Translations under genes and position numbers: made by a program | Part shown: positions 1 to 64,000 of the stretch, piece after piece | Layout of the letters: each line of letters opens with the position of its first letter | Numbering within the stretch: the first letter of the stretch is position 1 | The notes under the pieces: generated by a model | Database searches by the model: none | What the model saw: only the letters and a program-made list of their open reading frames with translations | Told to the model about the DNA's origin: nothing | Assembly: GCF_023055435.1 (NCBI RefSeq) | Contig: NW_025964383.1 | Location: forward strand, 36,642,001 to 36,706,000 | Reading direction: 5' to 3' | Source of the DNA: Haliotis rufescens | Taxonomy: Eukaryota | Length of the DNA stretch: 64,000 bases

Positions 1-858
1 CGTGTTTATTTACTGTAGATGACAAAGTCCGACATTTGTCGTGAATCTCGTGAAGTTATCTGTAAACAGCGCGCTGAATGTTCAACTTAGTTTCGCCAGT
101 TTGTCAATTCGGTCTTTTGTGTGACTCATAGCGGAATAAATATACTGTAAAACTATATGTATGTGAATTCTAAATGAATTTTATACAAAGTTACATGGTT
201 TGATGAACAAATAAACATCAAATAAAACAATTTTTGACAAACCTTTGTTCCGCCCTGTTGCTGTGATATGGTAGTCAGACGTCAAAGTTCTTTGCAGAAA
301 TATTTACACAATTTCATGTTTAAACTACCACTGTGTGGATTCTAAACTCCTCTTGTACAATATAGAATACAATGAAACAGAAAACTAAGACAAGTGAAGA
401 CATTTTGACATTTGTCCAGACAACAGACAACACATGAACAGATAACTTCTATGTCCGCTTCAGTCACTTTCACAGTCAGCACGTCACACGGGGCGGGGAG
501 GCTGTGCCGTGTCCTGGCGGGGAATGGCGGGATGTGCCGTTATAACTGCACGTTTGGGGATTCTAAATGATTGTTACACATAATTACAAACACCAAACCT
601 ATATATTTCTACATTTGTTTTATCAACGTTGTTTTGTCAATCTATCTACACTGATGTGTTATAAAACAGACACAGTTTGATTGTAAAATAATACATCATA
701 TTCATATCGCCTGATTTAACCTATCTCTGAGATGATATTTGTTTGTACTAATGTGTTTGTAAAGAAAGCAGCGACTGTGCCAGGTCATACATATTAACTA
801 TTGCAAACAAGTTCATTTGTTTTGTACCATCGCGAAAGTATTTTTTGTTACTCTCTTC
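1..858. repeat. Segmental duplicate of 3738-4522 (intron immediately upstream of the B30.2 exon)
   Basis: Near-identical at offset 3737. This copy carries about 74 extra bp (447-520). Identity ends at ctctcttc (858/4522). Confidence 0.95.
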
Positions 859-1035
859 GCCACACTCAGCAATGTTCCAGCTATATGACGGTGGCCCGTA
901 AATAGTCGAGTCTAGACCAGACAATCGAGTGATTGATATCATGAGCATCGATCTATGCAATTTGGAGTCAACCACGTATTAGTCACCTCTTACGACAGCA
1001 TGGGTTGCTGAAGACCAATTTTAGCTCGGATCATC
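859..1035 (-). mobile_element. SINE fragment (family A), tail-truncated
   Basis: Matches the copies at 1880-2080, 30163-30410 and 55468-55730. Confidence 0.8.
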
Positions 1036-1879
1036 ACATAAGCTACCACAATAATAACAGGTTTAAAAAGTGAATAATTTCATACTTTAAAGTATACACT
1101 GTTTCTTTCATGCTGATTGGCTGAATGGGTAGTCATGTGATCCGATATTTGGAGTTCACACATCTGTGAACGGACAGAAAAGTTCCCAGGATGTTAACAA
1201 TTTTTGTGTGAAATTGATCCTGTGAACTTTTGCCAGAAGTACTTTCCAAAGTTTCCCGAATTCTCGTTCGGTGTTTACAATTAACTTGTTTTTCTTTTTT
1301 CTTTTTAATCCCTGCATTTATCAGACATATAATTAATTTAGTATTTTACGTCTGCTACATGAAACAAAATCGATTGTCCTTACGGTGATTTGGATATGGA
1401 ATGGTTATTTATCAATACTAATAAACAAGTGAAGAAAATGAATTCTGTAAACTTACTGAGGTGAGCGAAATTGATTTATTGAAGGATATTGACTTTGATG
1501 CCTTGTTTCGGAAATGACAGGAATCTAGCACCAAAGAATTGCAAATGACTTGAATGTTGTACCCTGCTCAGATGTGGCCGTCGACACAGATCAAAGCGAC
1601 TGTTCCTGATCAATCCCAAACTAAAACCTGATTCACAATCGTATCAGAAAAAAACAAACTACAAGACTTTGAGAAACCAAGACACAGCAAATCTACAATG
1701 AAAAACACTAAATTAATAGGCTCTGAAAGTGTTCAATGGTAAGCCAAATAATTTTTTTCTAGCTTTTAAAAATATAAGACATAAAAAAGGTAAGGAACAA
1801 AATTTGAAATAAAAAAACAACCCAAAAACTTGCCTCGATCTAGCGATCTACCTGTTTTACCGATTGGTCATCGGAGACG

Positions 1880-2080
1880 GTTGGTTTGTTGTTTAACGCC
1901 GCACTATTCCAGCTTTATGACGGGAGTCTGTACATAACCGAGTCTGAAGCAGACAATCCAGTGCTTAATATCATGAGCATCGATCCACGCAATTGGGATA
2001 CGATGACATGCATCAACCAAGTCAGCGAACCTGACCACCCGATCCCGTTAGTCGCCTCTTACGTCAAACATAGTCGCCTT
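1880..2080 (-). mobile_element. SINE (family A), partial
   Basis: (aaac)n-type tail; core similar to ttgtcgtaagaggcgactaacgggatcgggtggtcagg on the minus strand. Confidence 0.85.
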
Positions 2081-3033
2081 GTCATCAGAGACGAGAAAAT
2101 GCCCGTTGACGGAACTACTAGTCCGGTTTCTGAGTTGGTCGACCTTCTTCGTGTGCGTATTCTAGGCCGAGAAGCGGCGGCACATGAGGAAGGACGGGGC
2201 ACAGAAACGAAGCTGGCATCAGGTAAGCAAAGTATTACAGCATACACGACAAATCCCAAACTCCAAATATAACACACCTTGACCTTGAAAATTAACACAA
2301 AACACGCGAGTTTCAGAGCACTCCGTTCAATCCCCACCAGTTCACATTCCACAAGGCGCTGGTGAAACTTAAACACAGTTTAACCAGCGCTTTTAAATTG
2401 TTGACACTTCAATGAACCCATCCAAACTGATGTTCAGTTCTTAAATACATGTGTAATCTACAGGCAAGTGAAGTGAAATAAAGAAATCTGTTGTCAATCT
2501 TGTGCTCTCGCACGCATGTCATGATCAGAGAACCACACACTGTGTCATATTTTAAGCTGCTACAAAAACATTCTGATGATGAAACTATTAATGTTTCGAT
2601 TCAAAACAGTTATAATTCACAGGCAAGTGATGTGAAATGAAGAAAATTGCTATTTGAAACATTTTTTGTAAAACTTCACTTCACTAATTTTCATATCACA
2701 TCACTCTCAAAACATCACACAGTGTCTCATGTTGGAAGTCACTACAGCAATAATTTCAACATAAAGATAGTCATGTGAGAATTCTAAATACTTTGTATAC
2801 ACTGTACAACCCTCTCGTGCAGCAAAACATCACATTTTGCAAACTTCGTTACTGTTTGTGAACATGAAATAACATAGAAACCAGACACTTATATGTCCGC
2901 TTCTCTCAGTTCGTACACGTCATTGAAACAGTTGATATATCTCTCTCAGTTACACCAGAAACCATACAATAATCTATTATATGGTCTCTGGTTACACTGA
3001 TAACTTCACACAGTCTCATGTCTTGTTTATTTC

Positions 3034-3707
3034 CTATGTCAGCGCGTCATGAATCAGTGACATCTTGGTGTCAGTGATGGCGATGTTGTCCCCGCTGATC
3101 AGCTCCATGTTGACAGTGCAGAAATCAGAAACACCTAACACGGGGTACAGGTCTTGCCGGAACCTCTCATCAAACTTCGCTAAAACAATCCCTCTGTTGA
3201 GATCAATGAAGGCGAGTCTGTCCCTCCCCACATCCAGCACCACGCCATAGTGGAGGGTGGCCTGTGTGCCGCGAGTGAATGACATGGTGTTCTGGTGACA
3301 CTTGCCCCGCTCCCCCTCCCGCCACACCACGGTACAGAGACTCTTCCCGTGTCTGCCACAGCTCGCTACACGGACACCCCAGGAGCGACGCTGTAGAGAA
3401 ACCCACCGCCCACTGTCCACCTGTCCTGCCTCTACCACCCCCATCTCCAGGATATACCACTCTCCCCCACTCACCACCCGCACCCTAGTGCGTGTCTCCC
3501 AGTATCTGGGTGTGCTGTATCCCGGGGTGGGAGCGGTGTGGGGTGGAGAAAGGGGGATGGGGGTGGAGGCACAGGTCCCCATATACTCCTGTAGCCTGCG
3601 CCTGTCATGTGACCGTGTGTCGAGCTCCGAGTTGACCAGCTCACTGTCTGTAGTTACGTGGCACGCCTCTGTGTTGGCTCGAGCGGCGTCCAGATGTAGT
3701 TTAGGAC
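3034..3707 (-). CDS. Terminal exon (19 of 19 reconstructed) encoding a PRY-SPRY/B30.2 domain
   Basis: Lies within ORF 3034-3762. Acceptor tctatatttccag|GTCCTAAA (phase 1). Motifs LHLDAARAN (PRY-like), YWETR, LEMGVV, SWGV and YGVVLDVGRDRLAFIDL...F...LYPVLGV match the B30.2 pattern YWEV...IGV.LD...G.LSFY...LYP. Stop TAG is followed by AATAAA at 3031-3026. Confidence 0.88.
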
Positions 3708-4822
3708 CTGGAAATATAGATGGTGTTTGTTGTGTGACGTGTTTATTTACTGTAGATGACAAAGTCCGACATTTGTCGTGAATCTCGTGAAGTTATCTGT
3801 AAACAGCGCGCTGAATGTTCAACTTAGTTTCGCCAGTTTGTCAATTCGGTCTTTTGTGTGACTCATAGCGGAATAAATATACTGTAAAACTATATGTATG
3901 TGAATTCTAAATGAATTTTATACAAAGTTACATGGTTTGATGAACAAATAAACATCAAATAAAACAATTTTTGACAAACCTTTGTTCCGCCCTGTTGCTG
4001 TGATATGGTAGTCAGACGTCAAAGTTCTTTGCAGAAATATTTACACAATTTCATGTTTAAACTACCACTGTGTGGATTCTAAACTCCTCTTGTACAATAT
4101 AGAATACAATGAAACAGAAAACTAAGACAAGTGAAGACATTTTGACATTTGTCCAGACAACAGACAACACATGAACAGATAACAGGAATGGCGGGATGTG
4201 CCGTTATAACTGCACGTTTGGGGATTCTAAATGATTGTTACACATAATTACAAACACCAAACCTATATATTTCTACATTTGTTTTATCAACGTTGTTTTG
4301 TCAATCTATCTACACTGATGTGTTATAAAACAGACACAGTTTGATTGTAAAATAATACATCATATTCATATCGCCTGATTTAACCTATCTCTGAGATGAT
4401 ATTTGTTTGTACTAATGTGTTTGTAAAGAAAGCAGCGACTGTGCCAGGTCATACATATTAACTATTGCAAACAAGTTCATTTGTTTTGTACCATCGCGAA
4501 AGTATTTTTTGTTACTCTCTTCTGATGTGTTTCACGTTTCGCATCTTCATATATGTTTACTGAGTTACACACATAACAATAATAATATCAAATTTCGTGT
4601 TTAAAGAGTTGGTTGTTAACACAACATATTTATTTACATAAACGTTTAATATACTCATGTTCATAATTATAGTCACCCCTATACAAAGACGCTTATATGT
4701 TAAGGGGGGGGGGGGGGGGGGGGGGGGGCATTACTTAATTATATTCACCCCTATACAAAGACGCTAATGTCGGGGGGTGGAGGAGCAATGGTGTTAATAA
4801 TGATAGTGTCCCTTATACAAAG

Positions 4823-4965
4823 AGTGAGTGAGTGAGTATGGTTTTTCGCCGCTTTTAGCAATATTCCAGCAACATCACGGCGGGGGACACCAGGAATGGG
4901 CTTCACACATTGTACCCATGTCGGGAATCGAACCCGGGTCCTCGACGTGACGATCGAACGCCACC
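4823..4965 (-). mobile_element. tRNA-derived SINE (family B)
   Basis: Minus strand has the Pol III B box GGTTCGATTCC, then GCTGGAATATTGCT...GCGGCG and a (CTCA)n tail. Confidence 0.85.
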
Positions 4966-4990
4966 ATCCCCCCATCCCCCCACCCCCCCA

Positions 4991-7900
4991 TGTATGTGTG
5001 TGTAACAAACTGCAACATCGCCGACTGTATGGAATGTATGTGTGTGTAACCACCTGCAACATGGCTGACTGTATGGAATGTATGTGTGTGTAACAAACTG
5101 CAACATCGCCTACTGTATGGAATGTATGTGTGTGTGTGTGTGTGTCTAACCACCTGCAACATCGCCAACTGTATGGAATGTATGTGTGTGTAACAAACTG
5201 CAACATCGTTGACTGCATGGAATGTATGTGTGTGTGTAACCACCTGCAACATCGCCGACTGTATGGAATGTATGTGTGTGTAACCACCTGCAACATCACC
5301 GACTGTATGAAATGTACGTGTGTGTAATCACCTGCAACTTGGCCGACTGTATGAAATGTATGTGTGTGTAACCACCTGCAAAATCGCTGACTGTATTGAA
5401 TATATACGTGTGTTACCACGTGCAACGTTGCCGACGACATTGAATGTACGTGTGTGTAACCAACTGCGATATCGCCGACTATATCGGATGTATGTGTGTG
5501 TAACCACCTGCAAGATCGCCGACTGTATGGAATGTATGTGAGTGTAATCACCTGCAACATCGCCGACTGTATGAAATGTATGTGTGTGTAACCACCTGCA
5601 ACATCGCCGACTGTATGGAATGTATGTGTGTGTAACCACCTGCAACATCGCCGACTGTATGGAATGTTTGTGTGTGTAACCACCTGCAAGATCGCCGACT
5701 ATATGGGATGTATGTGTGTGTAACCACGTGCAACCTTGCCGACGACATTGAATGTACGTGTGTGTAACCAACTGCGACATCGCCGACTATATCGGATGTA
5801 TCTGTGTGTAACCACCTGCAAGATCGCCGACTGTATGGAATGTCTGTGTGTGTAACCGCCTGCAACATCACTGACTGTATGGAATGTATGTGTGTGTAAC
5901 CGCCTGCTACATCGCTAACTGTATGGAATGTATGTGTTTGTAAGCGCCTGCAACATCGCTGACTGTATGGAATGCGTATGTGTGTGTAACCACCTGCAAC
6001 ATCACTGACTGTATGGAATGTACGTGTGTGTAACAACCTGCAACATCGCCGACTGTATGGAATGTATGTGTGTGGAGCCACCTGCAACATCGCCGACTGT
6101 ATGGAATGCATGTGTGTGTAACCACCTGCAACATCGCCGACTGTATAAAATGTATGTATGCGTAACCACCTGCAACATAGCCGACTGTATCGAATGTGTA
6201 TGTGTGTCGTCACCTGCAACATCGCCTACTGTAGGGAATGTGTGTGTGTGTATGTAACCACCTGCAACATCGCCTACTGTAGGGAATGTGTGTGTGTGTA
6301 TGTAACCACCTGCAACATCGCCGACTGTATGGAATGTGTGTATGTAACCACCTGCAACATCGCCGACTGTATGGAATGTATGTGTGTGTAACCAACTGCA
6401 ACATGGCTGACTGTATGGAATGTCTGTGTGTGTGTGTGTAATCACCTGCAACATCACCGACTGTATGAAATGTATGTATGCGTAACCACCTGCAACATAG
6501 CCGACTGTATGGAATGTGTATGTGTGTCGTCACCTGCAACATCGCCTACTGTATGGAATGTACGTGTGTGTAACCACCTGCAACATCGCCGATTGTATGG
6601 AATGCGTATGTGTGTGTAACCACCTGCGACATCGTCGATTGTGTGGAATGTGTGTGTATGTAACCACTAGCAACAACGACGATTGTATGGAATGCGTGTG
6701 TATGTAACCACTAGCAACATGGACGATTGTATGGAATGTAGGGAATGAATGTGTGCGTAACCACCTGCAACATCGCCGACTGTATGGAATTTACGTGTGT
6801 GTAATCACCTGCAACATCGCCTACTGTATGGAATGTACGTGTGTCTAACCACCTGCAACATCGCCGTTTGTATGGAATGCGTATGTGTGTGTAACCATCT
6901 GCAACATCGCCGACTGTATGGAATGTATATATATTTGTGTAATCACCTGCAACATCGCCGACAGTATGAAATGTACGTGTGTGGAGCCACCTGCAACATC
7001 GCCGACTGTATGGAATGTATGTGTGTGGAGCCACCTGCAACATCGCCGACTGTATGGAATGTATATATATTTGTGTAATCACCTGCAACATCGCCGACAG
7101 TATGAAATGTACGTGTGTGGAGCCACCTGCAACATCGCCTACTGTATGGAATGTATGTGTGTGGAGCCACCTGCAACATCGCCGACTGTATGGAATGTAT
7201 GTGTGTGTAACCACCTGCAACATCGCCGACTGTATGAAATGTATGTATGCGTAACCATCTGCAACATCGCCGACTGTAGGGAATGTGTGTGTGTGTATGT
7301 AACCACCTGCAACATCGCCGACTGTATGGAATGTGTGTATGTAACCACCTGCAACATCGCCGACTGTATGGAATGTATGTGTGTGTAACCAACTGCAACA
7401 TCGCCGACTGTAGGGAATGTGTGTGTGTATGTAACCACCTGCAACATCGCCGACTGTATGGAATGTGTGTATGTAACCACCTGCAACATCGCCGACTGTA
7501 TGGAATGTATGTGTGTGTAACCAACTGCAACATGGCTGACTGTATGGAATGTGTGTATGTAACCACCTGCAACATCGCCGACTGTATGGAATGTATGTGT
7601 GTGTAACCAACTGCAACATGGCTGACTGTATGGAATGTGTGTATGTAACCACCTGCAACATCGCCGACTGTATGGAATGTATGTGTGTGTAATCAACTGC
7701 AACATCACCGACTGTATGAAATGTATGTATGCGTAACCACCTGCAACATAGCCGACTGTATGGAATGTGTATGTGTGTCGTCACCTGGAACATCGCTAAC
7801 TGTATGGAATGTACGTGTGTGTAACCACCTGCAACATCGCCGATTGTATGGAATGCGTATGTGTGTGTAACCACCTGCGACATCGCCGATTGTGTGGAAT

Positions 7901-10900
7901 GTGTGTGTATGTAACCACTAGCAACAACGGCGATTGTATGGAATGTGTGTGTATGTAACCACTAACAACATCGCCGACTGTATGGAATGTATATATATGT
8001 GTGTAATCACCTGCAACATCGCCGACAGTATGAAATGTACGTGTGTGTAACCGCCTGCAACATCGCCGACTGTATGGAATGTGTATGTGTGTCGCCACCT
8101 GCAAACTCGCCGACTGTATGGAATGTATGTGTCCGTAACAAACTGCAACATCGCCGACTGTATGGAATGTATGTGTGTGTAACCACCTGCAACATCGCCG
8201 ACTGTATCAAATGTATGTGTGCGTAACCACCCGCAAAATCGCTGACTGTATAGAAAGTATATGTGTGTAACCACGTGCAACTCTGCCGACAACATTGAAT
8301 GTACGTGTGTGTAACCAACTCCGACATCGCCGACTGTATGGGATGTACGTGTGTGTAACCGCCTTCAAAATCGCCGACTGTATATTGTATGTGTTTGAAC
8401 CAACTGCAAGATCGCCAACTGTATGGAATGTATGTGTGTGTAACCACGTGCAACTTTCCCGACGACATTGAATGTACGTGTGTGTAACCAACTGCAACAT
8501 CTCCGACTGTATGGGATGTATGTGTTTCCAACCACGACCAACGTGCGATGCATTTATGAGTAACAACTAGCAACATTTACGATTGTAAGAAATATGTGTG
8601 TATGTAACCACTAGCAACATTTACGATTGTATGGAATGTGTGTGTATGTAACCACTAGCAACATGGACGATTGTAAGGAATATGTGTGTATGTAAGCACT
8701 AGCAACATGGACGATTGTATGGAATGTGTGTGTATGTAACCACTAGCAACATGGACGATTGTATGGAATGTGTGTGTATGTAACCACTAGCAACATGGAC
8801 GATTGTATGGAATGTAGGGAATGAATGTGTGCGTAACCACCTGCAACATCGCCGACTGTATGGAATTTACGTGTGTGTAATCACCTGCAACATCGCCGAC
8901 TGTATGGAATGTACGTGTGTCTAACCACCTGCAACATCGCCGTTTGTATGGAATGCGTATGTGTGTGTAACCACCTGCAACATCGCTGACTATATGGAAT
9001 GTATGTGTGTGTAACCACCTGCAACATCGCTGACTATATGGAATGTATGTGTGTGTAACCGCCTGCAACATCGCTGACTATATGGAATGTATGTGTGTGG
9101 AGGCACCTGCAACATCGCCGATTGTATGGAATGTATATATGTGTATGTAAACACCTCGGCATCGCCGATTGTATCAAATGTATATGTGTGTAACCACCTG
9201 CAACATCGCCGACTGTATGGAATGTGTATGTGTGCGTAAGCACCTGCAACATCGCCGAGTGTATGGAATGTATATATGTGTATGTAATCACCTGCAACAT
9301 CGCCGACTGTATGGAATGTATGTGTGTATAACCACCTGCAACATCGCCGACTGTATGGAATGTATGTGTGTATAACCACCTGCAACATCGCCGACTGTAT
9401 GGAATGTATATATGTGTATGTAATCACCTGCAACATCGCCGACTGTATGAAATGTATGTGTGCGTAACCACCTGCAACATCGCCGACTGTATGAAATGTA
9501 TGTGTGTATAACCACCTGCAACATCTCCGACTATATCGGATCTATGTGTTTCCAACCACGACCAACGTGCTATGCATTAATGAGTAACCACTAGCAACAT
9601 TTACGATTGTAAGGAATATTGTGTGTATGTAAGCACTAGCAACATTTACGAATGTATGGAATGTTGGTGTGTATGTAACCACTAGCAACATCGACGATTG
9701 TAAGGAGTATGTGTGTATGTAAGCACTAGCAACATCGACGATTGCATGGAATCTTGGTGTGTATGTAACCACTAGCAACATGGAAGATTGTAAGGAATAT
9801 GTGTGTATGTAAGCACTAGCAACATCGACGATTACATGGAATGTTGGTGTGTATGTAACCACTAGCAACATCGACGATTGTATGGAATGTGTGTGTACCC
9901 ACTAGCAACATGGAGGTTTGTATTAAATGTGTGTATATGTAACCACTAGCAACATGGACGATTGTATTAAATGTGTGTATATGTAACCACTAGCAACATG
10001 GACGATTGTATGGAATGTATGTGTATGTAACCACTAGCAACATGGACGATTGTATGGAATGTGTGTGTGTATGTAACCACTAGCAACATCGACGATTGTA
10101 TGGAATGTGTGTGTATGTAACCACTAGCAACATCGACGATTGTATGGAATGTGTGTGTAACCATTAGCAACATGGACGATTGTATGGAATGTATGGAATG
10201 AATGTGTGCGTAACCACCTGCACATCGCCGACTGTATGGAATGTACGTGTGTGTAATCACCTGCAACATCGCCGACTGTATGGAATTTACGTGTGCGTAA
10301 ACACCTGCACATCGCCGACTGTATGGAATGTACGTGTGTGTAATCACCTGCAACATCGCCGACTGTATGGAATTTACGTGTGTGTAATCACCTGCAACAT
10401 CGCCAACTGTATGAAATATATGTGTGCGTAACCACTAGCAACATCACTGACTGTATGGAATGTATGTGTGTGTAACCACCTGCAACATCGCCGACTGTAT
10501 CGAATTTACGTGTGTCTAATCACCTGCAACATCGCCTTCTGTATGAAATATATGTGTGCGTAACCACCTGCAACATCGCCGACTGTATGGAATGTACGTG
10601 TGTCTAACCACCTGCAACATCGCCGTTTGTATGGAATGTATGTGTGTGTAACCACCTGCAACATCGCCGACTGTATGGAATGTTCGTGTGTGTAATCACC
10701 TGCAACATCGCCGACTGTATGGAATGTATGTGTGTGTAACCACCTGCAACATCGCCGACTGTATGGAATGTATGTGTGTCTAACCACCTGCAACATCGCC
10801 GACTGTATGGAATGTATGTGTGTGTAATCACCTGCAACATCGCCGACTGTATGGAATGTATGTGTGTGTAACCACCTGCAACCCTGCCGTTTGTATGGAA

Positions 10901-13900
10901 TGTATGTGTGTGTAACCACCTGCAACATCGCCGACTGTATGGAATGTTCGTGTGTGTAATCACCTGCAACATCGCCGACTGTATGGAATGTATGTGTGTC
11001 TAACCACCTGCAACATCGCCGACTGTATGGAATGTATGTGTGTGTAACCGCCTCCAACATCGCCGACTATATGGAATGTATGTGTGTGTAACCACCTGCA
11101 ACATCGCCGTTTGTATGGAATGTATGTGTGTGTAACCACCTGCAACATCGCCAACTGTATGGAATGTTCGTGTGTGTAATCACCTGCAACATCGCCGACT
11201 GTATGGAATGTTCGTGTGTGTAATCACCTGCAACATCGCCGACTGTATGGAATGTTCGTGTGTGTAATCACCTGCAACATCGCCGACTGTATGGAATGTA
11301 CGTGTGTCTAACCACCTGCAACATCGCCGTTTGTATGGAATGTATGTGTGTGTAACCACCTGCAACATCGCCAACTGTATGGAATGTTCGTGTGTGTAAT
11401 CACCTGCAACATCGCCGACTGTATGGAATGTTCGTGTGTGTAATCACCTGCAACATCGCCGACTGTACCGAATGTACGTATGTCTAACCACCTGCAACAT
11501 CGCCGACTGTATGAAATGTACGTGTGCAGAACCGCTTGCAACATCACCGACTGTATGGAATGTATGTGTGTGTAACCGCCTGCAACATCGCCGACTGTAT
11601 GGAATGTTCGCGTGTGTAATCACCTGCAACATCGCCGACTGTATGGAATGTTCGTGTGTCTAACCACCTGCAATATCGCCGTTTGTATGGAATGTACGTG
11701 TGTCTAACCACCTGCAACATTGCCGTTTCTATGGAATGTATGTGTGTGTAACCACCTGCAACAACGCCGACTGTATGGAATGTATGTGTGTGTAACCACC
11801 TGCAACAACGCCGACTGTATGGAATGTATGTGTGTGTAACCACCTGCAACATCGCCGACTGTATGGAATGTTCGTGTGTCTAACCACCTGCAACATCGCC
11901 GTTTGTATGGAATGTATGTGTGTCTAACCACCTGCAACATCGCCGTTTCTATGGAATGTATGTGTGTGTAACCACCTGCAACAACGCCGACTGTATGGAA
12001 TGTATGTGTGTGTAACCACCTGCAACATCGCCGATTATATGGAATTTACGTGTGTGGAATCACCTGCAACATCGCCGACTGTAGGGAATTTACGTGTGTG
12101 TAATCACCTGCAACATCGCCTACTGTATGGAATGTATGTGTGTCTAACCACCTGCAACATCGCCGACTGTATGGAATGTATGTGTGTGTAACCACCTGCA
12201 ACATCGCCGACTGTATGGAATGTATGTGTGTCTAACCACCTGCAACATCGCCGACTGTATGGAATGTATGTGTGTGTAATCACCTGCAACATCGCCGACT
12301 GTATGGAATGTATGTGTGTGTAACCACCTGCAACCCTGCCGTTTGTATGGAATGTATGTGTGTGTAACCACCTGCAACATCGCCAACTGTATGGAATGTT
12401 CGTGTGTGTAATCACCTGCAACATCGCCGACTGTATGTAATGTGTGTGTGTCTAACCACCTGCAACATCGCCGACTGTATGGAATGTATGTGTGTGTAAC
12501 CGCCTCCAACATCGCCGACTATATGGAATGTATGTGTGTGTAACCACCTGCAACATCGCCGTTTGTATGGAATGTATGTGTGTGTAACCACCTGCAAAAT
12601 CGCCAACTGTATGGAATGTTCGTGTGTGTAATCACCTGCAACATCGCCGACTGTATGGAATGTTCGTGTGTGTAATCACCTGCAACATCGCCGACTGTAT
12701 GGAATGTTCGTGTGTGTAATCACCTGCAACATCGCCGACTGTATGGAATGTACGTGTGTCTAACCACCTGCAACATCGCCGTTTGTATGGAATGTATGTG
12801 TGTGTAACCACCTGCAACATCGCCAACTGTATGGAATGTTCGTGTGTGTAATCACCTGCAACATCGCCGACTGTATGGAATGTTCGTGTGTGTAATCACC
12901 TGCAACATCGCCGACTGTACCGAATGTACGTATGTCTAACCACCTGCAACATCGCCGACTGTATGAAATGTACGTGTGCAGAACCGCTTGCAACATCACC
13001 GACTGTATGGAATGTATGTGTGTGTAACCGCCTGCAACATCGCCGACTGTATGGAATGTTCGTGTGTGTAATCACCTGCAACATCGCCGACTGTATGGAA
13101 TGTTCGTGTGTCTAACCACCTGCAATATCGCCGTTTGTATGGAATGTACGTGTGTCTAACCACCTGCAACATTGCCGTTTCTATGGAATGTATGTGTGTG
13201 TAACCACCTGCAACAACGCCGACTGTATGGGATGTATGTGTGTGTAACCACCTGCAACAACGCCGACTGTATGGAATGTATGTGTGTGTAACCACCTGCA
13301 ACATCGCCGACTGTATGGAATGTTCGTGTGTCTAACCACCTGCAACATCGCCGTTTGTATGGAATGTATGTGTGTCTAACCACCTGCAACATCGCCGTTT
13401 CTATGGAATGTATGTGTGTGTAACCACCTGCAACAACGCCGACTGTATGGAATGTATGTGTGTGTAACCACCTGCAACATCGCCGATTATATGGAATTTA
13501 CGTGTGTGGAATCACCTGCAACATCGCCGACTGTAGGGAATTTACGTGTGTGTAATCACCTGCAACATCGCCTACTGTATGGAATGTATGTGTGTCTAAC
13601 CACCTGCAACATCGCCGACTGTATGGAATGTATGTGTATGTAACCGCCTCCAACATCGCCGACTATATGGAATGTATGTGTGTGTAACCACCTGCAACAT
13701 CGCCGTTTGTATGGAATGTATGTGTGTGTAACCACCTGCAACATCGCCAACTGTATGGAATGTTCGTGTGTGTAATCACCTGCAACATCGCCGACTGTAT
13801 GGAATGTTCGTGTGTGTAATCACCTGCAACATCGCCGACTGTATGGAATGTTCGTGTGTGTAATCACCTGCAACATCGCCGACTGTATGGAATGTACGTG

Positions 13901-16900
13901 TGTCTAACCACCTGCAACATCGCCGTTTGTATGGAATGTATGTGTGTGTAACCACCTGCAACATTGCCAACTGTATGGAATGTTCGTGTGTGTAATCACC
14001 TGCAACATCGCCGACTGTATGGAATGTTCGTGTGTGTAATCACCTGCAACATCGCCGACTGTACCGAATGTACGTATGTCTAACCACCTGCAACATCGCC
14101 GACTGTATGAAATGTACGTGTGCAGAACCGCTTGCAACATCACCGACTGTATGGAATGTATGTGTGTGTAACCACCTGCAACATCGCCGACTGTATGGAA
14201 TGTTCGTGTGTGTAATCACCTGCAACATCGCCGACTGTATGGAATGTTCGTGTGTCTAACCACCTGCAATATCGCCGTTTGTATGGAATGTACGTGTGTC
14301 TAACCACCTGCAACATTGCCGTTTCTATGGAATGTACGTGTGTGTAACCAACTGCAACATCTCCGACTGTATGGGATGTATGTGTTTCCAACCACAACCA
14401 ACGTGCGATGTAATTATGAGTAACAACTAGCAACATTTACGATTGTAAGGAATATCTGTGTACGTAAGCACTAGCAACATCGAAGATTGAATGGAATGTG
14501 TCTGTATGTAACCACTAGCAACATCGACGATTGTATGGAATGTGTGTGTATGTAACCACTAGCAATATCGACGATTGCATGAAATGTGTGTGTATGTAAC
14601 CACTAGCAACATCGACGATTGTATGGAATGTGTGTGTATGTAACCACTAGCAACATCGACGATTGTATGGAGTGTGTGTGTATGTAACCACTTGCAACAT
14701 CGACGATTGTATGGAATGTGTGTGTATGTAACCACGTGCAACATCGACGATTGTATGGAATTTGTGTGTATGTAACCACCAGCAACATCGACGATTGTAT
14801 GGAATGTGTGTGCATGTAACCGCTAGCAACATCGACGATTGTATGGAATGTCTCTCCATATAACCACTAGCAACATCGACGATTGTATGGAATGTGTGTG
14901 TATATAACCACTAGCAACATCGACGATTGTATGGAATGTGTATGTATGTAACCACGTGCAACATGGACGATTGTATGGAATGTGTGTGTATGTAACCACT
15001 TGCAACATCGACGATTGTATTGAATGTGTGTGTGTAACCACTTGCAACATGCACGATTTTATGGAATGTGTATACATATAACCACTAGCAACATCGACGA
15101 TTGTATGGAATGTGTGTGCATGTAACCACTAGCAACATCGACGATTGTATGGACTGTGTGTCTATGTAACCACTTGCAACATCGACGATTGAATGGAATG
15201 TGTGTGTATGTAACCACAAGCAACATCGACGATTGTATGGAATGTGTGTGTGTATGTACCCACTAGCAACATCGACGATTGTATGGAATGTGTGTGTATA
15301 ACCACTAGCAACATCGACGATTGTTTGGAATATGTGTGTACGTCAAAACTTGCAACATCGACGATTGTATGCAATTCCTTTGTATGTAAGCACTAGCAAC
15401 ATCGACGATTGTATGGGATGTGTGTGTGCATGTAACCACTAGCAACATCGACGATTCTATGGGATGTGTGTGTGCATGTAACCACTAGCAACATCGACGA
15501 TTGTATGGAATGTGTGTGTGTATGTAACCACTAGCAACATCGACGATTGTATGGAGTGTGTGTGCGTGTATGTAACCACTAGCAACATCGACGATTGTAT
15601 GGGATGTGTGTGTGTATGTAACCACTAGCAACATCGACGATTGTTTGGAATGTGTGTGCGTGTATGTAACCACTAGCAACATCGACGATTGTATGGGATG
15701 TGTGTGTGTATGTAACCACTAGCAACATCGACGATTGTATGGAGTGTGTGTGCGTGTATGTAACCACTAGCAACATCGACGATTGTATGGGATGTGTGTG
15801 TGTATGTAACCACTAGCAACATCGACGATTGTATGGGATGTGTGTGTGTATGTAACCACTAGCAACATCGACGATTGTATGTGATGTGTGTGTGTATGTA
15901 ACCACTAGCAACATCGACGATTGTATGGGATGTGTGTGTGCATGTAACCACTAGCAGCATCGACGATTGTATGGAATGTGTGTGCGTGTATGTAACCTCT
16001 AGCAACATCGACGATTGTATGGGATGTGTGTGTGTATGTAACCACTAGCAACATCGACGATTGCATGGAATGTGTGTTTATGTAACCACTAGCAACATAG
16101 ACGATTGTATGGAGTGTGTGTGTATGTAACCACTAGCAACATGGACGATTGTGTTAATTGTGTGTGTATGTAACCACAAGCAACATCGACGATTGTATGG
16201 AATGTGTGTGTATGTAACCACTTGCAACACCGGCGATTGTATGGCATGTGTGTGTATGTAACCACTAGCAAAATCGTCGATTGTATGGAATATCTGTGTA
16301 TGTAACCACTTTCAACATCGACGATTGTATGCAATGCATTTGTGAGTAACCACTAGCAACATCGACGATTGTATGGAATGTGTGTATGTAACCACTAACA
16401 ACATCGACGATTTTATAGGGCGGATTTGTATGTAACCACTAGCAACATGTACGATTGTATTGAATATGTGTGTATTTAACAACTTGCAACATCGACGATT
16501 GTATGCAATTCATTTGTGAGTAACCACTAGCAACATCGACGATTGTATGGAATGTGTGTGTGCATGTAACCACTAGCAACTTCAACGATTGTATGGAATG
16601 TGTGTGTATGTAACCACTAGCAACATCGACGATTGTATGGAATGTGGGTGTTTGTAACCACTCGCAACATCGACGATTGTATGGAATATGTGTGTATGTA
16701 GCCACTAGCAACATCGACGATTGTATGGGATGTGTGTGTGCATGTAACCACTAGCAACATCGACGATTGTATGGAATATGTGTGTATGTAACCACTTGCA
16801 ACATCGACGATTGTATGCAATGCATGTGTGAGTAACCACTAGAAACATCGACGATTGTATGGAATGTGTGTGTGTGTAACCACTAGCAACATCCACGTTT

Positions 16901-19900
16901 GTATGGAATGTGTGTGTATGTAACCACAAGCAACATCGACGATTGTATGGAATGTGTGTGTATGTAACCACTAACAACATCGACGAATTTATAGGGCGGA
17001 TTTGTAAGTAATCACTAGCAACATGGACGATTGTATGGAATGTATGTGTATGTAACCACTTGCAACATCGACGATTGTATGGAATGTGTGTGTGAATGTA
17101 ACCACTAGCAACATCGACGATTGTATGGAATGTGTATGTATGTAACCACTAGCAACATGGACGATTGTATGGAATGTGTGTGTATGTAACCACTTGCAAC
17201 ATCGACGATTGTATGGAATGTGTGTGCATGTAACCACGTGCAACATCGGCGATTGTATGGAATGTGTGTGTATGTAACCACTAGCAACATCGACGATTAT
17301 ATGGAATGTGTGAGCATGTAACCACTAGCAACATCGACGATTGTGTGGAATGTGTGTGTGTAACCACTTGCAACATGCACGATTTTATGGAATATGTATA
17401 CATATAACCACTAGCAACATCGACGATTGTATGGAATGTGTCTCCATGTAACCACTAGCAACATGGACGAATGTATGGAATGTCTGTGTATGTAACCACT
17501 TGCAACATCGACGATTGTATGGACTGTGTGTCTATGTAACCACTAGCAACATCGACGATTGTATGGAATGTGTATGTATGTTACCACTAGCAACATCGAC
17601 GATTGTATGGAATATGTGTGTGTGTGTAACCACTTGCAACATCCACTATTGTATGCGCTGCATTTGTGAGTATCCACCAGCAACATCGACGATTGTATGG
17701 AATGCATTTGTAAGTAACCACTAGCAACATCGACGATTGTATGGAATGTGTGTGTATGTAACCACTTGCAACATCGACTATTGAATGCGCTGCATTTGTG
17801 AGTTTTCATCTGCAACGTCAATGATTGTATGCGAAGAATGATGCATTTCTGAGTAACCACCTGCAACATCGATGATTGTACGTGATTTATTTGTGAGTAA
17901 TCAAAAGGGAACATCGACGATTTTATGTGATTTATTTGTGAGTAATCACGATTGTATGGAATGTGTCTCCATGTAACGACTTGCAACATCGACGAATGTA
18001 TGGAATGTCTGTGTATGTAACCACTTGCAACTTTAACGATTGTATGGAATATGTGTGTATGTAACCACTAGCAACATCGACGATTGTATAGAATGTGTGT
18101 GTATGTAACCACTAGCAACATCGACGATTGTATGGAATGTGTGTGTGTATAACCACTTGCAACATCCACTATTGTATGCGTTGCATTTGTGAATATCCAC
18201 CAGCAACATCGACGATTGGATGGAATGCATTTGTGAGTAACCATTAGCAACATCGACGATTGTATGGAATGTGTGTGTATGTAACCACTTGCAACATCGA
18301 CTATTGTATGCGATGCATTTGTGAGTAACCATCTGCAACATCGATGATTGTATGCGAGGAATGATGCATTTCTGAGTAACCACCTGCAACATCGATGATT
18401 GTACGTGATTTATTTGTGAGTAATCAAAAGGGAACATCGACGATTTTATGTGATTTCTTTGTGAGTAATCACCTGCAACAACAAGGATTGTATGTGATTT
18501 ATTTGTGAGTAATCACCTGGAACATAGAGGATTGTATGTGATTTATTTGTGAGTAACCACCTGCAACATCTACGAATGTATTCAATTCATTTGAGGGTAT
18601 CCATCTACAAGATCGATGATCATATGTGAAACATTTTTGAGAAATCGCTAGGAACATCGATGATTGTATCGAATGTTTAATGATGTATCCACCTTCAACA
18701 TCGACGATTGAATGCAATGCATTTGTGAGTAGTCACCTGCAATATCGACGATTGAATGCAATGCATTTGTGAGTAGTCACCTGCAATATCGACGATTTTA
18801 TGCAATACATTTGTGAGTAGTCACCTGCAATATCGACGATTTTATGCAATGCATTTGTGAGTAGTCACCTGCAATATCGACGATTTTATGCAATGCATTT
18901 GTGAGTAGTCACCTGCGACAATGATGATTGTGTGCGATGCATTTATGAGTAATAGCTTGCAAACATTGACGATTGAATGCGATGCATTTGTGAGGAACCA
19001 CCTGCAATATCGATGAGTGTATCACTTGTGTGTGTATGTATGATCGATGATTGAATGCGATGCATTTGTTAGTAACAACCTGGAACATCGATGATTGTAT
19101 GGAATGCATTTGTGAGTTATCACCTGGAACATCGATGATTGCATGCAAAGCATTTGTGAGTAAGCACCTGCAACATCGATTATTGTATGCAATGCATTTG
19201 TGAGTAATAGCTGGCAATATATTTGATGGTATGCGATTAATTTGTGGGTAATCACCTGCAACGTCGACATTTGCATGCAATGCATTTGTGAGTAGCTACT
19301 TGCAACATCGACGATTGTATGCAATACATTTGTGACTCATCACCTGCAACAACGACGATTTTTTGCAATGCATTTGTGAGTAACTACTATCAAAGTCGAT
19401 AATTGAATGCGCTGCATTTGTGAGTAACCACCTGCAATATCGACCATTGTATGCGTTTGTGAGTAACCACCTGCAACATCGATGATTTTGTGAAATGCAT
19501 TTGTGAGTAACCACTAGCAACATCGACCATTGTATGCGATGCATTTGTGAGGAACCACCTGCAATATCGATTATTGTATGCATTTGTGAGTAGGAACCTG
19601 CAATATTGATGATTGTGTGCAATGCTTTTGTGAGTAACCACCTGCAATATCGATAATTGTATGCATTTCTGAGTAGGAACCTGCAACATCGATGATTGTG
19701 TGCAATGCATTTGTGAGTAACCACCTGCAACATCAATGATTGTATGTGATCATTTGTGAGTTATCATCTGGAATATCGATGACTGTTTTGATTGAGTGTG
19801 TTTGTTACCACCACCAGCATCGATGATTGCACGCAATACATTTGTGCGTATCACTAGCAAATATCAATGATTGAATTCGATGTATTTGTGAGTAATCACC

Positions 19901-22418
19901 TGCAATAGCGATGATTGTACGCGATACATTTGTGCGTATCACTAGCAAACATCAACGATTGAATGCGATGCATTTGTGAGTAACCACCTGCAACATCAAT
20001 TATTGTATGTGATACATTTGTGAGTAATCACCTGCAATATCGATGACTGTATTGATTGAGTGTGTTTGTAACCACCATAGCATCGATGATTGCACGCGAT
20101 ACATTTGTGCGTATCACTAGCAAATATCAATGATTGAATGCGATGTATTTGTGAGTAATCACCTGCAATATCAACGATTGAATGCGATGCATTTGTGAGT
20201 AACCACCTGCAACATCAATGATTGTATGTGATACATTTGTGAGTAATCACCTGCAATATCGATGACTGTATTGATTGAGTGTGTTTGTAACTACCAGCAG
20301 CATCGATGATTGTACGCGATAAATTTGTGCGTATCACTAGCAAATATCAATGATTGAATGCGATGCATTTGTGAGTAATCACCTGCAATAGCGATGAGTG
20401 TACGCGATACATTTGTGCGTATCACTAGCAAATATCAACGATTGAATGCGATGCATTTGTGAGTAATCACCTGCAATATCGATGATTGTATTAACTGTGT
20501 GCGTATGTGATCACCTACAACATCGATGATTGTATCCGATGCATTTGTGACTAACCACAAGGAACATCGACGAATGGATGCGATGCATTTGTGAGTAACC
20601 ATTAGCAACGTCGATTATTATATTTTATGTTTAATTGTATAACCACCTGCAACATCGACGATTGTATGCGATGCATTATTGAGCAACCACATGAAACATC
20701 GACAATTGTATGCAATGCATTTATGAGTAACCACCTGCAAAATCGATGATTGTATGCAATTTATTTGTGAGTAACAACCTGGAACATCTATGATTGAATG
20801 CAATGCATTTGTGAGTAACCACAAGGAACATCAACGAATGGATGCGATGCATTTGTGAGTAACCACAAGCAGCATCGATTATTGTATTTAATGTTTAATT
20901 GTATAACCACCTGCAACATCGACGATTGTATGCGATGCATTTATGAGTAACCACCTGCAACATCGATGATTGTATACAATGCATTTGTGTGTAATAGCTG
21001 GCAATATATTTGATGGTATGCGATGAATTTGTGAGTAATCACCTGCAACGTCGACATTTGCATGCAATGGATTACTGAGCAACCACATGAAACATCGACA
21101 AGTGTATGCAATGCATTTATGAGTAGCCACCTGCAATATCTATGATTGTATGCAATGCATTTGTGAGTAAGCACATGCAACATCGACGATTGTATGCAAA
21201 GCATTATTGAGAAACCACATGAAACATCGACAATTGTATGCAATGCATTTATGAGTAACCACCTGCAACATCGATGATTGTATGCAATGCATTTGTGTGT
21301 AATAGCTGGCAATATATTTGATGGTATGCGATGAATTTGTGAGTAATCACCTGCAACGTCGACATTTGCATCCAATGCATTTGTGAGTAGCTACTTGCAA
21401 CATCGACGATTGTATGCAATACATTTGTGACTCATCACCTGCAACATCGACGATTTTTTGCAATGCATTTGTGAGTAACTACTATCAAAATCGATAATTG
21501 TATGCGCTGCATTTGTGAGTAACCACTAGCAACATCGACCATTGTATGGGATGCATTTGTGAGGAACCACCTGCAATATCGATTATTGTATGCATTTGTG
21601 AGTAGGAACCTGCAATATTGATGATTGTATGCAATGCTTTTGTGAGTAACCACCTGCAATATCGATTATTGTATGCATTTCTGAGTAGGAACCTGCAACA
21701 TCGATGATTGTATGCAATGCATTTGTGAGTAACCACCTGCAACATCAATGATTGTATGTGATACATTTGTGAGTTGTCATCTGGAATATTGATGACTGTT
21801 TTGATTGAGTGTGTTTGTAACCACCAGCAGCATCGATGATTGTACGCGATACATTTGTGCGTATCACTAGCAAATATCAATGATTGAATGCGATGCATTT
21901 GTGAGTAATCTCCTGCAATAGCGATGATTGTACGCGATACATTTGTGCGCATCACTAGCAAATATCAACGATTGAATGCGATGCATTTGTGAGTAATCAC
22001 CTGCAATATCGATAACTGCATTGATTGAGTGTGTTTGTAACCACCAGAAGCATCGATGATTGTATGCAATGCATTTGTGAGTAACCACCTGCAACATCAA
22101 TGATTGTATGTGATACATTTGTGAGTTGTCATCTGGAATATTGATTACAGTTTTGATTGAGTGTGTTTGTAACCACCTGCAGCATCGATGATTGTACGCG
22201 ATACATTTGTGCGTATCACTAGCAAATATCAATGATTGAATGCGATGCATTTGTGAGTAATCTCCTGCAATAGCGATGATTGTACGCGATACATTTGTGC
22301 GCATCACTAGCAAATATCAACGATTGAATGCGATGCATTTGTGAGTAACCACCTGCAACATCGATGATTGTATGGAATGTTTAATGGTGTAGCTACCTGT
22401 AACATCGACGACTGTATA
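4991..22418. repeat. 17.4-kb satellite array with ~44-bp monomer (gtaaccacctgcaacatcgccgactgtatggaatgtatgtgtgt), three variant domains and higher-order repeats
   Basis: Directly visible; roughly 390-400 monomers by length. Near-identical ORF-track peptides recur at offsets 1452 and 1144. Confidence 0.98.
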
Positions 22419-22419
22419 T

Positions 22420-24830
22420 TACGCATACAACTGGCGGAACGTGTCGTGAGGGTGTCGAATAACTGGCCAAGGAAAAACTTGCTGCAGTTGGTGCAAGAGG
22501 ATCAACACAGACAGCCAGTATCAGCGACAGTGACCTTGTCTGACAAATACGGTCTCAGTGCTAATTCGACACTGGCGGCTACACTTACGGTGATTGTTGA
22601 GGCTGGACTATCTCACAGCAGAGATCTAGATCTAGATCTACCAGACAGCGTTGTGTCGGACAATGTGGAAAATGTGACCAACTCCGTGCCTTCTGTCACT
22701 GTAAGTGTTACAAGTCTTCAACGTGGACTAGCAGAGTTAAAAACACACAGTGCCAACTGATCACGCGGCTGTGGGCTTACCAAATCAACACAGCCATGAA
22801 GCGCCTTCTGATTCTCTGCCACACATTCACTCTGTCGCTCCAGCTCTTAAGATGAAGATCAAAAACAGCAAGTATTGCAACCTTGCTTTGCTGTTATTAC
22901 CCAACCAAGACACCTTTGGCGCAAGAATGACCGAATATGATGACAATGTCTACCAATTGGAAGAGGATCTTAGGTTAAATCATGCACTGACCCTTGCCGA
23001 ATTCACCCAGGCCTTTGGCATATATAAGAACATTCACAGTGACACAAATGATGCAAAACATAAACAGTTGGACGGATATGAACTGTGATTGAAATACATT
23101 GTGTCGAGGCACCGCGCACTTGTTTGCCGCCAGAGTGGCATGTTATGTGAAGCAAGGATGCAGAATTCGATGGGACATGAGGGACACACGTTTGTACGGG
23201 CTGTGCTCTTCGGGTCGACGTTCTAGATCGTGTACCATATGCCACAGCATTACCCATGGTACAGACTTGTGTCCCGAGCGACGTACCGATAAAGTTAGGC
23301 CTAACCTGTTCCTTGACAGAACTCTCATTTCCGATAGGCAGGGGTGACAGACAGAAACGACACCAGGAGAGTTAACGAACGTGAGGTCTGTAATCATTTC
23401 AATCACCAGGGCTGTACAAGAGCGAACTGTGTGTACCTTCATTTGTGTCTCAATTGTTTTCACATACACGTAACTTGTGCAAAGTCTCCCAAGTCTAGAC
23501 GGGATACTCAAGCTTGACTAACCTTCCCGGATATAACTGGCGAAAAGGACGGAGGTACAGTCGCAGTTCATCTCACTCCTATCAATATACAGGCAATACA
23601 GGCAGAACTAGCTTCCATCCCAATCCTCCATTTACAACGTATCTCATCAACGGATTGCAACATGGCTTTGGCCCTTAATGTTGGATATTCCACAGTCCAC
23701 AACAGAATATAAGAACAATCGTAGTGCTACACTTGATCCAGTAGTAATGACAAAGGCAGTGTAGACAGAAGTCCCAACAAAGGGGTATGTAATAGGACCA
23801 TTCCAGCAGGCACCATATCCCGTGTACAGAATTAACCCCTTAGGGATTACTCGGGCAAGAAGAGGTTAATCCTTGATCTGTCAGCCCCACATGACACAGA
23901 CGATACCCCAAGAATCAACGATCTCAATAGTAAGGAATCTGCTTCACTTTCTCACGTGGCCATAGACAATGCTATTGCAGTTATTAAACAGTTGGGACAT
24001 GGTGCACAGATGTGTAAAGTGTACATTACTGACGCGTTCAAACAGATTCCGCTGCACCCCAGGTACTTGCCTTTCTTTGGTTTCCGATGCAATGCTAGCT
24101 ACTACTTCTATACTAGATTGACTTTCGGGTGGAGATCTAGTCCAAAGATATTCAATAGCCTGTCATAAGCCGTGTGCTCGATGTTGCAATACAACTATGG
24201 CGTGGAAAATATTCTGCATCTGACTATTGATCCTCCTGTTATGAAGCTGGTAGAACTGTGGAAGCAATCCTAACCTTGTGACAACATAGCTACTGTGTGT
24301 ATTATCAAAAAGGGTAGATCAAAATGTATGAACATCCTGGCTCTGATGTGGCCCCTCACGTGGCAAGCAGCTACAAATAACTTGATCGTGTGAGCCGAAA
24401 ATGGTCCAAGTGTGCAAAATAACACCGCAGGTGCACTTTCCCGTTTGCAGTTCAGGAAATTCCGAACGCAGAACTCAATCCAACGCCCTGCCCAACCAGC
24501 TCAAAAGTGATGTGGTCCTGAACAGACATTTGGATACCCTGTGGTCAGCAGCTATCAGTCAACACAAAAGAACAGCCTACCCTACAGGTTTCCAGTGCTA
24601 TCTCAAGTTTATATTAAAGTTCAGGTTGTTTACCCACTGGGTGCTAGCAGTGCCCTGCCACCAGTTAATGAAGCTTACCTTCAGGACCTCATTGCTCATT
24701 GCCACGACGTCCTTAAACTCAAACATGACACTGTTAAAACATATCTGGCAGGTATCCGATTCACATATCTGCAAGCCGGCATCAGGACTGTGTTTGATTG
24801 ACTCCATATATTGTACTCATAACTGGATAA
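22420..24830 (+). mobile_element. Decayed tyrosine-recombinase retrotransposon (Ngaro/DIRS-like): gag with zinc fingers, RT, RNase H, YR N-terminus
   Basis: Gag-like LTLAEFTQAFGIYK, C..C...H...CP and CNHFNHQGCTRANCVYLH. RT-like MCKVYITDAFKQIPLHP...LTFGWRSSPKIFN. RNase H CDNIATVCIIKKGRSK. YR N-terminal LKHDTVKTYLAGIR. Frameshifts and stops throughout. Confidence 0.85.
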
Positions 24831-25047
24831 GTTCTTGTAGGGTCTTTGAAACATAATTTAAGTTAAACTGAATAAGATGGTGGAACATGTACTGAACATC
24901 AAGTTAATGGTTCTGCATACCATGCAATGTGTAGTGATAGTATACCGAGTTAAGGGTTTTGAGAAGATATATTGTTTTTGTAAATAGTTACATATTGAAA
25001 ACTTCGATATGACCGAAAAAACTGGTTAGTTGCTATCAGGTGTTACT

Positions 25048-25405
25048 ACTTACATACAACCTCAAGAGAGGATGGTCCCACCACATACACAGGCCCATTC
25101 AGTGCTGAAACAATCAGAATATTTTACTGCCAACACACAACCTGAAGAGAGGATGGCCCCACCAAATACACAGGCCCATTCAGTGCTGAAACAATCAGAA
25201 TATATTACAGCCTACACACAACCTGTAGAGAGGATGGTCCCACCAAATACACAGGCCCGTTCAGTGCTGAAACAATCAGAATATATTGCTGCCTACACAC
25301 AACCTGAAGAGAGGATGGCCCCACCAAATACAAAGGCCCATTCAAAGCTGAAACAATCAGAATATATTACTGTCCTACACACAACCTGAATAGAGGATGG
25401 TTCCA
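25048..25405. repeat. 81-bp minisatellite, ~4.4 copies
   Basis: acaacctgaagagaggatgg...cagaatatattac recurs every 81 bp. Confidence 0.93.
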
Positions 25406-25622
25406 CTGAACACTTAGTCTCATTTAGAGCTGACACAAACGGAATACATAACATTGTACAACTTGATATTGGTGATACTATATTATGTAATGATATCATT
25501 AATATTTAATAAATTAAAACAGTATATTAACAGACGAATCGTTACAGATTCAATATCCACGCAATGAGGTCAACACGCATTAGCAGTAGCTGACGTTCAC
25601 GAACATTGTAAGGAGGACTCAC

Positions 25623-25662
25623 CTTGTAAAGAGGCGAGGTGGTCTTCATCATCGACAATCAT
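25623..25662 (-). CDS. Exon 18, 40 nt, phase 0->1 (MIVDDEDHLASLQ-G)
   Basis: ttccatttggtcag|...CAAG|gtgagt. Phase fits exon 17 and the B30.2 exon. Confidence 0.78.
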
Positions 25663-25761
25663 CTGACCAAATGGAAGAGTGAGTTTAGTGTCTAATGTAC
25701 AAGGAAACACACACATAACATCATTGTATAATATATCTGTGCAACGTGGTCTTACATAATT

Positions 25762-27913
25762 GAGTGAAGACACAAGACACAGAACGAAGATAACACATGT
25801 CACACTAAATACTTCCCACACAGGCAGAGTGAAGACACACATGACACAGGACGAAGATAACACATGTCACACTAAACACTTCCCACACAGGCAGAGTGAA
25901 GACACACATGACACAGGACGAAGATAACACATTTCACACTAAACACTTCCCACACAGGCAGAGTGAAGACACACATGACACAGGACGAAGATAACACATG
26001 TCACACTAAACACTTCCAACACAGGCAGAGTGAAGACACACATGACACAGGACGAAGATAACACATGTCACACTAAACACTTCCCACACAGGCAGAGTGA
26101 AGACACACATGACACAGGACGAAGATAACACATGTCACACTAAACACTTCCCACAAAGGCAGAGTGAAGACACACATGACACAGGACGAAGATAACACAT
26201 GTCACACTAAACACTTCCCACACAGGCAGAGTGAAGACACACATGACACAGGACGAAGATAACACATGTCACACTAAACACTTCCAACACAGGCAGAGTG
26301 AAGACACACGTGACACAGGACGAAGATAACACATGTCACACTAAACACTTCCAACACAGGCAGAGTGAAGACACACATGACACAGGACGAAGATAACACA
26401 TGTCACACTAAACACTTCCAACACAGGCAGAGTGAAGACACACATGACACAGGACGAAGATAACACATGTCACACTAAACACTTCCCACACAGGCAGAGT
26501 GAAGACACACATGACACAGGACGAAGATAACACATGTCACACTAAACACTTCCCACACAGGCAGAGTGAAGACACACATGACACAGGACGAAGATAACAC
26601 ATGTCACACTAAACACTTCCCACACAGGCAGAGTGAAGACACACATGACACAGGACGAAGATAACACATGTCACACTAAACACTTCCCACATAGGCAGAG
26701 TGAAGACACACATGACACAGGACGAAGATAACACATGTCACACTAAACACTTCCCACACAGGCAGAGTGAAGACACACATGACACAGGACGAAGATAACA
26801 CATGTCACACTAAACACTTCCCACACAGGCAGAGTGAAGACACACATGACACAGGACGAAGATAACACATGTCACACTAAACACTTCCCACACAGGCAGA
26901 GTGAAGACACACATGACACAGGACGAAGATAACACATGTCACACTAAACACTTCCCACACAGGCAGAGTGAAGACACACATGACACAGGACGAAGATAAC
27001 ACATGTCACACTAAACACTTCCCACACAGGCAGAGTGAAGACACACATGACACAGGACGAAGATAACACATGTCACACTAAACACTTCCCACACAGGCAG
27101 AGTGAAGACACACATGACACAGGACGAAGATAACACATGTCACACTAAACACTTCCCACACAGGCAGAGTGAAGACACACATGACACAGGACGAAGATAA
27201 CACATGTCACACTAAACACTTCCAACACAGGCAGAGTGAAGACACACATGACACAGGACGAAGATAACACATGTCACACTAAACACTTCCCACACAGGCA
27301 GAGTGAAGACACACATGACACAGGACGAAGATAGCACATGTCACACTAAACACTTCCAACACAGGCAGAGTGAAGACACACATGACACAGGACGAAGATA
27401 ACACTTGTCACACTAAACACTTCCCACACAGGCAGAGTGAAGACACACATGACACAGGACGAAGATAACACTTGTCACACTAAACACTTCCCACACAGGC
27501 AGAGTGAAGACACACATGACACAGGACGAAGATAACACATGTCACACTAAACACTTCCAACACAGGCAGAGTGAAGACACACATGACACAGGACGAAGAT
27601 AACACATGTCACACTAAACACTTCCAACACAGGCAGAGTGAAGACACACATGACACAGGACGAAGATAACACATGTCACACTGAACACTTCCCACATAGG
27701 CAGAGTGAAGACACACATGACACAGGACGAAGATAACACATGTCACACTAAACACTTCCCACACAGGCAGAGTGAAGACACACATGACACAGGACGAAGA
27801 TAACACATGTCACACTAAACACTTCCCACACAGGCAGAGTGAAGACACACATGACACAGGACGAAGATAACACATGTCACACTAAACACTTCCCACACAG
27901 GCAGAGTGAAGAC
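25762..27913. repeat. 67-bp minisatellite, ~32 nearly identical copies
   Basis: Unit gagtgaagacacacatgacacaggacgaagataacacatgtcacactaaacacttcccacacaggca. Confidence 0.97.
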
Positions 27914-28009
27914 ATGGGGAGAAACAGATAATCATTACAACTCTTCTCTCACTCAAACCCGTAAATCAAAGACGATGAACAGGCAGACTAAAGACAGTAA
28001 ATGCAACCC

Positions 28010-28420
28010 GTCTCACAAAGACAGAATATAGAGAGTGAAAACAACATATCTTACACAGACAGAATATAGAGAGTGAATACAACACATCTCACACAGGCAG
28101 AATATAGATTGGGAATACAACACATCTTACACAAGCAGAATATATATAGATGGTGAATACAACACATCTCACACAGGAAGAATATAGATAGTGAATACAG
28201 CACATCTCCCACAGGCAGGATATAGATAGTTCATACAATCCGTCTCCCACAGGCAAAATATAGAGAGTGAATACAACACGTCTCCTACAGGCAGAATATA
28301 GATAGTGAATACAACACATATATCACACAGGCAGAATATAGATAGTGAATAAAACACATGTCACACTGGCTGGATATAGATAGTGAACTCAACACATATA
28401 TCTCATACAGGCAGAATAAA
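28010..28420. repeat. ~38-bp diverged minisatellite
   Basis: cacacaggcagaatatagatagtgaatacaacacatct variants, about 10 copies. Confidence 0.9.
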
Positions 28421-28444
28421 TATGTACACTGCAGTGCTGCATTA

Positions 28445-29395
28445 CGTAAGACATGGAGTAATCCTAAGGGGTGGACCACACCGAATTGCTGTATTACTTA
28501 ACCCTGAAGAAAGACATGTAGTAATCCTAAGGGGTGGACCACACCGAATTGCTGTATTACTTAGCCCTGCAGAAATACATGGAGTAATCCTACGGGATAA
28601 CCCACGCTGTATTGCTGTTTTCCTTTAACCCTAAAGTAAGGCATGGAGTAATCCTAAGGGGTGAACCACACTGCATTGCTGTAGTACTTAACCCCTGAAG
28701 AAAGACATGGAGTAATCCAAAGGGGTGAACCACACTACATTGATGTGTTACTTAACTCCTGAAGTTAGACATGGAGTAATCCTAAGGGATAACCCACGCT
28801 GCATTGCTGTATTCCTTAAACCCCGAAGTAAGACATTGAGTAATCCTAAGGGGTGAACCACACCACATTGCTGTATTACTTAGCCCTGAAGAAAAACATG
28901 GAGTAATCCTTAGGCGTAAGCCAGTCTTCATTGCTGTAGGCCTGTATTACCAACGCTGTTGTGCTGTAGTACTTAACCCCTGAAGTAAGATATGGCGTAA
29001 TCATAAGGGGTGAACCACACTGCATTGCTGTATTACTTAACCCCTGAAGAAAGACATGGAGTAATCCTTAGGCGTAATCCACACTTCATTGCTGTAGTCC
29101 TGTATTACCAACGCTGTAGTGCTGTAGTACTTAACCCCTGAAGAAAGACATGGAGTAATCCAAAGGGGTGAACCACACTCCATTGCTGTATTACTGAACC
29201 CCTTAAGTTAGACATGGAGTAATCCAAAGGGGTGAACCACACTGCATTGCTGAAGTACTTAACCCCTGAAGTAAAACATGGAGTAATCAAAAGGGGTGAA
29301 CCACACTGCATTGCTGTATTACTTAACCCCTGAAGAAAAACATGGAGTAATCCTAAGGGATGAGCCACACTGCATTGCTCTATTACTTAACTCCA
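28445..29395. repeat. ~63-bp minisatellite, ~14 copies
   Basis: acatggagtaatcctaaggggtgaaccacactgcattgctgtattacttaacccctgaag variants. Confidence 0.93.
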
Positions 29396-29456
29396 GGCGA
29401 AAGATCAGAAATGGGCCCCACTGGATATAAATAGATATAAGATAACGTCTTCTTAC

Positions 29457-29563
29457 GTTTCCTATGATGTCAAACAGGTCACTCTCCTTCAGCAACCCCT
29501 GTTGAAACCGCCTCAGCTTGGCAATCTGACTTCTCTTCACATGCCTCTGGTGGCTTTCATCTT
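29457..29563 (-). CDS. Exon 17, 107 nt, phase 1->0 (E-DESHQRHVKRSQIAKLRRFQQGLLKESDLFDIIGN)
   Basis: tatattttatcag|...AAAC|gtaaga. Open frame; similar to exon 57970-58073. Confidence 0.82.
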
Positions 29564-30162
29564 CTGATAAAATATAGAATGGCATTGTGGGTAGAAAGAA
29601 GAAGCTGAATCACATAGATAGAATTCTTAAACAAATATGGATATTATTATCATTGGGATGTGGCACTCAAAGTTTGCTTAGGACAACACATATATTGGTC
29701 AACAACATGATTATCAAACTTTAACTTGACCATGTTTTGGTAACCCATCACACAACAAATTTGGCTTTCACGCACTGTGCGTGAAGGGAAATCAGTGTGT
29801 ATACAAATATTCTACATCAACAATGTCTGCTATATTAGTATGCTTGACTGTGCGATATCACAACTTAATGCTGTACGTGCTGCAGAGCATGGAATCGTTT
29901 CCAACTAATGCAGTCCTCAACGCAGCGGGAGGACAGGTTGCTGAAGAAATCCGTTCATGCCGGCAAACAGTCTCGTAAGCCGCACTAGTAAACATGTCAA
30001 GACAAGCAATGTGTTTTCAAGGAGATCTTCGTTCCTCCAGATCAAGTATCCCATAACATTGATTGGCATACACGGGCCCGTTTTGCCTGGTGTTGAGATA
30101 ACACCAACTGGACGGTGCTTGACTGGTCCCCGTTTCTCTTCACTAGTTGACTTCACAGAACC

Positions 30163-30410
30163 GACCCGTGAAGATCCGCGGTAGAATAGGTCTCCAGCAA
30201 CCCATCCTTGCCGTAATAGGCGACTATGCTTGTCGTAAGAGGCAACAAACGGGATCTGGTGGTCAGGCTCGCTGCAAGGTTGATGCATGTAATCGATTTC
30301 AATTTCGTTGATCGATGCTCATGATATTAATCACTGGACTGTGTGGTCAAGACTCGATTATTTACAGACCGCCGTCATAAAGCTGGAATATTGCTCAGTG
30401 CGGCGTAAAA
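30163..30410 (+). mobile_element. SINE (family A), sense on +
   Basis: gacccgtgaagatcc...ttgtcgtaagaggc...gctggaatattgctcagtgcggcgtaaaa; reverse complement of the other copies. Confidence 0.88.
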
Positions 30411-30685
30411 ACCCCGGTGTTGCGCAATGGTGTCAGGAGGCTAACGTTGCTAAGTGGGTCAGAAAAGGTCAGCAACGTTGGATGCACTGATCTCCATGTC
30501 CTTGAGGACAGCTGTTCCCTTCAAGGATGCCATTTGGGATATGTACAATCATTATCATTAGTGACTACGCAAATCCTCATCATGTCAGCGTTATGGACCA
30601 GTACTTGAATGATGACAGAATCGACCGTATTGTGTGGCCAGCTCGATCACCTGACCCGAGTCCGAGAGTACAGGTTTAGGACGTC

Positions 30686-31642
30686 CATTACACCACATCC
30701 CGCAGTTCCCCGTTATAGCTAGGCAGGTCCTGCTCAATGTTGCCATAACACCACGTCCTGCAGTTCCCCCGACATATAGAGGTCCTGCGTGGTGTTGCCA
30801 TTACACCACACCCTGCAGTTCCCCGATATATACAGGTCCTGCTTAGTGTTGCCATTACACCACACCCTGCAGTTCCCCGATATATACAGGTCCTGCTTAG
30901 TGTTGCCATTACACCACATCCGGCAGTTCCAAGATATATACAGGTCCTGCTTGGTGTTGCCATTACACCCATCCTGCAGTTCCCCGACATGTAGAGGTGT
31001 TGCCTAGTGTTGCCATTACACCCATCCTGCAGTTCCCCGATATATAGAGGTCCTGCTTAGTGTTGCCATTACACCACATCCTGCAGTTCCCCGATATATA
31101 CAGGTCCTGCTCGGTGTTGCCATTAGACCACATCATGCAGTTTCCCGATATATACAGGTCCTGCTTAGTGTTGCCATTACACCACATCCGGCAGTTCCAA
31201 GATATATACAGGTCCTGCTTAGTGTTGCCATTACACCACATCCGGCAGTTCCAAGATATATACAGGCCCTGCTTGGTGTTGCCATTACACCGCATCCTGC
31301 AGTTCCCCGACATATAGAGCTGTTGCCTAGTGTTGCCATTACACCCATCCTGCAGTTCCCCGATATATACAGGTCCTGCTTAGTGTTGCCATTACACCCA
31401 TCCTGCAGTTCCCCGATATATAGAGGTCCTGCTTAGTGTTGCCATTACACCACATCCTGCAGTTCCCCGATATATACAGGTCCTGCTTGGTGTTGCCAAT
31501 AGGCCACATCATGCAGTTCCCCGATATATTGAGGTCCTGCGTACTTTTGTCATTACACCACATCCTGCAGTTCCCCGATATATACAGGTTATGCTTTGTG
31601 TTGCCATTACACCACATCCTGCAGTTCCCCGATATATACAGG
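30686..31642. repeat. 54-bp minisatellite, ~17 copies
   Basis: Unit ccattacaccacatcctgcagttccccgatatatacaggtcctgcttagtgttg. Confidence 0.95.
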
Positions 31643-32050
31643 CTCTTGGACTGTCATGATCGGACAGTTCCTCATTTAGCTAAAATTCAGATGCTATTGG
31701 GAAGCATGAGGCGGCGATCAATCAGATCAAAGTGGTCACACACAAACACACATTACTGACACCTGTCTCCGCGACTCGGAACACTCGATGCAGTTGTTTT
31801 CAGATTTTGACAACAGGCCTGAATGTCTTGTTCGATCGATTATCGCACCGGGCGGACCAGTCGTCTAGAGCTCCGAATAATGATTCTTGGCTCGTTCTTG
31901 TTGGTTCCGCCAAAGTGGTAAACGTGCTTTACATCTGCCTCACCTCCTCCCACATCAGGCTGACACGACCTGATATAACTGAAATACTGCTCGAAGTAGC
32001 GTTCACATTCACTCAAGGATAGGATGAACATTGAGTATGATGAGTCTTAC

Positions 32051-32108
32051 CTGGAGAAATCTCTAACTTGGCTGTCTGGATGTGGGAAGGTCCGGGTCTG
32101 ACCATCTC
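32051..32108 (-). CDS. Exon 16, 58 nt, phase 0->1 (EMVRPGPSHIQTAKLEISP)
   Basis: aataattgcag|...CCAG|gtaaga. Same length, phase and SP ending as exon 58267-58324. Confidence 0.8.
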
Positions 32109-32719
32109 CTGCAATTATTTCAGATAAAGATATAAATATATGCACATACTTATTAATGAGAATCGCTCGCAATGTCAACGATCAATTCAGTGTGAGAATG
32201 TATGTACACATAGGCACTATTGTGCGAGACCTGTTCGATATATTGAAGGTATCAGAATTGTGTGATGTTTTGTGTGCCTTAAATTCGTTTACTGCGTGAT
32301 ATTATGCCATTATTCCTATTGTAAGCCATATTTACATATTCACCTTTTATACAAATTACTTTAAAAACATATTCATATGAATCAGAGTGGTGAGTTCTAT
32401 ATGTAACTTGAAAATGCCGAGCGCCTTCTTGTGTATGAAACACATACACAATACACACGTGTTACAGGTTCACTGTCAGCAGTAGGTTCATCAGGTTGTA
32501 CACGTGCTCAACAATTTCGAACACCTGGTATGTACCATCACTAATTGATAGTGATTCATTTACTCATGCTTATGATACAGACACAGCTTTTTGGCCAGAT
32601 TTCTTATGATTTTAGTGTTTTGTTGCTTTATTTAGAAGAAAAATTTGTTGATTGGGTTCATTGGTAGAGGAGAGGAGTGCCTCTCTGATCTTGATGAACA
32701 AATATGAATGCCGACTCAC

Positions 32720-32814
32720 ACTGATGACTTCCGGCAGGTCCACGTCGTACAGGGACAAGACATCCTGGTGTCTCTGTAGGTAGTGCACTTTGATGAGCCA
32801 CTCATCAGGAAGGT
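32720..32814 (-). CDS. Exon 15, 95 nt, phase 1->0 (D-LPDEWLIKVHYLQRHQDVLSLYDVDLPEVIS)
   Basis: ttttgtacctacag|...CAGT|gtgagt. Similar to exon 59647-59732. Confidence 0.82.
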
Positions 32815-32991
32815 CTGTAGGTACAAAATAAGTCACATGACATGTTCTTGATAATTGTGGTTTAGGTTTAGACGGACGTGTTCGTGACCTGCATGTGCCA
32901 TTTCAGATCTATTTGTTTGTACAAGGGGAGTTGTACAATGCAAGTTGTGCATGTGCAATGGCAAAACAACATCAGAAACACCGTGAGTATT

Positions 32992-33250
32992 GATCATGTA
33001 ATGCGAGCCACTATGAATCAGGTAATGCGAGCCACTATGAATCATGTCATACGAATCACTATGAATCATGTAATGAGAGCCACTATGAATCATGTAATGC
33101 GAACCTCTATGAATCATGTAATGCGATCCTCTATGAATCATGTAATGCGAGCCACTATGAATCATGTAATGAGAGCCACTATGAATCATGTAATGAGAGC
33201 CACTATGAATCATGTAATGAGAGCCACTATGAATCAAGTCATACGAATCA
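32992..33250. repeat. 24-bp minisatellite, ~11 copies
   Basis: Unit atgaatcatgtaatgagagccact. Confidence 0.95.
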
Positions 33251-33570
33251 CAAAGGATCATATGATACGAGAGACTCCTGATTGTGTGATATGAGTCAAT
33301 ATTATATTTGTGTGCATATCTGTAAACGCTTCATTTTCACTTGTATTGTTGATGTTGTTCTAACGATATTATGATTATATTACTGTGCACATCAATGTAA
33401 TTATTTTAATGTAAGTTATTGGTTCTCAATTCACGATTTCCTCAAGTCCGTTTGGACATTTGTTTGGTCAAGCCTGAAACTTCAGGTGTGGTTATGTTTA
33501 TCCACAGATCCAGCCGTCTGTTGCAACATGTTATAGAGAACTATAACCCGTGCAATATTGTGATACGTAC

Positions 33571-33613
33571 CACAGTACAGCGAATCAAGGTGTCGTTTTT
33601 GGAGGTCATGTTC
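33571..33613 (-). CDS. Exon 14, 43 nt, phase 0->1 (EHDLQKRHLDSLYC)
   Basis: tttttccgtatattttaag|...TGTG|gtacgt. Same length and phase as exon 60119-60161. Confidence 0.75.
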
Positions 33614-33828
33614 CTTAAAATATACGGAAAAATCATTCAAACCATTCATATTCATAAACGTCGATAGTGACATATTGTTCTTTATCAAACTGTCTTTATT
33701 TAGTTGTTGGTTATACAATTAGATTATGTATAAACTATTGTGACAAAAATATAGAGATTGTTTATGAATCATTTGAACTTGATACGGATGTACTTTGAAT
33801 TTATCAACTGTAGTATAGATAATTGTAC

Positions 33829-33878
33829 CTGCTCTAAGGTCAGCAACATCTTCTCTTGTTCGACGACCTCTGCAATAC
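33829..33878 (-). CDS. Exon 13, 50 nt, phase 1->0 (C-IAEVVEQEKMLLTLEQ)
   Basis: cttcagcttcag|...GCAG|gtacaa. Same length and phase as exon 60447-60496. Confidence 0.72.
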
Positions 33879-33924
33879 CTGAAGCTGAAGTCCACATATA
33901 AACAGGGTCAGAGTGAGAAGCGCT

Positions 33925-34008
33925 GATACTGATGTCTGCTACATTGATACTGATGTCTGCTACATTGATACTGATGTCTGCTACATTGATACTGATGTCT
34001 GCTACATT
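33925..34008. repeat. 21-bp tandem repeat, 4 copies
   Basis: Unit gatactgatgtctgctacatt. Confidence 0.95.
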
Positions 34009-34289
34009 GGTGTGTCTGAGATTCCAAGGACACAAGCACACACATTCTATACGTTCATAACACAAACACATCCACTGATAATGGGGAGGGACAATAGGAC
34101 GTGTGACTGCACTAGGTCAAACTGTTTGACACCTGATGTCACAGTTTGTTGGGCTTAGATACCTCAGGGAATTTCCCCTCCCAATACCTTGTGTAAAAGC
34201 CCATGTTACCATAATGGAAAACTGACTTACCGGGTCGAAACAGGAACAGATATTGTAATTAATGCAATGTAATATGCTGTTTACTCCCT

Positions 34290-35098
34290 GGTACATTCAT
34301 TGATTCTCAACACTTTTAGTTCAGGCTAAGTGTTATATACCATGTCACTGTGGATATTAGATCATTGATCTCTTTCAAGCCAGGAACGTTGTCTACACAT
34401 GTCAAGCTGCACACGTTTAGTTCAGGCTTAATGTTATATACAATGTCACTGTGGATATTAGATCATTGATCTCTTTCAAGCCAGGAACGTTGTCTACACA
34501 TGTCAAGCTGCACACGTTTAGTTCAGGCTTAGTGTCATATACCATGTCACTGTGGATATTAGATCGTTGATCTCTTTCAAGCCAGGAACGTTGTCTACAC
34601 ATGTCAAGCTGCACACGTTTAGTTCAGGCTTAGTGTCATATACCATGTCACTGTGGATATTAGATCATTGATCTCTTTCAAGCCAGGAACGTTGTCTACA
34701 CATGTCAAGCTGCACACTTACATATTTGTCTCTCTCAAGATTTGTGTTTCAGGTTAACATATATAATATACTCCCGGGTACATTCATTGATTCTCAACAC
34801 GTTTAGTTCAGGCTTAGTGTCATATACCATGTCACTGTGGATATTAGATCATTGATCTCTTTCAAGCCAGGAACGTTGTCTACACATGTCAAGCTGCACA
34901 CTTACATATTTGTCTCTCTCAAGATTTGTGTTTCAGGTTAACATATATAATATACTCCCGGGTACATTCATTGATTCTCAACACGTTTAGTTCAGGCTTA
35001 GTGTCATATACCATGTCACTGTGGATATTAGATCATTGATGTCTTTCAAGCCAGGAACGTTGTCTACACATGTCAAGCTGAACACTTACATATTTGTG
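34290..35098. repeat. Compound tandem repeat (101-bp units nested in 184-bp units)
   Basis: ttagttcaggct recurs at 34316, 34417, 34518, 34619, 34803 and 34987. Confidence 0.93.
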
Positions 35099-35156
35099 TC
35101 TCTGCAGCTCTCATGTCCCGTTCTTGACTTGCAGTGTAGTCATCACTCAATGTCTC
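35090..35156 (-). CDS. Exon 12, 67 nt, phase 0->1 (ETLSDDYTASQERDMRAAETQI)
   Basis: ctgtatgtttgtag|...ATAT|gtaagt. Open frame. Confidence 0.75.
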
Positions 35157-35256
35157 CTACAAACATACAGGATTTACAAGTCTGCAAGATGTCCATTCAA
35201 CAATAACAACGTATTAGGGAATTTACTACACTGACCAAACGTGACACTGATCCTAC

Positions 35257-35306
35257 CTTTGACATAGATTGCTCTTCAACTAGACTGCTTTGAGACTCGT
35301 CCATAT
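35257..35306 (-). CDS. Exon 11, 50 nt, phase 1->0 (D-MDESQSSLVEEQSMSK)
   Basis: atgtttcctcag|...AAAG|gtagga. A 100-nt intron separates it from exon 12. Confidence 0.75.
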
Positions 35307-36282
35307 CTGAGGAAACATATACTTTGTTGTTATCAAACACATGACAGCTATTGTATACACATAAACATAAATATATAACATAATGCCATGTTTTGCATCG
35401 ATGTCTACATGAACTAAGTTGAAAGATGATCATGATGCTTTAAACACACAAAGAACATTTCTTAATTTGAATAACCTGTCACACACGCTATGACTATTGC
35501 ACTGGATAAATTGGACTAGTATAAAGAAAACACAAGTTAAAATTAAAACGTTGTTGCTAAAGTGCTCTTGCTGTAAACATTTCTTTTTTGTACTTTTCGT
35601 TATATCATCAACGTCTCATATTCAGTTTTGGAAACAAAGCGAATATGTTTACATCCATTATGCCCCATTAAGAAATGCGTGCACTTGGACCTGTTCTATA
35701 CAGTCAATGCCCCTGAGTCCAAAACTCAATGATACGCTGCTAGCTGACTGGTACCTTTAACCATCTTAATAGTGTGGTGTTACTACGAGACCACCACAGG
35801 GAGCCGTGGCTATTATTGGATATTATTGGGGTTTCCATTTTTTTTTTTTAAATATCACAGTTGAAAAAATCCGAAAATCTAAAAATCAGTTGACCTTTCG
35901 ATTGATAAGTGAGGAAGTACAAAATGGTTCATGAGTTCTGCTATGGAAATGGAGCCTTCATTAAATTCGAATTTGTAAGATTTTCCTTGAAAACATACCA
36001 AGATAGTAAAGGACACCTGTTCAAGCCTTGACTGATATCTGTGTAATTTGTGCTCATGGAAGCCTTCAAAAATTCCTAAACGGCAAAATGCACCAGTTCA
36101 TGGCTGGACTGATATCTGTTAAAAGTTTGATACAGAAATATTAAACGATCTTTGCGTTTTGGTCCGGAAACAAAACGTGACGGACGGAAGATGTGACGAA
36201 CAACACTCAATCCTGTGTCCCCTCCCACTGTGGCGGGGAATATTACATCAGCAAGGACGAGAACAACCAGACTCATGATCAC

Positions 36283-36310
36283 CTTCGGCCCTTTTCATCA
36301 TATCCTGGAA
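36283..36310 (-). CDS. Exon 10, 28 nt, phase 0->1 (FQDMMKRAE)
   Basis: ctcttttctctcag|...GAAG|gtgatc. An in-frame alternative acceptor lies 6 nt inside. Confidence 0.62.
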
Positions 36311-36505
36311 CTGAGAGAAAAGAGTTCGTTGGTATTGTAGTAAGAAGATAATTAGTCCATTCATTAATAACTGTAAGCTATAAGTGTGAATCATAAAGGG
36401 CTATTAAGTGCCAAATGCAATCTGGGTCTAATTGGCTGCTTCTGTAGAGTGTAGAGCTGTCGGATGAGATTCAAAGAACAGAATATTAATCCACTGTATG
36501 GTTAC

Positions 36506-36673
36506 CTGTATTGCCATCTGCCCCACGCCCCCTGTCTTCGTCTCATCTTTTTCTTTGTCTCCGGAATCTTTAAGAGAATTTGCAATCTTCACAGACAAAA
36601 TGTTTTGAGTCCTTTGCGTTTCAGTTAAACATGTGTTGATTTGTTGAACAATAGTCCTTACTCCCGAAAGTTG
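36506..36673 (-). CDS. Exon 9, 168 nt, phase 0->0 (QLSGVRTIVQQINTCLTETQRTQNILSVKIANSLKDSGDKEKDETKTGGVGQMAIQ)
   Basis: cattatattag|...ACAG|gtaacc. 56 open codons; the acceptor is only moderate. Confidence 0.62.
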
Positions 36674-38589
36674 CTAATATAATGTTATAGGTTTATCATC
36701 AATAGATGTACATGACTGTAAATAAGCTGCAAAACGATTTAACATTGTCACCTGTGTGACCAAAAGTGGCCAAAGGTTAATTTGATTTTTAACTAAAACT
36801 GTAAATCTTGAATTTAATGCGTCTCCAAATTAATACGATTAATTAGAGTATATTTCTGAGCTACAAATAACACGGCCCAGTCAACGCCAATAACCCCAAC
36901 ATGTTAGCTGCACCACACACCTGACGCATGTCAATAATCCTGTTACATTCCACACCTGGCTCAAACCATAACTTCTACATGGTAGCTACATCTTACATAG
37001 CCCACATTAATAATACCTAAACTGTACTCTGACCCTGACCATGTCAATATCCGCTAGGTCTCTTCTGCACCCTACATTCAGCCCACGTACATGACCTCAA
37101 GACTCATCGGCTGGATCGGGTATAACGTATACTTAATATAAACCTCTTATATTTCGATCCATCTTGCTATACAATGGTACACAAGTACAAAGAGAGAACT
37201 CACAATAACATGCACACACAACAGACAACAGTCCATGGAACATGGTATCTTCTATAAAATAGCTCTCACTAACAGTTTGATAGAATTCAATTCGACTCAT
37301 ACCTATTTTAATATATTCAAATATGTAAGTAAGCAGATCAGGCAATACGATGACATATTCCAATTATCGGCCACATTTTGTCAATATTGTTTTGAATGAC
37401 ACTTGATACAGGTGTCAGAGGGAGCCATAACAGTCGATATTTATGGGCACTGAATGATTTAGTCGAATGTTATTTTAAAAGTCAATATTAACGTATGGCT
37501 GTGAGACATCACGGCCACGGTCAGACGATGTTGACAGTCGGCCTGTCCTGTCATAACGTTAAGAAGTGCAGTCAGATGTACACACAGCGACAAAACGAAA
37601 CAAGGTAACAATTCAAACATATTTCGGAAGAAATCCAACTATTTTAATTTGTGGAAAAGGTTTTTAAGCCGCAGAGGTCTACAAGCATAGACCCCGTACT
37701 GATACCGCTTGGCTAGGCCTAGTGCCCTCGTTAAATTGTTTCGAAATTTATATCTCCAATGTTGCAAAAACATATAAAAAGCCTTAGCTACGTCACAGTT
37801 AGACACTGATTTTAGTATAATTGACTGTTCCTTTAATAATGATAGCAATTATCCCTGTAGTTTATCCAGATTCCCGATGATTAATTCTGACTCGATCGCC
37901 GAATGACAAGGGCGACGCCATGTGTGTCTATAAACACTGAAAGTTGTCCCTACTTGACCTTTGATATCTGCATCTCTGTCCGCATATGACCCCAATGGAT
38001 ATCGTTTTTATCCGTGGGCTTTATCCTGCCGAGAAACCTAAAGGGGAGTGACTCTATCGAACAGACCGCTGAATTGCCGGGAAAGGCAAGTAAAAACATT
38101 TTTTGTCGGCAATTGTTTTTTATGCATATATGTGGTTACGCCACTGTGTAAGAAACAGGTTTCTGTTGGAACTATACTGTCACTGTCCGACTGACACATC
38201 ACTTACCCTCTGACGTAATATATATTAATGCGCGCATTCCAGGAAAAAATGCAATGTATAGGTATGTTTGTGAGAGATGGAAGAGATTTTCGAGCACAAA
38301 ATTAAAGAATGACATTTTTGATGAAGAGGTTACATGTATCACGCTTGTGTGTTTGGGAATTGTAAATGTCCTGTATTAGGAATAGACATTTTGTATTTAG
38401 CTCGCCAAGGCTGGATAAACACAATGTTTATTCCAAATACAGGATATTACCCATCCCTAAACACACTCGCGTGATAACCTCTTTATATGAACAACATGTA
38501 GTTAACTTTACTGAACTGTATCAAACCTTCAACGATGTCAAATATGCATCTTTCCGTGGGATACAAAACTCATCTGTATGTCTCCTATC

Positions 38590-38650
38590 TCTTCGTCACG
38601 ATATGGCTGAAATATTGCCGATGTGACGTTAAACTTTAACTCACTCACTC
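38590..38650 (+). mobile_element. SINE 3' tail fragment
   Basis: gatatggctgaaatattgccgatgtgacgttaaac...(ctca)n resembles the family B tail. Confidence 0.6.
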
Positions 38651-39591
38651 TCCTATCTCTAAATATCAAACCTACAATTTTCATTGTTGACGATATAAGT
38701 ATATATGTATCATGATTAATGACGTTAGTACCACACGAGTGACACATAGATCAAAGACTGACGAAAGTGACACTTTGCACTTTCAGTGACGAAGTAACAG
38801 TTTATCACATGAGGTAAAATAACTTTGTTTCTGGGTGGTACTGCGTTCGACAATTCAGTAGCAGTGATTCGTACATCCAGAATGAGGAATATCATACATG
38901 TGTAACATTACTTAGGATTTATGCACATTATATCAGTTTCTTACAATTGTAAGTAACTAATTGAAACACTTTGTGTTCATTCCAAACAACCAAAGTTCTT
39001 CAAAATATCGAACACGATTCACCCTGTTTGTAATACTTAGTTGTTTACGACCATCCCAATGCTAAATTCTCGCTTCTACTTTTCCTCACAAATTATACTG
39101 ACACGTCGTGACATGATTGAGAATAATTAAAAAAGTGGCGTTAAACCGAACCCCCTTTCCTGTCACACTGCTATGGTAGATTAATCTGCTAATTAATCCT
39201 TTATTTCAGTTTTCTAACTACAGAAAAATGTCAATACCAATTTAATAAGTGTTATGATTATTAAACCACTGTTTACCACATTTTTAGAACATCCTATTTT
39301 GACCATACAACATAAACTTACCTCTTTCACTGTTTCTCTCCATCTTTACCTGCAACTGAGAGAAGTTAACTGCCTATACACATTTTATCATGGAAAAGAA
39401 TCAACGATCCTAAGCACACATTGTCCAAACCTTTTCCCCAAAACTGTAACAAAAATGTTAACCGCAACTCATGAATAGTCAGGTTTCAACAACTGTACCT
39501 GCTTTATGAATACATAGTTGGACGCCGGACAAACAGTCAGGGGTGCTAAAATGTATGAGATCATTACTACATCGTATGTAAAACAACGTAC

Positions 39592-39665
39592 CTGCTTGGT
39601 GACGCGTTCCAGTTCCCTTTCAAGGTTTAAGGCTGTGGCATCATCAGACTGTTCTCTAAAAAACT
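39592..39665 (-). CDS. Exon 8, 74 nt, phase 1->0 (E-FFREQSDDATALNLERELERVTKQ)
   Basis: ccttctattttag|...GCAG|gtacgt. Coiled-coil-like peptide. Confidence 0.72.
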
Positions 39666-39786
39666 CTAAAATAGAAGGACGTGTATTTAACTGAAAATAA
39701 ACTAGACTTCAAGACATTCACGAAGTATCAGAATGAACGCCGTTCGACATGCCAGATTACTATTCGAATGTAGGTAATTACTCTAC

Positions 39787-39816
39787 CTGTTTGCCGCTGT
39801 TTCATTATCCAAGAAT
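39787..39816 (-). CDS. Exon 7, 30 nt, phase 1->1 (D-SWIMKQRQT)
   Basis: ctttattttttcag|...ACAG|gtagag. Strong acceptor; symmetric exon. Confidence 0.62.
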
Positions 39817-40442
39817 CTGAAAAAATAAAGGTGCTGTACATGTACAGACGTATTTTTATTAACTTTATTACACCATATACTTCCAGCCAACACGTTTTTG
39901 TCGAAAGTAGACTATATAGACAGCAGTAGTTGTAGAAACACAGTAACACTGTTCATGTATTCTGGACTGAAGCCAAGTAAACACACAAGGAAACACCTCG
40001 AAAAAAGTCAAAATCAAACTCAACTTCATTCATATTCTGCTTGGTTACCCAAGTAGAAACAACGACCCAGTGAACATCATTATTACTTTTACAGACTTGA
40101 TTTTTAGAATAAGCTCAACAAAACTATGCAATCAGTCCAGATGTTTCAGAATGCAGTGAAACAATATCATATGATTATTAAATGTTCTTCATTACTAAAC
40201 TAATTTACATTCGTGCCATGCTCTATTCCAGTGAAAGGACACTATTACATTGAGACCATATTAAAGATTTCGTAGTTATTCAACTGGACGCTTGTCAATC
40301 GGATGTCTTTGTATTTAGTGTTACAAAATGTTGACATATGCAACAAAACAATTAGATTCTAAAAACAACTCTTTTGAAAAGATGTTTTGTGGTTACGAGC
40401 TCATACAGAAATGTTGCTCTTTATTTTAGTATGCAAGGTTTA

Positions 40443-41177
40443 TTAGTGTAGTGTAGTGCGGTGCAGTGCGGTGCGGTGCGGTGCGGTGCGGTGCGGTGCG
40501 GGGGTGCGGTGCGGTGCAGTGCAGTGTAGTGTAGACCGTGGTGTAACCTGTTACACACGCAGTTAGTGTAGTGTAGTGAAGTATAGTGTAGTTTAGAATA
40601 GTGTAGTGTAGTGTAGTGCAGTGTAGGCCATGGTGTAACCTGTTACATACGCAGTTAGTGTAGTGTAGTGTAGTGCAGTGTGAACCGTGGTGTTACCTGT
40701 TATACACGCAGTGTACTGTAGTGTTGTGTGGTTTAACATAGTGTAGTGTAGTGCAGTGTAGTGTAGTGTAGCTTAACATGGTGTTGTGTAGTGTAGATTA
40801 ACATAGTGTAGTGTAGTGCAGTGTAGACCGTGGTGTAACCTGTTACATACGCAGTGTAGTGTAGTGTAGTGTAGTGAAGAACGTGGTGTAACCTGTTACA
40901 TACGCAGTGTAGTGTAGTGTAGTGTAGTGTAGTGTAGTGTAGTGTAGTGTAGTGTAGTGTAGTGTAGTGCGTGGTGTTACCTGTTACATCAGCAGTTAGT
41001 GTAGTGTAGTGTAGTGTAGTGTAGAACGTGGTGTAACCTGTTACATACGCAGTGTAGTGTAGTGTAATGTAGTATAGTGTAGTGTAGTGTAGTGCAGTGT
41101 AGTGCAGTGTCGGCCGTGGTGTTACCTGTTATACACGCAGTGTAGTGTAGTTTAACATAGTGTAGTGTAGTGCAGTG
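40443..41177. repeat. (TAGTG)n microsatellite punctuated by a ~28-bp conserved motif (left arm)
   Basis: Motif gaccgtggtgtaacctgttacatacgca separated by variable gtgta runs. Confidence 0.95.
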
Positions 41178-44100
41178 TTCCACAAATACATTCCTTTGAT
41201 TCTATTGGCATTGAACCTAAGCGAACTAGTATAGCTAAGAAAGTAAAATATTCTGGTCTATCGAGAGCAAGTTTCCATAACCTATGTTCTCGTCCAGATC
41301 GTATTGTTAGATATCTTGACAGAGATAATCTGCTCAGAAGCGCATTGTTTAGTAATTGTTTTTCGTGTAGGTGAATCTTTTCTTTCACCAATTTTGACCA
41401 TAATCGTTTCTTGATGAAATTTGAACACATTATATAATCATTAACCTCGTCAGATAAATTATATTTGGAGACAAGATGTAGCATGCTGAAGATGGGTGAT
41501 TTCGTGTCCCACTTGTTCTTATTAACTAGTGTTGTTTTATATCTAAACTGTCCAAGTCGGGCTAGAAACATTTGTTTGAAAATATACATTAGGTTTGAAT
41601 TACATAGCTTACCAAGGAGCAAAAGCTTTTGTTGATCAATGTATCCTTGAACTGATATAACACCAATTGTGTCTCTCTCTATTTCTTTGGGCATACGCTT
41701 ATTAAAACCCTGGATTTTCTTACAGAAATAGCGTTGAGTGATTTCTAGCATTTCATATTCCTTTAAGGATAGGTTTCCCCACACATTACATCCATATAAG
41801 CCACAGGGTAATATCACTCGTTGCCAGATGCGCACGGCGGCTATAGGATTAAGTCCATCAAAGTACAGGCCAGAATCATGGTTTACATTTATCAATTTTC
41901 TCAGTTTTTCACATGCTAACCTCGTTCTTTCTACCGAAGTTTTAGCAGTACTTATGTACACTCCCGCATAGACAATTGCCTTTTGAACAGGTAACTTTAT
42001 CTTACCAATGTAAAGATGTTCAGGCGACACTGTTTTTTTACTACATCCAAAAGTTAGGACAGCACTTTTGAACACATTGTATTTTAACTGCCACTTGTTA
42101 CCATAATTTTCTGCAACGTTTAGGAGCATTTGAAGACCTGTTGTGTTACAGCTGATCAAGGTCGTGTCGTCTGCTAACAGTATTCCTGGGCATCGTCCCC
42201 ATGGGAGACATAGTCCACAACCGGAATTGCTTAGTTCATGAAGCAAATCGTTTATATAAAGAGTAAAGAGCCATGCTGATATGACACGACCCTGACCTAT
42301 ACCCTGTTTAACAGGGAAAACATCAGATTTGAAGCCGGCAAAGCTAACACATGAGTACATAGAATTGTAAGATAAACGTAGAATTCTTCATAATTTACCA
42401 TTGATACCAAATTTATGTAATTTGTAGAAGAGACCGTCAAGCCAAACACGATCGAAGGCTTTATCGTTATCGAGGAAGGCACAATAAACTGGTGAGTTTC
42501 TTTCGTTAAAATATGAAATACATTCTAGAAGAGTGAGAGCCGCCGTTTCAGCACCAGCATTTTTTCTAAATCCAAACTGTAGTGGGTGAGGGAATGCTAC
42601 ATCATCGCTTGTCCATTTTTCGATCCTGTTGAGAAGCATTCTTTCGAAAAGCTTACTTAGGACTGAAGTTAGTGTTATGCCCCTGTAGTTAGATGGATCA
42701 CTTTTACTTTTTCCTCGTCCCTTATGTACTGGTAAGATTTCGCCAATATGATACATTTTGGGTATATATTCATGTTTAATGATAGCATTGAATAATACCA
42801 TAATATGCTTTAATAAAGATCTTCCCGCATACTTAATATGTTCGTTTGTGAGCCCATCAGGTCCTGGAGATTTATTGTTTTTCAGTCCGTTAACTGTACT
42901 TAATACCTCTGCAATGGTGAATGGTCTCTTCAATGGATGGTTAGCAGTTACATCGTTATCAGCATCAGATGTTTCGTTGTTTTTCAATATTTTTGACTGA
43001 GCATATTACTTCAACAGCAAAAGAGCAGTCAAAATGACTTTCCATGGTTGGGATTGACAAGTCTCGAAAGTATTTACCAAAGATTCCCCGAATACCTTCC
43101 GCGTTACTACTTTGATTATATTTATAAAGAAGTTTGTGTACTTGGCCCTTAGTTTTGTGATATCGTTTTGCAGTTTTAAAGTTTCATGTACATCTATTTC
43201 AGCTGCCTCATAGAGTTCTTTCAGTCTGCAATCTATGAGCGATTGTTTGGATCTACGATGCTGTCTTCTAAAACTACGCTTTGCTTCTTTATATTTAACA
43301 AAGTTCTCATCGTTCTTAGCATGTGACCTGCCATTCTCTTGCCAATGTCGTCTTTTACTGCGCATTTCATCATGTAATAACTTCAGGTTGTCTTTTTTCA
43401 GGTAGGGTTTGAGGTAGGGTTTAAACTTCGTTAATGGGATACTTACTGCAGTAGATGCATGGAGGGCATCTGTAATGTACTTATTATACGTTTCAATATA
43501 TTCATTATGGGATGGGAATTGGGACAACTTGCATATGTCTTCACGAAAGTAATTTTCAGTTTCATAGCGGTACAGCATAAGATCAGTATCACACGCTTTC
43601 TTCCAATTGAGCTTATATCCACCATATGGTTTTTTAGGACAGTCATTTGTTATACACAGAAGGATAGGCAGATGGTCTGAGACAGTATATGGTATATCGG
43701 TATCAATTGTATAACCAATAACGTTATTTAGATAATCAACACTCACAAACATATAGTCTATCATTGTTCTCACATCTTTACATTTGTTTGAGAACGTATA
43801 CTTAGTAATATCGTCTAATGGTACAACTGAATTTAGGGTTCGTTCATTTAGTACCCTTTGAAGACAGCGAGATCTCATTCTTTGGACAGCAGATTGTCGT
43901 ATATCTGCATTAAAATCTCCAGTAAGAATAGTAAGACCATATTGCGAGTATATGTCATACAATTCCATCACATAATCCAGCTGTTCGAAGTATACACTGT
44001 CTAGGATGTTAGGGGAAGGTAATCTCGTTCCTATCACATATAATGTGTTACTACCTATTTGTAGACTTACTCCGATTACATTTTGGCTTTGTGATGTATT

Positions 44101-46000
44101 GATTACGGATACCCTACACCAATCGCCTTTACGTATGAATGTTGCTATACCACCTGACCCACGCTGAGAAGTACTGGTACAGCTGCATTTATAGTAAACA
44201 TCAAAATCATCATGTATAGTGTTCATAAGGGAGGCATTTTGTTCACTTAACCAATGTTAAGTCACAAAGAATAGATCTGTGCTGTCTAGTCTGGTACATA
44301 ACTGATGTGTACCGTGCATAATGCCTCGTATGTTCCAAGTTGCTATTCGAAGCATACCGAGTAGTAACAGTGCACTATGTATAATGTTTATTGTTAGTAT
44401 GGCTTTTCATTCTCGGCTCCTGAGTTGTCATATGTATACCAAGAACTTTTTGGTACCCATTCTCTGCAGTTAACATTTTCAGGCCAGAACGTTTCATCGG
44501 CCAATATTGCTTTTGCACATTGTGTTGGCATATTTACACGTATTGTGTAAGTTGAATTTCGGCCTTCCCAATGCTTAAGGAGCTTCATATAACTAATTGT
44601 AACACCACGCTGTGTTGCATAGTCCTTGATCGCGTCTTGTACAATTTCAAAGGGCATGTCAGCTTTTACATAAGACAGAACAAGCCTCTTTTGTTTAAAG
44701 CGAGAGGCCCCAGAGAAGGCTTTTTTTCCACTGATCGTTCAGCTGGACTGTCCTTGATTGGCTTGTATGATTTTCTTCACTGGGGCTTTCGCATACAATA
44801 GTAAGGGACGGTTCATTGTTCGTGTGGTCACGAGATATTTCTTGTCGCGAGTGTCTCACATTGTTTGGCTTTTGTCTGTGGTCTCGGATTGTTGAGTTTG
44901 TTGATCTAGATGGGTCACCATCACTAATTGCTGGACAATGAGCTGCTGCTTGGGTTGTTGCTGTATTTTCAAATGTCACACGCAGGTCATCAGGATTCGC
45001 ACTTTTTACGGCTTCTGAGTACAATAGCTTACTTCTGGTGCTCATACAATCTATTTTCCCATCTATAGCAGACGTTCGTTTATCAATTGTTGATATTCTT
45101 GTATGTAGAGTTTCTTGGAGCTCTTTAATATCTACATTCTTACGTTATGAAAACAAGTTCTTTGTTCTTTTCCTCTAATGCAGTAATCATGTGAAACATG
45201 TCCTCTTCATATTTAGACTGGAAATCGTTCATTTTATCATAGATGACTGTAAAGCGTTCATTCATCTCTTCATGCATACACATTAGTTTTGAGAGGAAAC
45301 ATACAAGCACATCTTTGTCTTTATCATCCACAAGTTCAGTGTTTTCGTCAGATACTTCGTTACCGTGAGCACGTGATTTCTGTCGACTCATGACTTCCGA
45401 TTAAATAACTTGAGCAGGCACAGACCCAGTAATATAGCTATAGAGCAGGTACACATCTGATGCATATTTCATAAGCACACTTTTAGTCTGGCCGGCTCTT
45501 TTCACCCTCTTTATAAGGGCACCATCTGGAAAGTCAGGTTTTTCACTCTTTGCAATGTCATACAGTGAGAAACGAATGTCATTTAGTTGGTTTTCCTCAT
45601 CCGTGTATATCGTAGTCAACTTAGTTTCACATGTCTGTCTATCATACCCACTAAGTGTGTCGCGTAGCTCATTTAGGATACCATAGTCCAGAGAGTCGGG
45701 TTCCTGTGTAGAGTATCGTGGAGAACTGGTGTTGCTCATACTTTCAGCTAGTACGGACAATAGAAATAAAGTGAGTTACTTTCAGGTTGATGGATCCAAA
45801 TGTAGTAAGGTCCACATGGTATACATCCAATAATCCAAATGAGAATAAATCACACACCCTCTGAAGGACTTGCAAACTTCATATTCTTTCCACTGTCCAG
45901 TGAAGATCATATATAACATGTAGCTCCCTGTAAGCTTACACGGACGCTCAGGTCGAGGGAGGCAACACAAGCACGTCCTCACTCCACGGTGGCTTGGGTA
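41178..46000 (-). mobile_element. APE-type non-LTR retrotransposon (LINE) with ORF1 and EN-RT ORF2, frameshifted and 3'-truncated
   Basis: ORF1 pieces at 45760-44394. EN: MLRIATWNIRG (44355), TGDFNA, IDY, SDHLPI. RT: KSPGPDG, NYRGITL, QFGFR, KAFDRV, QG, ADD. Ends at ECICG, running straight into satellite. Clade not resolved. Confidence 0.93.
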
Positions 46001-47004
46001 AGTGTAGTGTAGTGTAGTGTAGACCGTGGTGTAACCTGTTACATACGCAGTTAATGTAGTGGGGTGTAGTGCAGTGTAGACCGGGGTGTAACCTGTAACA
46101 CATTCAGTAGTGTAGTGTAGTGTAGTGTAGTGTAGTGTAGTGTAGTGTAGTGTAGTGTAGTGTAGTGTAGTGTAGTGTAGTGGAGTGTAGACCGTGGTGT
46201 AGACCGTGGTGTAACCTGTTACATACGAAGTGTATTGTAGTGTAGTGTAAACCGTGGTGTAACCTGTTACCAAGCAGTGTAGTGTAGTGTAGTGTAGTGT
46301 AGTGTAGTGTAGTGTAGTGTAGTGTAGTGTAGTGTTGGGTAGACCGTAGTGTAACCTGTTACACACTCAGTAATTTAGTGTAGTATAGTGTAGTGCAGTG
46401 TAGTCCGTGGTGTAACCTGTTACATACGCAGTTAGTGTAGTGTAGTGTAGTGTAGTGTAGTGTAGTGTAGTGTAGTGTAGACCGTGGTGTAACCTGTAAC
46501 ATACGAAGTGTAGTGAAGTGTAGTGTAGACCGTGGTGTAACCTGTTACATACGCAGTGTAGTGTAGTGTAGTGTAATGTAGTGTAGTGTAGACCGTGGTG
46601 TAACCTGTTACATACGCAGTTGGTGTAGTGTAGTGTAGTGTAGTGTAGAACGGGGTGTAACCTGTGACATACGCAGTGTAGTGTAGTGTAGTGTAGACCG
46701 TGGTGTAACCTGTTACACACTTAGTTAGTGTAGTGTAGTGCAGTGTAGACCGTGGTGTAACCTGCTACATACGCAGTTAGTGCAGTGTAGTGTAGTGTAG
46801 TGTAGTGTAGAGTAGACCGTAGTGTAACCTGTTGCACACTCAGTAAGTGTAGTGTAGTATAGTGTAATGCAGTGTAGACCATTGTGTAACCTGTTACACA
46901 CTCAGTTAGTGTAGTGTAGTATAGTGTAGTGTAGTATAGTGTAGTGTAGTATATTGTAGTGTAGTGCAATGTAGGCCGTAGTGTAACTTGTTACATACGC
47001 AGTG
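46001..47004. repeat. (TAGTG)n satellite with the ~28-bp motif (right arm)
   Basis: Same motif and orientation as 40443-41177. Confidence 0.95.
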
Positions 47005-47023
47005 CTAACTAGACGAATCTCTC

Positions 47024-47553
47024 GTTTGGAAGAGGGATAACTATAACGTGTGTATTTGTATCAACATACCGCAATGACAAATTTGACACGGAGCTCTTAC
47101 ATTTCTTTCAGATAAACAGCGAATATCAAACAATAGTTATCATTGTTAATAATTCAAAGAATATTATCTCTATTACAGTTTTGCCATAAATCCTGTATTT
47201 TGGCTTCAGTCACACCAACTAATGTTTTCAGATTTTCAATGACGTCCTCTTCACTGTCAATCACACACACTTAGTTGTTCCCAAATAGCATCGTAACCTA
47301 CCAAGCTATGACGTGTGCAATTGCGGAAACCTCACTTTTCCCCCACATCTAACTACCACTGGTGATAGAGGTAGATGAATTGGGGAGGTGGGTGGGAGTA
47401 CTTCTGATGTAATAGAGGTAGTTTTCTTTGAATTATTAACAATGATAACTATTGATCGATAATTACATCTTTGCCAGAATAAACCAGAGGGACCCGGTGG
47501 GACCTGCCTTTAGTAACTGCCTGTGTAATTGACAGTTATCCTCTTCTGGAAAC
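47024..47553. mobile_element. Fold-back/MITE-like element with long imperfect inverted repeats
   Basis: caatagttatcattgttaataattcaaagaa (~47131) is the reverse complement of ~47425-47456. gaagagggataact pairs with agttatcctcttc. An internal part recurs inverted at ~57425-57510. Confidence 0.7.
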
Positions 47554-47988
47554 CATGCATTATTCACTGATTCTAATCCTGACTCGAGATAATTTGCTCT
47601 GAAATTCCCCCTGAGGACATGAAAATCAGACATGTATCAAGAATCAGTCAAATATGTGATACCTTCACTAGAATAACCATTATATTTGCTGATCTTGTTT
47701 GTAGTATTGATGTCTGTTCTGGTCTATTCCTACTCAATGATGTCATTTCTTGTTAAATTTGGATGTGACACTAATACCATTGCGGACGTCACTTCCGGTG
47801 CTGACGTCACTTTTATTGAGTAATGACGTCTCTCAAGCCCTTTTATTGGGTAATGACATCTCTCAAGGTCTATTTCTACCAAAGACGTCATTTCCTCATT
47901 AGATGGACCTTACAATACCATTTCCAGTGCTGGCGTCACTTCCGGTTATTGTCTCACTTCTCGTGATGTCGTCACTTTTTATGAGCTG

Positions 47989-50951
47989 AGCCGGATCCGA
48001 GACGTGGTGTGGAATTCTGAGCCTGTGTATAACTTGCTGCAACGGTAGCGTGTGGCCTTGGTTATGTCTTTGTTGTAATGAGTCTTGCAGAATATAAAGA
48101 GTCTCCTTCGATGGCGTCTATATGGGTCTGTAGCCCAGAGGTAGAACTTGGGAGCTCTGAAGGGACATAAAAGTCCGGGTGATCCACTGTTGGTTCCAAA
48201 GCAGGAATGGAATAGGGTCTATGGCCCAACGAACCCAACGTGGTAGATTGATTCTTGGCTTCAAACTCTGGGAGTGATCTTAGAGTTATTGAGGTCCAAT
48301 GTTGATCATTGGTGAGACTAGAAAAGTCCATAGCATGGAATTCTGAAACTCTTGCTGCTGCCGCCATGGCAAGGAGGAAGGAAGCTTTCCTGGATTTTTG
48401 GAGTAAGGTAGCCTAAGCCAGGGGCTCGTAAGGTTCCATGTCGGAATTTATTGTTCTGACGTAGATGTTGTAGAAATTCCGCTACCATTGGGATAGACAT
48501 AGCATTAGTTATAATCCCTTGTCGTAGAACAAAGGGTATGTCTCTGCTTGTGCCGTATTTCATCAAAAAACTCCAATAAAACCAGGCCTATAATCGTGCG
48601 CATGTGCCACTGGGAAGACAAGTGGCACTCAGTGAAACTTAGGAGTGTACTGAAACAGAATGGGATAGGAATCGCTAATGGCCTGTCAAACCAACAGAGA
48701 CAGGAACTGTACAAGCTTCGTAGTGAGAACCCTAACACTAGATACTACTACAAGGAGAATAAGCTCGTCGAGGAACCTAAGGAGGACAGTGTACAGAATT
48801 CACAGGATAATATCAGCCAGCAGGACAAACCTCCCAGGCGACAGCTTAGATCCTACTCTCACGCTGCCTCTAGGGGACAGTCGAGCTAGAGGTGTAGTCA
48901 GGGCCGAGTAAGAGACAATGTACATACTTCTAGTGATTGTAGGACGCTTCATCAAGAATCTGTGGACCTATTTGACAATCAACTTGTAAGTAAGGAAAAT
49001 CTTGTGAAATTTGTGATTCTGGAATATTTCTGGAATATAGGGTAAATTAAGTGACTCTTACTTCTGTAGCTATGTACAAAACTTTGACATCATTGGAATT
49101 ACAGAAACATGGTGTAAGGATCTCAATTTAGGTAATGTTTTTCAAAATTATGAAATCATTAACAAAGAGGCAAATAAATTATCATCTTATGGCAGACTTT
49201 CTGGTGGCATTTTAGTTATGGCTAGAAAAGAATTGTCTAAATATGTAAGATGGACAAAAAATTCTGAAAATGCAATTTTCGTACTATTTGACAAACAACT
49301 TTTTGGAACAGAATTAGATTTGCTTTATGCTTGTGTGTACATACACCCAGAGAGTTCCTCATGGTATGATAAGTTTAGTTCTAATTGCAAAAATGGTGTC
49401 ACTCTTTTTCAAGAGAAACTACTTACAATATTATCAGAATTGGATGATGTACATGTATTAGCCGGATCCGAGACGTGGTGTGGAATTCTGAGCCTGTGTA
49501 TAACTTGCTGCAACGGTAGCGTGTGGCCTTGGTTATGTCTTTGTTGGAATGAGTCTTGCAGGATATAAAGAGTCTCCTTCGATGGCGTCTATATGGGTCT
49601 GTAGCCCAGAGGTAGAACTTGGGAGCTCTGAAGGGACATAAAAGTCCGGGTGATCCACTGTTGGTTCCAAAGCAGGAATGGAATAAGGTCTATGGCCCAA
49701 CGAACCCATCGTGGTAGATTGATTCTTGGCTTCAAACTCTGGGAGTGATCTTAGAGTTATTGAGGTCCAATGTTGATCATTGGTGAGACTAGAAAAGTCC
49801 ATAGCATGGAATTCTGAAACTCTTGCTGCTGCCGCCATGGCAAGGAGGAAGGAAGCTTTCCTGGATTTTTGGAGTAAGGTAGCCTAAGCCAGGGGCTCGT
49901 AAGGTTCCATGTCGGAATTTATTGTCCTGACGTAGATGTTGTAGAAATTCCGCTACCATTGGGATAGACATAGCATTAGTTATAATCCCTTGTCGTAGAA
50001 CAAAGGGTATGTCTCTGCTTGTGCCGAGAGACATTGAGAGGGCCCGCCGTATTTCATCAAAAAACTCCAATAAAACCAGGCCTATAATCGTGCGCATGTG
50101 CCACTGGGAAGACAAGTGGCACTCAGTGAAACTTAGGAGTGTACTGAAACAGAATGGGATAGGAATCGCTAATGGCCTGTCAAACCAACAGAGACAGGAA
50201 CTGTACAAGCTTCGTAGTGAGAACCCTAACACTAGATACTACTACAAAGGGAATAAGCTCGAGGAACCTAAGGAGGACAGTGTACAGAATTCACAGGATA
50301 ATATCAGCCAGCAGGACAAACCTCCCAGGCGACAGCTTAGATCCTACTCTCACGCTGCCTCTAGGGGACAGTCGAGCTAGGGGTGTAGTCAGGGCCGAGT
50401 AAGAGACAATGTACATACTTCTAGTGATTGTAGGACGCTTCATCAAGAATCTGTGGACCTATTTGACAATCAACTTGTAAGTAAGGAAAATCTTGTGAAA
50501 TTTGTGATTCTGGAATATTTCTGGAATATAGGGTAAATTAAGTGACTCTTACTTCTGTAGCTATGTACAAAACTTTGACATCATTGGAATAACAGAAACA
50601 TGGTGTAAGGATCTCAATTTAGGTAATGTTTTTCAAAATTATGAAATCATTAACAAAGAGGCAAATAAATTATCATCTTATGGCAGACTTTCTGGTGGCA
50701 TTTTAGTTATGGCTAGAAAAGAATTGTCTAAATATGTAAGATGGACAAAAAATTCTGAAAATGCAATTTTCGTACTATTTGACAAACAACTTTTTGGAAC
50801 AGAATTAGATTTGCTTTATGCTTGTGTGTACATACACCCAGAGAGTTCCTCATGGTATGATAAGTTTAGTTCTAATTGCAAAAATGGTGTCACTCTTTTT
50901 CAAGAGAAACTACTTACAATATTATCAGAATTGGATGATGTACATGTATTA
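47989..50951. repeat. Tandem duplication (47989-49460 and 49460-50951) of a DIRS-YR/LINE chimeric junction
   Basis: Near-identical 1471- and 1491-bp units differing by a 23-bp and a 3-bp indel plus a few substitutions. Confidence 0.95.
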
Positions 50952-53900
50952 TGTGGTGGTGATTTCAATGCCAGAACTGGAACTAAATCTGACTTTGTTG
51001 AAGATGACATAATAGAGTATACTGAAAATCATAATTACTTCTTGTCTGATCTTATATCGGATTACTTCAATCTTGAACGCTTTTCTCTAGATAGAGTTTT
51101 AAACAGCTTTGGAAAATGTTTAACCGATTTATGTTCAGTTCTGAATATTCATATCTTGAATGGAAGATGTGGTAGAGATAAACATGTCGGTGACTTTACT
51201 TTTATTGGTGTAAATGGTACCAGTGTAATTGACTATATTAGAGCCTCTTCACCATTATTTGTCAATGTTGGAGACTTTGGTGTAGAATTTCGCTCAGACT
51301 CAGGTTACCTTCCAGTTACTATGACATTAAGAGTACCTGAAACACACCAACCCTCAAAACAAAGGAATGATCAGGCTACTAAATCTTTCAAATTTGTCTG
51401 GGATAATGACAAATCACAACATTTTAGCGATCAACTCTTTTCTGACCAAGTTCAAGATTTACTTGATAAATCAGTAAATACAGCATTGTCCAATATTGAT
51501 GTAAGTATTATTTACTTAGTGGATGCCTTGAAATTAGCGGGCTCAGACATGCAAAAAATGGTTAGAAATCCAAAGCTTAATCAATTGTGTAAATGGTATG
51601 ATGCAGAATGTGAGGGTCTTAAAAAGAAAAGATGTAGGGCACTCAATAAATTCAGGAGATGTAAAGATAAAGACTCACTTAGAGAATATCATAACATAAG
51701 AAACAAATATATAGCTGTGTGCAAAGAAAAGAAACAAGAATATTTACATGATAAGCAACAATCCTTAGAAAATAACATTTATGACTCTAAACTATTTTGG
51801 TCAGAACTGAAAAGTCTAAGCAAACATCAAAAGGCAAATGATATCAACATTAAGGATTGGTACATCTACTTTAAAGAATTATTTACTTTCACAGATACTG
51901 ATCAGAGCCCTGAAAATCAGTTCCAGGAGTAAAAAGATAATACTCAGACTCAAACAGATACTCAGTTTGCAAATGATATACTGGATTCCCCTATTACCAG
52001 AGATGAGATTTTAGAGAGTATACACCATCTTAAATGCAACAAATCACCAGGAATGGATCAGATTATTCTTGAGTTTTTAAACATTCCTCAGATATCATTG
52101 TACCGTACCTTGAACTTATATTTAATGTTATATTAGTAAATGGAACATGTCCAGATGCATGGTCAGTAGGGATGATTGTGCCAATACATAAACAAGGTGA
52201 TCTAAATCATATCAACAATTACAGAGGTATTTCACTGCTAAGTATATTTGGTAAGCTATTCACAAACATAATGAATAAAAGGTTAGTGTTTTTGGCAGAT
52301 ACCCTCAACAAAATCAATGAAGAACAAGCTTGATTTAGAGAGGGCTATTCAACTATTGACAACATTTTTATCCTTCAAGTTTTAGTTAACAAATACCTCA
52401 GTGTCCAGGGTGGGAAACTTTATGTGCTCTTCGTTGACTTTGCCAAGGCATTTGACTCAGTGCAGAGACATAATCTGTGGAACCTTTTAAGATCACATGG
52501 CCTCAGCCTTAAGATTAACAAACTATTAGGAAGCATTTACGCGAATATTAATGTGTATGTGCGAAACAATAATGATATTTCAGAAACATTTATTAGTCAG
52601 TTAGGAGTAAGACAAGGATGAATCTTAAGCCCATTTCTCTTTACCTTTTTCATAAATGAACTGGCTGTACAAATAAGTGCCAACTGTAATTATGGTGTTC
52701 AGCTCCATCCAGATATTACACAGATATTTTAACTTTTATTTGCAGATGATATTGCTCTCTTTTCATCATCAATCAAAGGACTGCAGTGTCAAATTAATGA
52801 ACTTGAAAGTTACTGCAATAAATGGAAGCTAACAGTAAACATGAGTAAAACAAAAGTTTTGGTATTTAAGAATGGAGGTCATTCAGCAAGTAAAGAATAT
52901 TGGTCATTTAAAGGACAAAAAATTGAAACTACAGGATTTTATAAATATCTTGGTGTTTACTTCAGTAGAAACTTGTGATGGCATAAACATTTGTATCAAG
53001 CTGCTTTACAAGCAAGAAAGGTCTTTGTAAGTATCCATAAGAGTTTAAAAGTTTTCGAAACCATTTCTCATCAATCATTTTTTTAAACATTTGATATAAA
53101 TATACTCCCCATTTAGTTGTATGGGGCAGAAGTCTGGGGTTTACATCACTTTGATGCCATAGAAAAGATTCATTTATATGCTTCCAAAAGTATTTAGGCG
53201 TTAAAATAAACACTACCAGCTTGGTGGTGTATGGAGAATGTGGAAGATTCCCTCTCTATGTATATTCAAATATAAAAGTTATTAAATGCTGGCTGAGACT
53301 GATTGACATGCCCTCATATAGATTGCCAAAAAAGTGTTATAATATGATGACAGTTTATGATAATAATGGGAAAAGAACTGGTTACAGGTGTTAGAGAATT
53401 ACTTTTCAGTTGTAGCTTTGGTGATATTTGGCAAAACCAAAATGTGTATTCCAAATCAATGTTTATACTTTCATTAACCCAGAGATTAAAGGATATTTAT
53501 TTACAATCTTGGACTGCATCATTGACTCTAACAAACAAGTGCTCTTATTACAAAATGTTTAAATCAGAAATAATTATGGAAGATTATTTATCAAAAGTTA
53601 ATGTTAAAAAATTTCGAACGGCTCTTTCACGTTTTAGATGTTCTTCTCACGACCTTTTAATAGAAACAGGGTGCTATGTTAACATTCCCCGTGAAGAAAG
53701 AATCTGTAATCCATGTAGTTTAAACTCAGTAGAAGATAAATGATATTTCTTACTTGTATGTCCAGTGTATTTACACCTTAGAGAAAAATACCTGCAAGCT
53801 TATTATTACAGGTACCCTAATATTATTAAATTTGTTACACTGCTGTCAAACACAAAAAGAAGTATCTTACAAAATGTTTCCATGTACATATATTATGCCT

Positions 53901-54292
53901 CTTTATACCGACAGAACCTTATGAAAGAATAATCTTAGCTGCTTGTTATTAGGAAACTATTGTGTATATACATTAAGTACATATTTATAGATATTGGTCA
54001 TCTGAAAAAACTACAAACAAAAGAGTTAGAAATGGTATTAAACTATTAGGCTGTCATATGATATTGTGGGACGTGATATTACAAATTGTTTAGTATAGTT
54101 ATATGTATATGAAATGACATGATGTGACATGACATGATGTGATATTATATGATAAGTGTTGTGGTGTGATATGATACATGAGGGGATATGATGCAATATG
54201 TTATGTTTATTAAAGAAATTGTGTAAATACTGTTTTTAGTGTACATATTATATGGCTTGCGGTCTTCCAGTGTTGAATAAATATTGATTGAT
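50026..54292 (+). mobile_element. 5'-truncated decayed LINE, RTEX-like (ORF1 end, EN, RT, C-terminal cysteine motif, 3' UTR)
   Basis: ORF1 DIERARR...RPIIVR. EN GDFNARTG, SVIDY. RT FVDFAKAFDSV, GVRQG, FADD, LYGAEVWG. C-terminal LSRFRCSSHDL.IETG...EERIC..C. Ends AATAAA plus (TGAT)n. Several stops. Clade assigned from recalled motifs. Confidence 0.9.
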
Positions 54293-54720
54293 TCATATGA
54301 TATAAATTAGCATGGAATGACATGGCATCATATGGTATGATATGATAAGATATGATGGGACAAGCTATGAAATTGCTAATGTGTTGTGTGATATTACATG
54401 CTGAAATGTGATATAATATAGGTGTGATATATGATATATGGTACGATGGTACATGTATGTATGGTATGTTATGGTATGATAATGGTATATGAAATAATAC
54501 TATATAGTATGATCTTATAATAATGATACAATATGATATAATGTTATAGAATATGTTGTATGATATAACAAGTTGTGATATGGTAAAATAGAAATTATGA
54601 AATTACAGGGTATGGTATTGTACTGTATGTGTGAAATTATGCCACTGTGTTGAGATTTGGTGATTTGGTGATTTGGTGAGATATGTACATAAATTGTATA
54701 AAATTGTATATTCTTCAAAT
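54293..54720. repeat. Degenerate (ATATG)n-like low-complexity tract
   Basis: Runs of tgata, tggta and atatg. Confidence 0.7.
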
Positions 54721-55467
54721 TGTACTATAGGCATGTGGCCTCTTCAGTACGTGAAATAAAGATTGATGATCCCTTGTCGTCCTCTCCACTGTACCATCAG
54801 TTGTTATTTATAAGGGATGATGAAGGTCTCCATTATCTTACCACAGCTTCTGAGGCAAGCTCAGAATATCCGGATGACTGCATTTGCTGCGTGATAATTT
54901 CCAAGCAGTTAGATGTAGGTATTGTTTTTATAGATGTCATGGAAAATGCTGGACTTGGGTTGTCGTAACAGATCTCGATGGAGAGGTAACTGGATAGGTT
55001 CCATTAGTAGTCTTAGTAATCTGGGGAACCACGCTCTGCTTGGCCATATTGGTGCTATCAGGATTATTATGCGATCCGTCTCCTCCACCTTGTGGATGCC
55101 GTTGTCTAGGAGAGACCATTGTGGGAATGCGTATGCAAATGAACCCGTCCAGTCCATCGATAGTGCGTCAATCTGGTGAGCTCTTGGGTCGGGAACTGGA
55201 CTGACATAAGTTGATGGTTCTGACAGGTGGCAAGTATATCTAGGTGTGGTGTGTCCCATAACGTGGTTATCTAAGCAAAGATCTGGGGATGTAAACCCTA
55301 TTCTGTTGCTACTATTTTCCCCTGGCAGAAAGGCTGTCGGCAGGGATGTTCAGTTTCAAGGTATATGTCTCTTTCCATCCAGCAAATGAAGGAATCTGCT
55401 GAGACAAACAATCGTGTAGTCTCCGTCATCAGGGAGCTGAATCTGGTTCCTGCTTGTTTCTGGATGT

Positions 55468-55730
55468 TGGTTTGTTGTTTGGTTTGTTGTTTAACGCCGC
55501 ACTCAGCAATATTCCAGCTATATGACGGCGGTCTGTAAATAATCGAGTCTGGACCAGACAATCCAGTGATTGATATCATGAGCATCGATCCACGCAATTG
55601 GAATCGATGACATGTATCAACCAAGTCAGAGAGCCTGACCACCCGATCCCGTTAGTCGCCTTTTTACGACAAGCATAGTCACCTTTTACTGCAAGCATGG
55701 GTTGCTGAAGACCTATTCTACCCCGGAATC
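55468..55730 (-). mobile_element. SINE (family A) with a 12-bp target-site duplication, inserted in DIRS RNase H
   Basis: Flanked by gtttctggatgt (55456-55467) and gtttctgggtgt (55731-55742). Confidence 0.9.
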
Positions 55731-56984
55731 GTTTCTGGGTGTAAGCCACTACTGTCCATGGCTATGAGGATGGACGATTGTGAGAAATGTATCTTCCATT
55801 CCAGGATGGCGTAATAGATGGCCTTCATTTCCTTTCAGTTGATATGAAGATCCTTCTCTCCGATGTTCCAAGATCCCTGTACCGTGAGATCCTCCCTATT
55901 GGCTCCCCATCCTGAATCTGATGCGTTTGTGAAAAGATGGTGTTCGGGTGTCAGAGAAGTCAAAAGCTCATCACATGCTCTATGTGAATCACCAATGCTG
56001 TGCTGTCATGACTTGAATGTGATAGAACCATTGTGATAGTCTTGACGAATCGATTCTCTGATGGGCATAGATATCCCTTGTTTAGTTGGAATCTCGCTCC
56101 GATGTATATGATGTCTTGAACCGACGTGGTCTCGGACTTGGAAGAATTGACTAGGAAGCCGAGGTAGGTCATAAGTTGGACCAAGAATATCATGTCCTGG
56201 TGTAACTGAGCTTCCTTTTGGTCTGCAGCCAGGAAATCGTCCAGGTATCCATGGATTCAAACAAGCTTGAGGTGGCAAACCTGATGACTGGCTCTGTAAG
56301 GCAAGGGGCTATTGATATCCTGAATGACAAGACCTGGAACTCTTTACGTTGACCATTGATCACGAAGCATAGATATTTGCGTGACGATTGGTGTATCGCG
56401 AAGTGAAGACAGACATCTTTTAAATCAAGGCTGATAAACCAGTCTCCTATCTCCTGGATTCCATCTGGAGTCTTTGCGGGGGTACGAGGAATTTCTTGTT
56501 GAGGATCTTTAGGTCAATTAGAGCTTCCTGACGGCCAGATCTGCTGCCACTAGCTTGGCTCCGACTGGATGAAATCTGCGTCCGACGGCTTGAGTCTTAA
56601 AGATAGGATGTTTCTTGAAGTGCAGTTTGTTTCTGTGAGCCGTACGGCTTATCAGTTGGCTGAACAGCTGGCAGTCTGGCTGTCAGGATGGATGGTTGAT
56701 CGGTACGGTCGGCTGGGGTAGGCCCTTCACCCGTGTGTGCTGTAGAGACAGATGGCACTTGACCGGGGGACTTTTCTTAGCCAGAGGTATATGATTAGTC
56801 TCCATATTCCCCATTTCTTCGTTTAGGGCTGAGAATCGAGGCAGTTGTTTCTCAGCACTTCATGCAGTTAACATGAGAATCTCCCGTGATCATGAATCAA
56901 CCACACTTCTTGCAACCAGGAGTAGAGGAGACTTCATTACGACCTCACAATCACACCAGTTAATACTCACGTGCGTGACCCCGC

Positions 56985-57300
56985 TGGTCAACCAAAATTT
57001 ATGTTTCACCATGATTCCATGGAAACGGCAAAAAAATTTAAAATCAGAATCTTCAAACTAGCAAAACACCCACCCTAAACGTTTAAATTTCTAATGTTTC
57101 CATGGAAACGGCAACAAAATTTAAAAATCGGAATCTTCAAACTAGGAAAAGGCACAAGTACTCATTGTGGTTAATGTGTGTAGAAAGCTTAGTTAAGCTA
57201 GGGTGCATGGTTAAAATGGGCCGTACAAAAGCTCGGTCGGAAGGACGGACGGACGGACGGAGGGACGGACAGACGGAACGCTATAATAATCTTAGATTAA
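56985..57300 (+). mobile_element. Non-autonomous element relic with an internal duplication and a (GGAC)n tract (HINE/Helentron-associated-like)
   Basis: Duplicated ttccatggaaacggca...aatcttcaaactag followed by ggacggacggacgg. Similar architecture at ~35860-36240. Confidence 0.45.
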
Positions 57301-57796
57301 TGTGACTTACAACCAAGTGCTAGATTGTTACACTATTACAATAGGTGTTGACTCAAGCACACACAGGAAAAAAGTGAGGTTCCCGCGACTGCATACGTCA
57401 TAGATTGGATGGTTACGATGCTATTTGTGTGTGATTGACAGTGAAGAGGACGTCTGTTGAAAATCTGAAAATTTTAGCTAGTGTGACTGAAGCCGAAAGG
57501 ATTTATGGCAAAGATGTATGAGAAGTATAGATTTCGTATATTATTATAACTGCTTTCCTGTTCTGTCATTCGCTTAACTTTGCTCGACGCGACGACTTCA
57601 GTTTGATTCAATAACGTTTGCAAAGTTCCTGGCAAACCATACACGAAGATGACGTCATAGTGCATAACATATAAACGAAGCGTTGACTTCTAATAGGTCA
57701 GCTAATTACCTGATGCTAAAATTACGTCTAATGTCTAGAGTTGAAGTTGTGACTATAAGCATGAATGATCTTTTCATGGGCATTCTTTGTACTTAC

Positions 57797-57845
57797 CTTT
57801 TGTAGCCTGGAAATACCCAATGAGGATCTTGTCTTCAACTAGAAA
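57797..57845 (-). CDS. Exon 6, 49 nt, phase 0->1 (FLVEDKILIGYFQATK)
   Basis: ttcttgtttctctag|...AAAG|gtaagt. FLVED parallels MIVDD of exon 18. Confidence 0.78.
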
Positions 57846-57969
57846 CTAGAGAAACAAGAACAATATAAGTCGCATACAGTCATGAATACATAGTTGTATG
57901 TTGTTTTGTTTTATCTTGCTTCTTACCAGATATATATTTTTCGTGTTTGCCCCTGTCTCATATTCTCAC

Positions 57970-58073
57970 CTCTTTTATGCTGCACAGAACATCTTTCTGT
58001 CCATGTATTCTCTGTTTAAACTCCATGAGTTGAGGTTTCATCCTAATCGCCAGGAGGTCCCGACCCCCACACA
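57970..58073 (-). CDS. Exon 5, 104 nt, phase 1->0 (V-CGGRDLLAIRMKPQLMEFKQRIHGQKDVLCSIKE)
   Basis: gtcttctgttacag|...AGAG|gtgaga. Confidence 0.8.
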
Positions 58074-58266
58074 CTGTAACAGAAGACACCCGTTTACTTG
58101 TGAGAACAGTTTTCCAAAGGATGAATGAAGGATATTTCTTATGGTAAGCAAGCTTAAAGAACAACGCAGCCAGGCACAGCATATACTTCTTACACCTTGG
58201 TATCTCACCATGAATGACACACTAGTTCATATTGCTTCACTATGTGTTTAACCTCCTCATTCTCAC

Positions 58267-58324
58267 CTGGTGAAAGGTCGTCAACTGGAAGATGTCGAAG
58301 TGCCTTTTCCTTTCGATCAAGTTC
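58267..58324 (-). CDS. Exon 4, 58 nt, phase 0->1 (ELDRKEKALRHLPVDDLSP)
   Basis: tttgtcaatattgtag|...CCAG|gtgaga. Confidence 0.8.
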
Positions 58325-59646
58325 CTACAATATTGACAAACAAAAATAAATGAATACAACAAAACTGATAGTGACGCAAAGCCCTCACCATTGCACTTCA
58401 GAATCACATGGCCAAATTCACACGTGTATAATAGACTATTTCTCATCAAATGTCGAAGTGTACTTATAACTATCAATGGATGTTTATACCAATGTCAGTG
58501 AAATGATTGACCATTCCAATGAACGCGATGAAGGTGTATTTTGGGGCAAAGCTATCTTTAAACAGCGAACACTGGCGACATAACAACAGCTATAACTGTT
58601 CTGAAACATATGCAGCTTATATGGCAATGTGTCGATACTGATTTACTTGTACCGGCCCCGAATACCACATGCTATTTGACCATTACATGCCAGATGCTTT
58701 CTTGGCAACAACGGGATATTGTCGGTTAAGCGACACTAGCAACGGTAGGGATAACTATCACTATAGATAGTTCATTGATTCGGTGATTTCCAAAAGCCAG
58801 ATCTCTGCAACAGGACCATCCTTAGCTTGTTGTTACAAGCCAAATAATCTCTGCCGTGTGTTAATGCATTTTGCGAGATTCTTTTCGGAGGATGTTGTCT
58901 GTTAGCGAGACACTGTTGTACACAAGTAATATAATTATTTAAACAAATGTTTGATTATGCTAGTTTAAGTATATTTAAATCTAGCAGGGCAAAGTTCCTG
59001 AGGATTACTTTTTGAGCAGCGATTGAGCAGCGAATATTCTAACATGACTATATCTGAGAGTGTGACATTTTGTTACTGTCATCATCTCACCTGTGGTGTT
59101 TGAGCAAAAGGAAGACTTGCCTTACAATGATATATTTTTGATGTATATATATCATATTGCCATTTTTAAGAAAAGTACTTGAGACTATCATAAAACCAGT
59201 AGCGGTTGACTAAAGAAACACTGATAATTCTTAACGGTGCAAATAAAGGGCAAAAACAGGCTGAATGTTATCGGCCTGAAAAGGTACAGTATTGTACTGG
59301 CACCTACTGAAGTCAGTGTGCACATTAGTAATCAGGAATGCTGTCATCACGCAAGTAATGCCGTGTCAGCTAAACGATATCAGGCGTGAAAAGGACCAGT
59401 ATTGGACCATGGAGCCGGTACCTAAAATGTACTTCCAAGTCAATGTGCAAACCAGTAGTAAGCAGTGGATGGGGCGGACTCACTGTTGTAATCGGGCTGC
59501 TATTGGTCTAAGTATGCAATGTTAGCTGGGGTGTGTTTTGAATGGCTATACCATTATTAAATGTCGAGGTTGATGACGAATTGAGTCTTCACCCTCAAAA
59601 TGTTATACATTACGTTACTATTATATAACTATTCGGTGTCACTCAC

Positions 59647-59732
59647 AGTCATGGGGCGCTTTGATTTTACAGAAAAAAGCCGCAACACGTCCATTTCTTC
59701 AAAAAGGAAGTTTATTTGTCTTTGCCAGTGAT
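59647..59732 (-). CDS. Exon 3, 86 nt, phase 1->0 (D-HWQRQINFLFEEMDVLRLFSVKSKRPMT)
   Basis: tttcatgtctttccag|...GACT|gtgagt. Confidence 0.82.
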
Positions 59733-60118
59733 CTGGAAAGACATGAAACGTAAAGACACAAGTAAACCCCAGAAAGCAAAAGCATGCTACAATCAACATG
59801 TTTAAATATCCTACAGGCAGCAGGTTGTCATATTTCTGCCTTACCTCGGTCAAAACAACAACAAAAAAACATTACTGTCAAAGGGGTCTTAAATTAAGAC
59901 ACTGTTGGTGCATCTTGTGAACAAACTGTGATACATTTCACACAAGAACTGATACACATGTTTACAAACATCTCAGCCTTGAACCGTTGAGGACGTTGAG
60001 GATACCCTTATTTAGTGGAACATGTGGAATATTTGCTGAATATTCCCGAAATATCTTAATAACTGATCAATATGAGAACATGCAATATATATATTATTCT
60101 TGCGTGTTATGAACTCAC

Positions 60119-60161
60119 CATTTTCCAATGCATCTATTTGTCCTTTAATGCTGTCCACCTC
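60119..60161 (-). CDS. Exon 2, 43 nt, phase 0->1 (EVDSIKGQIDALEN)
   Basis: tgtatgtttcag|...AATG|gtgagt. Heptad-like peptide. Confidence 0.8.
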
Positions 60162-60446
60162 CTGAAACATACAATTAATTCATTATTCTTCTCACTGATT
60201 TTATTAATACACGCTCATACACTACATACACATACAAGCTGATGTAGATAACTAACCACGTGTAAGACAGTCATCAACGAAGTCATGAAGTTTTTTGTGG
60301 TCCATGTCAGTCAAGTGGTAAAGCAAAGCCTCACGGTAATTTCTTTAAGTCTATAATCGTTACATGTTACAAGATATGCTTATATAAGCCGATGTAAGAC
60401 TCCCAGTCACATATTGTACTTATTCAAAGCATCTATGTATACTTAC

Positions 60447-60496
60447 TCTTTTCATGGCTGTGTAACGCTTCTTCAGGTTTGCCAATTCCATTTGAA
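60447..60496 (-). CDS. Exon 1 of the reconstructed chain (internal exon), 50 nt, phase 1->0 (QMELANLKKRYTAMKR)
   Basis: aatctttgttgcag|...AAGA|gtaagt. The true first exon was not identified and may lie beyond 64000. Confidence 0.8.
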
Positions 60497-60879
60497 CTGC
60501 AACAAAGATTGTTATTAACAGTCATAGCACTCAAATACTTTGAATTGTTTTACAATGTATTTCTGCAAAGTAGTAGCAACTGTGAAAATGTATATTCTAC
60601 ATGCGATCGTAATGTCGTTTTATTCAACTGGGGTTTTTTTCATGGCGAAATCAATTCAAAGAGTCTAAAGTGTTGTCGTCGTGATATAACGCTAACGTTT
60701 TCCTGTTCTACCTCACAAAGTATCTCGAATTCAGGTGACAAAAACCCATAGACATTGACATGTGAGTATCTTTGCATGTTATGTACAGTCCACAAACCTA
60801 CCTGGTATCTGCCCCCCTTCCATGAATCAAGGTAACGAGTGTTTCTTGCTCGTATAGGTACATTTTACTTTTCGATCTC

Positions 60880-63800
60880 TTAATTTGTTCTGATTACAAA
60901 AACCCTTGTGGGGAGTACAGCCTAATGTCTTCAGGCTACACGACCCCTGTGGGTATTACAGCTTAATGTGTTCATGAGCTACACGAGTCTCATGGGTAGT
61001 ACAGCTTAATGTGTTAAGGCTACACGAGCCTCGTGGGTAGTACAGCTTATAGTGTTCTTACTACAAGACCCTTGTGGGTAGTACAGCTTAATGTGTTAAG
61101 ACTACAAGACCCTTGTGGGCAGTACAGCTTGATGTGTTCAGGCTACACGAGCCTTGTGTTTAGTACAGCTTAATGTGTTAGGGCTACATGAGCCTCGTGG
61201 GTAGTACAGCTTAATGTATTCTGACTACACGGCCCTTTAGGGTAGTACAGTTTAATTTGTTCTGACTACACAACCCTTGTGGGTAGCAGAGCTTTCTGTG
61301 TTCTGACTACAAGACCCTTGTCGGTAGTACAGCTTAATTTGTTCTGATTACAAAAACCCTTGTGGGGAGTACAGCCTAATGTCTTCAGGCTACACGACCC
61401 CTGTGGGTATTACAGCTTAATGTGTTCATGAGCTACACGAGTCTCATGGGTAGTACAGCTTAATGTGTTAAGGCTACACGAGCCTCGTGTATAGTACAGC
61501 TTATAGGGTTCAAACTACACGACCCTTGTGGGTAATACAGGTTATTGTGTTAAGGCTACACGAGCCTCGTGGGTAGAACAGCTTAATGCGTTCTGACTAC
61601 ACGACCCTTGTGGGTAATACAGCGTATATGGTTCAAAATACACAACCCTTGTGGGTAGTACAGCTAATAGGTATCACACTACACGACCATTGTGGGTAGT
61701 ACAGAGTAATGTGTTCAGGCTACACGAGCCTCGTGGGTAGTACAGCTTATAGTGTTCTTACTACAAGACCCTTGTGGGTATTACAGCTTAATGTGTTCAT
61801 GAGCTACACGAGTCTCATGGGTAGTACAGCTTAATGTGTTAAGGCTACACGAGCCTCGTGTATAGTGCAGCTTATATGGTTCACACTACACAACCCTTGT
61901 GGGTAGTACAGCTAATAGGTATCACACTACACGACCATTATGGGTAGTACAGAGTAATGTGTTCAGGCTACACGAGCCTCGTGGGTAGTACAGCTTATAG
62001 TGTTCTTACTACAAGACCCTTGTGGGCAGTACAGCTTGATGTGTTCAGGCTACACGAGCCTTGTGTTTAGTACAGCTTAATGTGTTAGGGCTACATGAGC
62101 CTCGTGGGTAGTACAGCTTAATGTATTCTGACTACACGGCCCTTTAGGGTAGTACAGTTTAATTTGTTCTGACTACACAACCCTTGTGGGTAGCAGAGCT
62201 TTCTGTGTTCTGACTACAAGACCCTTGTCGGTAGTACAGCTTAATTTGTTCTGATTACAAAAACCCTTGTGGGGAGTACAGCCTAATGTCTTCAGGCTAC
62301 ACGACCCCTGTGGGTATTACAGCTTAATGTGTTCATGAGCTACACGAGTCTCATGGGTAGTACAGCTTAATGTGTTAAGGCTACACGAGCCTCGTGTATA
62401 GTACAGCTTATAGGGTTCAAACTACACGACCCTTGTGGGTAATACAGGTTATTGTGTTAAGGCTACACGAGCCTCGTGGGTAGAACAGCTTAATGCGTTC
62501 TGACTACACGACCCTTGTGGGTAATACAGCGTATATGGTTCAAAATACACAACCCTTGTGGGTAGTACAGCTAATAGGTATCACACTACACGACCATTGT
62601 GGGTAGTACAGAGTAATGTGTTCAGGCTACACGAGCCTCGTGGGTAGTACAGCTTATAGTGTTCTTACTACAAGACCCTTGTGGGTATTACAGCTTAATG
62701 TGTTCATGAGCTACACGAGTCTCATGGGTAGTACAGCTTAATGTGTTAAGGCTACACGAGCCTCGTGTATAGTGCAGCTTATATGGTTCACACTACACAA
62801 CCCTTGTGGGTAGTACAGCTAATAGGTATCACACTACACGACCATTATGGGTAGTACAGAGTAATGTGTTCAGGCTACACGAGCCTCGTGGGTAGTACAG
62901 CTTATAGTGTTCTTACTACAAGACCCTTGTGGGAAGTACAGCTTGATGTGTTCAGGCTACACGAGCCTTGTGTTTAGTACAGCTTAATGTATTCTGACTA
63001 CACGACCCTTGTGGGTAGTACAGTTTAATTTGTTCTGACTACACAACCCTTGTGGGTAGCAGAGCTTTCTGTGTTCTGACTACAAGACCCTTGTCGGTAG
63101 TACAGCTTGATTTGTTCTGATTACAAAAACCCTTGTGGGGAGTACAGCCTAATGTCTTCAGGCTACACGACCCCTGTGGGTATTACAGCTTAATGTGTTC
63201 AGGCTACAAGACCCTTGTGGGGAGTACAGCTTAATGTGTTCAGGCTATACGACCCCTGTGGGTATAACAGCTTAATGTGTTCAGGCTACAAGACCCTTGT
63301 GGGGAGTACAGCCTAATGTCTTCAGGCTACACGACCCCTGTGGGTATTACAGCTTAATGTGATCAGGCTACAAGACCCTTGTGGGGAGTACAGCTTAATG
63401 TGTTCTGATTACAAAAACCCTTGTGGGTAGTACAGCCTAATGTCTTCAGGCTACACGACCCTTGTGGGTATTACAGCTTAATGTGTTCAGGCTACACGAC
63501 CCTTGTGGGTAGTAAAGCTAATAGGTATCACACTACACAACCCTTATGGGTAGCACAGCTTTCTGTGTTATGACTACAAGACCCTTGTGGGTAGTACAGC
63601 TTAATTTGTTCTGACTACACGACCATTGCTGGTAGTACAGCTTAATGTGTTGCGGCTACACGAGCCTCGTGGGTAGTACAGCTTATAGTGTTCTGACTAC
63701 AAGACCCTTGCGGGTAGTACAGCTTAATGTGTTCAGGCTACAAGACCCTTTTTGGTAGTACAGCTTAATGTGTTCTGATTACAAAAACCCTTGTGGGTAG

Positions 63801-64000
63801 TACAGCTTAATTTGTTCTGACTACACGACCATTGTGGGAAATACAGCTTAATGTGTTTAGGCTACACGAGCCGCGTGGGTAATACAGCTTATAGTGTTCT
63901 GACTACACGAGTCTTGTGGGTAGTACAGTTGAATTTGCTCTGACTACACGACCAGTCTAGGTAGTACAGTTTATAGGGTTCACACTACACGACCCTCGTG
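60880..64000. repeat. ~41-bp satellite with higher-order repeats, continuing beyond the window
   Basis: gtgggtagtacagcttaatgtgttcaggctacacgagcctc variants. The marker tgattacaaaaaccc occurs at 60891, 61345, 62252 and 63118. Confidence 0.96.

Follow-up and report, generated by a model that had tools for sequence, protein, structure and literature searches.

Comparison with described systems

In Drosophila, the immune receptor PGRP-LC carries its recognition domains at its alternative ends. Together with pip and CG42235, it has been described as having tandemly duplicated terminal exons, which are mutually exclusive and share the 5' part of the gene (PMC9013439). Among expanded families of proteins ending in B30.2, variable loop sites and shuffling of B30.2 exons have been reported for teleost finTRIMs (PMC2657112), and the copy number of B30.2 exons is described as varying among individuals in teleost NLR-B30.2 genes (PMC11192531).

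Here, we analyzed a 64,000-base stretch of Haliotis rufescens DNA (the window) that includes the end of the gene LOC124139577. Our analysis indicates that the last-intron DNA of this gene was probably doubled by a very recent tandem duplication of a 3.7-kb unit carrying the last exon, and predicts a second, nearly identical B30.2-like exon 31 nt outside the window. Such an arrangement would follow the same logic as the Drosophila genes, with tandem alternative 3' exons behind a shared part. It differs in that the Drosophila exons, as described in the source above, are fixed, diverged and spliced, with competing RNA structures acting as the switch, whereas the abalone copy is predicted to be identical, is apparently rare, and has no splice seen. 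Teleost finTRIM and NLR-B30.2 genes, as presented in the cited accounts, diversify between whole genes and not through alternative last exons. The LOC124139577 protein (P0002) has no RING, B-box, or NACHT match, with no Pfam family at E ≤ 0.01, although its annotated N-terminus is perhaps incomplete; lacking RING or B-box, it was rejected as a TRIM protein.

Structure of LOC124139577

The exon at 3707-3034 on the minus strand is the end of LOC124139577, and the features of the gene within the window are the following:

3034..3707, minus strand: last coding exon, encoding the B30.2/PRYSPRY-like head (residues 501-723 of XP_048246365.1)
3708..3709, minus strand: splice acceptor AG, phase 1; at this boundary the depth of probable RNA runs drops from 884/1244 to 9/2 (a family-wide signal)
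3026..3031, minus strand: AATAAA, 2 nt past the TAG stop at 3036-3034
2450..3033, minus strand: likely 3' UTR, matched by probable-RNA contigs at 2687-3080 (X16) and 2451-2720 (X15/X16), from an allele or close paralog
4990..22374, no strand: 44-bp satellite (TRF), the bulk of the last intron, of which tandem repeat makes up 17,292 of 21,395 bases
25054..25429, minus strand: 51-nt phase-1 mini-exon in five tandem copies 81-82 bp apart, with AG and GT at each
25623..25662, minus strand: exon for residues 470-482, donor phase 1
29457..60497, minus strand: 18 further stalk coding exons for residues 107-469

Residues 1-106 of the protein had no match within the window. RefSeq lists one isoform and one protein for this gene, the sole member of its 90% cluster, and the stalk is rich in E, K, Q, and L. 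The original prediction had the exon at 25623 spliced to the B30.2 exon; RefSeq places the 51-nt mini-exon between them, with both joins in frame. The AATAAA was correctly placed right after the stop, at 3031-3026. It is crossed by a contig from a probable RNA run, so another poly(A) site is probably used as well.

The last exon encodes a B30.2/PRYSPRY-like head

By its predicted fold (pLDDT 77.2, pTM 0.79), the head is B30.2/PRYSPRY-like, a beta-sandwich matching solved PRYSPRY domains. All 31 Foldseek rows listed were chains containing PRYSPRY/B30.2, the best being MID1 (E = 2.3e-9, TM 0.75 by target length), which was also the best sequence-profile match (E = 0.0037). The best fold matches comprise the PRYSPRY domains of MID1/MID2, TRIM7, TRIM25, and TRIM65 (PDB 7qry, 9r11, 7y3a, 9iun, 7jl4). 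At 223 aa, the abalone head exceeds these domains in length and has a Pro-rich insert as well as a C-terminal helix; its identity to the solved PRYSPRY domains among the matches listed is 10-19%. The assignment of the last exon to B30.2 stands at the level of predicted fold but not of the Pfam SPRY profile, whose score lies below the cut-off (E = 0.018, 15.6 bits vs 26.3); PRY gave no match. Among 20 members of the head family, 17 had SPRY at E ≤ 0.05 (best 4.2e-5).

In database searches the head family was matched only in Haliotis (85, 22, and 54 matches), on several kinds of stalk, many of the other carriers having a B-box or CARD. A literature search, which missed most subscription papers, found no published account of an abalone B30.2 last-exon system, and the accessible part of an abalone structural-variation paper makes no mention of the head family (PMC12627906).

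Duplication of the last-intron segment

The features linked to the duplication are the following:

1..858, no strand: left copy (copy A) of a last-intron segment, reaching the window edge at 100% identity
447..520, no strand: 74-bp stretch of copy A that corresponds to one base (4184) in copy B; the 74-bp form is the one listed in other animals
858..859, no strand: putative duplication junction, with 1 bp of microhomology (C), no N gap, and a loose-end consensus before 858
859..4522, minus strand: putative duplication unit of 3,664 bp, with the intron end, last exon, 3' UTR, and flank, and without an upstream exon
859..1037, plus strand: high-copy SINE-like repeat lacking the left end of its other copies, with matches near 1901, 30301, and 55495
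3738..4522, no strand: right copy (copy B); contigs of three other runs bridge its join to 4523

Segments 1-858 and 3738-4522 show no substitution over 784 bp and a single 74-bp/1-bp indel, which confirms that 1-858 duplicates the intron directly upstream of the B30.2 acceptor. Identity holds across two blocks, 1-446 with 3738-4183 (446/446) and 521-858 with 4185-4522 (338/338), between which copy A has 74 bases (447-520) where copy B has a single one (4184). Copy A is still 100% identical where it is cut off at base 1. With the acceptor AG at 3709-3708 and the exon start at 3707, the equivalent exon start is predicted 31 nt to the left of base 1. A tblastn search with the 723-aa protein found no upstream exon in 1-3033, as had been noted for the 3.7-kb spacing, and the head had a single match in the whole window. 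The search for an older hidden duplication in 1-4700 returned short, weak matches only.

There are no N bases in the window, and the 858/859 join is gapless. It cuts through the repeat at 859-1037, which we label SINE-like from our own reading and which reached a depth above 450,000 in the contig comparison. Homologous recombination between repeats was rejected as the cause of the duplication, since the join shares only 1 bp. A non-homologous break with this 1 bp of microhomology may have created the unit, and copy B would have lost 73 bp during or after the duplication.

Contigs from other animals

Contigs from 6 of the 24 listed sequencing runs were compared with the window; these show presence, not absence, their depth is not copy number, and gaps in the cover of the exon by X15/X16 carry no weight. 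The 4522/4523 join is bridged by contigs of X1, X5, and X16. After 4183, the 74-bp form is found in X1, X5, and X15, and it is also spanned by contigs of X1 (449-805) and X2 (478-768). The 858/859 join was absent among the contig joins listed from other animals, as was the deleted form of copy B among the contigs listed from any other run, and none of the loose ends listed (19 of 24) leads from 4522 into the SINE-like repeat. The X1 contig over 4522/4523 has a depth of 5.2 beside 24.4, which points to another continuation unaccounted for, possibly the 858/859 join. Summed by hand over 10 listed pieces, some of them perhaps from paralogs, the contigs of other animals differ at 40 positions in 2,201 bp. 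In the first comparison, over 400-4200 at 90% likeness, matches to the high-copy repeat obscured the 858/859 join. Among the contigs listed, none was spliced to either last-exon copy, a weak result as contigs break there, and short reads cannot separate identical exon copies. Judging by its absence from the listings of two DNA and two probable RNA runs, the tandem copy is likely rare.

Origin and age of the duplication

A recent duplication and an uncollapsed haplotype had been considered equally possible. Heterozygosity in red abalone is given as 1.37% (PMC9709998), at which about 11 differences in 784 sites would be expected between two haplotypes; at this rate or at that of the contig pieces above (40 in 2,201 bp), the Poisson chance of observing none is 2e-5 or less, ignoring runs of homozygosity. 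Alleles tend to differ more than these two copies do, and the gapless join falls within a SINE-like repeat; the balance shifts toward duplication, leaving an uncollapsed haplotype at less than even odds. More generally, an assembly artefact in which one real copy is shown twice, by such a haplotype or by a false join, is unlikely, even though identity is perfect except for one indel, the 858/859 join and the deleted form are both missing from the listings for other animals, and the locus is rich in repeats (27,927 of the 64,000 bases are tandem repeat) and lies inside a paralog cluster. The window lacks N bases and the join resembles a real breakpoint, with its 1 bp of microhomology in a repeat, while an allelic copy would be expected to run into 4523-type sequence and not into the gene's own 3' flank.

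Slightly less probable still is that the duplicate is a mere fragment inserted in the repeat, ending before or within the exon and leaving no intact second exon. Its left extent lies beyond the window, single-head models do exist for other paralogs, and no second protein with this head occurs in the 90% cluster or among 22 matches of 123-392 aa (best 67%); an identical exon, however, could escape separate annotation. The direct orientation and a join at the exact start of the inter-copy segment fit tandem duplication of a whole unit. Moreover, a 620-nt X15 contig runs from the 74-bp form through the acceptor and 30 nt into the exon, although it falls one letter under the bridging rule and its 14 differences point to another allele or a paralog.

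It is improbable that splicing at LOC124139577 itself selects between two functional last exons that encode different heads: both joins are phase-compatible, paralogs are annotated with such isoforms, and flanks can remain similar as heads diverge (up to residue 700, P0174/P0175 have 7 differences, and beyond it 42), but 0/784 divergence leaves little time for change, RefSeq has a single isoform, and the contigs listed hold no spliced join, weak as that result is.

Under the preferred reading of a very recent tandem duplication, the 0/784 result bounds copy divergence at about 0.4% (95%), or under 3 nt over the exon, and the second head is thus expected to be nearly identical. Our best reading is that the copied head adds no new specificity yet and that the locus is not yet a diversifier. 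By default, transcripts would end with the proximal exon and the 3' UTR that follows it; use of the distal copy would require both skipping of the proximal exon and read-through of its poly(A) site.

Annotated head swapping in related genes

The proposal that one rod could carry different heads is not supported at this locus (0/784, one RefSeq protein) and finds support at the level of the family. RefSeq isoforms include more than one head in 3 of 22 multi-isoform relatives, two of which switch exactly at the last-exon boundary, with the caveat that these models are automated and uncharacterized and that mis-mapping is possible. In LOC124151408 and LOC124118569 of H. rufescens and LOC124262332 of H. 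rubra, heads of the same family differ across isoforms that share an identical stalk. The exact switchers are LOC124151408 and LOC124262332, with heads 82-84% identical; in the isoform pairs P0124/P0125 and P0067/P0079, the stalk is identical up to the exon boundary and the heads are 82% and 84% identical. LOC124118569 was rejected as a clean precedent, as its isoforms swap 3' blocks of several exons and the gene model LOC124128539 shares one of its heads. With heads 79-84% identical across the three genes, their duplications would be old, unlike that of LOC124139577. Where paralogs are annotated with alternative, diverged heads, units such as the one described here would be a likely source of them.

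Heads diverge faster than stalks in this family. The closest paralog, LOC124113164, is identical at 111 of 118 residues over the last five stalk exons and at 170 of 223 in the head. In a comparison of 114 distinct heads, the columns of highest entropy are mostly located outside the predicted strands, and in five pairs 15-21 of 32-43 differences are at the 42 columns, out of 223, that vary most, these columns being defined on a set that includes the pairs. For a candidate immune role, the expansion of the family and the faster divergence of its heads are indirect indications only.

Implications

Taken alone, the locus is of modest weight, as a copy-number variant of recent origin within a gene cluster that changes fast. 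The larger lead is a Haliotis head family present on several kinds of stalk and annotated as swappable last exons in at least two genes. It is possible, and we suggest it only tentatively, that abalones have a modular recognition system, in which a B30.2 head encoded, along with a 3' UTR of its own, by one exon would undergo repeated tandem duplication downstream of stalks of TRIM-like, CARD-B-box, and orphan types, its loops would diversify, and splicing would pick one head per transcript, as in PGRP-LC, from over a hundred heads; the window would then hold a cassette at birth, and LOC124151408 and LOC124262332 mature ones. If long reads confirm the isoforms, alternative last exons would be shown to diversify recognition domains in a gastropod. 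If the scheme is true, the birth, mature, and orphan stages could be compared within one genus of conservation and aquaculture interest.

The last exon of LOC124139577 and its encoded domain

Our analysis placed the 3' end of the gene as follows:

3709-3708, minus strand, splice acceptor AG
3707-3034, minus strand, coding bases of the last exon
3031-3026, minus strand, AATAAA, right after the stop as originally noted

The 223 residues encoded by this exon are identical (100%) to the C-terminal end of XP_048246365.1 (uncharacterized protein LOC124139577, Haliotis rufescens, 723 aa), which carries no isoform label and is the sole member of its own 90% cluster. By exact peptide mapping, 21 exons between 60497 and 3037 account for residues 107-723, and residues 1-106 were not found in the window. 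For the last exon Pfam returned only a sub-threshold SPRY match, and the whole protein had no hit at E<=0.01; with no RING or B-box match, the protein as annotated does not qualify as a TRIM. A structure model of the exon's domain, hereafter the head (20-sequence alignment; pLDDT 77.2), matches the solved PRYSPRY domains of MID1, MID2, TRIM65, TRIM7, and TRIM25 (best E 2.3e-9), and these matches make the predicted fold of the head B30.2-like. Every hit in three homology searches came from Haliotis (85/85, 22/22, and 54/54), in searches that need shared words and that distant relatives outside Haliotis could escape. Several short gene models comprise little beyond one head; they are possibly orphan cassettes or fragments of genes.

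The penultimate 51-nt mini-exon is present as five tandem units 81-82 bp apart (25054-25429, minus strand), each with AG, GT, and an open phase-1 frame. Since the gaps of ~30 nt between units are likely too short to splice, the units may be included one at a time, in a mutually exclusive manner. The GTAAGT donor occurs only in the last unit, the RefSeq peptide corresponds to unit 3 or 4, and the equivalent mini-exon is skipped in some paralog isoforms. A 44-bp satellite (4990-22374; ~390 units, more degenerate at the right end) fills ~17 kb of the last intron, and a strongly A-skewed 67-bp tandem repeat (25762-27914; 32 copies, 98% identity) sits in the intron that precedes exon 25662. The 18-kb intron between the exons at 57798 and 39817 holds frames at 41152-45775 (minus) and 48515-53743 (plus) that resemble endonuclease and reverse-transcriptase regions from two stop-containing LINE-like elements; 48515-48889 is repeated near 49931-50380. 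Decayed retroelement-like sequence at 22400-24900 and 54909-55349 (minus) may be of DIRS/Ngaro type.

A probable young duplication at the last exon

Self-comparison of the first 5 kb identified two perfect blocks (1-446 = 3738-4183 and 521-858 = 4185-4522) with 0 substitutions across 784 aligned bases, bearing out the claim that 1-858 copies the intron upstream of the B30.2 acceptor. Between the blocks, 74 bases (447-520) in the left copy correspond to one base in the right copy. Base 1 is the counterpart of 3738, so an equivalent second exon would begin 31 nt before base 1, in agreement with the acceptor predicted ~30 bp before it. No upstream exon was found in 1-3033, in line with the claim that the 3.7-kb spacing contains none, and the head is found a single time within the window.

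The original prediction gave a recent duplication and an uncollapsed haplotype even odds; both readings are kept here, at unequal weight. Heterozygosity of the red abalone genome is reported as 1.37%, taken here as a species figure only (PMC9709998), and ten listed contig pieces from public runs over 3678-4640, filtered at 95% likeness and possibly including paralogs, differ from the window at 40/2,201 bases (0-3.9% per piece). These rates predict 11-14 differences between two haplotypes in 784 sites, and the Poisson probability of zero, leaving homozygous tracts out of account, is 2e-5 or less. Because no substitution was found and the join at 858/859 is gapless (the window has zero N bases), a real young duplication is well ahead of a haplotype artefact. 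We consider a newborn, nearly identical duplicate at the last exon probable, and an assembly artefact, whether haplotype copy or false join, rather unlikely. A duplicated fragment without an intact second exon is unlikely.

We compared contigs of public runs with the window. The best runs share at most 0.58 of sampled words, suggesting that they likely come from other animals; contigs show presence and cannot show absence, and the comparison over 400-4200 is dominated by a high-copy repeat. Of the two forms, other runs list the one with 74 bases (spanned by run X1 at 449-805 and run X2 at 478-768), and loose ends at 4183 in runs X1 and X5 continue into the 74-base stretch. A run X15 contig with this form runs past the acceptor and covers 30 nt of the exon; it has 14 differences from the window, and its exon overlap is one letter below the bridging rule. 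Under tandem duplication, the right copy would be the derived state, through a 73-bp loss. The right copy's outer join, 4522/4523, is bridged in runs X1, X5, and X16 and is therefore likely the older join. No loose end at 4522 entering the 859 sequence was found among the 19 listed of 24 loose ends. Position 859 sits within a SINE-like repeat of very high copy number, which lacks its usual left end at this site, and one base is shared at 858/859; this is the layout expected if 859-4522 was duplicated in tandem through a non-homologous break. The limits of the contig comparison weigh against this reading, as does a run X1 contig across 4522/4523 (4440-4640), whose depth is 5.2 vs 24.4 just left; the difference points to another continuation in run X1, which is not among the matches listed.

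Predicted use of a putative second exon

Zero differences in 784 bound copy divergence at 0.38% (95%), or ~2.6 nt across the exon, and given this bound the predicted second exon would likely encode a head that is identical or nearly so. With so little room for change, a working two-head switch at LOC124139577 itself is very unlikely. The proposal that one rod carries different B30.2 heads is thus not supported at this gene, which has a single RefSeq isoform; it survives in the annotation of 3/22 multi-isoform relatives. The exon joins are compatible in phase.

In two probable RNA runs, depth across 3707/3708 drops from 884 to 9 and from 1244 to 2, a family-wide signal. Contigs of these runs extend past AATAAA (a run X16 contig, 2687-3080, crosses it with 9 differences), and the 3' UTR therefore likely reaches at least 2450, on contigs that are possibly alleles or a close paralog. 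No spliced join was found among the matches listed in the runs' contigs. Whole-unit tandem duplication would give a second exon, near-identical and rare; the proximal exon would be the default choice, and the distal copy would be usable only by proximal-exon skipping and read-through of the proximal poly(A) site. Such a newborn unit may be linked to the older alternative heads of relatives.

Head variation across the abalone family

We compared RefSeq isoforms of 24 genes with at least two isoforms, a sample of what the fetched clusters returned rather than a census, and dropped two with incomplete heads; three of the remaining 22 are annotated with more than one head. Isoforms X4 and X1 of LOC124151408 share their whole sequence ahead of the last exon, the earliest substitution being at residue 816 of 1040, and have heads of 82% identity; isoforms X1 and X2 of H. 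rubra LOC124262332 follow the same pattern (84%). No other protein of the compared set was found to carry either alternative head (nearest 83% for P0125, from the LOC124151408 pair, and 87-89% for the H. rubra pair). The third gene, LOC124118569, has three heads, but multi-exon blocks are switched and one head recurs, over 258 identical C-terminal residues, in gene model LOC124128539, making chimeric annotation across neighbours a real risk.

LOC124139577 and LOC124113164 share 111/118 residues in the last five stalk exons (those upstream of the head) vs 170/223 in the head, and the proteins P0174 and P0175 have 7 differences in 700 stalk residues vs 42 after; between genes, heads change faster than stalks. 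P0174 (LOC125377448) and P0175 (LOC124148561) belong to CARD-B-box genes with 82% identical heads, a pattern of either fast head divergence or head exchange. In a set of 114 distinct heads, most of the variable columns fall outside the predicted strands. Two further head carriers, P0015 and P0025, show P-loop NTPase-like matches (nSTAND_NTPase5 at a sub-threshold score), and the head is thus carried by at least three stalk kinds: B-box, CARD-B-box, and NTPase-like or orphan.

PGRP-LC swaps recognition domains. In Drosophila pip, PGRP-LC, and CG42235, terminal exons are described as tandemly duplicated and mutually exclusive (PMC9013439), finTRIMs as combining B30.2 exon shuffling with loop diversification (PMC2657112), and zebrafish NLRs as varying in B30.2 exon copy number (PMC11192531). 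Abalone structural variation is covered in general terms (PMC12627906), and the titles and abstract openings searched describe neither this family of abalone heads nor B30.2 last exons used as alternatives. A family-wide head-swapping system in abalones, beyond LOC124139577, is a tentative proposal, on balance doubtful. The class of mechanism is already known, and the abalone family would add a new member to it if the paralog isoforms hold.

What the first reader, a model, noticed from the sequence alone, without database searches (positions are those of the whole stretch)
3034..60496. Hidden 57-kb micro-exon gene: coiled-coil rod plus C-terminal B30.2/SPRY domain
Seen: 19 minus-strand segments with GT-AG borders chain into one stop-free frame (1874 nt, ~620 aa); 15 of them are under 100 nt and only ~3% of the span is coding. 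Known: B30.2 is the ligand-recognition domain of TRIM, butyrophilin and some NLR immune proteins. Inference: this is a lineage-specific TRIM-like or coiled-coil B30.2 recognition protein. No RING or B-box is visible in the window, and I do not recognise the rod region as any named domain.
Basis: partly seen in the sequence, partly recalled or inferred. Interest (0 to 1): 0.8.

Follow-up and report, generated by a model that had tools for sequence, protein, structure and literature searches.

The report
Abalone micro-exon gene ending in B30.2
The window holds 21 of the 22 coding exons of an already predicted but uncharacterised red-abalone gene, whose many tiny exons encode a helical stalk ending in a fast-evolving target-binding (B30.2/SPRY) domain of the kind used by innate-immune sensors.

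Summary
A public predicted protein, XP_048246365.1 (LOC124139577, Haliotis rufescens, 723 aa), maps at 100% onto the minus strand. It has 22 coding exons and all 21 introns are GT..AG. Twenty-one exons (1853 nt) lie at 3034-60496. Exon 1 lies about 10 kb beyond the window's end.

The last exon is a divergent PRY/SPRY (B30.2) domain. It scores below Pfam's cut-off, but a family profile hits only solved B30.2 domains and the Atlas model matches MID1/FSD1 SPRY.

There is no RING or B-box in the window, 60 kb downstream or 140 kb upstream, so it is not a TRIM, although its kin are.

The stalk is built from phase-1 exon pairs and contains an internal six-exon duplication. It is only partly coiled-coil-like.

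The genome holds at least 150 copies of this B30.2 exon. Among 19 close copies, residues 108-143 show 155.5 non-synonymous against 7.5 synonymous changes.

RNA support is thin. An immune-sensor role is inferred, not shown.

The scan had already noted this B30.2 family elsewhere in this genome. The gene is not hidden; its architecture is new.

The parts
60447..60496 (-). coding exon 2 (50 nt), first exon of stalk block A
   Evidence: exact match to P0064 aa 107-123; unique GT..AG solution
60119..60161 (-). coding exon 3 (43 nt)
59647..59732 (-). coding exon 4 (86 nt)
58267..58324 (-). coding exon 5 (58 nt)
57970..58073 (-). coding exon 6 (104 nt)
57797..57845 (-). coding exon 7 (49 nt), last exon of stalk block A
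39787..39816 (-). coding exon 8 (30 nt; phase 1-1 single exon), start of acidic linker
39592..39665 (-). coding exon 9 (74 nt)
39322..39355 (-). coding exon 10 (34 nt)
36506..36567 (-). coding exon 11 (62 nt)
36283..36310 (-). coding exon 12 (28 nt, the smallest)
35257..35306 (-). coding exon 13 (50 nt)
35090..35156 (-). coding exon 14 (67 nt)
33829..33878 (-). coding exon 15 (50 nt), first exon of stalk block B (duplicate of exon 2)
   Evidence: kept with AG/GT in the paralog
33571..33613 (-). coding exon 16 (43 nt)
32720..32814 (-). coding exon 17 (95 nt)
32051..32108 (-). coding exon 18 (58 nt)
29457..29563 (-). coding exon 19 (107 nt)
   Evidence: conserved in distant kin
25623..25662 (-). 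coding exon 20 (40 nt), last exon of stalk block B
25135..25185 (-). coding exon 21 (51 nt; phase 1-1). The copy at 25216-25266 encodes the same peptide, so the protein cannot tell which one the model uses
25043..25400 (-). 81-bp tandem repeat (4.4 units) holding four AG..GT-bounded copies of exon 21 (25297-25347, 25216-25266, 25135-25185, 25054-25104), 30 nt apart
3034..3707 (-). terminal coding exon 22 (674 nt including the stop): PRY/SPRY (B30.2) domain, P0064 aa 501-723
   Evidence: in three RNA-like runs depth falls and contig pieces end at 3707/3708
858..4522 (-). one unit of a 3.7-kb tandem duplication carrying the terminal exon. The twin unit (99.4-100% identical) runs from about 2.9 kb before the window's start to 858, and its B30.2 exon lies just outside the window
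4990..22110 (.). 17-kb satellite of 44-bp units filling most of the last intron
41152..44226 (-). LINE-type retrotransposon remnant in intron 7 (endonuclease ORF, with reverse transcriptase split over two ORFs)
60879..64000 (.). 41-bp satellite in intron 1, running off the window's end

Best explanation
The span is the body of Haliotis rufescens gene LOC124139577. This is a ~71-kb, 22-coding-exon gene whose introns are packed with satellites and LINE remnants.

Its product (723 aa in the public model) has three parts. (1) A 106-aa N-terminal domain of unassigned family, encoded outside the window. (2) A ~400-aa mostly helical stalk made of micro-exons that come in phase-1-symmetric pairs. It contains two copies of a six-exon, ~130-aa module (exons 2-7 and 15-20) around an acidic linker. 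(3) A single-exon PRY/SPRY (B30.2) domain.

Shown: the exon structure, the B30.2 assignment, the at least 150-copy abalone expansion of this exon, its attachment in kin to RING/B-box, CARD + B-box and (by weak matches) P-loop NTPase-like heads, and a strong excess of amino-acid-changing substitutions in defined stretches of the B30.2 exon.

Inferred: the protein is a cytosolic recognition or adaptor protein of the innate-immune type. The B30.2 surface would bind a rapidly changing (pathogen-derived or otherwise antagonistic) ligand. The helical stalk would pair or oligomerise the protein, possibly with its TRIM or NTPase kin. The N-terminal domain would pass the signal on. Lacking a RING, it would not itself be a ubiquitin ligase.
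For: Gene model. P0064 is 100% identical to the terminal exon and is XP_048246365.1 / LOC124139577. It maps exactly to 22 minus-strand blocks with one GT..AG solution at each of 21 junctions.

Internal logic. Intron phases are 1,0,1,0,1,0,1,1,0,1,0,1,0,1,0,1,0,1,0,1,1, with none in phase 2. There are nine exon pairs, each summing to a multiple of 3. Exon sizes are 50,43,86,58,104,49 against 50,43,95,58,107,40. Residues 107-236 against 353-482 score z = 6.1 over 500 shuffles.

Stalk homology. The stalk matches P0069 (3e-11), P0066 (1e-10), P0073, P0077, P0075, P0098, P0080, P0067 and P0002, and is 78% identical to H. cracherodii P0065. A paralog keeps exons 15-21 with AG/GT and no indel or stop.

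B30.2. The profile of 23 kin hits 45 distinct PDB sequences at E<=1, all B30.2 proteins, with the best MID1 at 2.3e-5. Pfam SPRY is hit in 12 of 23 kin, best 4.2e-5. The Atlas model of aa 495-723 gives TM 0.66-0.71 to MID1, MID2, FSD1 and BSPRY, and 26 of 30 feature hits carry SPRY/PRY.

Expansion. 150 matches were scored in the own genome, 146 of them without a stop.

Selection. Pairwise dN/dS has median 0.97 over 227 pairs, 102 of them above 1. Tree counts are 655.5 N against 136.5 S. Residues 108-143 give 155.5 N against 7.5 S (omega about 5.4, p 9e-9), while 144-179 and 207-223 give omega 0.5 and 0.28.

RNA-like runs. Depth falls from about 950-1060 (X1, X2; 286 in X8) to 5-13 just upstream of the acceptor in X1, X2 and X8. 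In the DNA-like X15 it falls only about four-fold (923 to 226). Contig pieces end or begin at 3707/3708.
Against: The model is a computational prediction, and I could test none of its 21 junctions with reads. The one reads call covered only 900-4800, the runs are contigs guessed to be RNA, about 3-5% diverged, and no loose end at 3707 was among the rows shown.

The window's own B30.2 sequence is below Pfam's cut-off (15.3-15.6 against 26.3 bits). The Atlas model of the whole protein is poor (pTM 0.36, pLDDT 0.57), and my own structure prediction could not be run.

In the nearest paralog the micro-exons are no better conserved than their flanks (94.4% against 94.8%), so purifying selection on the stalk of this young duplicate is not shown. 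dN/dS near or above 1 is also what relaxed constraint gives, and gene conversion among paralogs can distort parsimony counts.

Coiled-coil propensity is modest.

No functional or expression data for any family member were found.

An acceptor-like tttctttgaag lies 20 nt before the model's ATG, with no in-frame stop between them. The true N-terminus may therefore lie in an exon further upstream.
Confidence: 0.7

Rival explanations
1. It is a true TRIM gene whose RING, B-box and coiled-coil exons lie further upstream, beyond what the public model includes. The 106-aa 'first' exon would then be internal.
For: Many kin with this B30.2 exon are RING + B-box proteins of ~630 aa. An acceptor-like site lies 20 nt upstream of the model's ATG, with an open frame between them. 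Paralogs of exon 1 have open frames that extend upstream.
Against: tblastn of 40 kin against 264 kb (60 kb downstream to 140 kb upstream of the window, about 130 kb beyond exon 1) hit only the three B30.2 exon copies at E<=1e-3. In the window the only other rows were two weak P0057 matches (E 0.003 and 0.008) inside the 44-bp satellite. The stalk is homologous to the stalks of the non-TRIM, NTPase-like kin, not to the TRIM coiled coil.
Confidence: 0.05
2. The 22-exon model over-reaches. The transcripts actually made are shorter, for example stalk block B plus an extended terminal exon, or the terminal exon alone. The upstream exons would belong to another transcript or be decaying.
For: Public models of kin include 244-274-aa proteins that start just upstream of the B30.2 exon, among them P0001, whose N-terminus is collinear with the frame that stays open upstream of the acceptor here. 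H. cracherodii P0065 joins the exon-19 equivalent straight to a terminal exon extended upstream, skipping exons 20-21. X2 record 23 reads through the acceptor (3678-4004). No junction was verified by reads.
Against: The whole chain is 100% consistent with GT..AG at 21 of 21 junctions and shows a highly regular phase pattern with an internal six-exon duplication. A mis-joined model would hardly produce that. Stalk homology to kin reaches from about aa 98 to aa 500 (P0066 aligns over aa 114-500 in one stretch). The window has no ATG in the open frame upstream of the acceptor, only a TTG.
Confidence: 0.15
3. The gene is a relaxed or non-immune member. It could be a young duplicate drifting towards a pseudogene, or a cytoskeleton-associated SPRY protein like its nearest vertebrate structural neighbours (MID1, MID2, FSD1), with no role in recognising invaders.
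For: dN/dS is about 1 overall. Exon identity equals flank identity in the paralog. The best vertebrate matches are MID1, MID2 and FSD1. A broken third copy of the terminal exon lies about 16 kb downstream.
Against: All 22 exon copies compared keep an open frame, as do 146 of 150 genome matches, despite dS up to about 0.3. The rate is strongly uneven along the domain, from omega 0.28-0.57 in core stretches to 5.4 in residues 108-143. That is not the pattern of neutral decay. Kin combine the domain with CARD, RING/B-box and, by weak matches, NTPase-like heads.
Confidence: 0.1

Closest known systems
Abalone RING/B-box/coiled-coil/B30.2 proteins (RefSeq 'protein PML-like', 'TRIM56-like', 'TRIM45-like', ~630 aa; e.g. 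P0034, P0038)
   Same: They share the same single-exon C-terminal domain, 56-63% identical to the window's. It has the same conserved acceptor and is part of the same genomic expansion.
   Different: They carry Pfam RING and B-box domains. This gene has neither within 264 kb. Its stalk is made of micro-exon pairs and is homologous to the stalks of other, non-TRIM kin.
Abalone long kin with duplicated P-loop-like heads plus stalk plus B30.2 (P0066, P0069, P0075, P0077; 1000-1360 aa, 'uncharacterized')
   Same: Both the stalk and the B30.2 are homologous (E 3e-11 to 6e-9 over ~380 aa).
   Different: Those proteins have 700-1100 further N-terminal residues with only weak matches to STAND NTPase or Schlafen GTPase-like models, all below Pfam cut-offs. 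This gene has a 106-aa domain instead.
Vertebrate B30.2 recognition proteins: TRIM5alpha/TRIM25/MID1, butyrophilin BTN3A1, fish finTRIM and NLR-B30.2 (the fish families and TRIM5alpha's variable loops are recalled, not from a call)
   Same: PRY/SPRY fold and profile-level homology. Lineage-specific expansion in tandem arrays. Amino-acid-changing substitutions are concentrated in a few stretches of the domain. The domain is attached to varied signalling heads (PMC8195603, passages read).
   Different: There is no RING, B-box, Ig or NACHT part here. The sequence is too divergent for Pfam's cut-off. Ligand, partners and expression are all unknown.
TRADD-N (TRADD-like_N, PF20694) adaptor domains of marine invertebrate immune proteins (PMC8195603)
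   Same: The Atlas's features (score 0.80) and its own model (TM by hit 0.58-0.60 over 104-105 residues) point from aa 1-106 to TRADD-like_N clusters. Like those domains it sits at the N-terminus of a putative immune protein and has paralogs, 17 further matches in the genome.
   Different: There is no sequence support. Pfam gives nothing for it or for 9 paralogs. The Pfam model finds 3 other places in the genome and none of this family. hhalign of the two alignments gives probability 0.3%. This is a lead, not a membership.

Membership tests
B30.2 / PRY-SPRY domain | Match to Pfam SPRY (PF00622) above the curated cut-off | tested here: not met
   The window's exon scores 15.3-15.6 bits (E 0.018-0.021) against a cut-off of 26.3. 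Twelve of 23 kin match at E<=0.1, best 4.2e-5. P0019 carries a precomputed PF00622 hit.
B30.2 / PRY-SPRY domain | Profile-level homology to solved B30.2 domains | tested here: met
   The profile of A1 against the PDB gave 45 distinct sequences at E<=1, all B30.2 proteins (MID1 2.3e-5, TRIM25 3.8e-4, then BTN3A1/3, TRIM7, RNF135, TRIM14, MID2, HAPRIN, stonustoxin). Only 2 are at E<=0.001, and the aligned part is the C-terminal third.
B30.2 / PRY-SPRY domain | Beta-sandwich fold superposable on known PRY/SPRY domains | tested here: met
   The Atlas's own model of P0064 aa 495-723 gives TM (by query) 0.66-0.71 over 173-186 residues to MID1, MID2, FSD1 and BSPRY clusters, and 0.84-0.85 to molluscan TRIM-like clusters. 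Both sides are predicted models.
TRIM (RING / B-box / coiled coil) | RING finger | tested here: not met
   No match of the N-terminal ~400 aa of 40 kin (many with Pfam RING) in the window or in 264 kb around it. Pfam finds nothing in P0064 at E<=0.01.
TRIM (RING / B-box / coiled coil) | B-box zinc finger | tested here: not met
   Same searches as for the RING.
TRIM (RING / B-box / coiled coil) | Coiled coil ahead of the C-terminal domain | tested here: inconclusive
   A crude heptad score of my own puts 17.7% of stalk 28-mers above the 95% shuffle level and 7.6% above the 99% level. The stalk is 33% charged residues and 6.3% Pro+Gly. No dedicated coiled-coil predictor was available.
TRADD-N (PF20694) | Match to the family model, or profile-profile similarity to recognised members | tested here: not met
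   Pfam gives no PF20694 hit for aa 1-106 at E<=10 or for 10 members of A2 at E<=1. The PF20694 search of the genome finds 3 places, none of this family. hhalign of A2 against those 3 gives probability 0.3% (the 3-sequence profile is thin).
TRADD-N (PF20694) | Fold similarity | tested here: inconclusive
   Atlas structure rows 1-2 give TM by hit 0.58-0.60 and by query 0.35, with 104-105 residues aligned. The feature score of 0.80 is at a level that shuffled proteins reach a third of the time.

The most novel reading that the evidence does not exclude
The gene may be built for splicing-based variation of a recognition protein. Every stalk module is a phase-1-symmetric unit (nine exon pairs and two single exons), so modules can be dropped or repeated in frame. 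Exon 21 exists as four tandem AG..GT-bounded copies only 30 nt apart, so probably only one can be used per transcript. The B30.2 terminal exon is present as two intact tandem copies plus one broken one. Together these could yield transcripts with stalks of different length and alternative B30.2 ends from one locus. That would be a Dscam-like route to receptor diversity in a mollusc.
Probability: 0.1. Interest if true: 0.75.

Novelty: new variant of a known kind. Interest (0 to 1): 0.42.

Why it matters
B30.2 domains are the target-binding ends of several vertebrate antiviral and immune sensors. Here the same kind of domain, too divergent for routine annotation, has expanded to at least 150 exon copies in an abalone. 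It is attached to very different heads (RING/B-box, CARD + B-box, NTPase-like) and, in this gene, to a micro-exon stalk with an unassigned N-terminal domain.

The concentrated excess of amino-acid changes gives concrete residues to test for ligand binding. The gene also shows how a long helical stalk can be assembled and lengthened from in-frame exon-pair modules.

For abalone, a farmed and threatened group hit by infectious disease, the family is a candidate set of resistance-related receptors. All of them are still labelled 'uncharacterized' or misnamed after vertebrate TRIMs.

Tried and rejected
A first translation of 3034-3707 in the wrong frame gave stops. The open frame is the one of ORF 3034..3762.

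tblastn of the 26 short kin against the window gave nothing below E 0.1 outside the terminal exon. In hindsight three of those weak rows (32788-32732, 29525-29466, 25195-25133) lay on true exons 17, 19 and 21. They could not have been told from hundreds of chance rows.

The word-based protein search could not show the window's own protein because of its length filter. The search without a length limit found it.

TRADD-N for exon 1 was followed through Pfam, PDB, a genome search with the Pfam model and hhalign. It was not supported. The PDB profile hits of A2 to the p300/CBP ZZ finger (best E 0.0071) fall in the upstream open-frame extensions of paralogs, and I take them for chance.

I looked for an exon-versus-intron conservation contrast with the 37.44-37.47 Mb paralog. 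The duplication is too young for that: 94.4% against 94.8%.

The reads call gave no testable joint. Most listed joints and loose ends sit at an abundant repeat around 900-1030 and 1880-2080.

Literature searches for abalone + B30.2 (3 papers, none on this family), Haliotis + tripartite motif + expansion (8, none on it) and the locus or accession names (0) gave nothing. So I found no description of this family in the library searched. Supplements are closed. The source data of Figure 4 of PMC8195603 (TRADD-N architectures and counts by lineage) might list abalone proteins, and I could not see them.

Papers. For PMC8195603, PMC11508797 and PMC9334734 I saw the search listing and the passages returned by 'find'. 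For all others I saw the listing only.

Full report
WHAT THE WINDOW IS. The window is G000:C605:36642001-36706000. The contig length of 49,480,045 equals the 'longest contig' given for Haliotis rufescens proteins. The protein the window encodes is a RefSeq H. rufescens protein. So the genome is red abalone.

THE TERMINAL EXON. The sequence reads ...tatatttccag|GTCC..., with the exon starting at 3707. The word-based protein search found 26 proteins. All 24 that carry a name are Haliotis 'uncharacterized' proteins, and the best is 67% identical. Their alignment shows PRY/SPRY-like landmarks.

The window's own sequence is under Pfam's SPRY cut-off, at 15.3-15.6 against 26.3 bits. Three other lines support B30.2:
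- Twelve of 23 kin hit SPRY at E<=0.1.
- The family profile hits 45 distinct PDB sequences at E<=1, every one a B30.2 protein, with the best MID1 at 2.3e-5.
- The Atlas's model of aa 495-723 superposes on MID1, MID2, FSD1 and BSPRY SPRY domains at TM 0.66-0.71, and 26 of 30 feature neighbours carry SPRY/PRY.

THE CHAIN. The search of protein representatives, which has no length filter, returned P0064. It is 723 aa and its last 223 residues are 100% the window's exon. P0064 is XP_048246365.1, 'uncharacterized protein LOC124139577 [Haliotis rufescens]'.

Exact-word mapping placed the whole protein on the minus strand in 22 collinear blocks. For each of the 21 junctions exactly one cut gives GT..AG and the right residues. 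Twenty-one exons lie in the window, from 60496 down to 3034. Their sizes are 50, 43, 86, 58, 104, 49, 30, 74, 34, 62, 28, 50, 67, 50, 43, 95, 58, 107, 40, 51 and 674 nt, which sum to 1853. Exon 1 (319 nt) lies at window coordinates 73769-74087, outside the window.

Its counts (19 segments, 1874 nt, 15 under 100 nt) differ from the model's (21 exons, 1853 nt, 18 under 100 nt). Since 13,213 AG..GT-bounded open segments of 28-110 nt exist on this strand of the span, borders and open frames alone prove nothing. The match to an independent model and the features below are what count.

I used P0064 as the database returned it and handled exon products apart.

INTERNAL LOGIC OF THE STALK. A note of this scan on another gene of the genome (s1-808164) prompted me to compute the intron phases. 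They are 1,0,1,0,1,0,1,1,0,1,0,1,0,1,0,1,0,1,0,1,1, with none in phase 2. Exons 2-20 therefore form nine pairs, each summing to a multiple of three, plus the single 1-1 exon 8. Exon 21 is also 1-1.

Exons 2-7 and 15-20 have matching sizes: 50/50, 43/43, 86/95, 58/58, 104/107 and 49/40. Their products (aa 107-236 and 353-482) align with 29 identities in 137 columns. The score is 66 against -8.5 +/- 12.2 for 500 shuffles, the best of which reached 34. BLASTP finds the first half of this repeat at E 1e-4.

So the stalk is an internal duplication of a six-exon block around an acidic linker (exons 8-14).

A crude heptad score finds coiled-coil-like stretches around aa 101-150, 245-359 and 444-483. 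Only 17.7% of stalk windows pass the 95% shuffle level, so 'coiled-coil rod' is only partly apt.

Exon 21 lies in an 81-bp tandem repeat with four AG..GT-bounded copies 30 nt apart. Two of them encode identical peptides.

IS THE STALK A REAL PROTEIN? Its residues, from about aa 98 to 500, are homologous to the stalks of long abalone kin: P0069 3e-11, P0066 1e-10, P0073 6e-10, P0077 6e-9 and P0075 5e-8, with further matches in P0098, P0080, P0067 and P0002. They are 78% identical to H. cracherodii XP_071086328.1. A segmental paralog at 37.44-37.47 Mb keeps exons 15-21 with AG and GT, without indel or stop. Its exons are no better conserved than their flanks, 419 of 444 against 1871 of 1974 positions, so constraint on this young pair is not shown.

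READS. The single reads call laid contigs of three runs guessed to be RNA (X1, X2, X8) and one DNA-like run (X15) on 900-4800. None is on record as RNA, and their pieces differ from the window by about 3-5%.

In X1, X2 and X8 summed depth falls from 1060, 954 and 286 (bin 3651-3781) to 6, 13 and 5 (bin 3782-3912). In X15 it falls only about four-fold, from 923 to 226. X8 record 31 ends at 3707, X1 record 7 starts at 3708, and X2 record 23 reads through (3678-4004, depth 7).

This fits an exon border at 3707 plus some unspliced or genomic material. It is weak evidence. No junction could be tested, because exon 21 lies 21 kb away, and no loose end at 3707 was among the rows shown.

NOT A TRIM. 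The N-terminal halves of 40 kin (P0024-P0063; many with Pfam RING and B-box) matched nothing in the window except two weak P0057 rows inside the 44-bp satellite (E 0.003 and 0.008). In 264 kb, from 60 kb downstream to 140 kb upstream of the window, they matched only three copies of the B30.2 exon. Pfam finds nothing in P0064 at E<=0.01.

THE N-TERMINAL DOMAIN. Residues 1-106 have 17 further matches in the genome at 28-44% identity but no Pfam or PDB relative. The word search found no other protein of 398-1265 aa with it.

The Atlas points to TRADD-like_N, with a feature score of 0.80 and TM by hit of 0.58-0.60. The Pfam model itself finds three other places in the genome and none of this family. 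hhalign between the two sets gives probability 0.3%. I leave the domain unassigned, with TRADD-N as an untested fold lead.

An acceptor-like tttctttgaag sits 20 nt before the ATG, with no in-frame stop between them, so the true start may lie further upstream.

THE FAMILY AND ITS EVOLUTION. The genome holds at least 150 matches to the B30.2 exon, 146 of them without a stop. Most lie in arrays on this chromosome. Kin attach the exon to RING/B-box, to CARD + B-box (P0071), and to heads with weak, sub-threshold STAND-NTPase or Schlafen-GTPase-like matches (P0069, P0075). In 1.84 billion representatives only 63 proteins match at E<=0.001.

Among 22 exon copies of this genome, all open, pairwise dN/dS has a median of 0.97 over the 227 of 231 pairs with dS>0.02, and 102 pairs are above 1.

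For tree counts I dropped three near-identical copies (copy 2, L043, L047). On a tree of the remaining 19, parsimony counts give 655.5 non-synonymous against 136.5 synonymous changes. By stretch:
- Residues 108-143: 155.5 against 7.5 (omega about 5.4, binomial p 9e-9).
- Residues 42-53: omega 4.6.
- Residues 180-206: omega 2.2.
- Residues 60-75, 144-179 and 207-223: omega 0.57, 0.50 and 0.28.

This mix of a conserved core and fast stretches, with frames kept open, fits diversifying selection on a binding surface. Gene conversion and the simple method are caveats. Earlier notes of this scan reached the same reading for TRIM arrays elsewhere in this genome (s1-808085, s1-816330, s1-810424).

DUPLICATED END. 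Window 858-4522 is one unit of a 3.7-kb tandem duplication, 99.4-100% identical to its twin. The twin B30.2 exon lies just before the window's start, which confirms note s1-816410. The two exon copies differ by 3 non-synonymous and 0 synonymous changes. A third, broken copy lies about 16 kb downstream. I could not tell whether the young duplication is real or an assembly artefact.

VERDICT. The finding is a correct reading of a real, already predicted gene, not a hidden one. It is a non-TRIM member of an abalone-specific, fast-evolving B30.2 family. It has an unusual modular micro-exon stalk and an unassigned N-terminal domain. An innate-immune recognition role is the best-supported inference but is untested. 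I found no paper on the locus or the family.

Noticed in passing
window 4990-22110: A 17-kb satellite of 44-bp units (388 copies, 81% matches) fills most of the last intron. Its minus-strand translation gives long Cys/His-rich open frames that attract weak spurious protein matches.
   Followed up: partly
window 25762-27914, 28448-29391, 30685-31642 and 60879-64000: Further satellites (67-, 64-, 54- and 41-bp units) lie in introns 1, 18 and 19. Tandem repeats make up 42.8% of the span 3034-60496.
   Followed up: partly
window 41152-44226 (-) and 50709-51932 (+): A LINE-type element sits in intron 7, with its reverse transcriptase split over two ORFs plus an endonuclease ORF (Pfam RVT_1, Exo_endo_phos_2). 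A second 407-aa ORF on the plus strand has no Pfam match.
   Followed up: partly
window 900-1030 and 1880-2080: A very abundant short repeat. Summed contig depth reaches about 2 to 20 million in the DNA-like run and 28,000 to 850,000 in the RNA-like runs, with most listed joints and loose ends there. Copies at about 86% identity lie 21-28 kb downstream.
   Followed up: no
window 3708-3785 (-): The reading frame stays open for 18 codons upstream of the acceptor at 3707. Kin models translate the equivalent stretch: H. rubra P0001 starts there, and H. cracherodii P0065 splices the exon-19 equivalent to an acceptor about 78 nt upstream. A possible alternative 3' splice site.
   Followed up: partly
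about 15.4-16.1 kb before the window's start (G000:C605:36625906-36626608): A third, broken copy of the B30.2 terminal exon, 88-90% identical in DNA, in two pieces, one with a TAG inside.
   Followed up: partly
G000:C605:37436701-37470100 (L055, L054, L053, L033): A segmental paralog of at least exons 15-22, 90-96% identical including the introns. It also carries the tandemly repeated exon-21 unit, with three hits 81-82 bp apart. A second such paralog ends at 37.63 Mb.
   Followed up: partly
G000:C568, C17, C614, C35, C168, C580 and C605:47.4-47.66 Mb (L022-L032): Seventeen further single-exon matches to the 106-aa N-terminal domain share the motif G-C-[LM]-[IV]-F-x-F-x-H-E-S-x-E-D-A...V-K-E-x-I-L-H-F-L. 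No Pfam or PDB relative was found. This is a small unassigned domain family of the abalone genome.
   Followed up: partly

What the first reader, a model, noticed from the sequence alone, without database searches (positions are those of the whole stretch)
25623..60496. Six-exon module duplicated inside the gene with conserved exon sizes and phases
Seen: module A (60496-57797) is 50/43/86/58/104/49 nt and module B (33878-25623) is 50/43/95/58/107/40 nt, with identical alternating phases (1-0, 0-1). Peptides align weakly but colinearly: HWQRQINFLFEEMDVLRLFSV with EWLIKVHYLQRHQDVLSLYDV; both 58-nt exons run E...SP; LMEFKQRIHGQKDVLCSIKE-FLVED with LRRFQQGLLKESDLFDIIGN-MIVDD. Inference: an old intragenic duplication or fusion of tandem paralogues, defining a ~130-aa repeat domain that may be undescribed. 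The match also independently supports the gene model.
Basis: partly seen in the sequence, partly recalled or inferred. Interest (0 to 1): 0.78.

Follow-up and report, generated by a model that had tools for sequence, protein, structure and literature searches.

The report
Duplicated six-exon helical module, abalone gene
A red-abalone gene carries two diverged copies of a six-exon block coding for a helical segment of about 130 residues ahead of its B30.2 end domain, a real and old internal duplication of a module that no domain library names and that was found only in abalones.

Summary
All twelve exons lie at the stated places on the minus strand with GT-AG borders, sizes 50/43/86/58/104/49 and 50/43/95/58/107/40 and phases alternating 1 and 0. 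They match the RefSeq model XP_048246365.1, an uncharacterized Haliotis rufescens protein (P0001). RNA-like contigs from three runs splice module A at 4 of its 5 introns.

The two modules are homologous. Exon-wise alignment gives z 7.2, with 0 of 5000 shuffles as high. Profiles built from 7 and 11 family members align end to end at 96% probability, P 2.4e-9. Reversed, shuffled and real coiled-coil controls stay at or below 1%.

A tree splits all A copies from all B copies on one branch, with mirrored subtrees. This points to one duplication before the gene family spread.

No Pfam family or solved structure matches the module. Every module-bearing protein found is from Haliotis. The order is always A, then B, then a B30.2 domain.

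The function is inferred, not shown: probably a helical spacer or assembly region. The interest is moderate.

The parts
60447..60496 (-). Module A exon 1 (50 nt, phase 1 to 0)
   Evidence: AG/GT borders. Matches P0001 aa 107-123 at 100%. RNA-like contigs end or join here.
60119..60161 (-). Module A exon 2 (43 nt, phase 0 to 1)
   Evidence: Borders. Junction to A1 found. Joint 60160>60446 in run X1.
59647..59732 (-). Module A exon 3 (86 nt, phase 1 to 0). It holds the shared W...Y/F...VL.L motif.
   Evidence: Borders. Maps to P0001. Joint 58323>59646 in run X2. Strongest exon-wise likeness to B3, z 5.1.
58267..58324 (-). Module A exon 4 (58 nt, phase 0 to 1), the variable loop
   Evidence: Borders. 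Maps to P0001. Joints in runs X2 and X4.
57970..58073 (-). Module A exon 5 (104 nt, phase 1 to 0)
   Evidence: Borders. Two paralogue copies at 94% and 88% amino-acid identity on the same contig. Joints.
57797..57845 (-). Module A exon 6 (49 nt, phase 0 to 1)
   Evidence: Borders. Joint 57845>57970 in runs X1, X2 and X4. Loose ends there read on into the next linker exon.
39787..39816 (-). Linker exon (30 nt)
   Evidence: P0001 aa 237-246 with junctions.
39592..39665 (-). Linker exon (74 nt)
   Evidence: P0001 aa 247-271 with junctions.
39322..39355 (-). Linker exon (34 nt)
   Evidence: P0001 aa 271-282 with junctions.
36506..36567 (-). Linker exon; its 3' border was not resolved
   Evidence: P0001 aa 279-303. 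No junction found to the next match.
35257..35313 (-). Linker exon; its 5' border was not resolved
   Evidence: P0001 aa 311-329.
35090..35156 (-). Linker exon (67 nt), the last before module B
   Evidence: P0001 aa 330-352 with junctions.
33829..33878 (-). Module B exon 1 (50 nt, phase 1 to 0)
   Evidence: Borders. Maps to P0001.
33571..33613 (-). Module B exon 2 (43 nt, phase 0 to 1)
   Evidence: Borders. Maps to P0001.
32720..32814 (-). Module B exon 3 (95 nt, phase 1 to 0)
   Evidence: Borders. P0001 aa 383-414 at 100%.
32051..32108 (-). Module B exon 4 (58 nt, phase 0 to 1)
   Evidence: Borders. Its translation occurs in P0001.
29457..29563 (-). Module B exon 5 (107 nt, phase 1 to 0). It holds the LRxFQQG motif.
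   Evidence: Read. Donor confirmed. Two paralogue copies at 94% and 91%.
25623..25662 (-). Module B exon 6 (40 nt, phase 0 to 1)
   Evidence: Borders. Junctions.
25135..25185 (-). 51-nt exon leading into the B30.2 domain; it lies inside an 81-bp tandem repeat
   Evidence: Junctions. Repeat 25043-25400, 4.4 copies.
3037..3707 (-). Terminal coding exon: a diverged B30.2/PRYSPRY domain
   Evidence: 100% identical to P0001 aa 501-723. Pfam SPRY scores only 15.2 bits against a cut-off of 26.3. The model matches MID1, TRIM65 and TRIM7 PRYSPRY structures at Foldseek E 2e-9 to 1e-7, TM 0.70-0.76.

Best explanation
The window holds most of Haliotis rufescens gene LOC124139577 on the minus strand. Its first 106 codons lie beyond the window's end. 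The protein (723 aa) has a short N-terminal part, then module A (aa 107-236), a linker of about 115 residues, module B (aa 352-482), a short strand and a diverged B30.2/PRYSPRY domain. A and B are two copies of one ancestral six-exon block. The block is bounded by phase-1 introns, so a copy could be inserted without breaking the frame. It was duplicated once, before this gene subfamily radiated and before the sampled abalone species split. Each module is predicted to be helical. Exons 1-2 give a first helix of about 35 residues. Exon 3 gives a second helix with a conserved W...[YF][LM]......L..[FL] pattern. Exon 4 and the start of exon 5 form a variable loop that grows by extra exons in some B copies. 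Exons 5-6 give a last helical stretch (h..hQ.G......Lh.hh). Shown: the exons, their splicing for A, the homology of A and B, the fixed order A-B-B30.2, and the absence of a named family. Inferred, at about even odds: the pair of modules is a helical spacer or assembly region. It would link the N-terminal part (a P-loop NTPase-like unit in most relatives) to the B30.2 recognition domain. That is the place the coiled coil holds in TRIM proteins, and the family looks like a lineage-specific innate-immune-type expansion.
For: Exons and phases. Identity with RefSeq protein P0001 = XP_048246365.1. Splicing: runs X1, X2 and X4 cover only exons and show joints with CT..AC ends at 4 of 5 module A introns, and one 679-nt contig carries A1 and A3-A6, with unmatched letters where A2 would lie. 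Homology: exon-wise z 7.2, 0 of 5000 shuffles. phmmer cross-hits run colinear over the whole module; for example, B of P0001 hits A of P0003 at i-E 5.4e-6 in a set of 77 proteins. hhalign of 7 A against 11 B segments gives 96.2% probability, P 2.4e-9, 126 columns, and 97.0% in global mode. Controls: reversed alignments score 14.3 and 13.4; 24 column shuffles reach at most 14.6; 24 seven-column block shuffles reach at most 16.9; the real score is 58.3. Two alignments of real TRIM-type coiled coils from the same family reach at most 0.5% against A or B, but 98.7% against each other. Only two copies per protein. Tree of 25 segments: one branch (98/96) separates 11 A from 14 B, with mirrored subclades. 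Exon structure in paralogues: A 50/43/92/70/104/64 and B 50/43/86/... in a gene at C605:30.68 Mb; B 50/43/86/55/62/46/... and A4-A6 67/104/64 in a gene at C605:15.93 Mb. Architecture in 129 stored proteins: A-B-B30.2 in 24, A-B in 4, B-B30.2 in 5, A alone in 1, never B before A. Helical prediction. B30.2 fold. Family partners (CARD, B-box, weak SLFN_GTPase-like and nSTAND hits).
Against: Identity between A and B in this gene is only 21%, and with free end gaps the exon-wise z drops to 3.9. The phase pattern is shared by the linker exons, so it is not specific to the module. The contigs differ from the window by several letters per piece, so they may come from alleles, paralogues or sister species. 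The A2-A3 intron was not seen directly, and module B splicing was not tested with reads. The AlphaFold model is poor (mean pLDDT 51.9, pTM 0.35), so no fold can be claimed for the module. The spacer or assembly role rests on position and analogy alone. The counts include isoforms and near-copies.
Confidence: 0.85

Rival explanations
1. The two modules arose by fusion of two neighbouring paralogous genes that each carried one module, not by copying an exon block inside one gene.
For: The family lies in dense tandem arrays on contig C605. Protein models with B alone before the B30.2 domain (5) and with A alone (1) exist among 129 stored proteins. Exon-block copying between units is common here: in P0005 a fragment like A exons 1-2 follows the first NTPase-like unit.
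Against: No single-module type that is neither A nor B was found. A and B each form one side of the tree. Single-module models are few and may be truncated predictions or secondary losses; P0004 keeps only the last part of A. A block bounded by phase-1 introns on both sides can be duplicated in place without breaking the frame.
Confidence: 0.15
2. The module is only a strongly diverged TRIM-type coiled-coil region (the B-box C-terminal region), so it is a known element.
For: It sits just upstream of a B30.2 domain, as the coiled coil does in TRIM proteins. Other members of the same B30.2 family carry RING-like, B-box and coiled-coil regions at that place. The module is predicted helical.
Against: hhalign of A or B against two alignments of those coiled-coil regions gives 0.1-0.5% probability, while the two alignments find each other at 98.7%. 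P0001 has no RING or B-box hit. Pfam and PDB sequence searches give nothing on the module.
Confidence: 0.08
3. The likeness is chance or the generic likeness of heptad-rich helices, and the equal exon sizes are coincidence.
For: Identity is low at 21%. Exons 1 and 5 alone are not significant, z 1.8 and 1.7. The phases alternate in the linker as well.
Against: Profile alignment at P 2.4e-9 over 126 colinear columns, with all reversed, shuffled, block-shuffled and real coiled-coil controls at or below 1%. The 50 and 43 nt exon sizes recur in both modules of three genes.
Confidence: 0.02

Closest known systems
TRIM proteins with a C-terminal B30.2/PRYSPRY domain (such as MID1, TRIM25, TRIM5alpha)
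   Same: A helical region directly precedes a B30.2 domain. The terminal domain of the model matches MID1, TRIM65, TRIM7 and TRIM25 PRYSPRY structures, and the family profile finds MID1 by sequence at E 5.9e-4. Sister members of the abalone family do carry B-boxes and a TRIM-type coiled coil.
   Different: This protein has no RING or B-box hit. Its helical region is an internal repeat of two modules that do not match the TRIM-type coiled coil of its own relatives. That TRIM coiled coils form antiparallel dimers is recalled knowledge, not tested here.
Fish NLR-B30.2 receptors (large zebrafish NLR family)
   Same: A P-loop NTPase unit is combined with a C-terminal B30.2 domain in a large, tandemly expanded, lineage-specific family. 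The paper PMC4852459 was seen only as a search listing and the start of its abstract.
   Different: The abalone NTPase-like unit gives only sub-threshold hits (nSTAND_NTPase5 at 20.3 bits, SLFN_GTPase-like at 24.1 bits). No leucine-rich repeats were seen. The gene in this window lacks the NTPase unit altogether.
Exon-block (tandem exon) duplication producing internal protein repeats
   Same: Same number of exons, same phases, and sizes that are equal or differ by multiples of three. The block is bounded by introns of one phase.
   Different: Nothing unusual in mechanism. What differs is that the repeated unit is an unnamed module seen only in abalones.

Membership tests
B30.2/PRYSPRY domain (terminal exon) | Sequence match to Pfam SPRY at or above its gathering score | tested here: not met
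   15.2 bits for the terminal reading frame and 13.6 bits for P0001, against a cut-off of 26.3. The family profile finds MID1 PRYSPRY at E 5.9e-4.
B30.2/PRYSPRY domain (terminal exon) | Beta-sandwich fold superposable on solved PRYSPRY domains | tested here: met
   Foldseek: 7qry_B (MID1) at E 2.1e-9 and TM 0.76. TRIM65, TRIM7 and TRIM14 at TM 0.68-0.72. This part of the model has pLDDT of about 60-85.
TRIM (RING, B-box, coiled coil) | RING finger and at least one B-box | tested here: not met
   No such Pfam hit in P0001 at E up to 0.1. B-boxes do occur in relative P0009.
TRIM (RING, B-box, coiled coil) | TRIM-type coiled-coil region | tested here: not met
   hhalign of A or B against the coiled-coil alignments of TRIM-like relatives gives 0.1-0.5%.
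Any named Pfam family for the module | A hit at the family's gathering score inside the module | tested here: not met
   Four exon peptides gave none. In 16 family proteins the best module-region scores were 12.7-15.2 bits, against cut-offs of 25-32. The eight exon peptides under 20 residues could not be scanned.
Internal repeat made by exon-block duplication | Two segments of one chain that align colinearly and significantly | tested here: met
   hhalign 96-97%, P 2e-10 to 2e-9, 126-131 columns. Controls reach at most 1%.
Internal repeat made by exon-block duplication | Same exon number and phases, with sizes equal or differing by whole codons | tested here: met
   50/43/86/58/104/49 against 50/43/95/58/107/40. 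The differences are 0, 0, 9, 0, 3 and 9 nt.
Coiled coil (two-stranded, heptad based) | Heptad periodicity and oligomeric state | not tested
   Only helix prediction from a low-confidence monomer model. No coiled-coil predictor or multimer model was run.

The most novel reading that the evidence does not exclude
Modules A and B fold back on each other into one antiparallel helical bundle within a single chain. This bundle would replace the two-chain antiparallel coiled coil of TRIM proteins. It would define an abalone-specific class of receptors in which a Schlafen- or STAND-like NTPase unit is held next to a B30.2 sensor. In that case the duplication turned a dimerising helix into a self-contained scaffold.
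Probability: 0.12. Interest if true: 0.6.

Novelty: new variant of a known kind. Interest (0 to 1): 0.4.

Why it matters
The finding gives a clean, checkable example of an internal repeat born from a frame-neutral exon block. It also defines two alignable module types that could become a domain model for a large abalone gene family.

That family lies in tandem arrays and is so far annotated only as 'uncharacterized' or under misleading names such as 'myosin heavy chain-like' and 'GLE1-like'. It mixes B30.2 with CARD, B-box and NTPase-like parts, the kind of shuffling seen in innate immune receptors. A named module would help sort these genes in abalone genomes, which matter for aquaculture and disease work.

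The duplication itself is an ordinary evolutionary event.

Tried and rejected
Pfam on single exon peptides gave nothing. This was expected at 28-35 residues.

Own-genome searches with the A5 and B5 peptides found two recent paralogue genes. Their introns are as alike as their exons, 91-93%, so exon-versus-intron conservation could not be used to test the exons. The weak B5-like hits (E 0.6-8) were not followed up.

A third, degenerate module in the linker was sought and not found: at most 0.9% by hhalign, and single-linker HMM scores up to 8.2 bits.

The ESM Atlas gave no hit by features and only generic helical matches by structure, with TM at most 0.52.

The AlphaFold model of P0001 was too weak (mean pLDDT 51.9) to search for the fold of the module. 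I used it only for secondary structure and for the B30.2 part.

The look-up of sequencing runs found no run with more than 0.30 of the words of the terminal exon, and none on record as RNA. I judged the kind of each laid run from its coverage pattern.

Two paper searches found nothing on this abalone family. They were Haliotis / B30.2 / TRIM and abalone / SPRY domain / gene family expansion / innate immun. I saw only listings and the starts of abstracts. I read no paper and saw no supplements, so a genome paper's supplementary gene-family tables could still name the family.

I did not compute dN/dS. The module exons I held for the recent copies are too short.

Full report
THE OBSERVATION. I read both stretches on the minus strand and printed each exon with its flanks. 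Module A is 50/43/86/58/104/49 nt and module B is 50/43/95/58/107/40 nt. In one search I entered B5 ten bases off. Its true place, 29563-29457, comes, and one search confirms its donor. Each module enters in phase 1 and leaves in phase 1, with inner phases 0,1,0,1,0, and totals 390 and 393 nt. The size differences are 0, 0, 9, 0, 3 and 9 nt, all whole codons.

THE GENE. Window sequence went to the search tools exon by exon or as the single terminal reading frame 3037-3792. The one full-library HMMER job, run with that frame, found only 63 proteins at E up to 0.001 among 1.84 billion representatives.

The best hit, P0001 (723 aa), is 100% identical over residues 500-723. It is RefSeq XP_048246365.1, 'uncharacterized protein LOC124139577' of Haliotis rufescens. 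Its sequence contains the translations of all twelve exons in order: module A at aa 107-236 and module B at aa 352-482.

It also places six linker exons (39816-35090), a 51-nt exon (25185-25135) and the terminal exon starting at 3707. Residues 1-106 do not map in the window, so the gene begins beyond position 64000.

RNA. No run is on record as RNA for this gene. When I laid four runs on 57600-60700, three of them (X1, X2, X4; three studies, three coded organisms) covered only the exon bins. The fourth (X15) covered 30 of 30 bins, as DNA does.

The three exon-only runs show these joints, all with CT..AC ends, which is GT..AG on the minus strand:
- 57845>57970 in all three runs
- 58073>58267 in two runs
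- 58323>59646 in one run
- 60160>60446 in one run

That covers 4 of the 5 introns of module A. One 679-nt contig of X2 carries A6, A5, A4, A3 and A1, with 50 unmatched letters where A2 belongs. The A2-A3 intron was not seen directly.

The pieces differ from the window by 3-9 letters each, so they may come from alleles, paralogues or sister species. Module B was not tested with reads.

ARE A AND B HOMOLOGOUS? Exon by exon, global alignment sums to 50, against -78.7 +/- 17.9 for shuffles that keep each exon's composition. That is z 7.2, with 0 of 5000 shuffles as high. The per-exon z values are 1.8, 3.7, 5.1, 2.4, 1.7 and 3.3, and 26 of 124 aligned positions are identical. With free end gaps the figure is weaker: z 3.9, 4 of 5000.

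Within a set of 77 family proteins, phmmer with module B of P0001 hits the A region of P0003 over the whole module (i-E 5.4e-6). Each module also hits the other in P0001 itself (i-E 0.0026 and 0.0042).

I cut 7 A-type and 11 B-type segments from family proteins and aligned each set. hhalign of the two profiles gives 96.2% probability, P 2.4e-9, score 58.3, over 126 colinear columns. In global mode it gives 97.0% over 131 columns.

The controls all fail (unless noted):
- Reversed alignments score 14.3 and 13.4.
- 24 column shuffles have mean 9.9 and maximum 14.6.
- 24 shuffles of seven-column blocks, which keep local helix periodicity, have mean 12.3, maximum 16.9 and highest probability 1.0%.
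- As real coiled-coil controls I took the coiled-coil regions of 9 RING/B-box members and 6 CARD/B-box members of the same family. A and B reach only 0.1-0.5% against them, while the two control alignments find each other at 98.7% over 165 columns.

The likeness is far better than coiled-coil controls.

Against the full-length family alignment, each profile finds itself and the other module (95.9% and 94.8%) and nothing else. The linkers hold no third copy, at most 0.9%. The shared pattern across all 18 segments is L...L.....-......QL..L....W...h.Yh......L..h, then a variable stretch, then h..hQ.G......Lh.hh...h......h..h.

AGE AND ORIGIN. A maximum-likelihood tree of 25 segments puts the 11 A copies and the 14 B copies on the two sides of one branch (98/96 support; 98% of 200 bootstrap trees). 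The subtrees mirror each other: P0012 pairs with P0005, P0003 with P0041, and the P0001 group stays together on both sides. The program warns of long branches, so the deep order inside each side is unsure.

P0012 is from H. asinina and P0005 from H. rufescens. The duplication is therefore older than this subfamily's radiation and older than the split of those species.

The exon structure agrees. A P0005-like gene at C605:30.68 Mb has A as 50/43/92/70/104/64 and B starting 50/43/86. The P0018 gene at C605:15.93 Mb has A4-A6 as 67/104/64 and B as 50/43/86/55/62/46 and onward. The first two exons therefore keep exactly 50 and 43 nt in both modules of three genes, and the middle of B has gained exons.

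One caveat: the linker exons in all three genes also alternate between phases 1 and 0. The phase match alone is therefore weak evidence.

Whether the block was copied inside one gene or two single-module neighbours fused cannot be settled. I favour copying in place, because the block is frame-neutral and no third module type exists.

DISTRIBUTION. The gene family is large and tandemly arrayed on contig C605 and three others. Two recent copies of this very gene lie 0.7-0.9 Mb away and are 91-93% identical including introns.

- A-B-B30.2 in 24
- A-B with the B30.2 cut short in 4
- B-B30.2 in 5
- A alone in 1
- B30.2 alone in 70
- none of the three in 25
- never B before A, and never two full copies of one type

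Isoforms and near-copies are included, so these are not counts of independent genes.

Every module-bearing protein whose source I saw is from H. rufescens, H. cracherodii, H. rubra or H. asinina. Word-seeded searches with module A, with module B and with the family alignment gave 5 of 276, 5 of 120 and 14 of 8000 scored candidates. All were Haliotis. These searches need shared five-residue words, so they cannot prove absence elsewhere.

Of the 20 clusters that I looked up by name, 18 are Haliotis, one holds Crassostrea virginica proteins and one holds fish TRIM-like proteins. This ties the end domain to ordinary B30.2 domains.

IS IT A NAMED DOMAIN? No Pfam family reaches its cut-off inside a module in 16 family proteins. 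The best scores are 12.7-15.2 bits against cut-offs of 25-32. The four exon peptides long enough to scan gave nothing.

PDB sequences give E 0.12 or worse for P0041. The family profile finds only MID1 PRYSPRY, in the B30.2 part, at E 5.9e-4. The ESM Atlas gives nothing usable. Two literature searches found no paper on the family, judging from listings only.

STRUCTURE. AlphaFold2 with a 15-sequence alignment gives a weak model: mean pLDDT 51.9, pTM 0.35. Module A is predicted as helices 101-136, 138-174, 190-208 and 214-250. Module B is predicted as helices 338-383, 386-397, 399-404, 411-416, 446-454 and 460-483. The best block pLDDT values, 76 and 81, fall in the first helix of each module.

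The C-terminal 220 residues are beta-rich. They match solved PRYSPRY domains of MID1, TRIM65, TRIM7 and TRIM14 at Foldseek E 2e-9 to 2e-7 and TM 0.68-0.76.

HOW IT LIKELY WORKS. Shown: a protein with two homologous helical modules in fixed order ahead of a B30.2 domain. Relatives place different parts ahead of the same domain: a doubled P-loop NTPase-like unit (sub-threshold SLFN_GTPase-like and nSTAND hits), a CARD with B-boxes, or a RING-like/B-box/coiled-coil set.

Inferred, at about even odds: A and B form a helical spacer or assembly region between the N-terminal part and the B30.2 recognition domain. That is the place of the coiled coil in TRIM proteins. The family as a whole looks like a lineage-specific innate-immune-type expansion. 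No experiment or expression data bear on this.

VERDICT. The gene is already annotated, though uncharacterized. The duplication mechanism is ordinary. The module itself is unnamed and so far seen only in abalones. The interest is moderate.

Noticed in passing
window 4990-22110: A 17-kb satellite (44-bp unit, 388 copies, 81% matches) fills most of the last intron. It creates long false open reading frames in several frames of both strands.
   Followed up: partly
window 25043-25400: The 51-nt exon that leads into the B30.2 domain lies inside an 81-bp tandem repeat of 27 codons and 4.4 copies. Several near-identical candidate copies of this exon therefore exist side by side.
   Followed up: partly
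window 25762-27914, 28448-29391, 30685-31642, 34310-35103: The introns of module B and of the linker hold further tandem arrays: 67 bp x 32 at 98% matches, 64 bp x 15, 54 bp x 18, and 101/184 bp units.
   Followed up: no
window 60879-64000: A 41-bp satellite of about 76 copies starts 380 bp upstream of exon A1 and runs to the window's end. In the two close paralogues an NTPase-like exon lies about 4.6 kb upstream of A5. This gene's protein lacks that unit.
   Followed up: partly
window 41155-44256 (-), 50532-53740 (+), 48065-50400: Long open frames inside the big intron between modules A and B have the look of retrotransposon endonuclease and reverse-transcriptase genes. Part of the element is duplicated at 48-50 kb. 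They were not scanned against any family library.
   Followed up: no
G000:C605:36641303-36641989 (-), just before window position 1: A second B30.2-type terminal exon lies directly outside the window, 65% identical to the end of P0005. It sits beside the one at window 3037-3707.
   Followed up: partly
proteins P0003, P0005, P0015, P0018 (relatives, not this window): Most relatives carry one or two copies of a unit of about 350 residues with a Walker-A-like GSGATT stretch that has no lysine. It gives only sub-threshold hits to SLFN_GTPase-like (24.1 bits) and nSTAND_NTPase5 (20.3 bits). In P0005 a fragment like module A exons 1-2 follows the first unit.
   Followed up: partly
database names of relatives: Several family members carry misleading automatic names: 'myosin heavy chain, cardiac muscle isoform-like', 'CAP-Gly domain-containing linker protein 1-like', 'early endosome antigen 1-like' and 'mRNA export factor GLE1-like'.
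   Followed up: no
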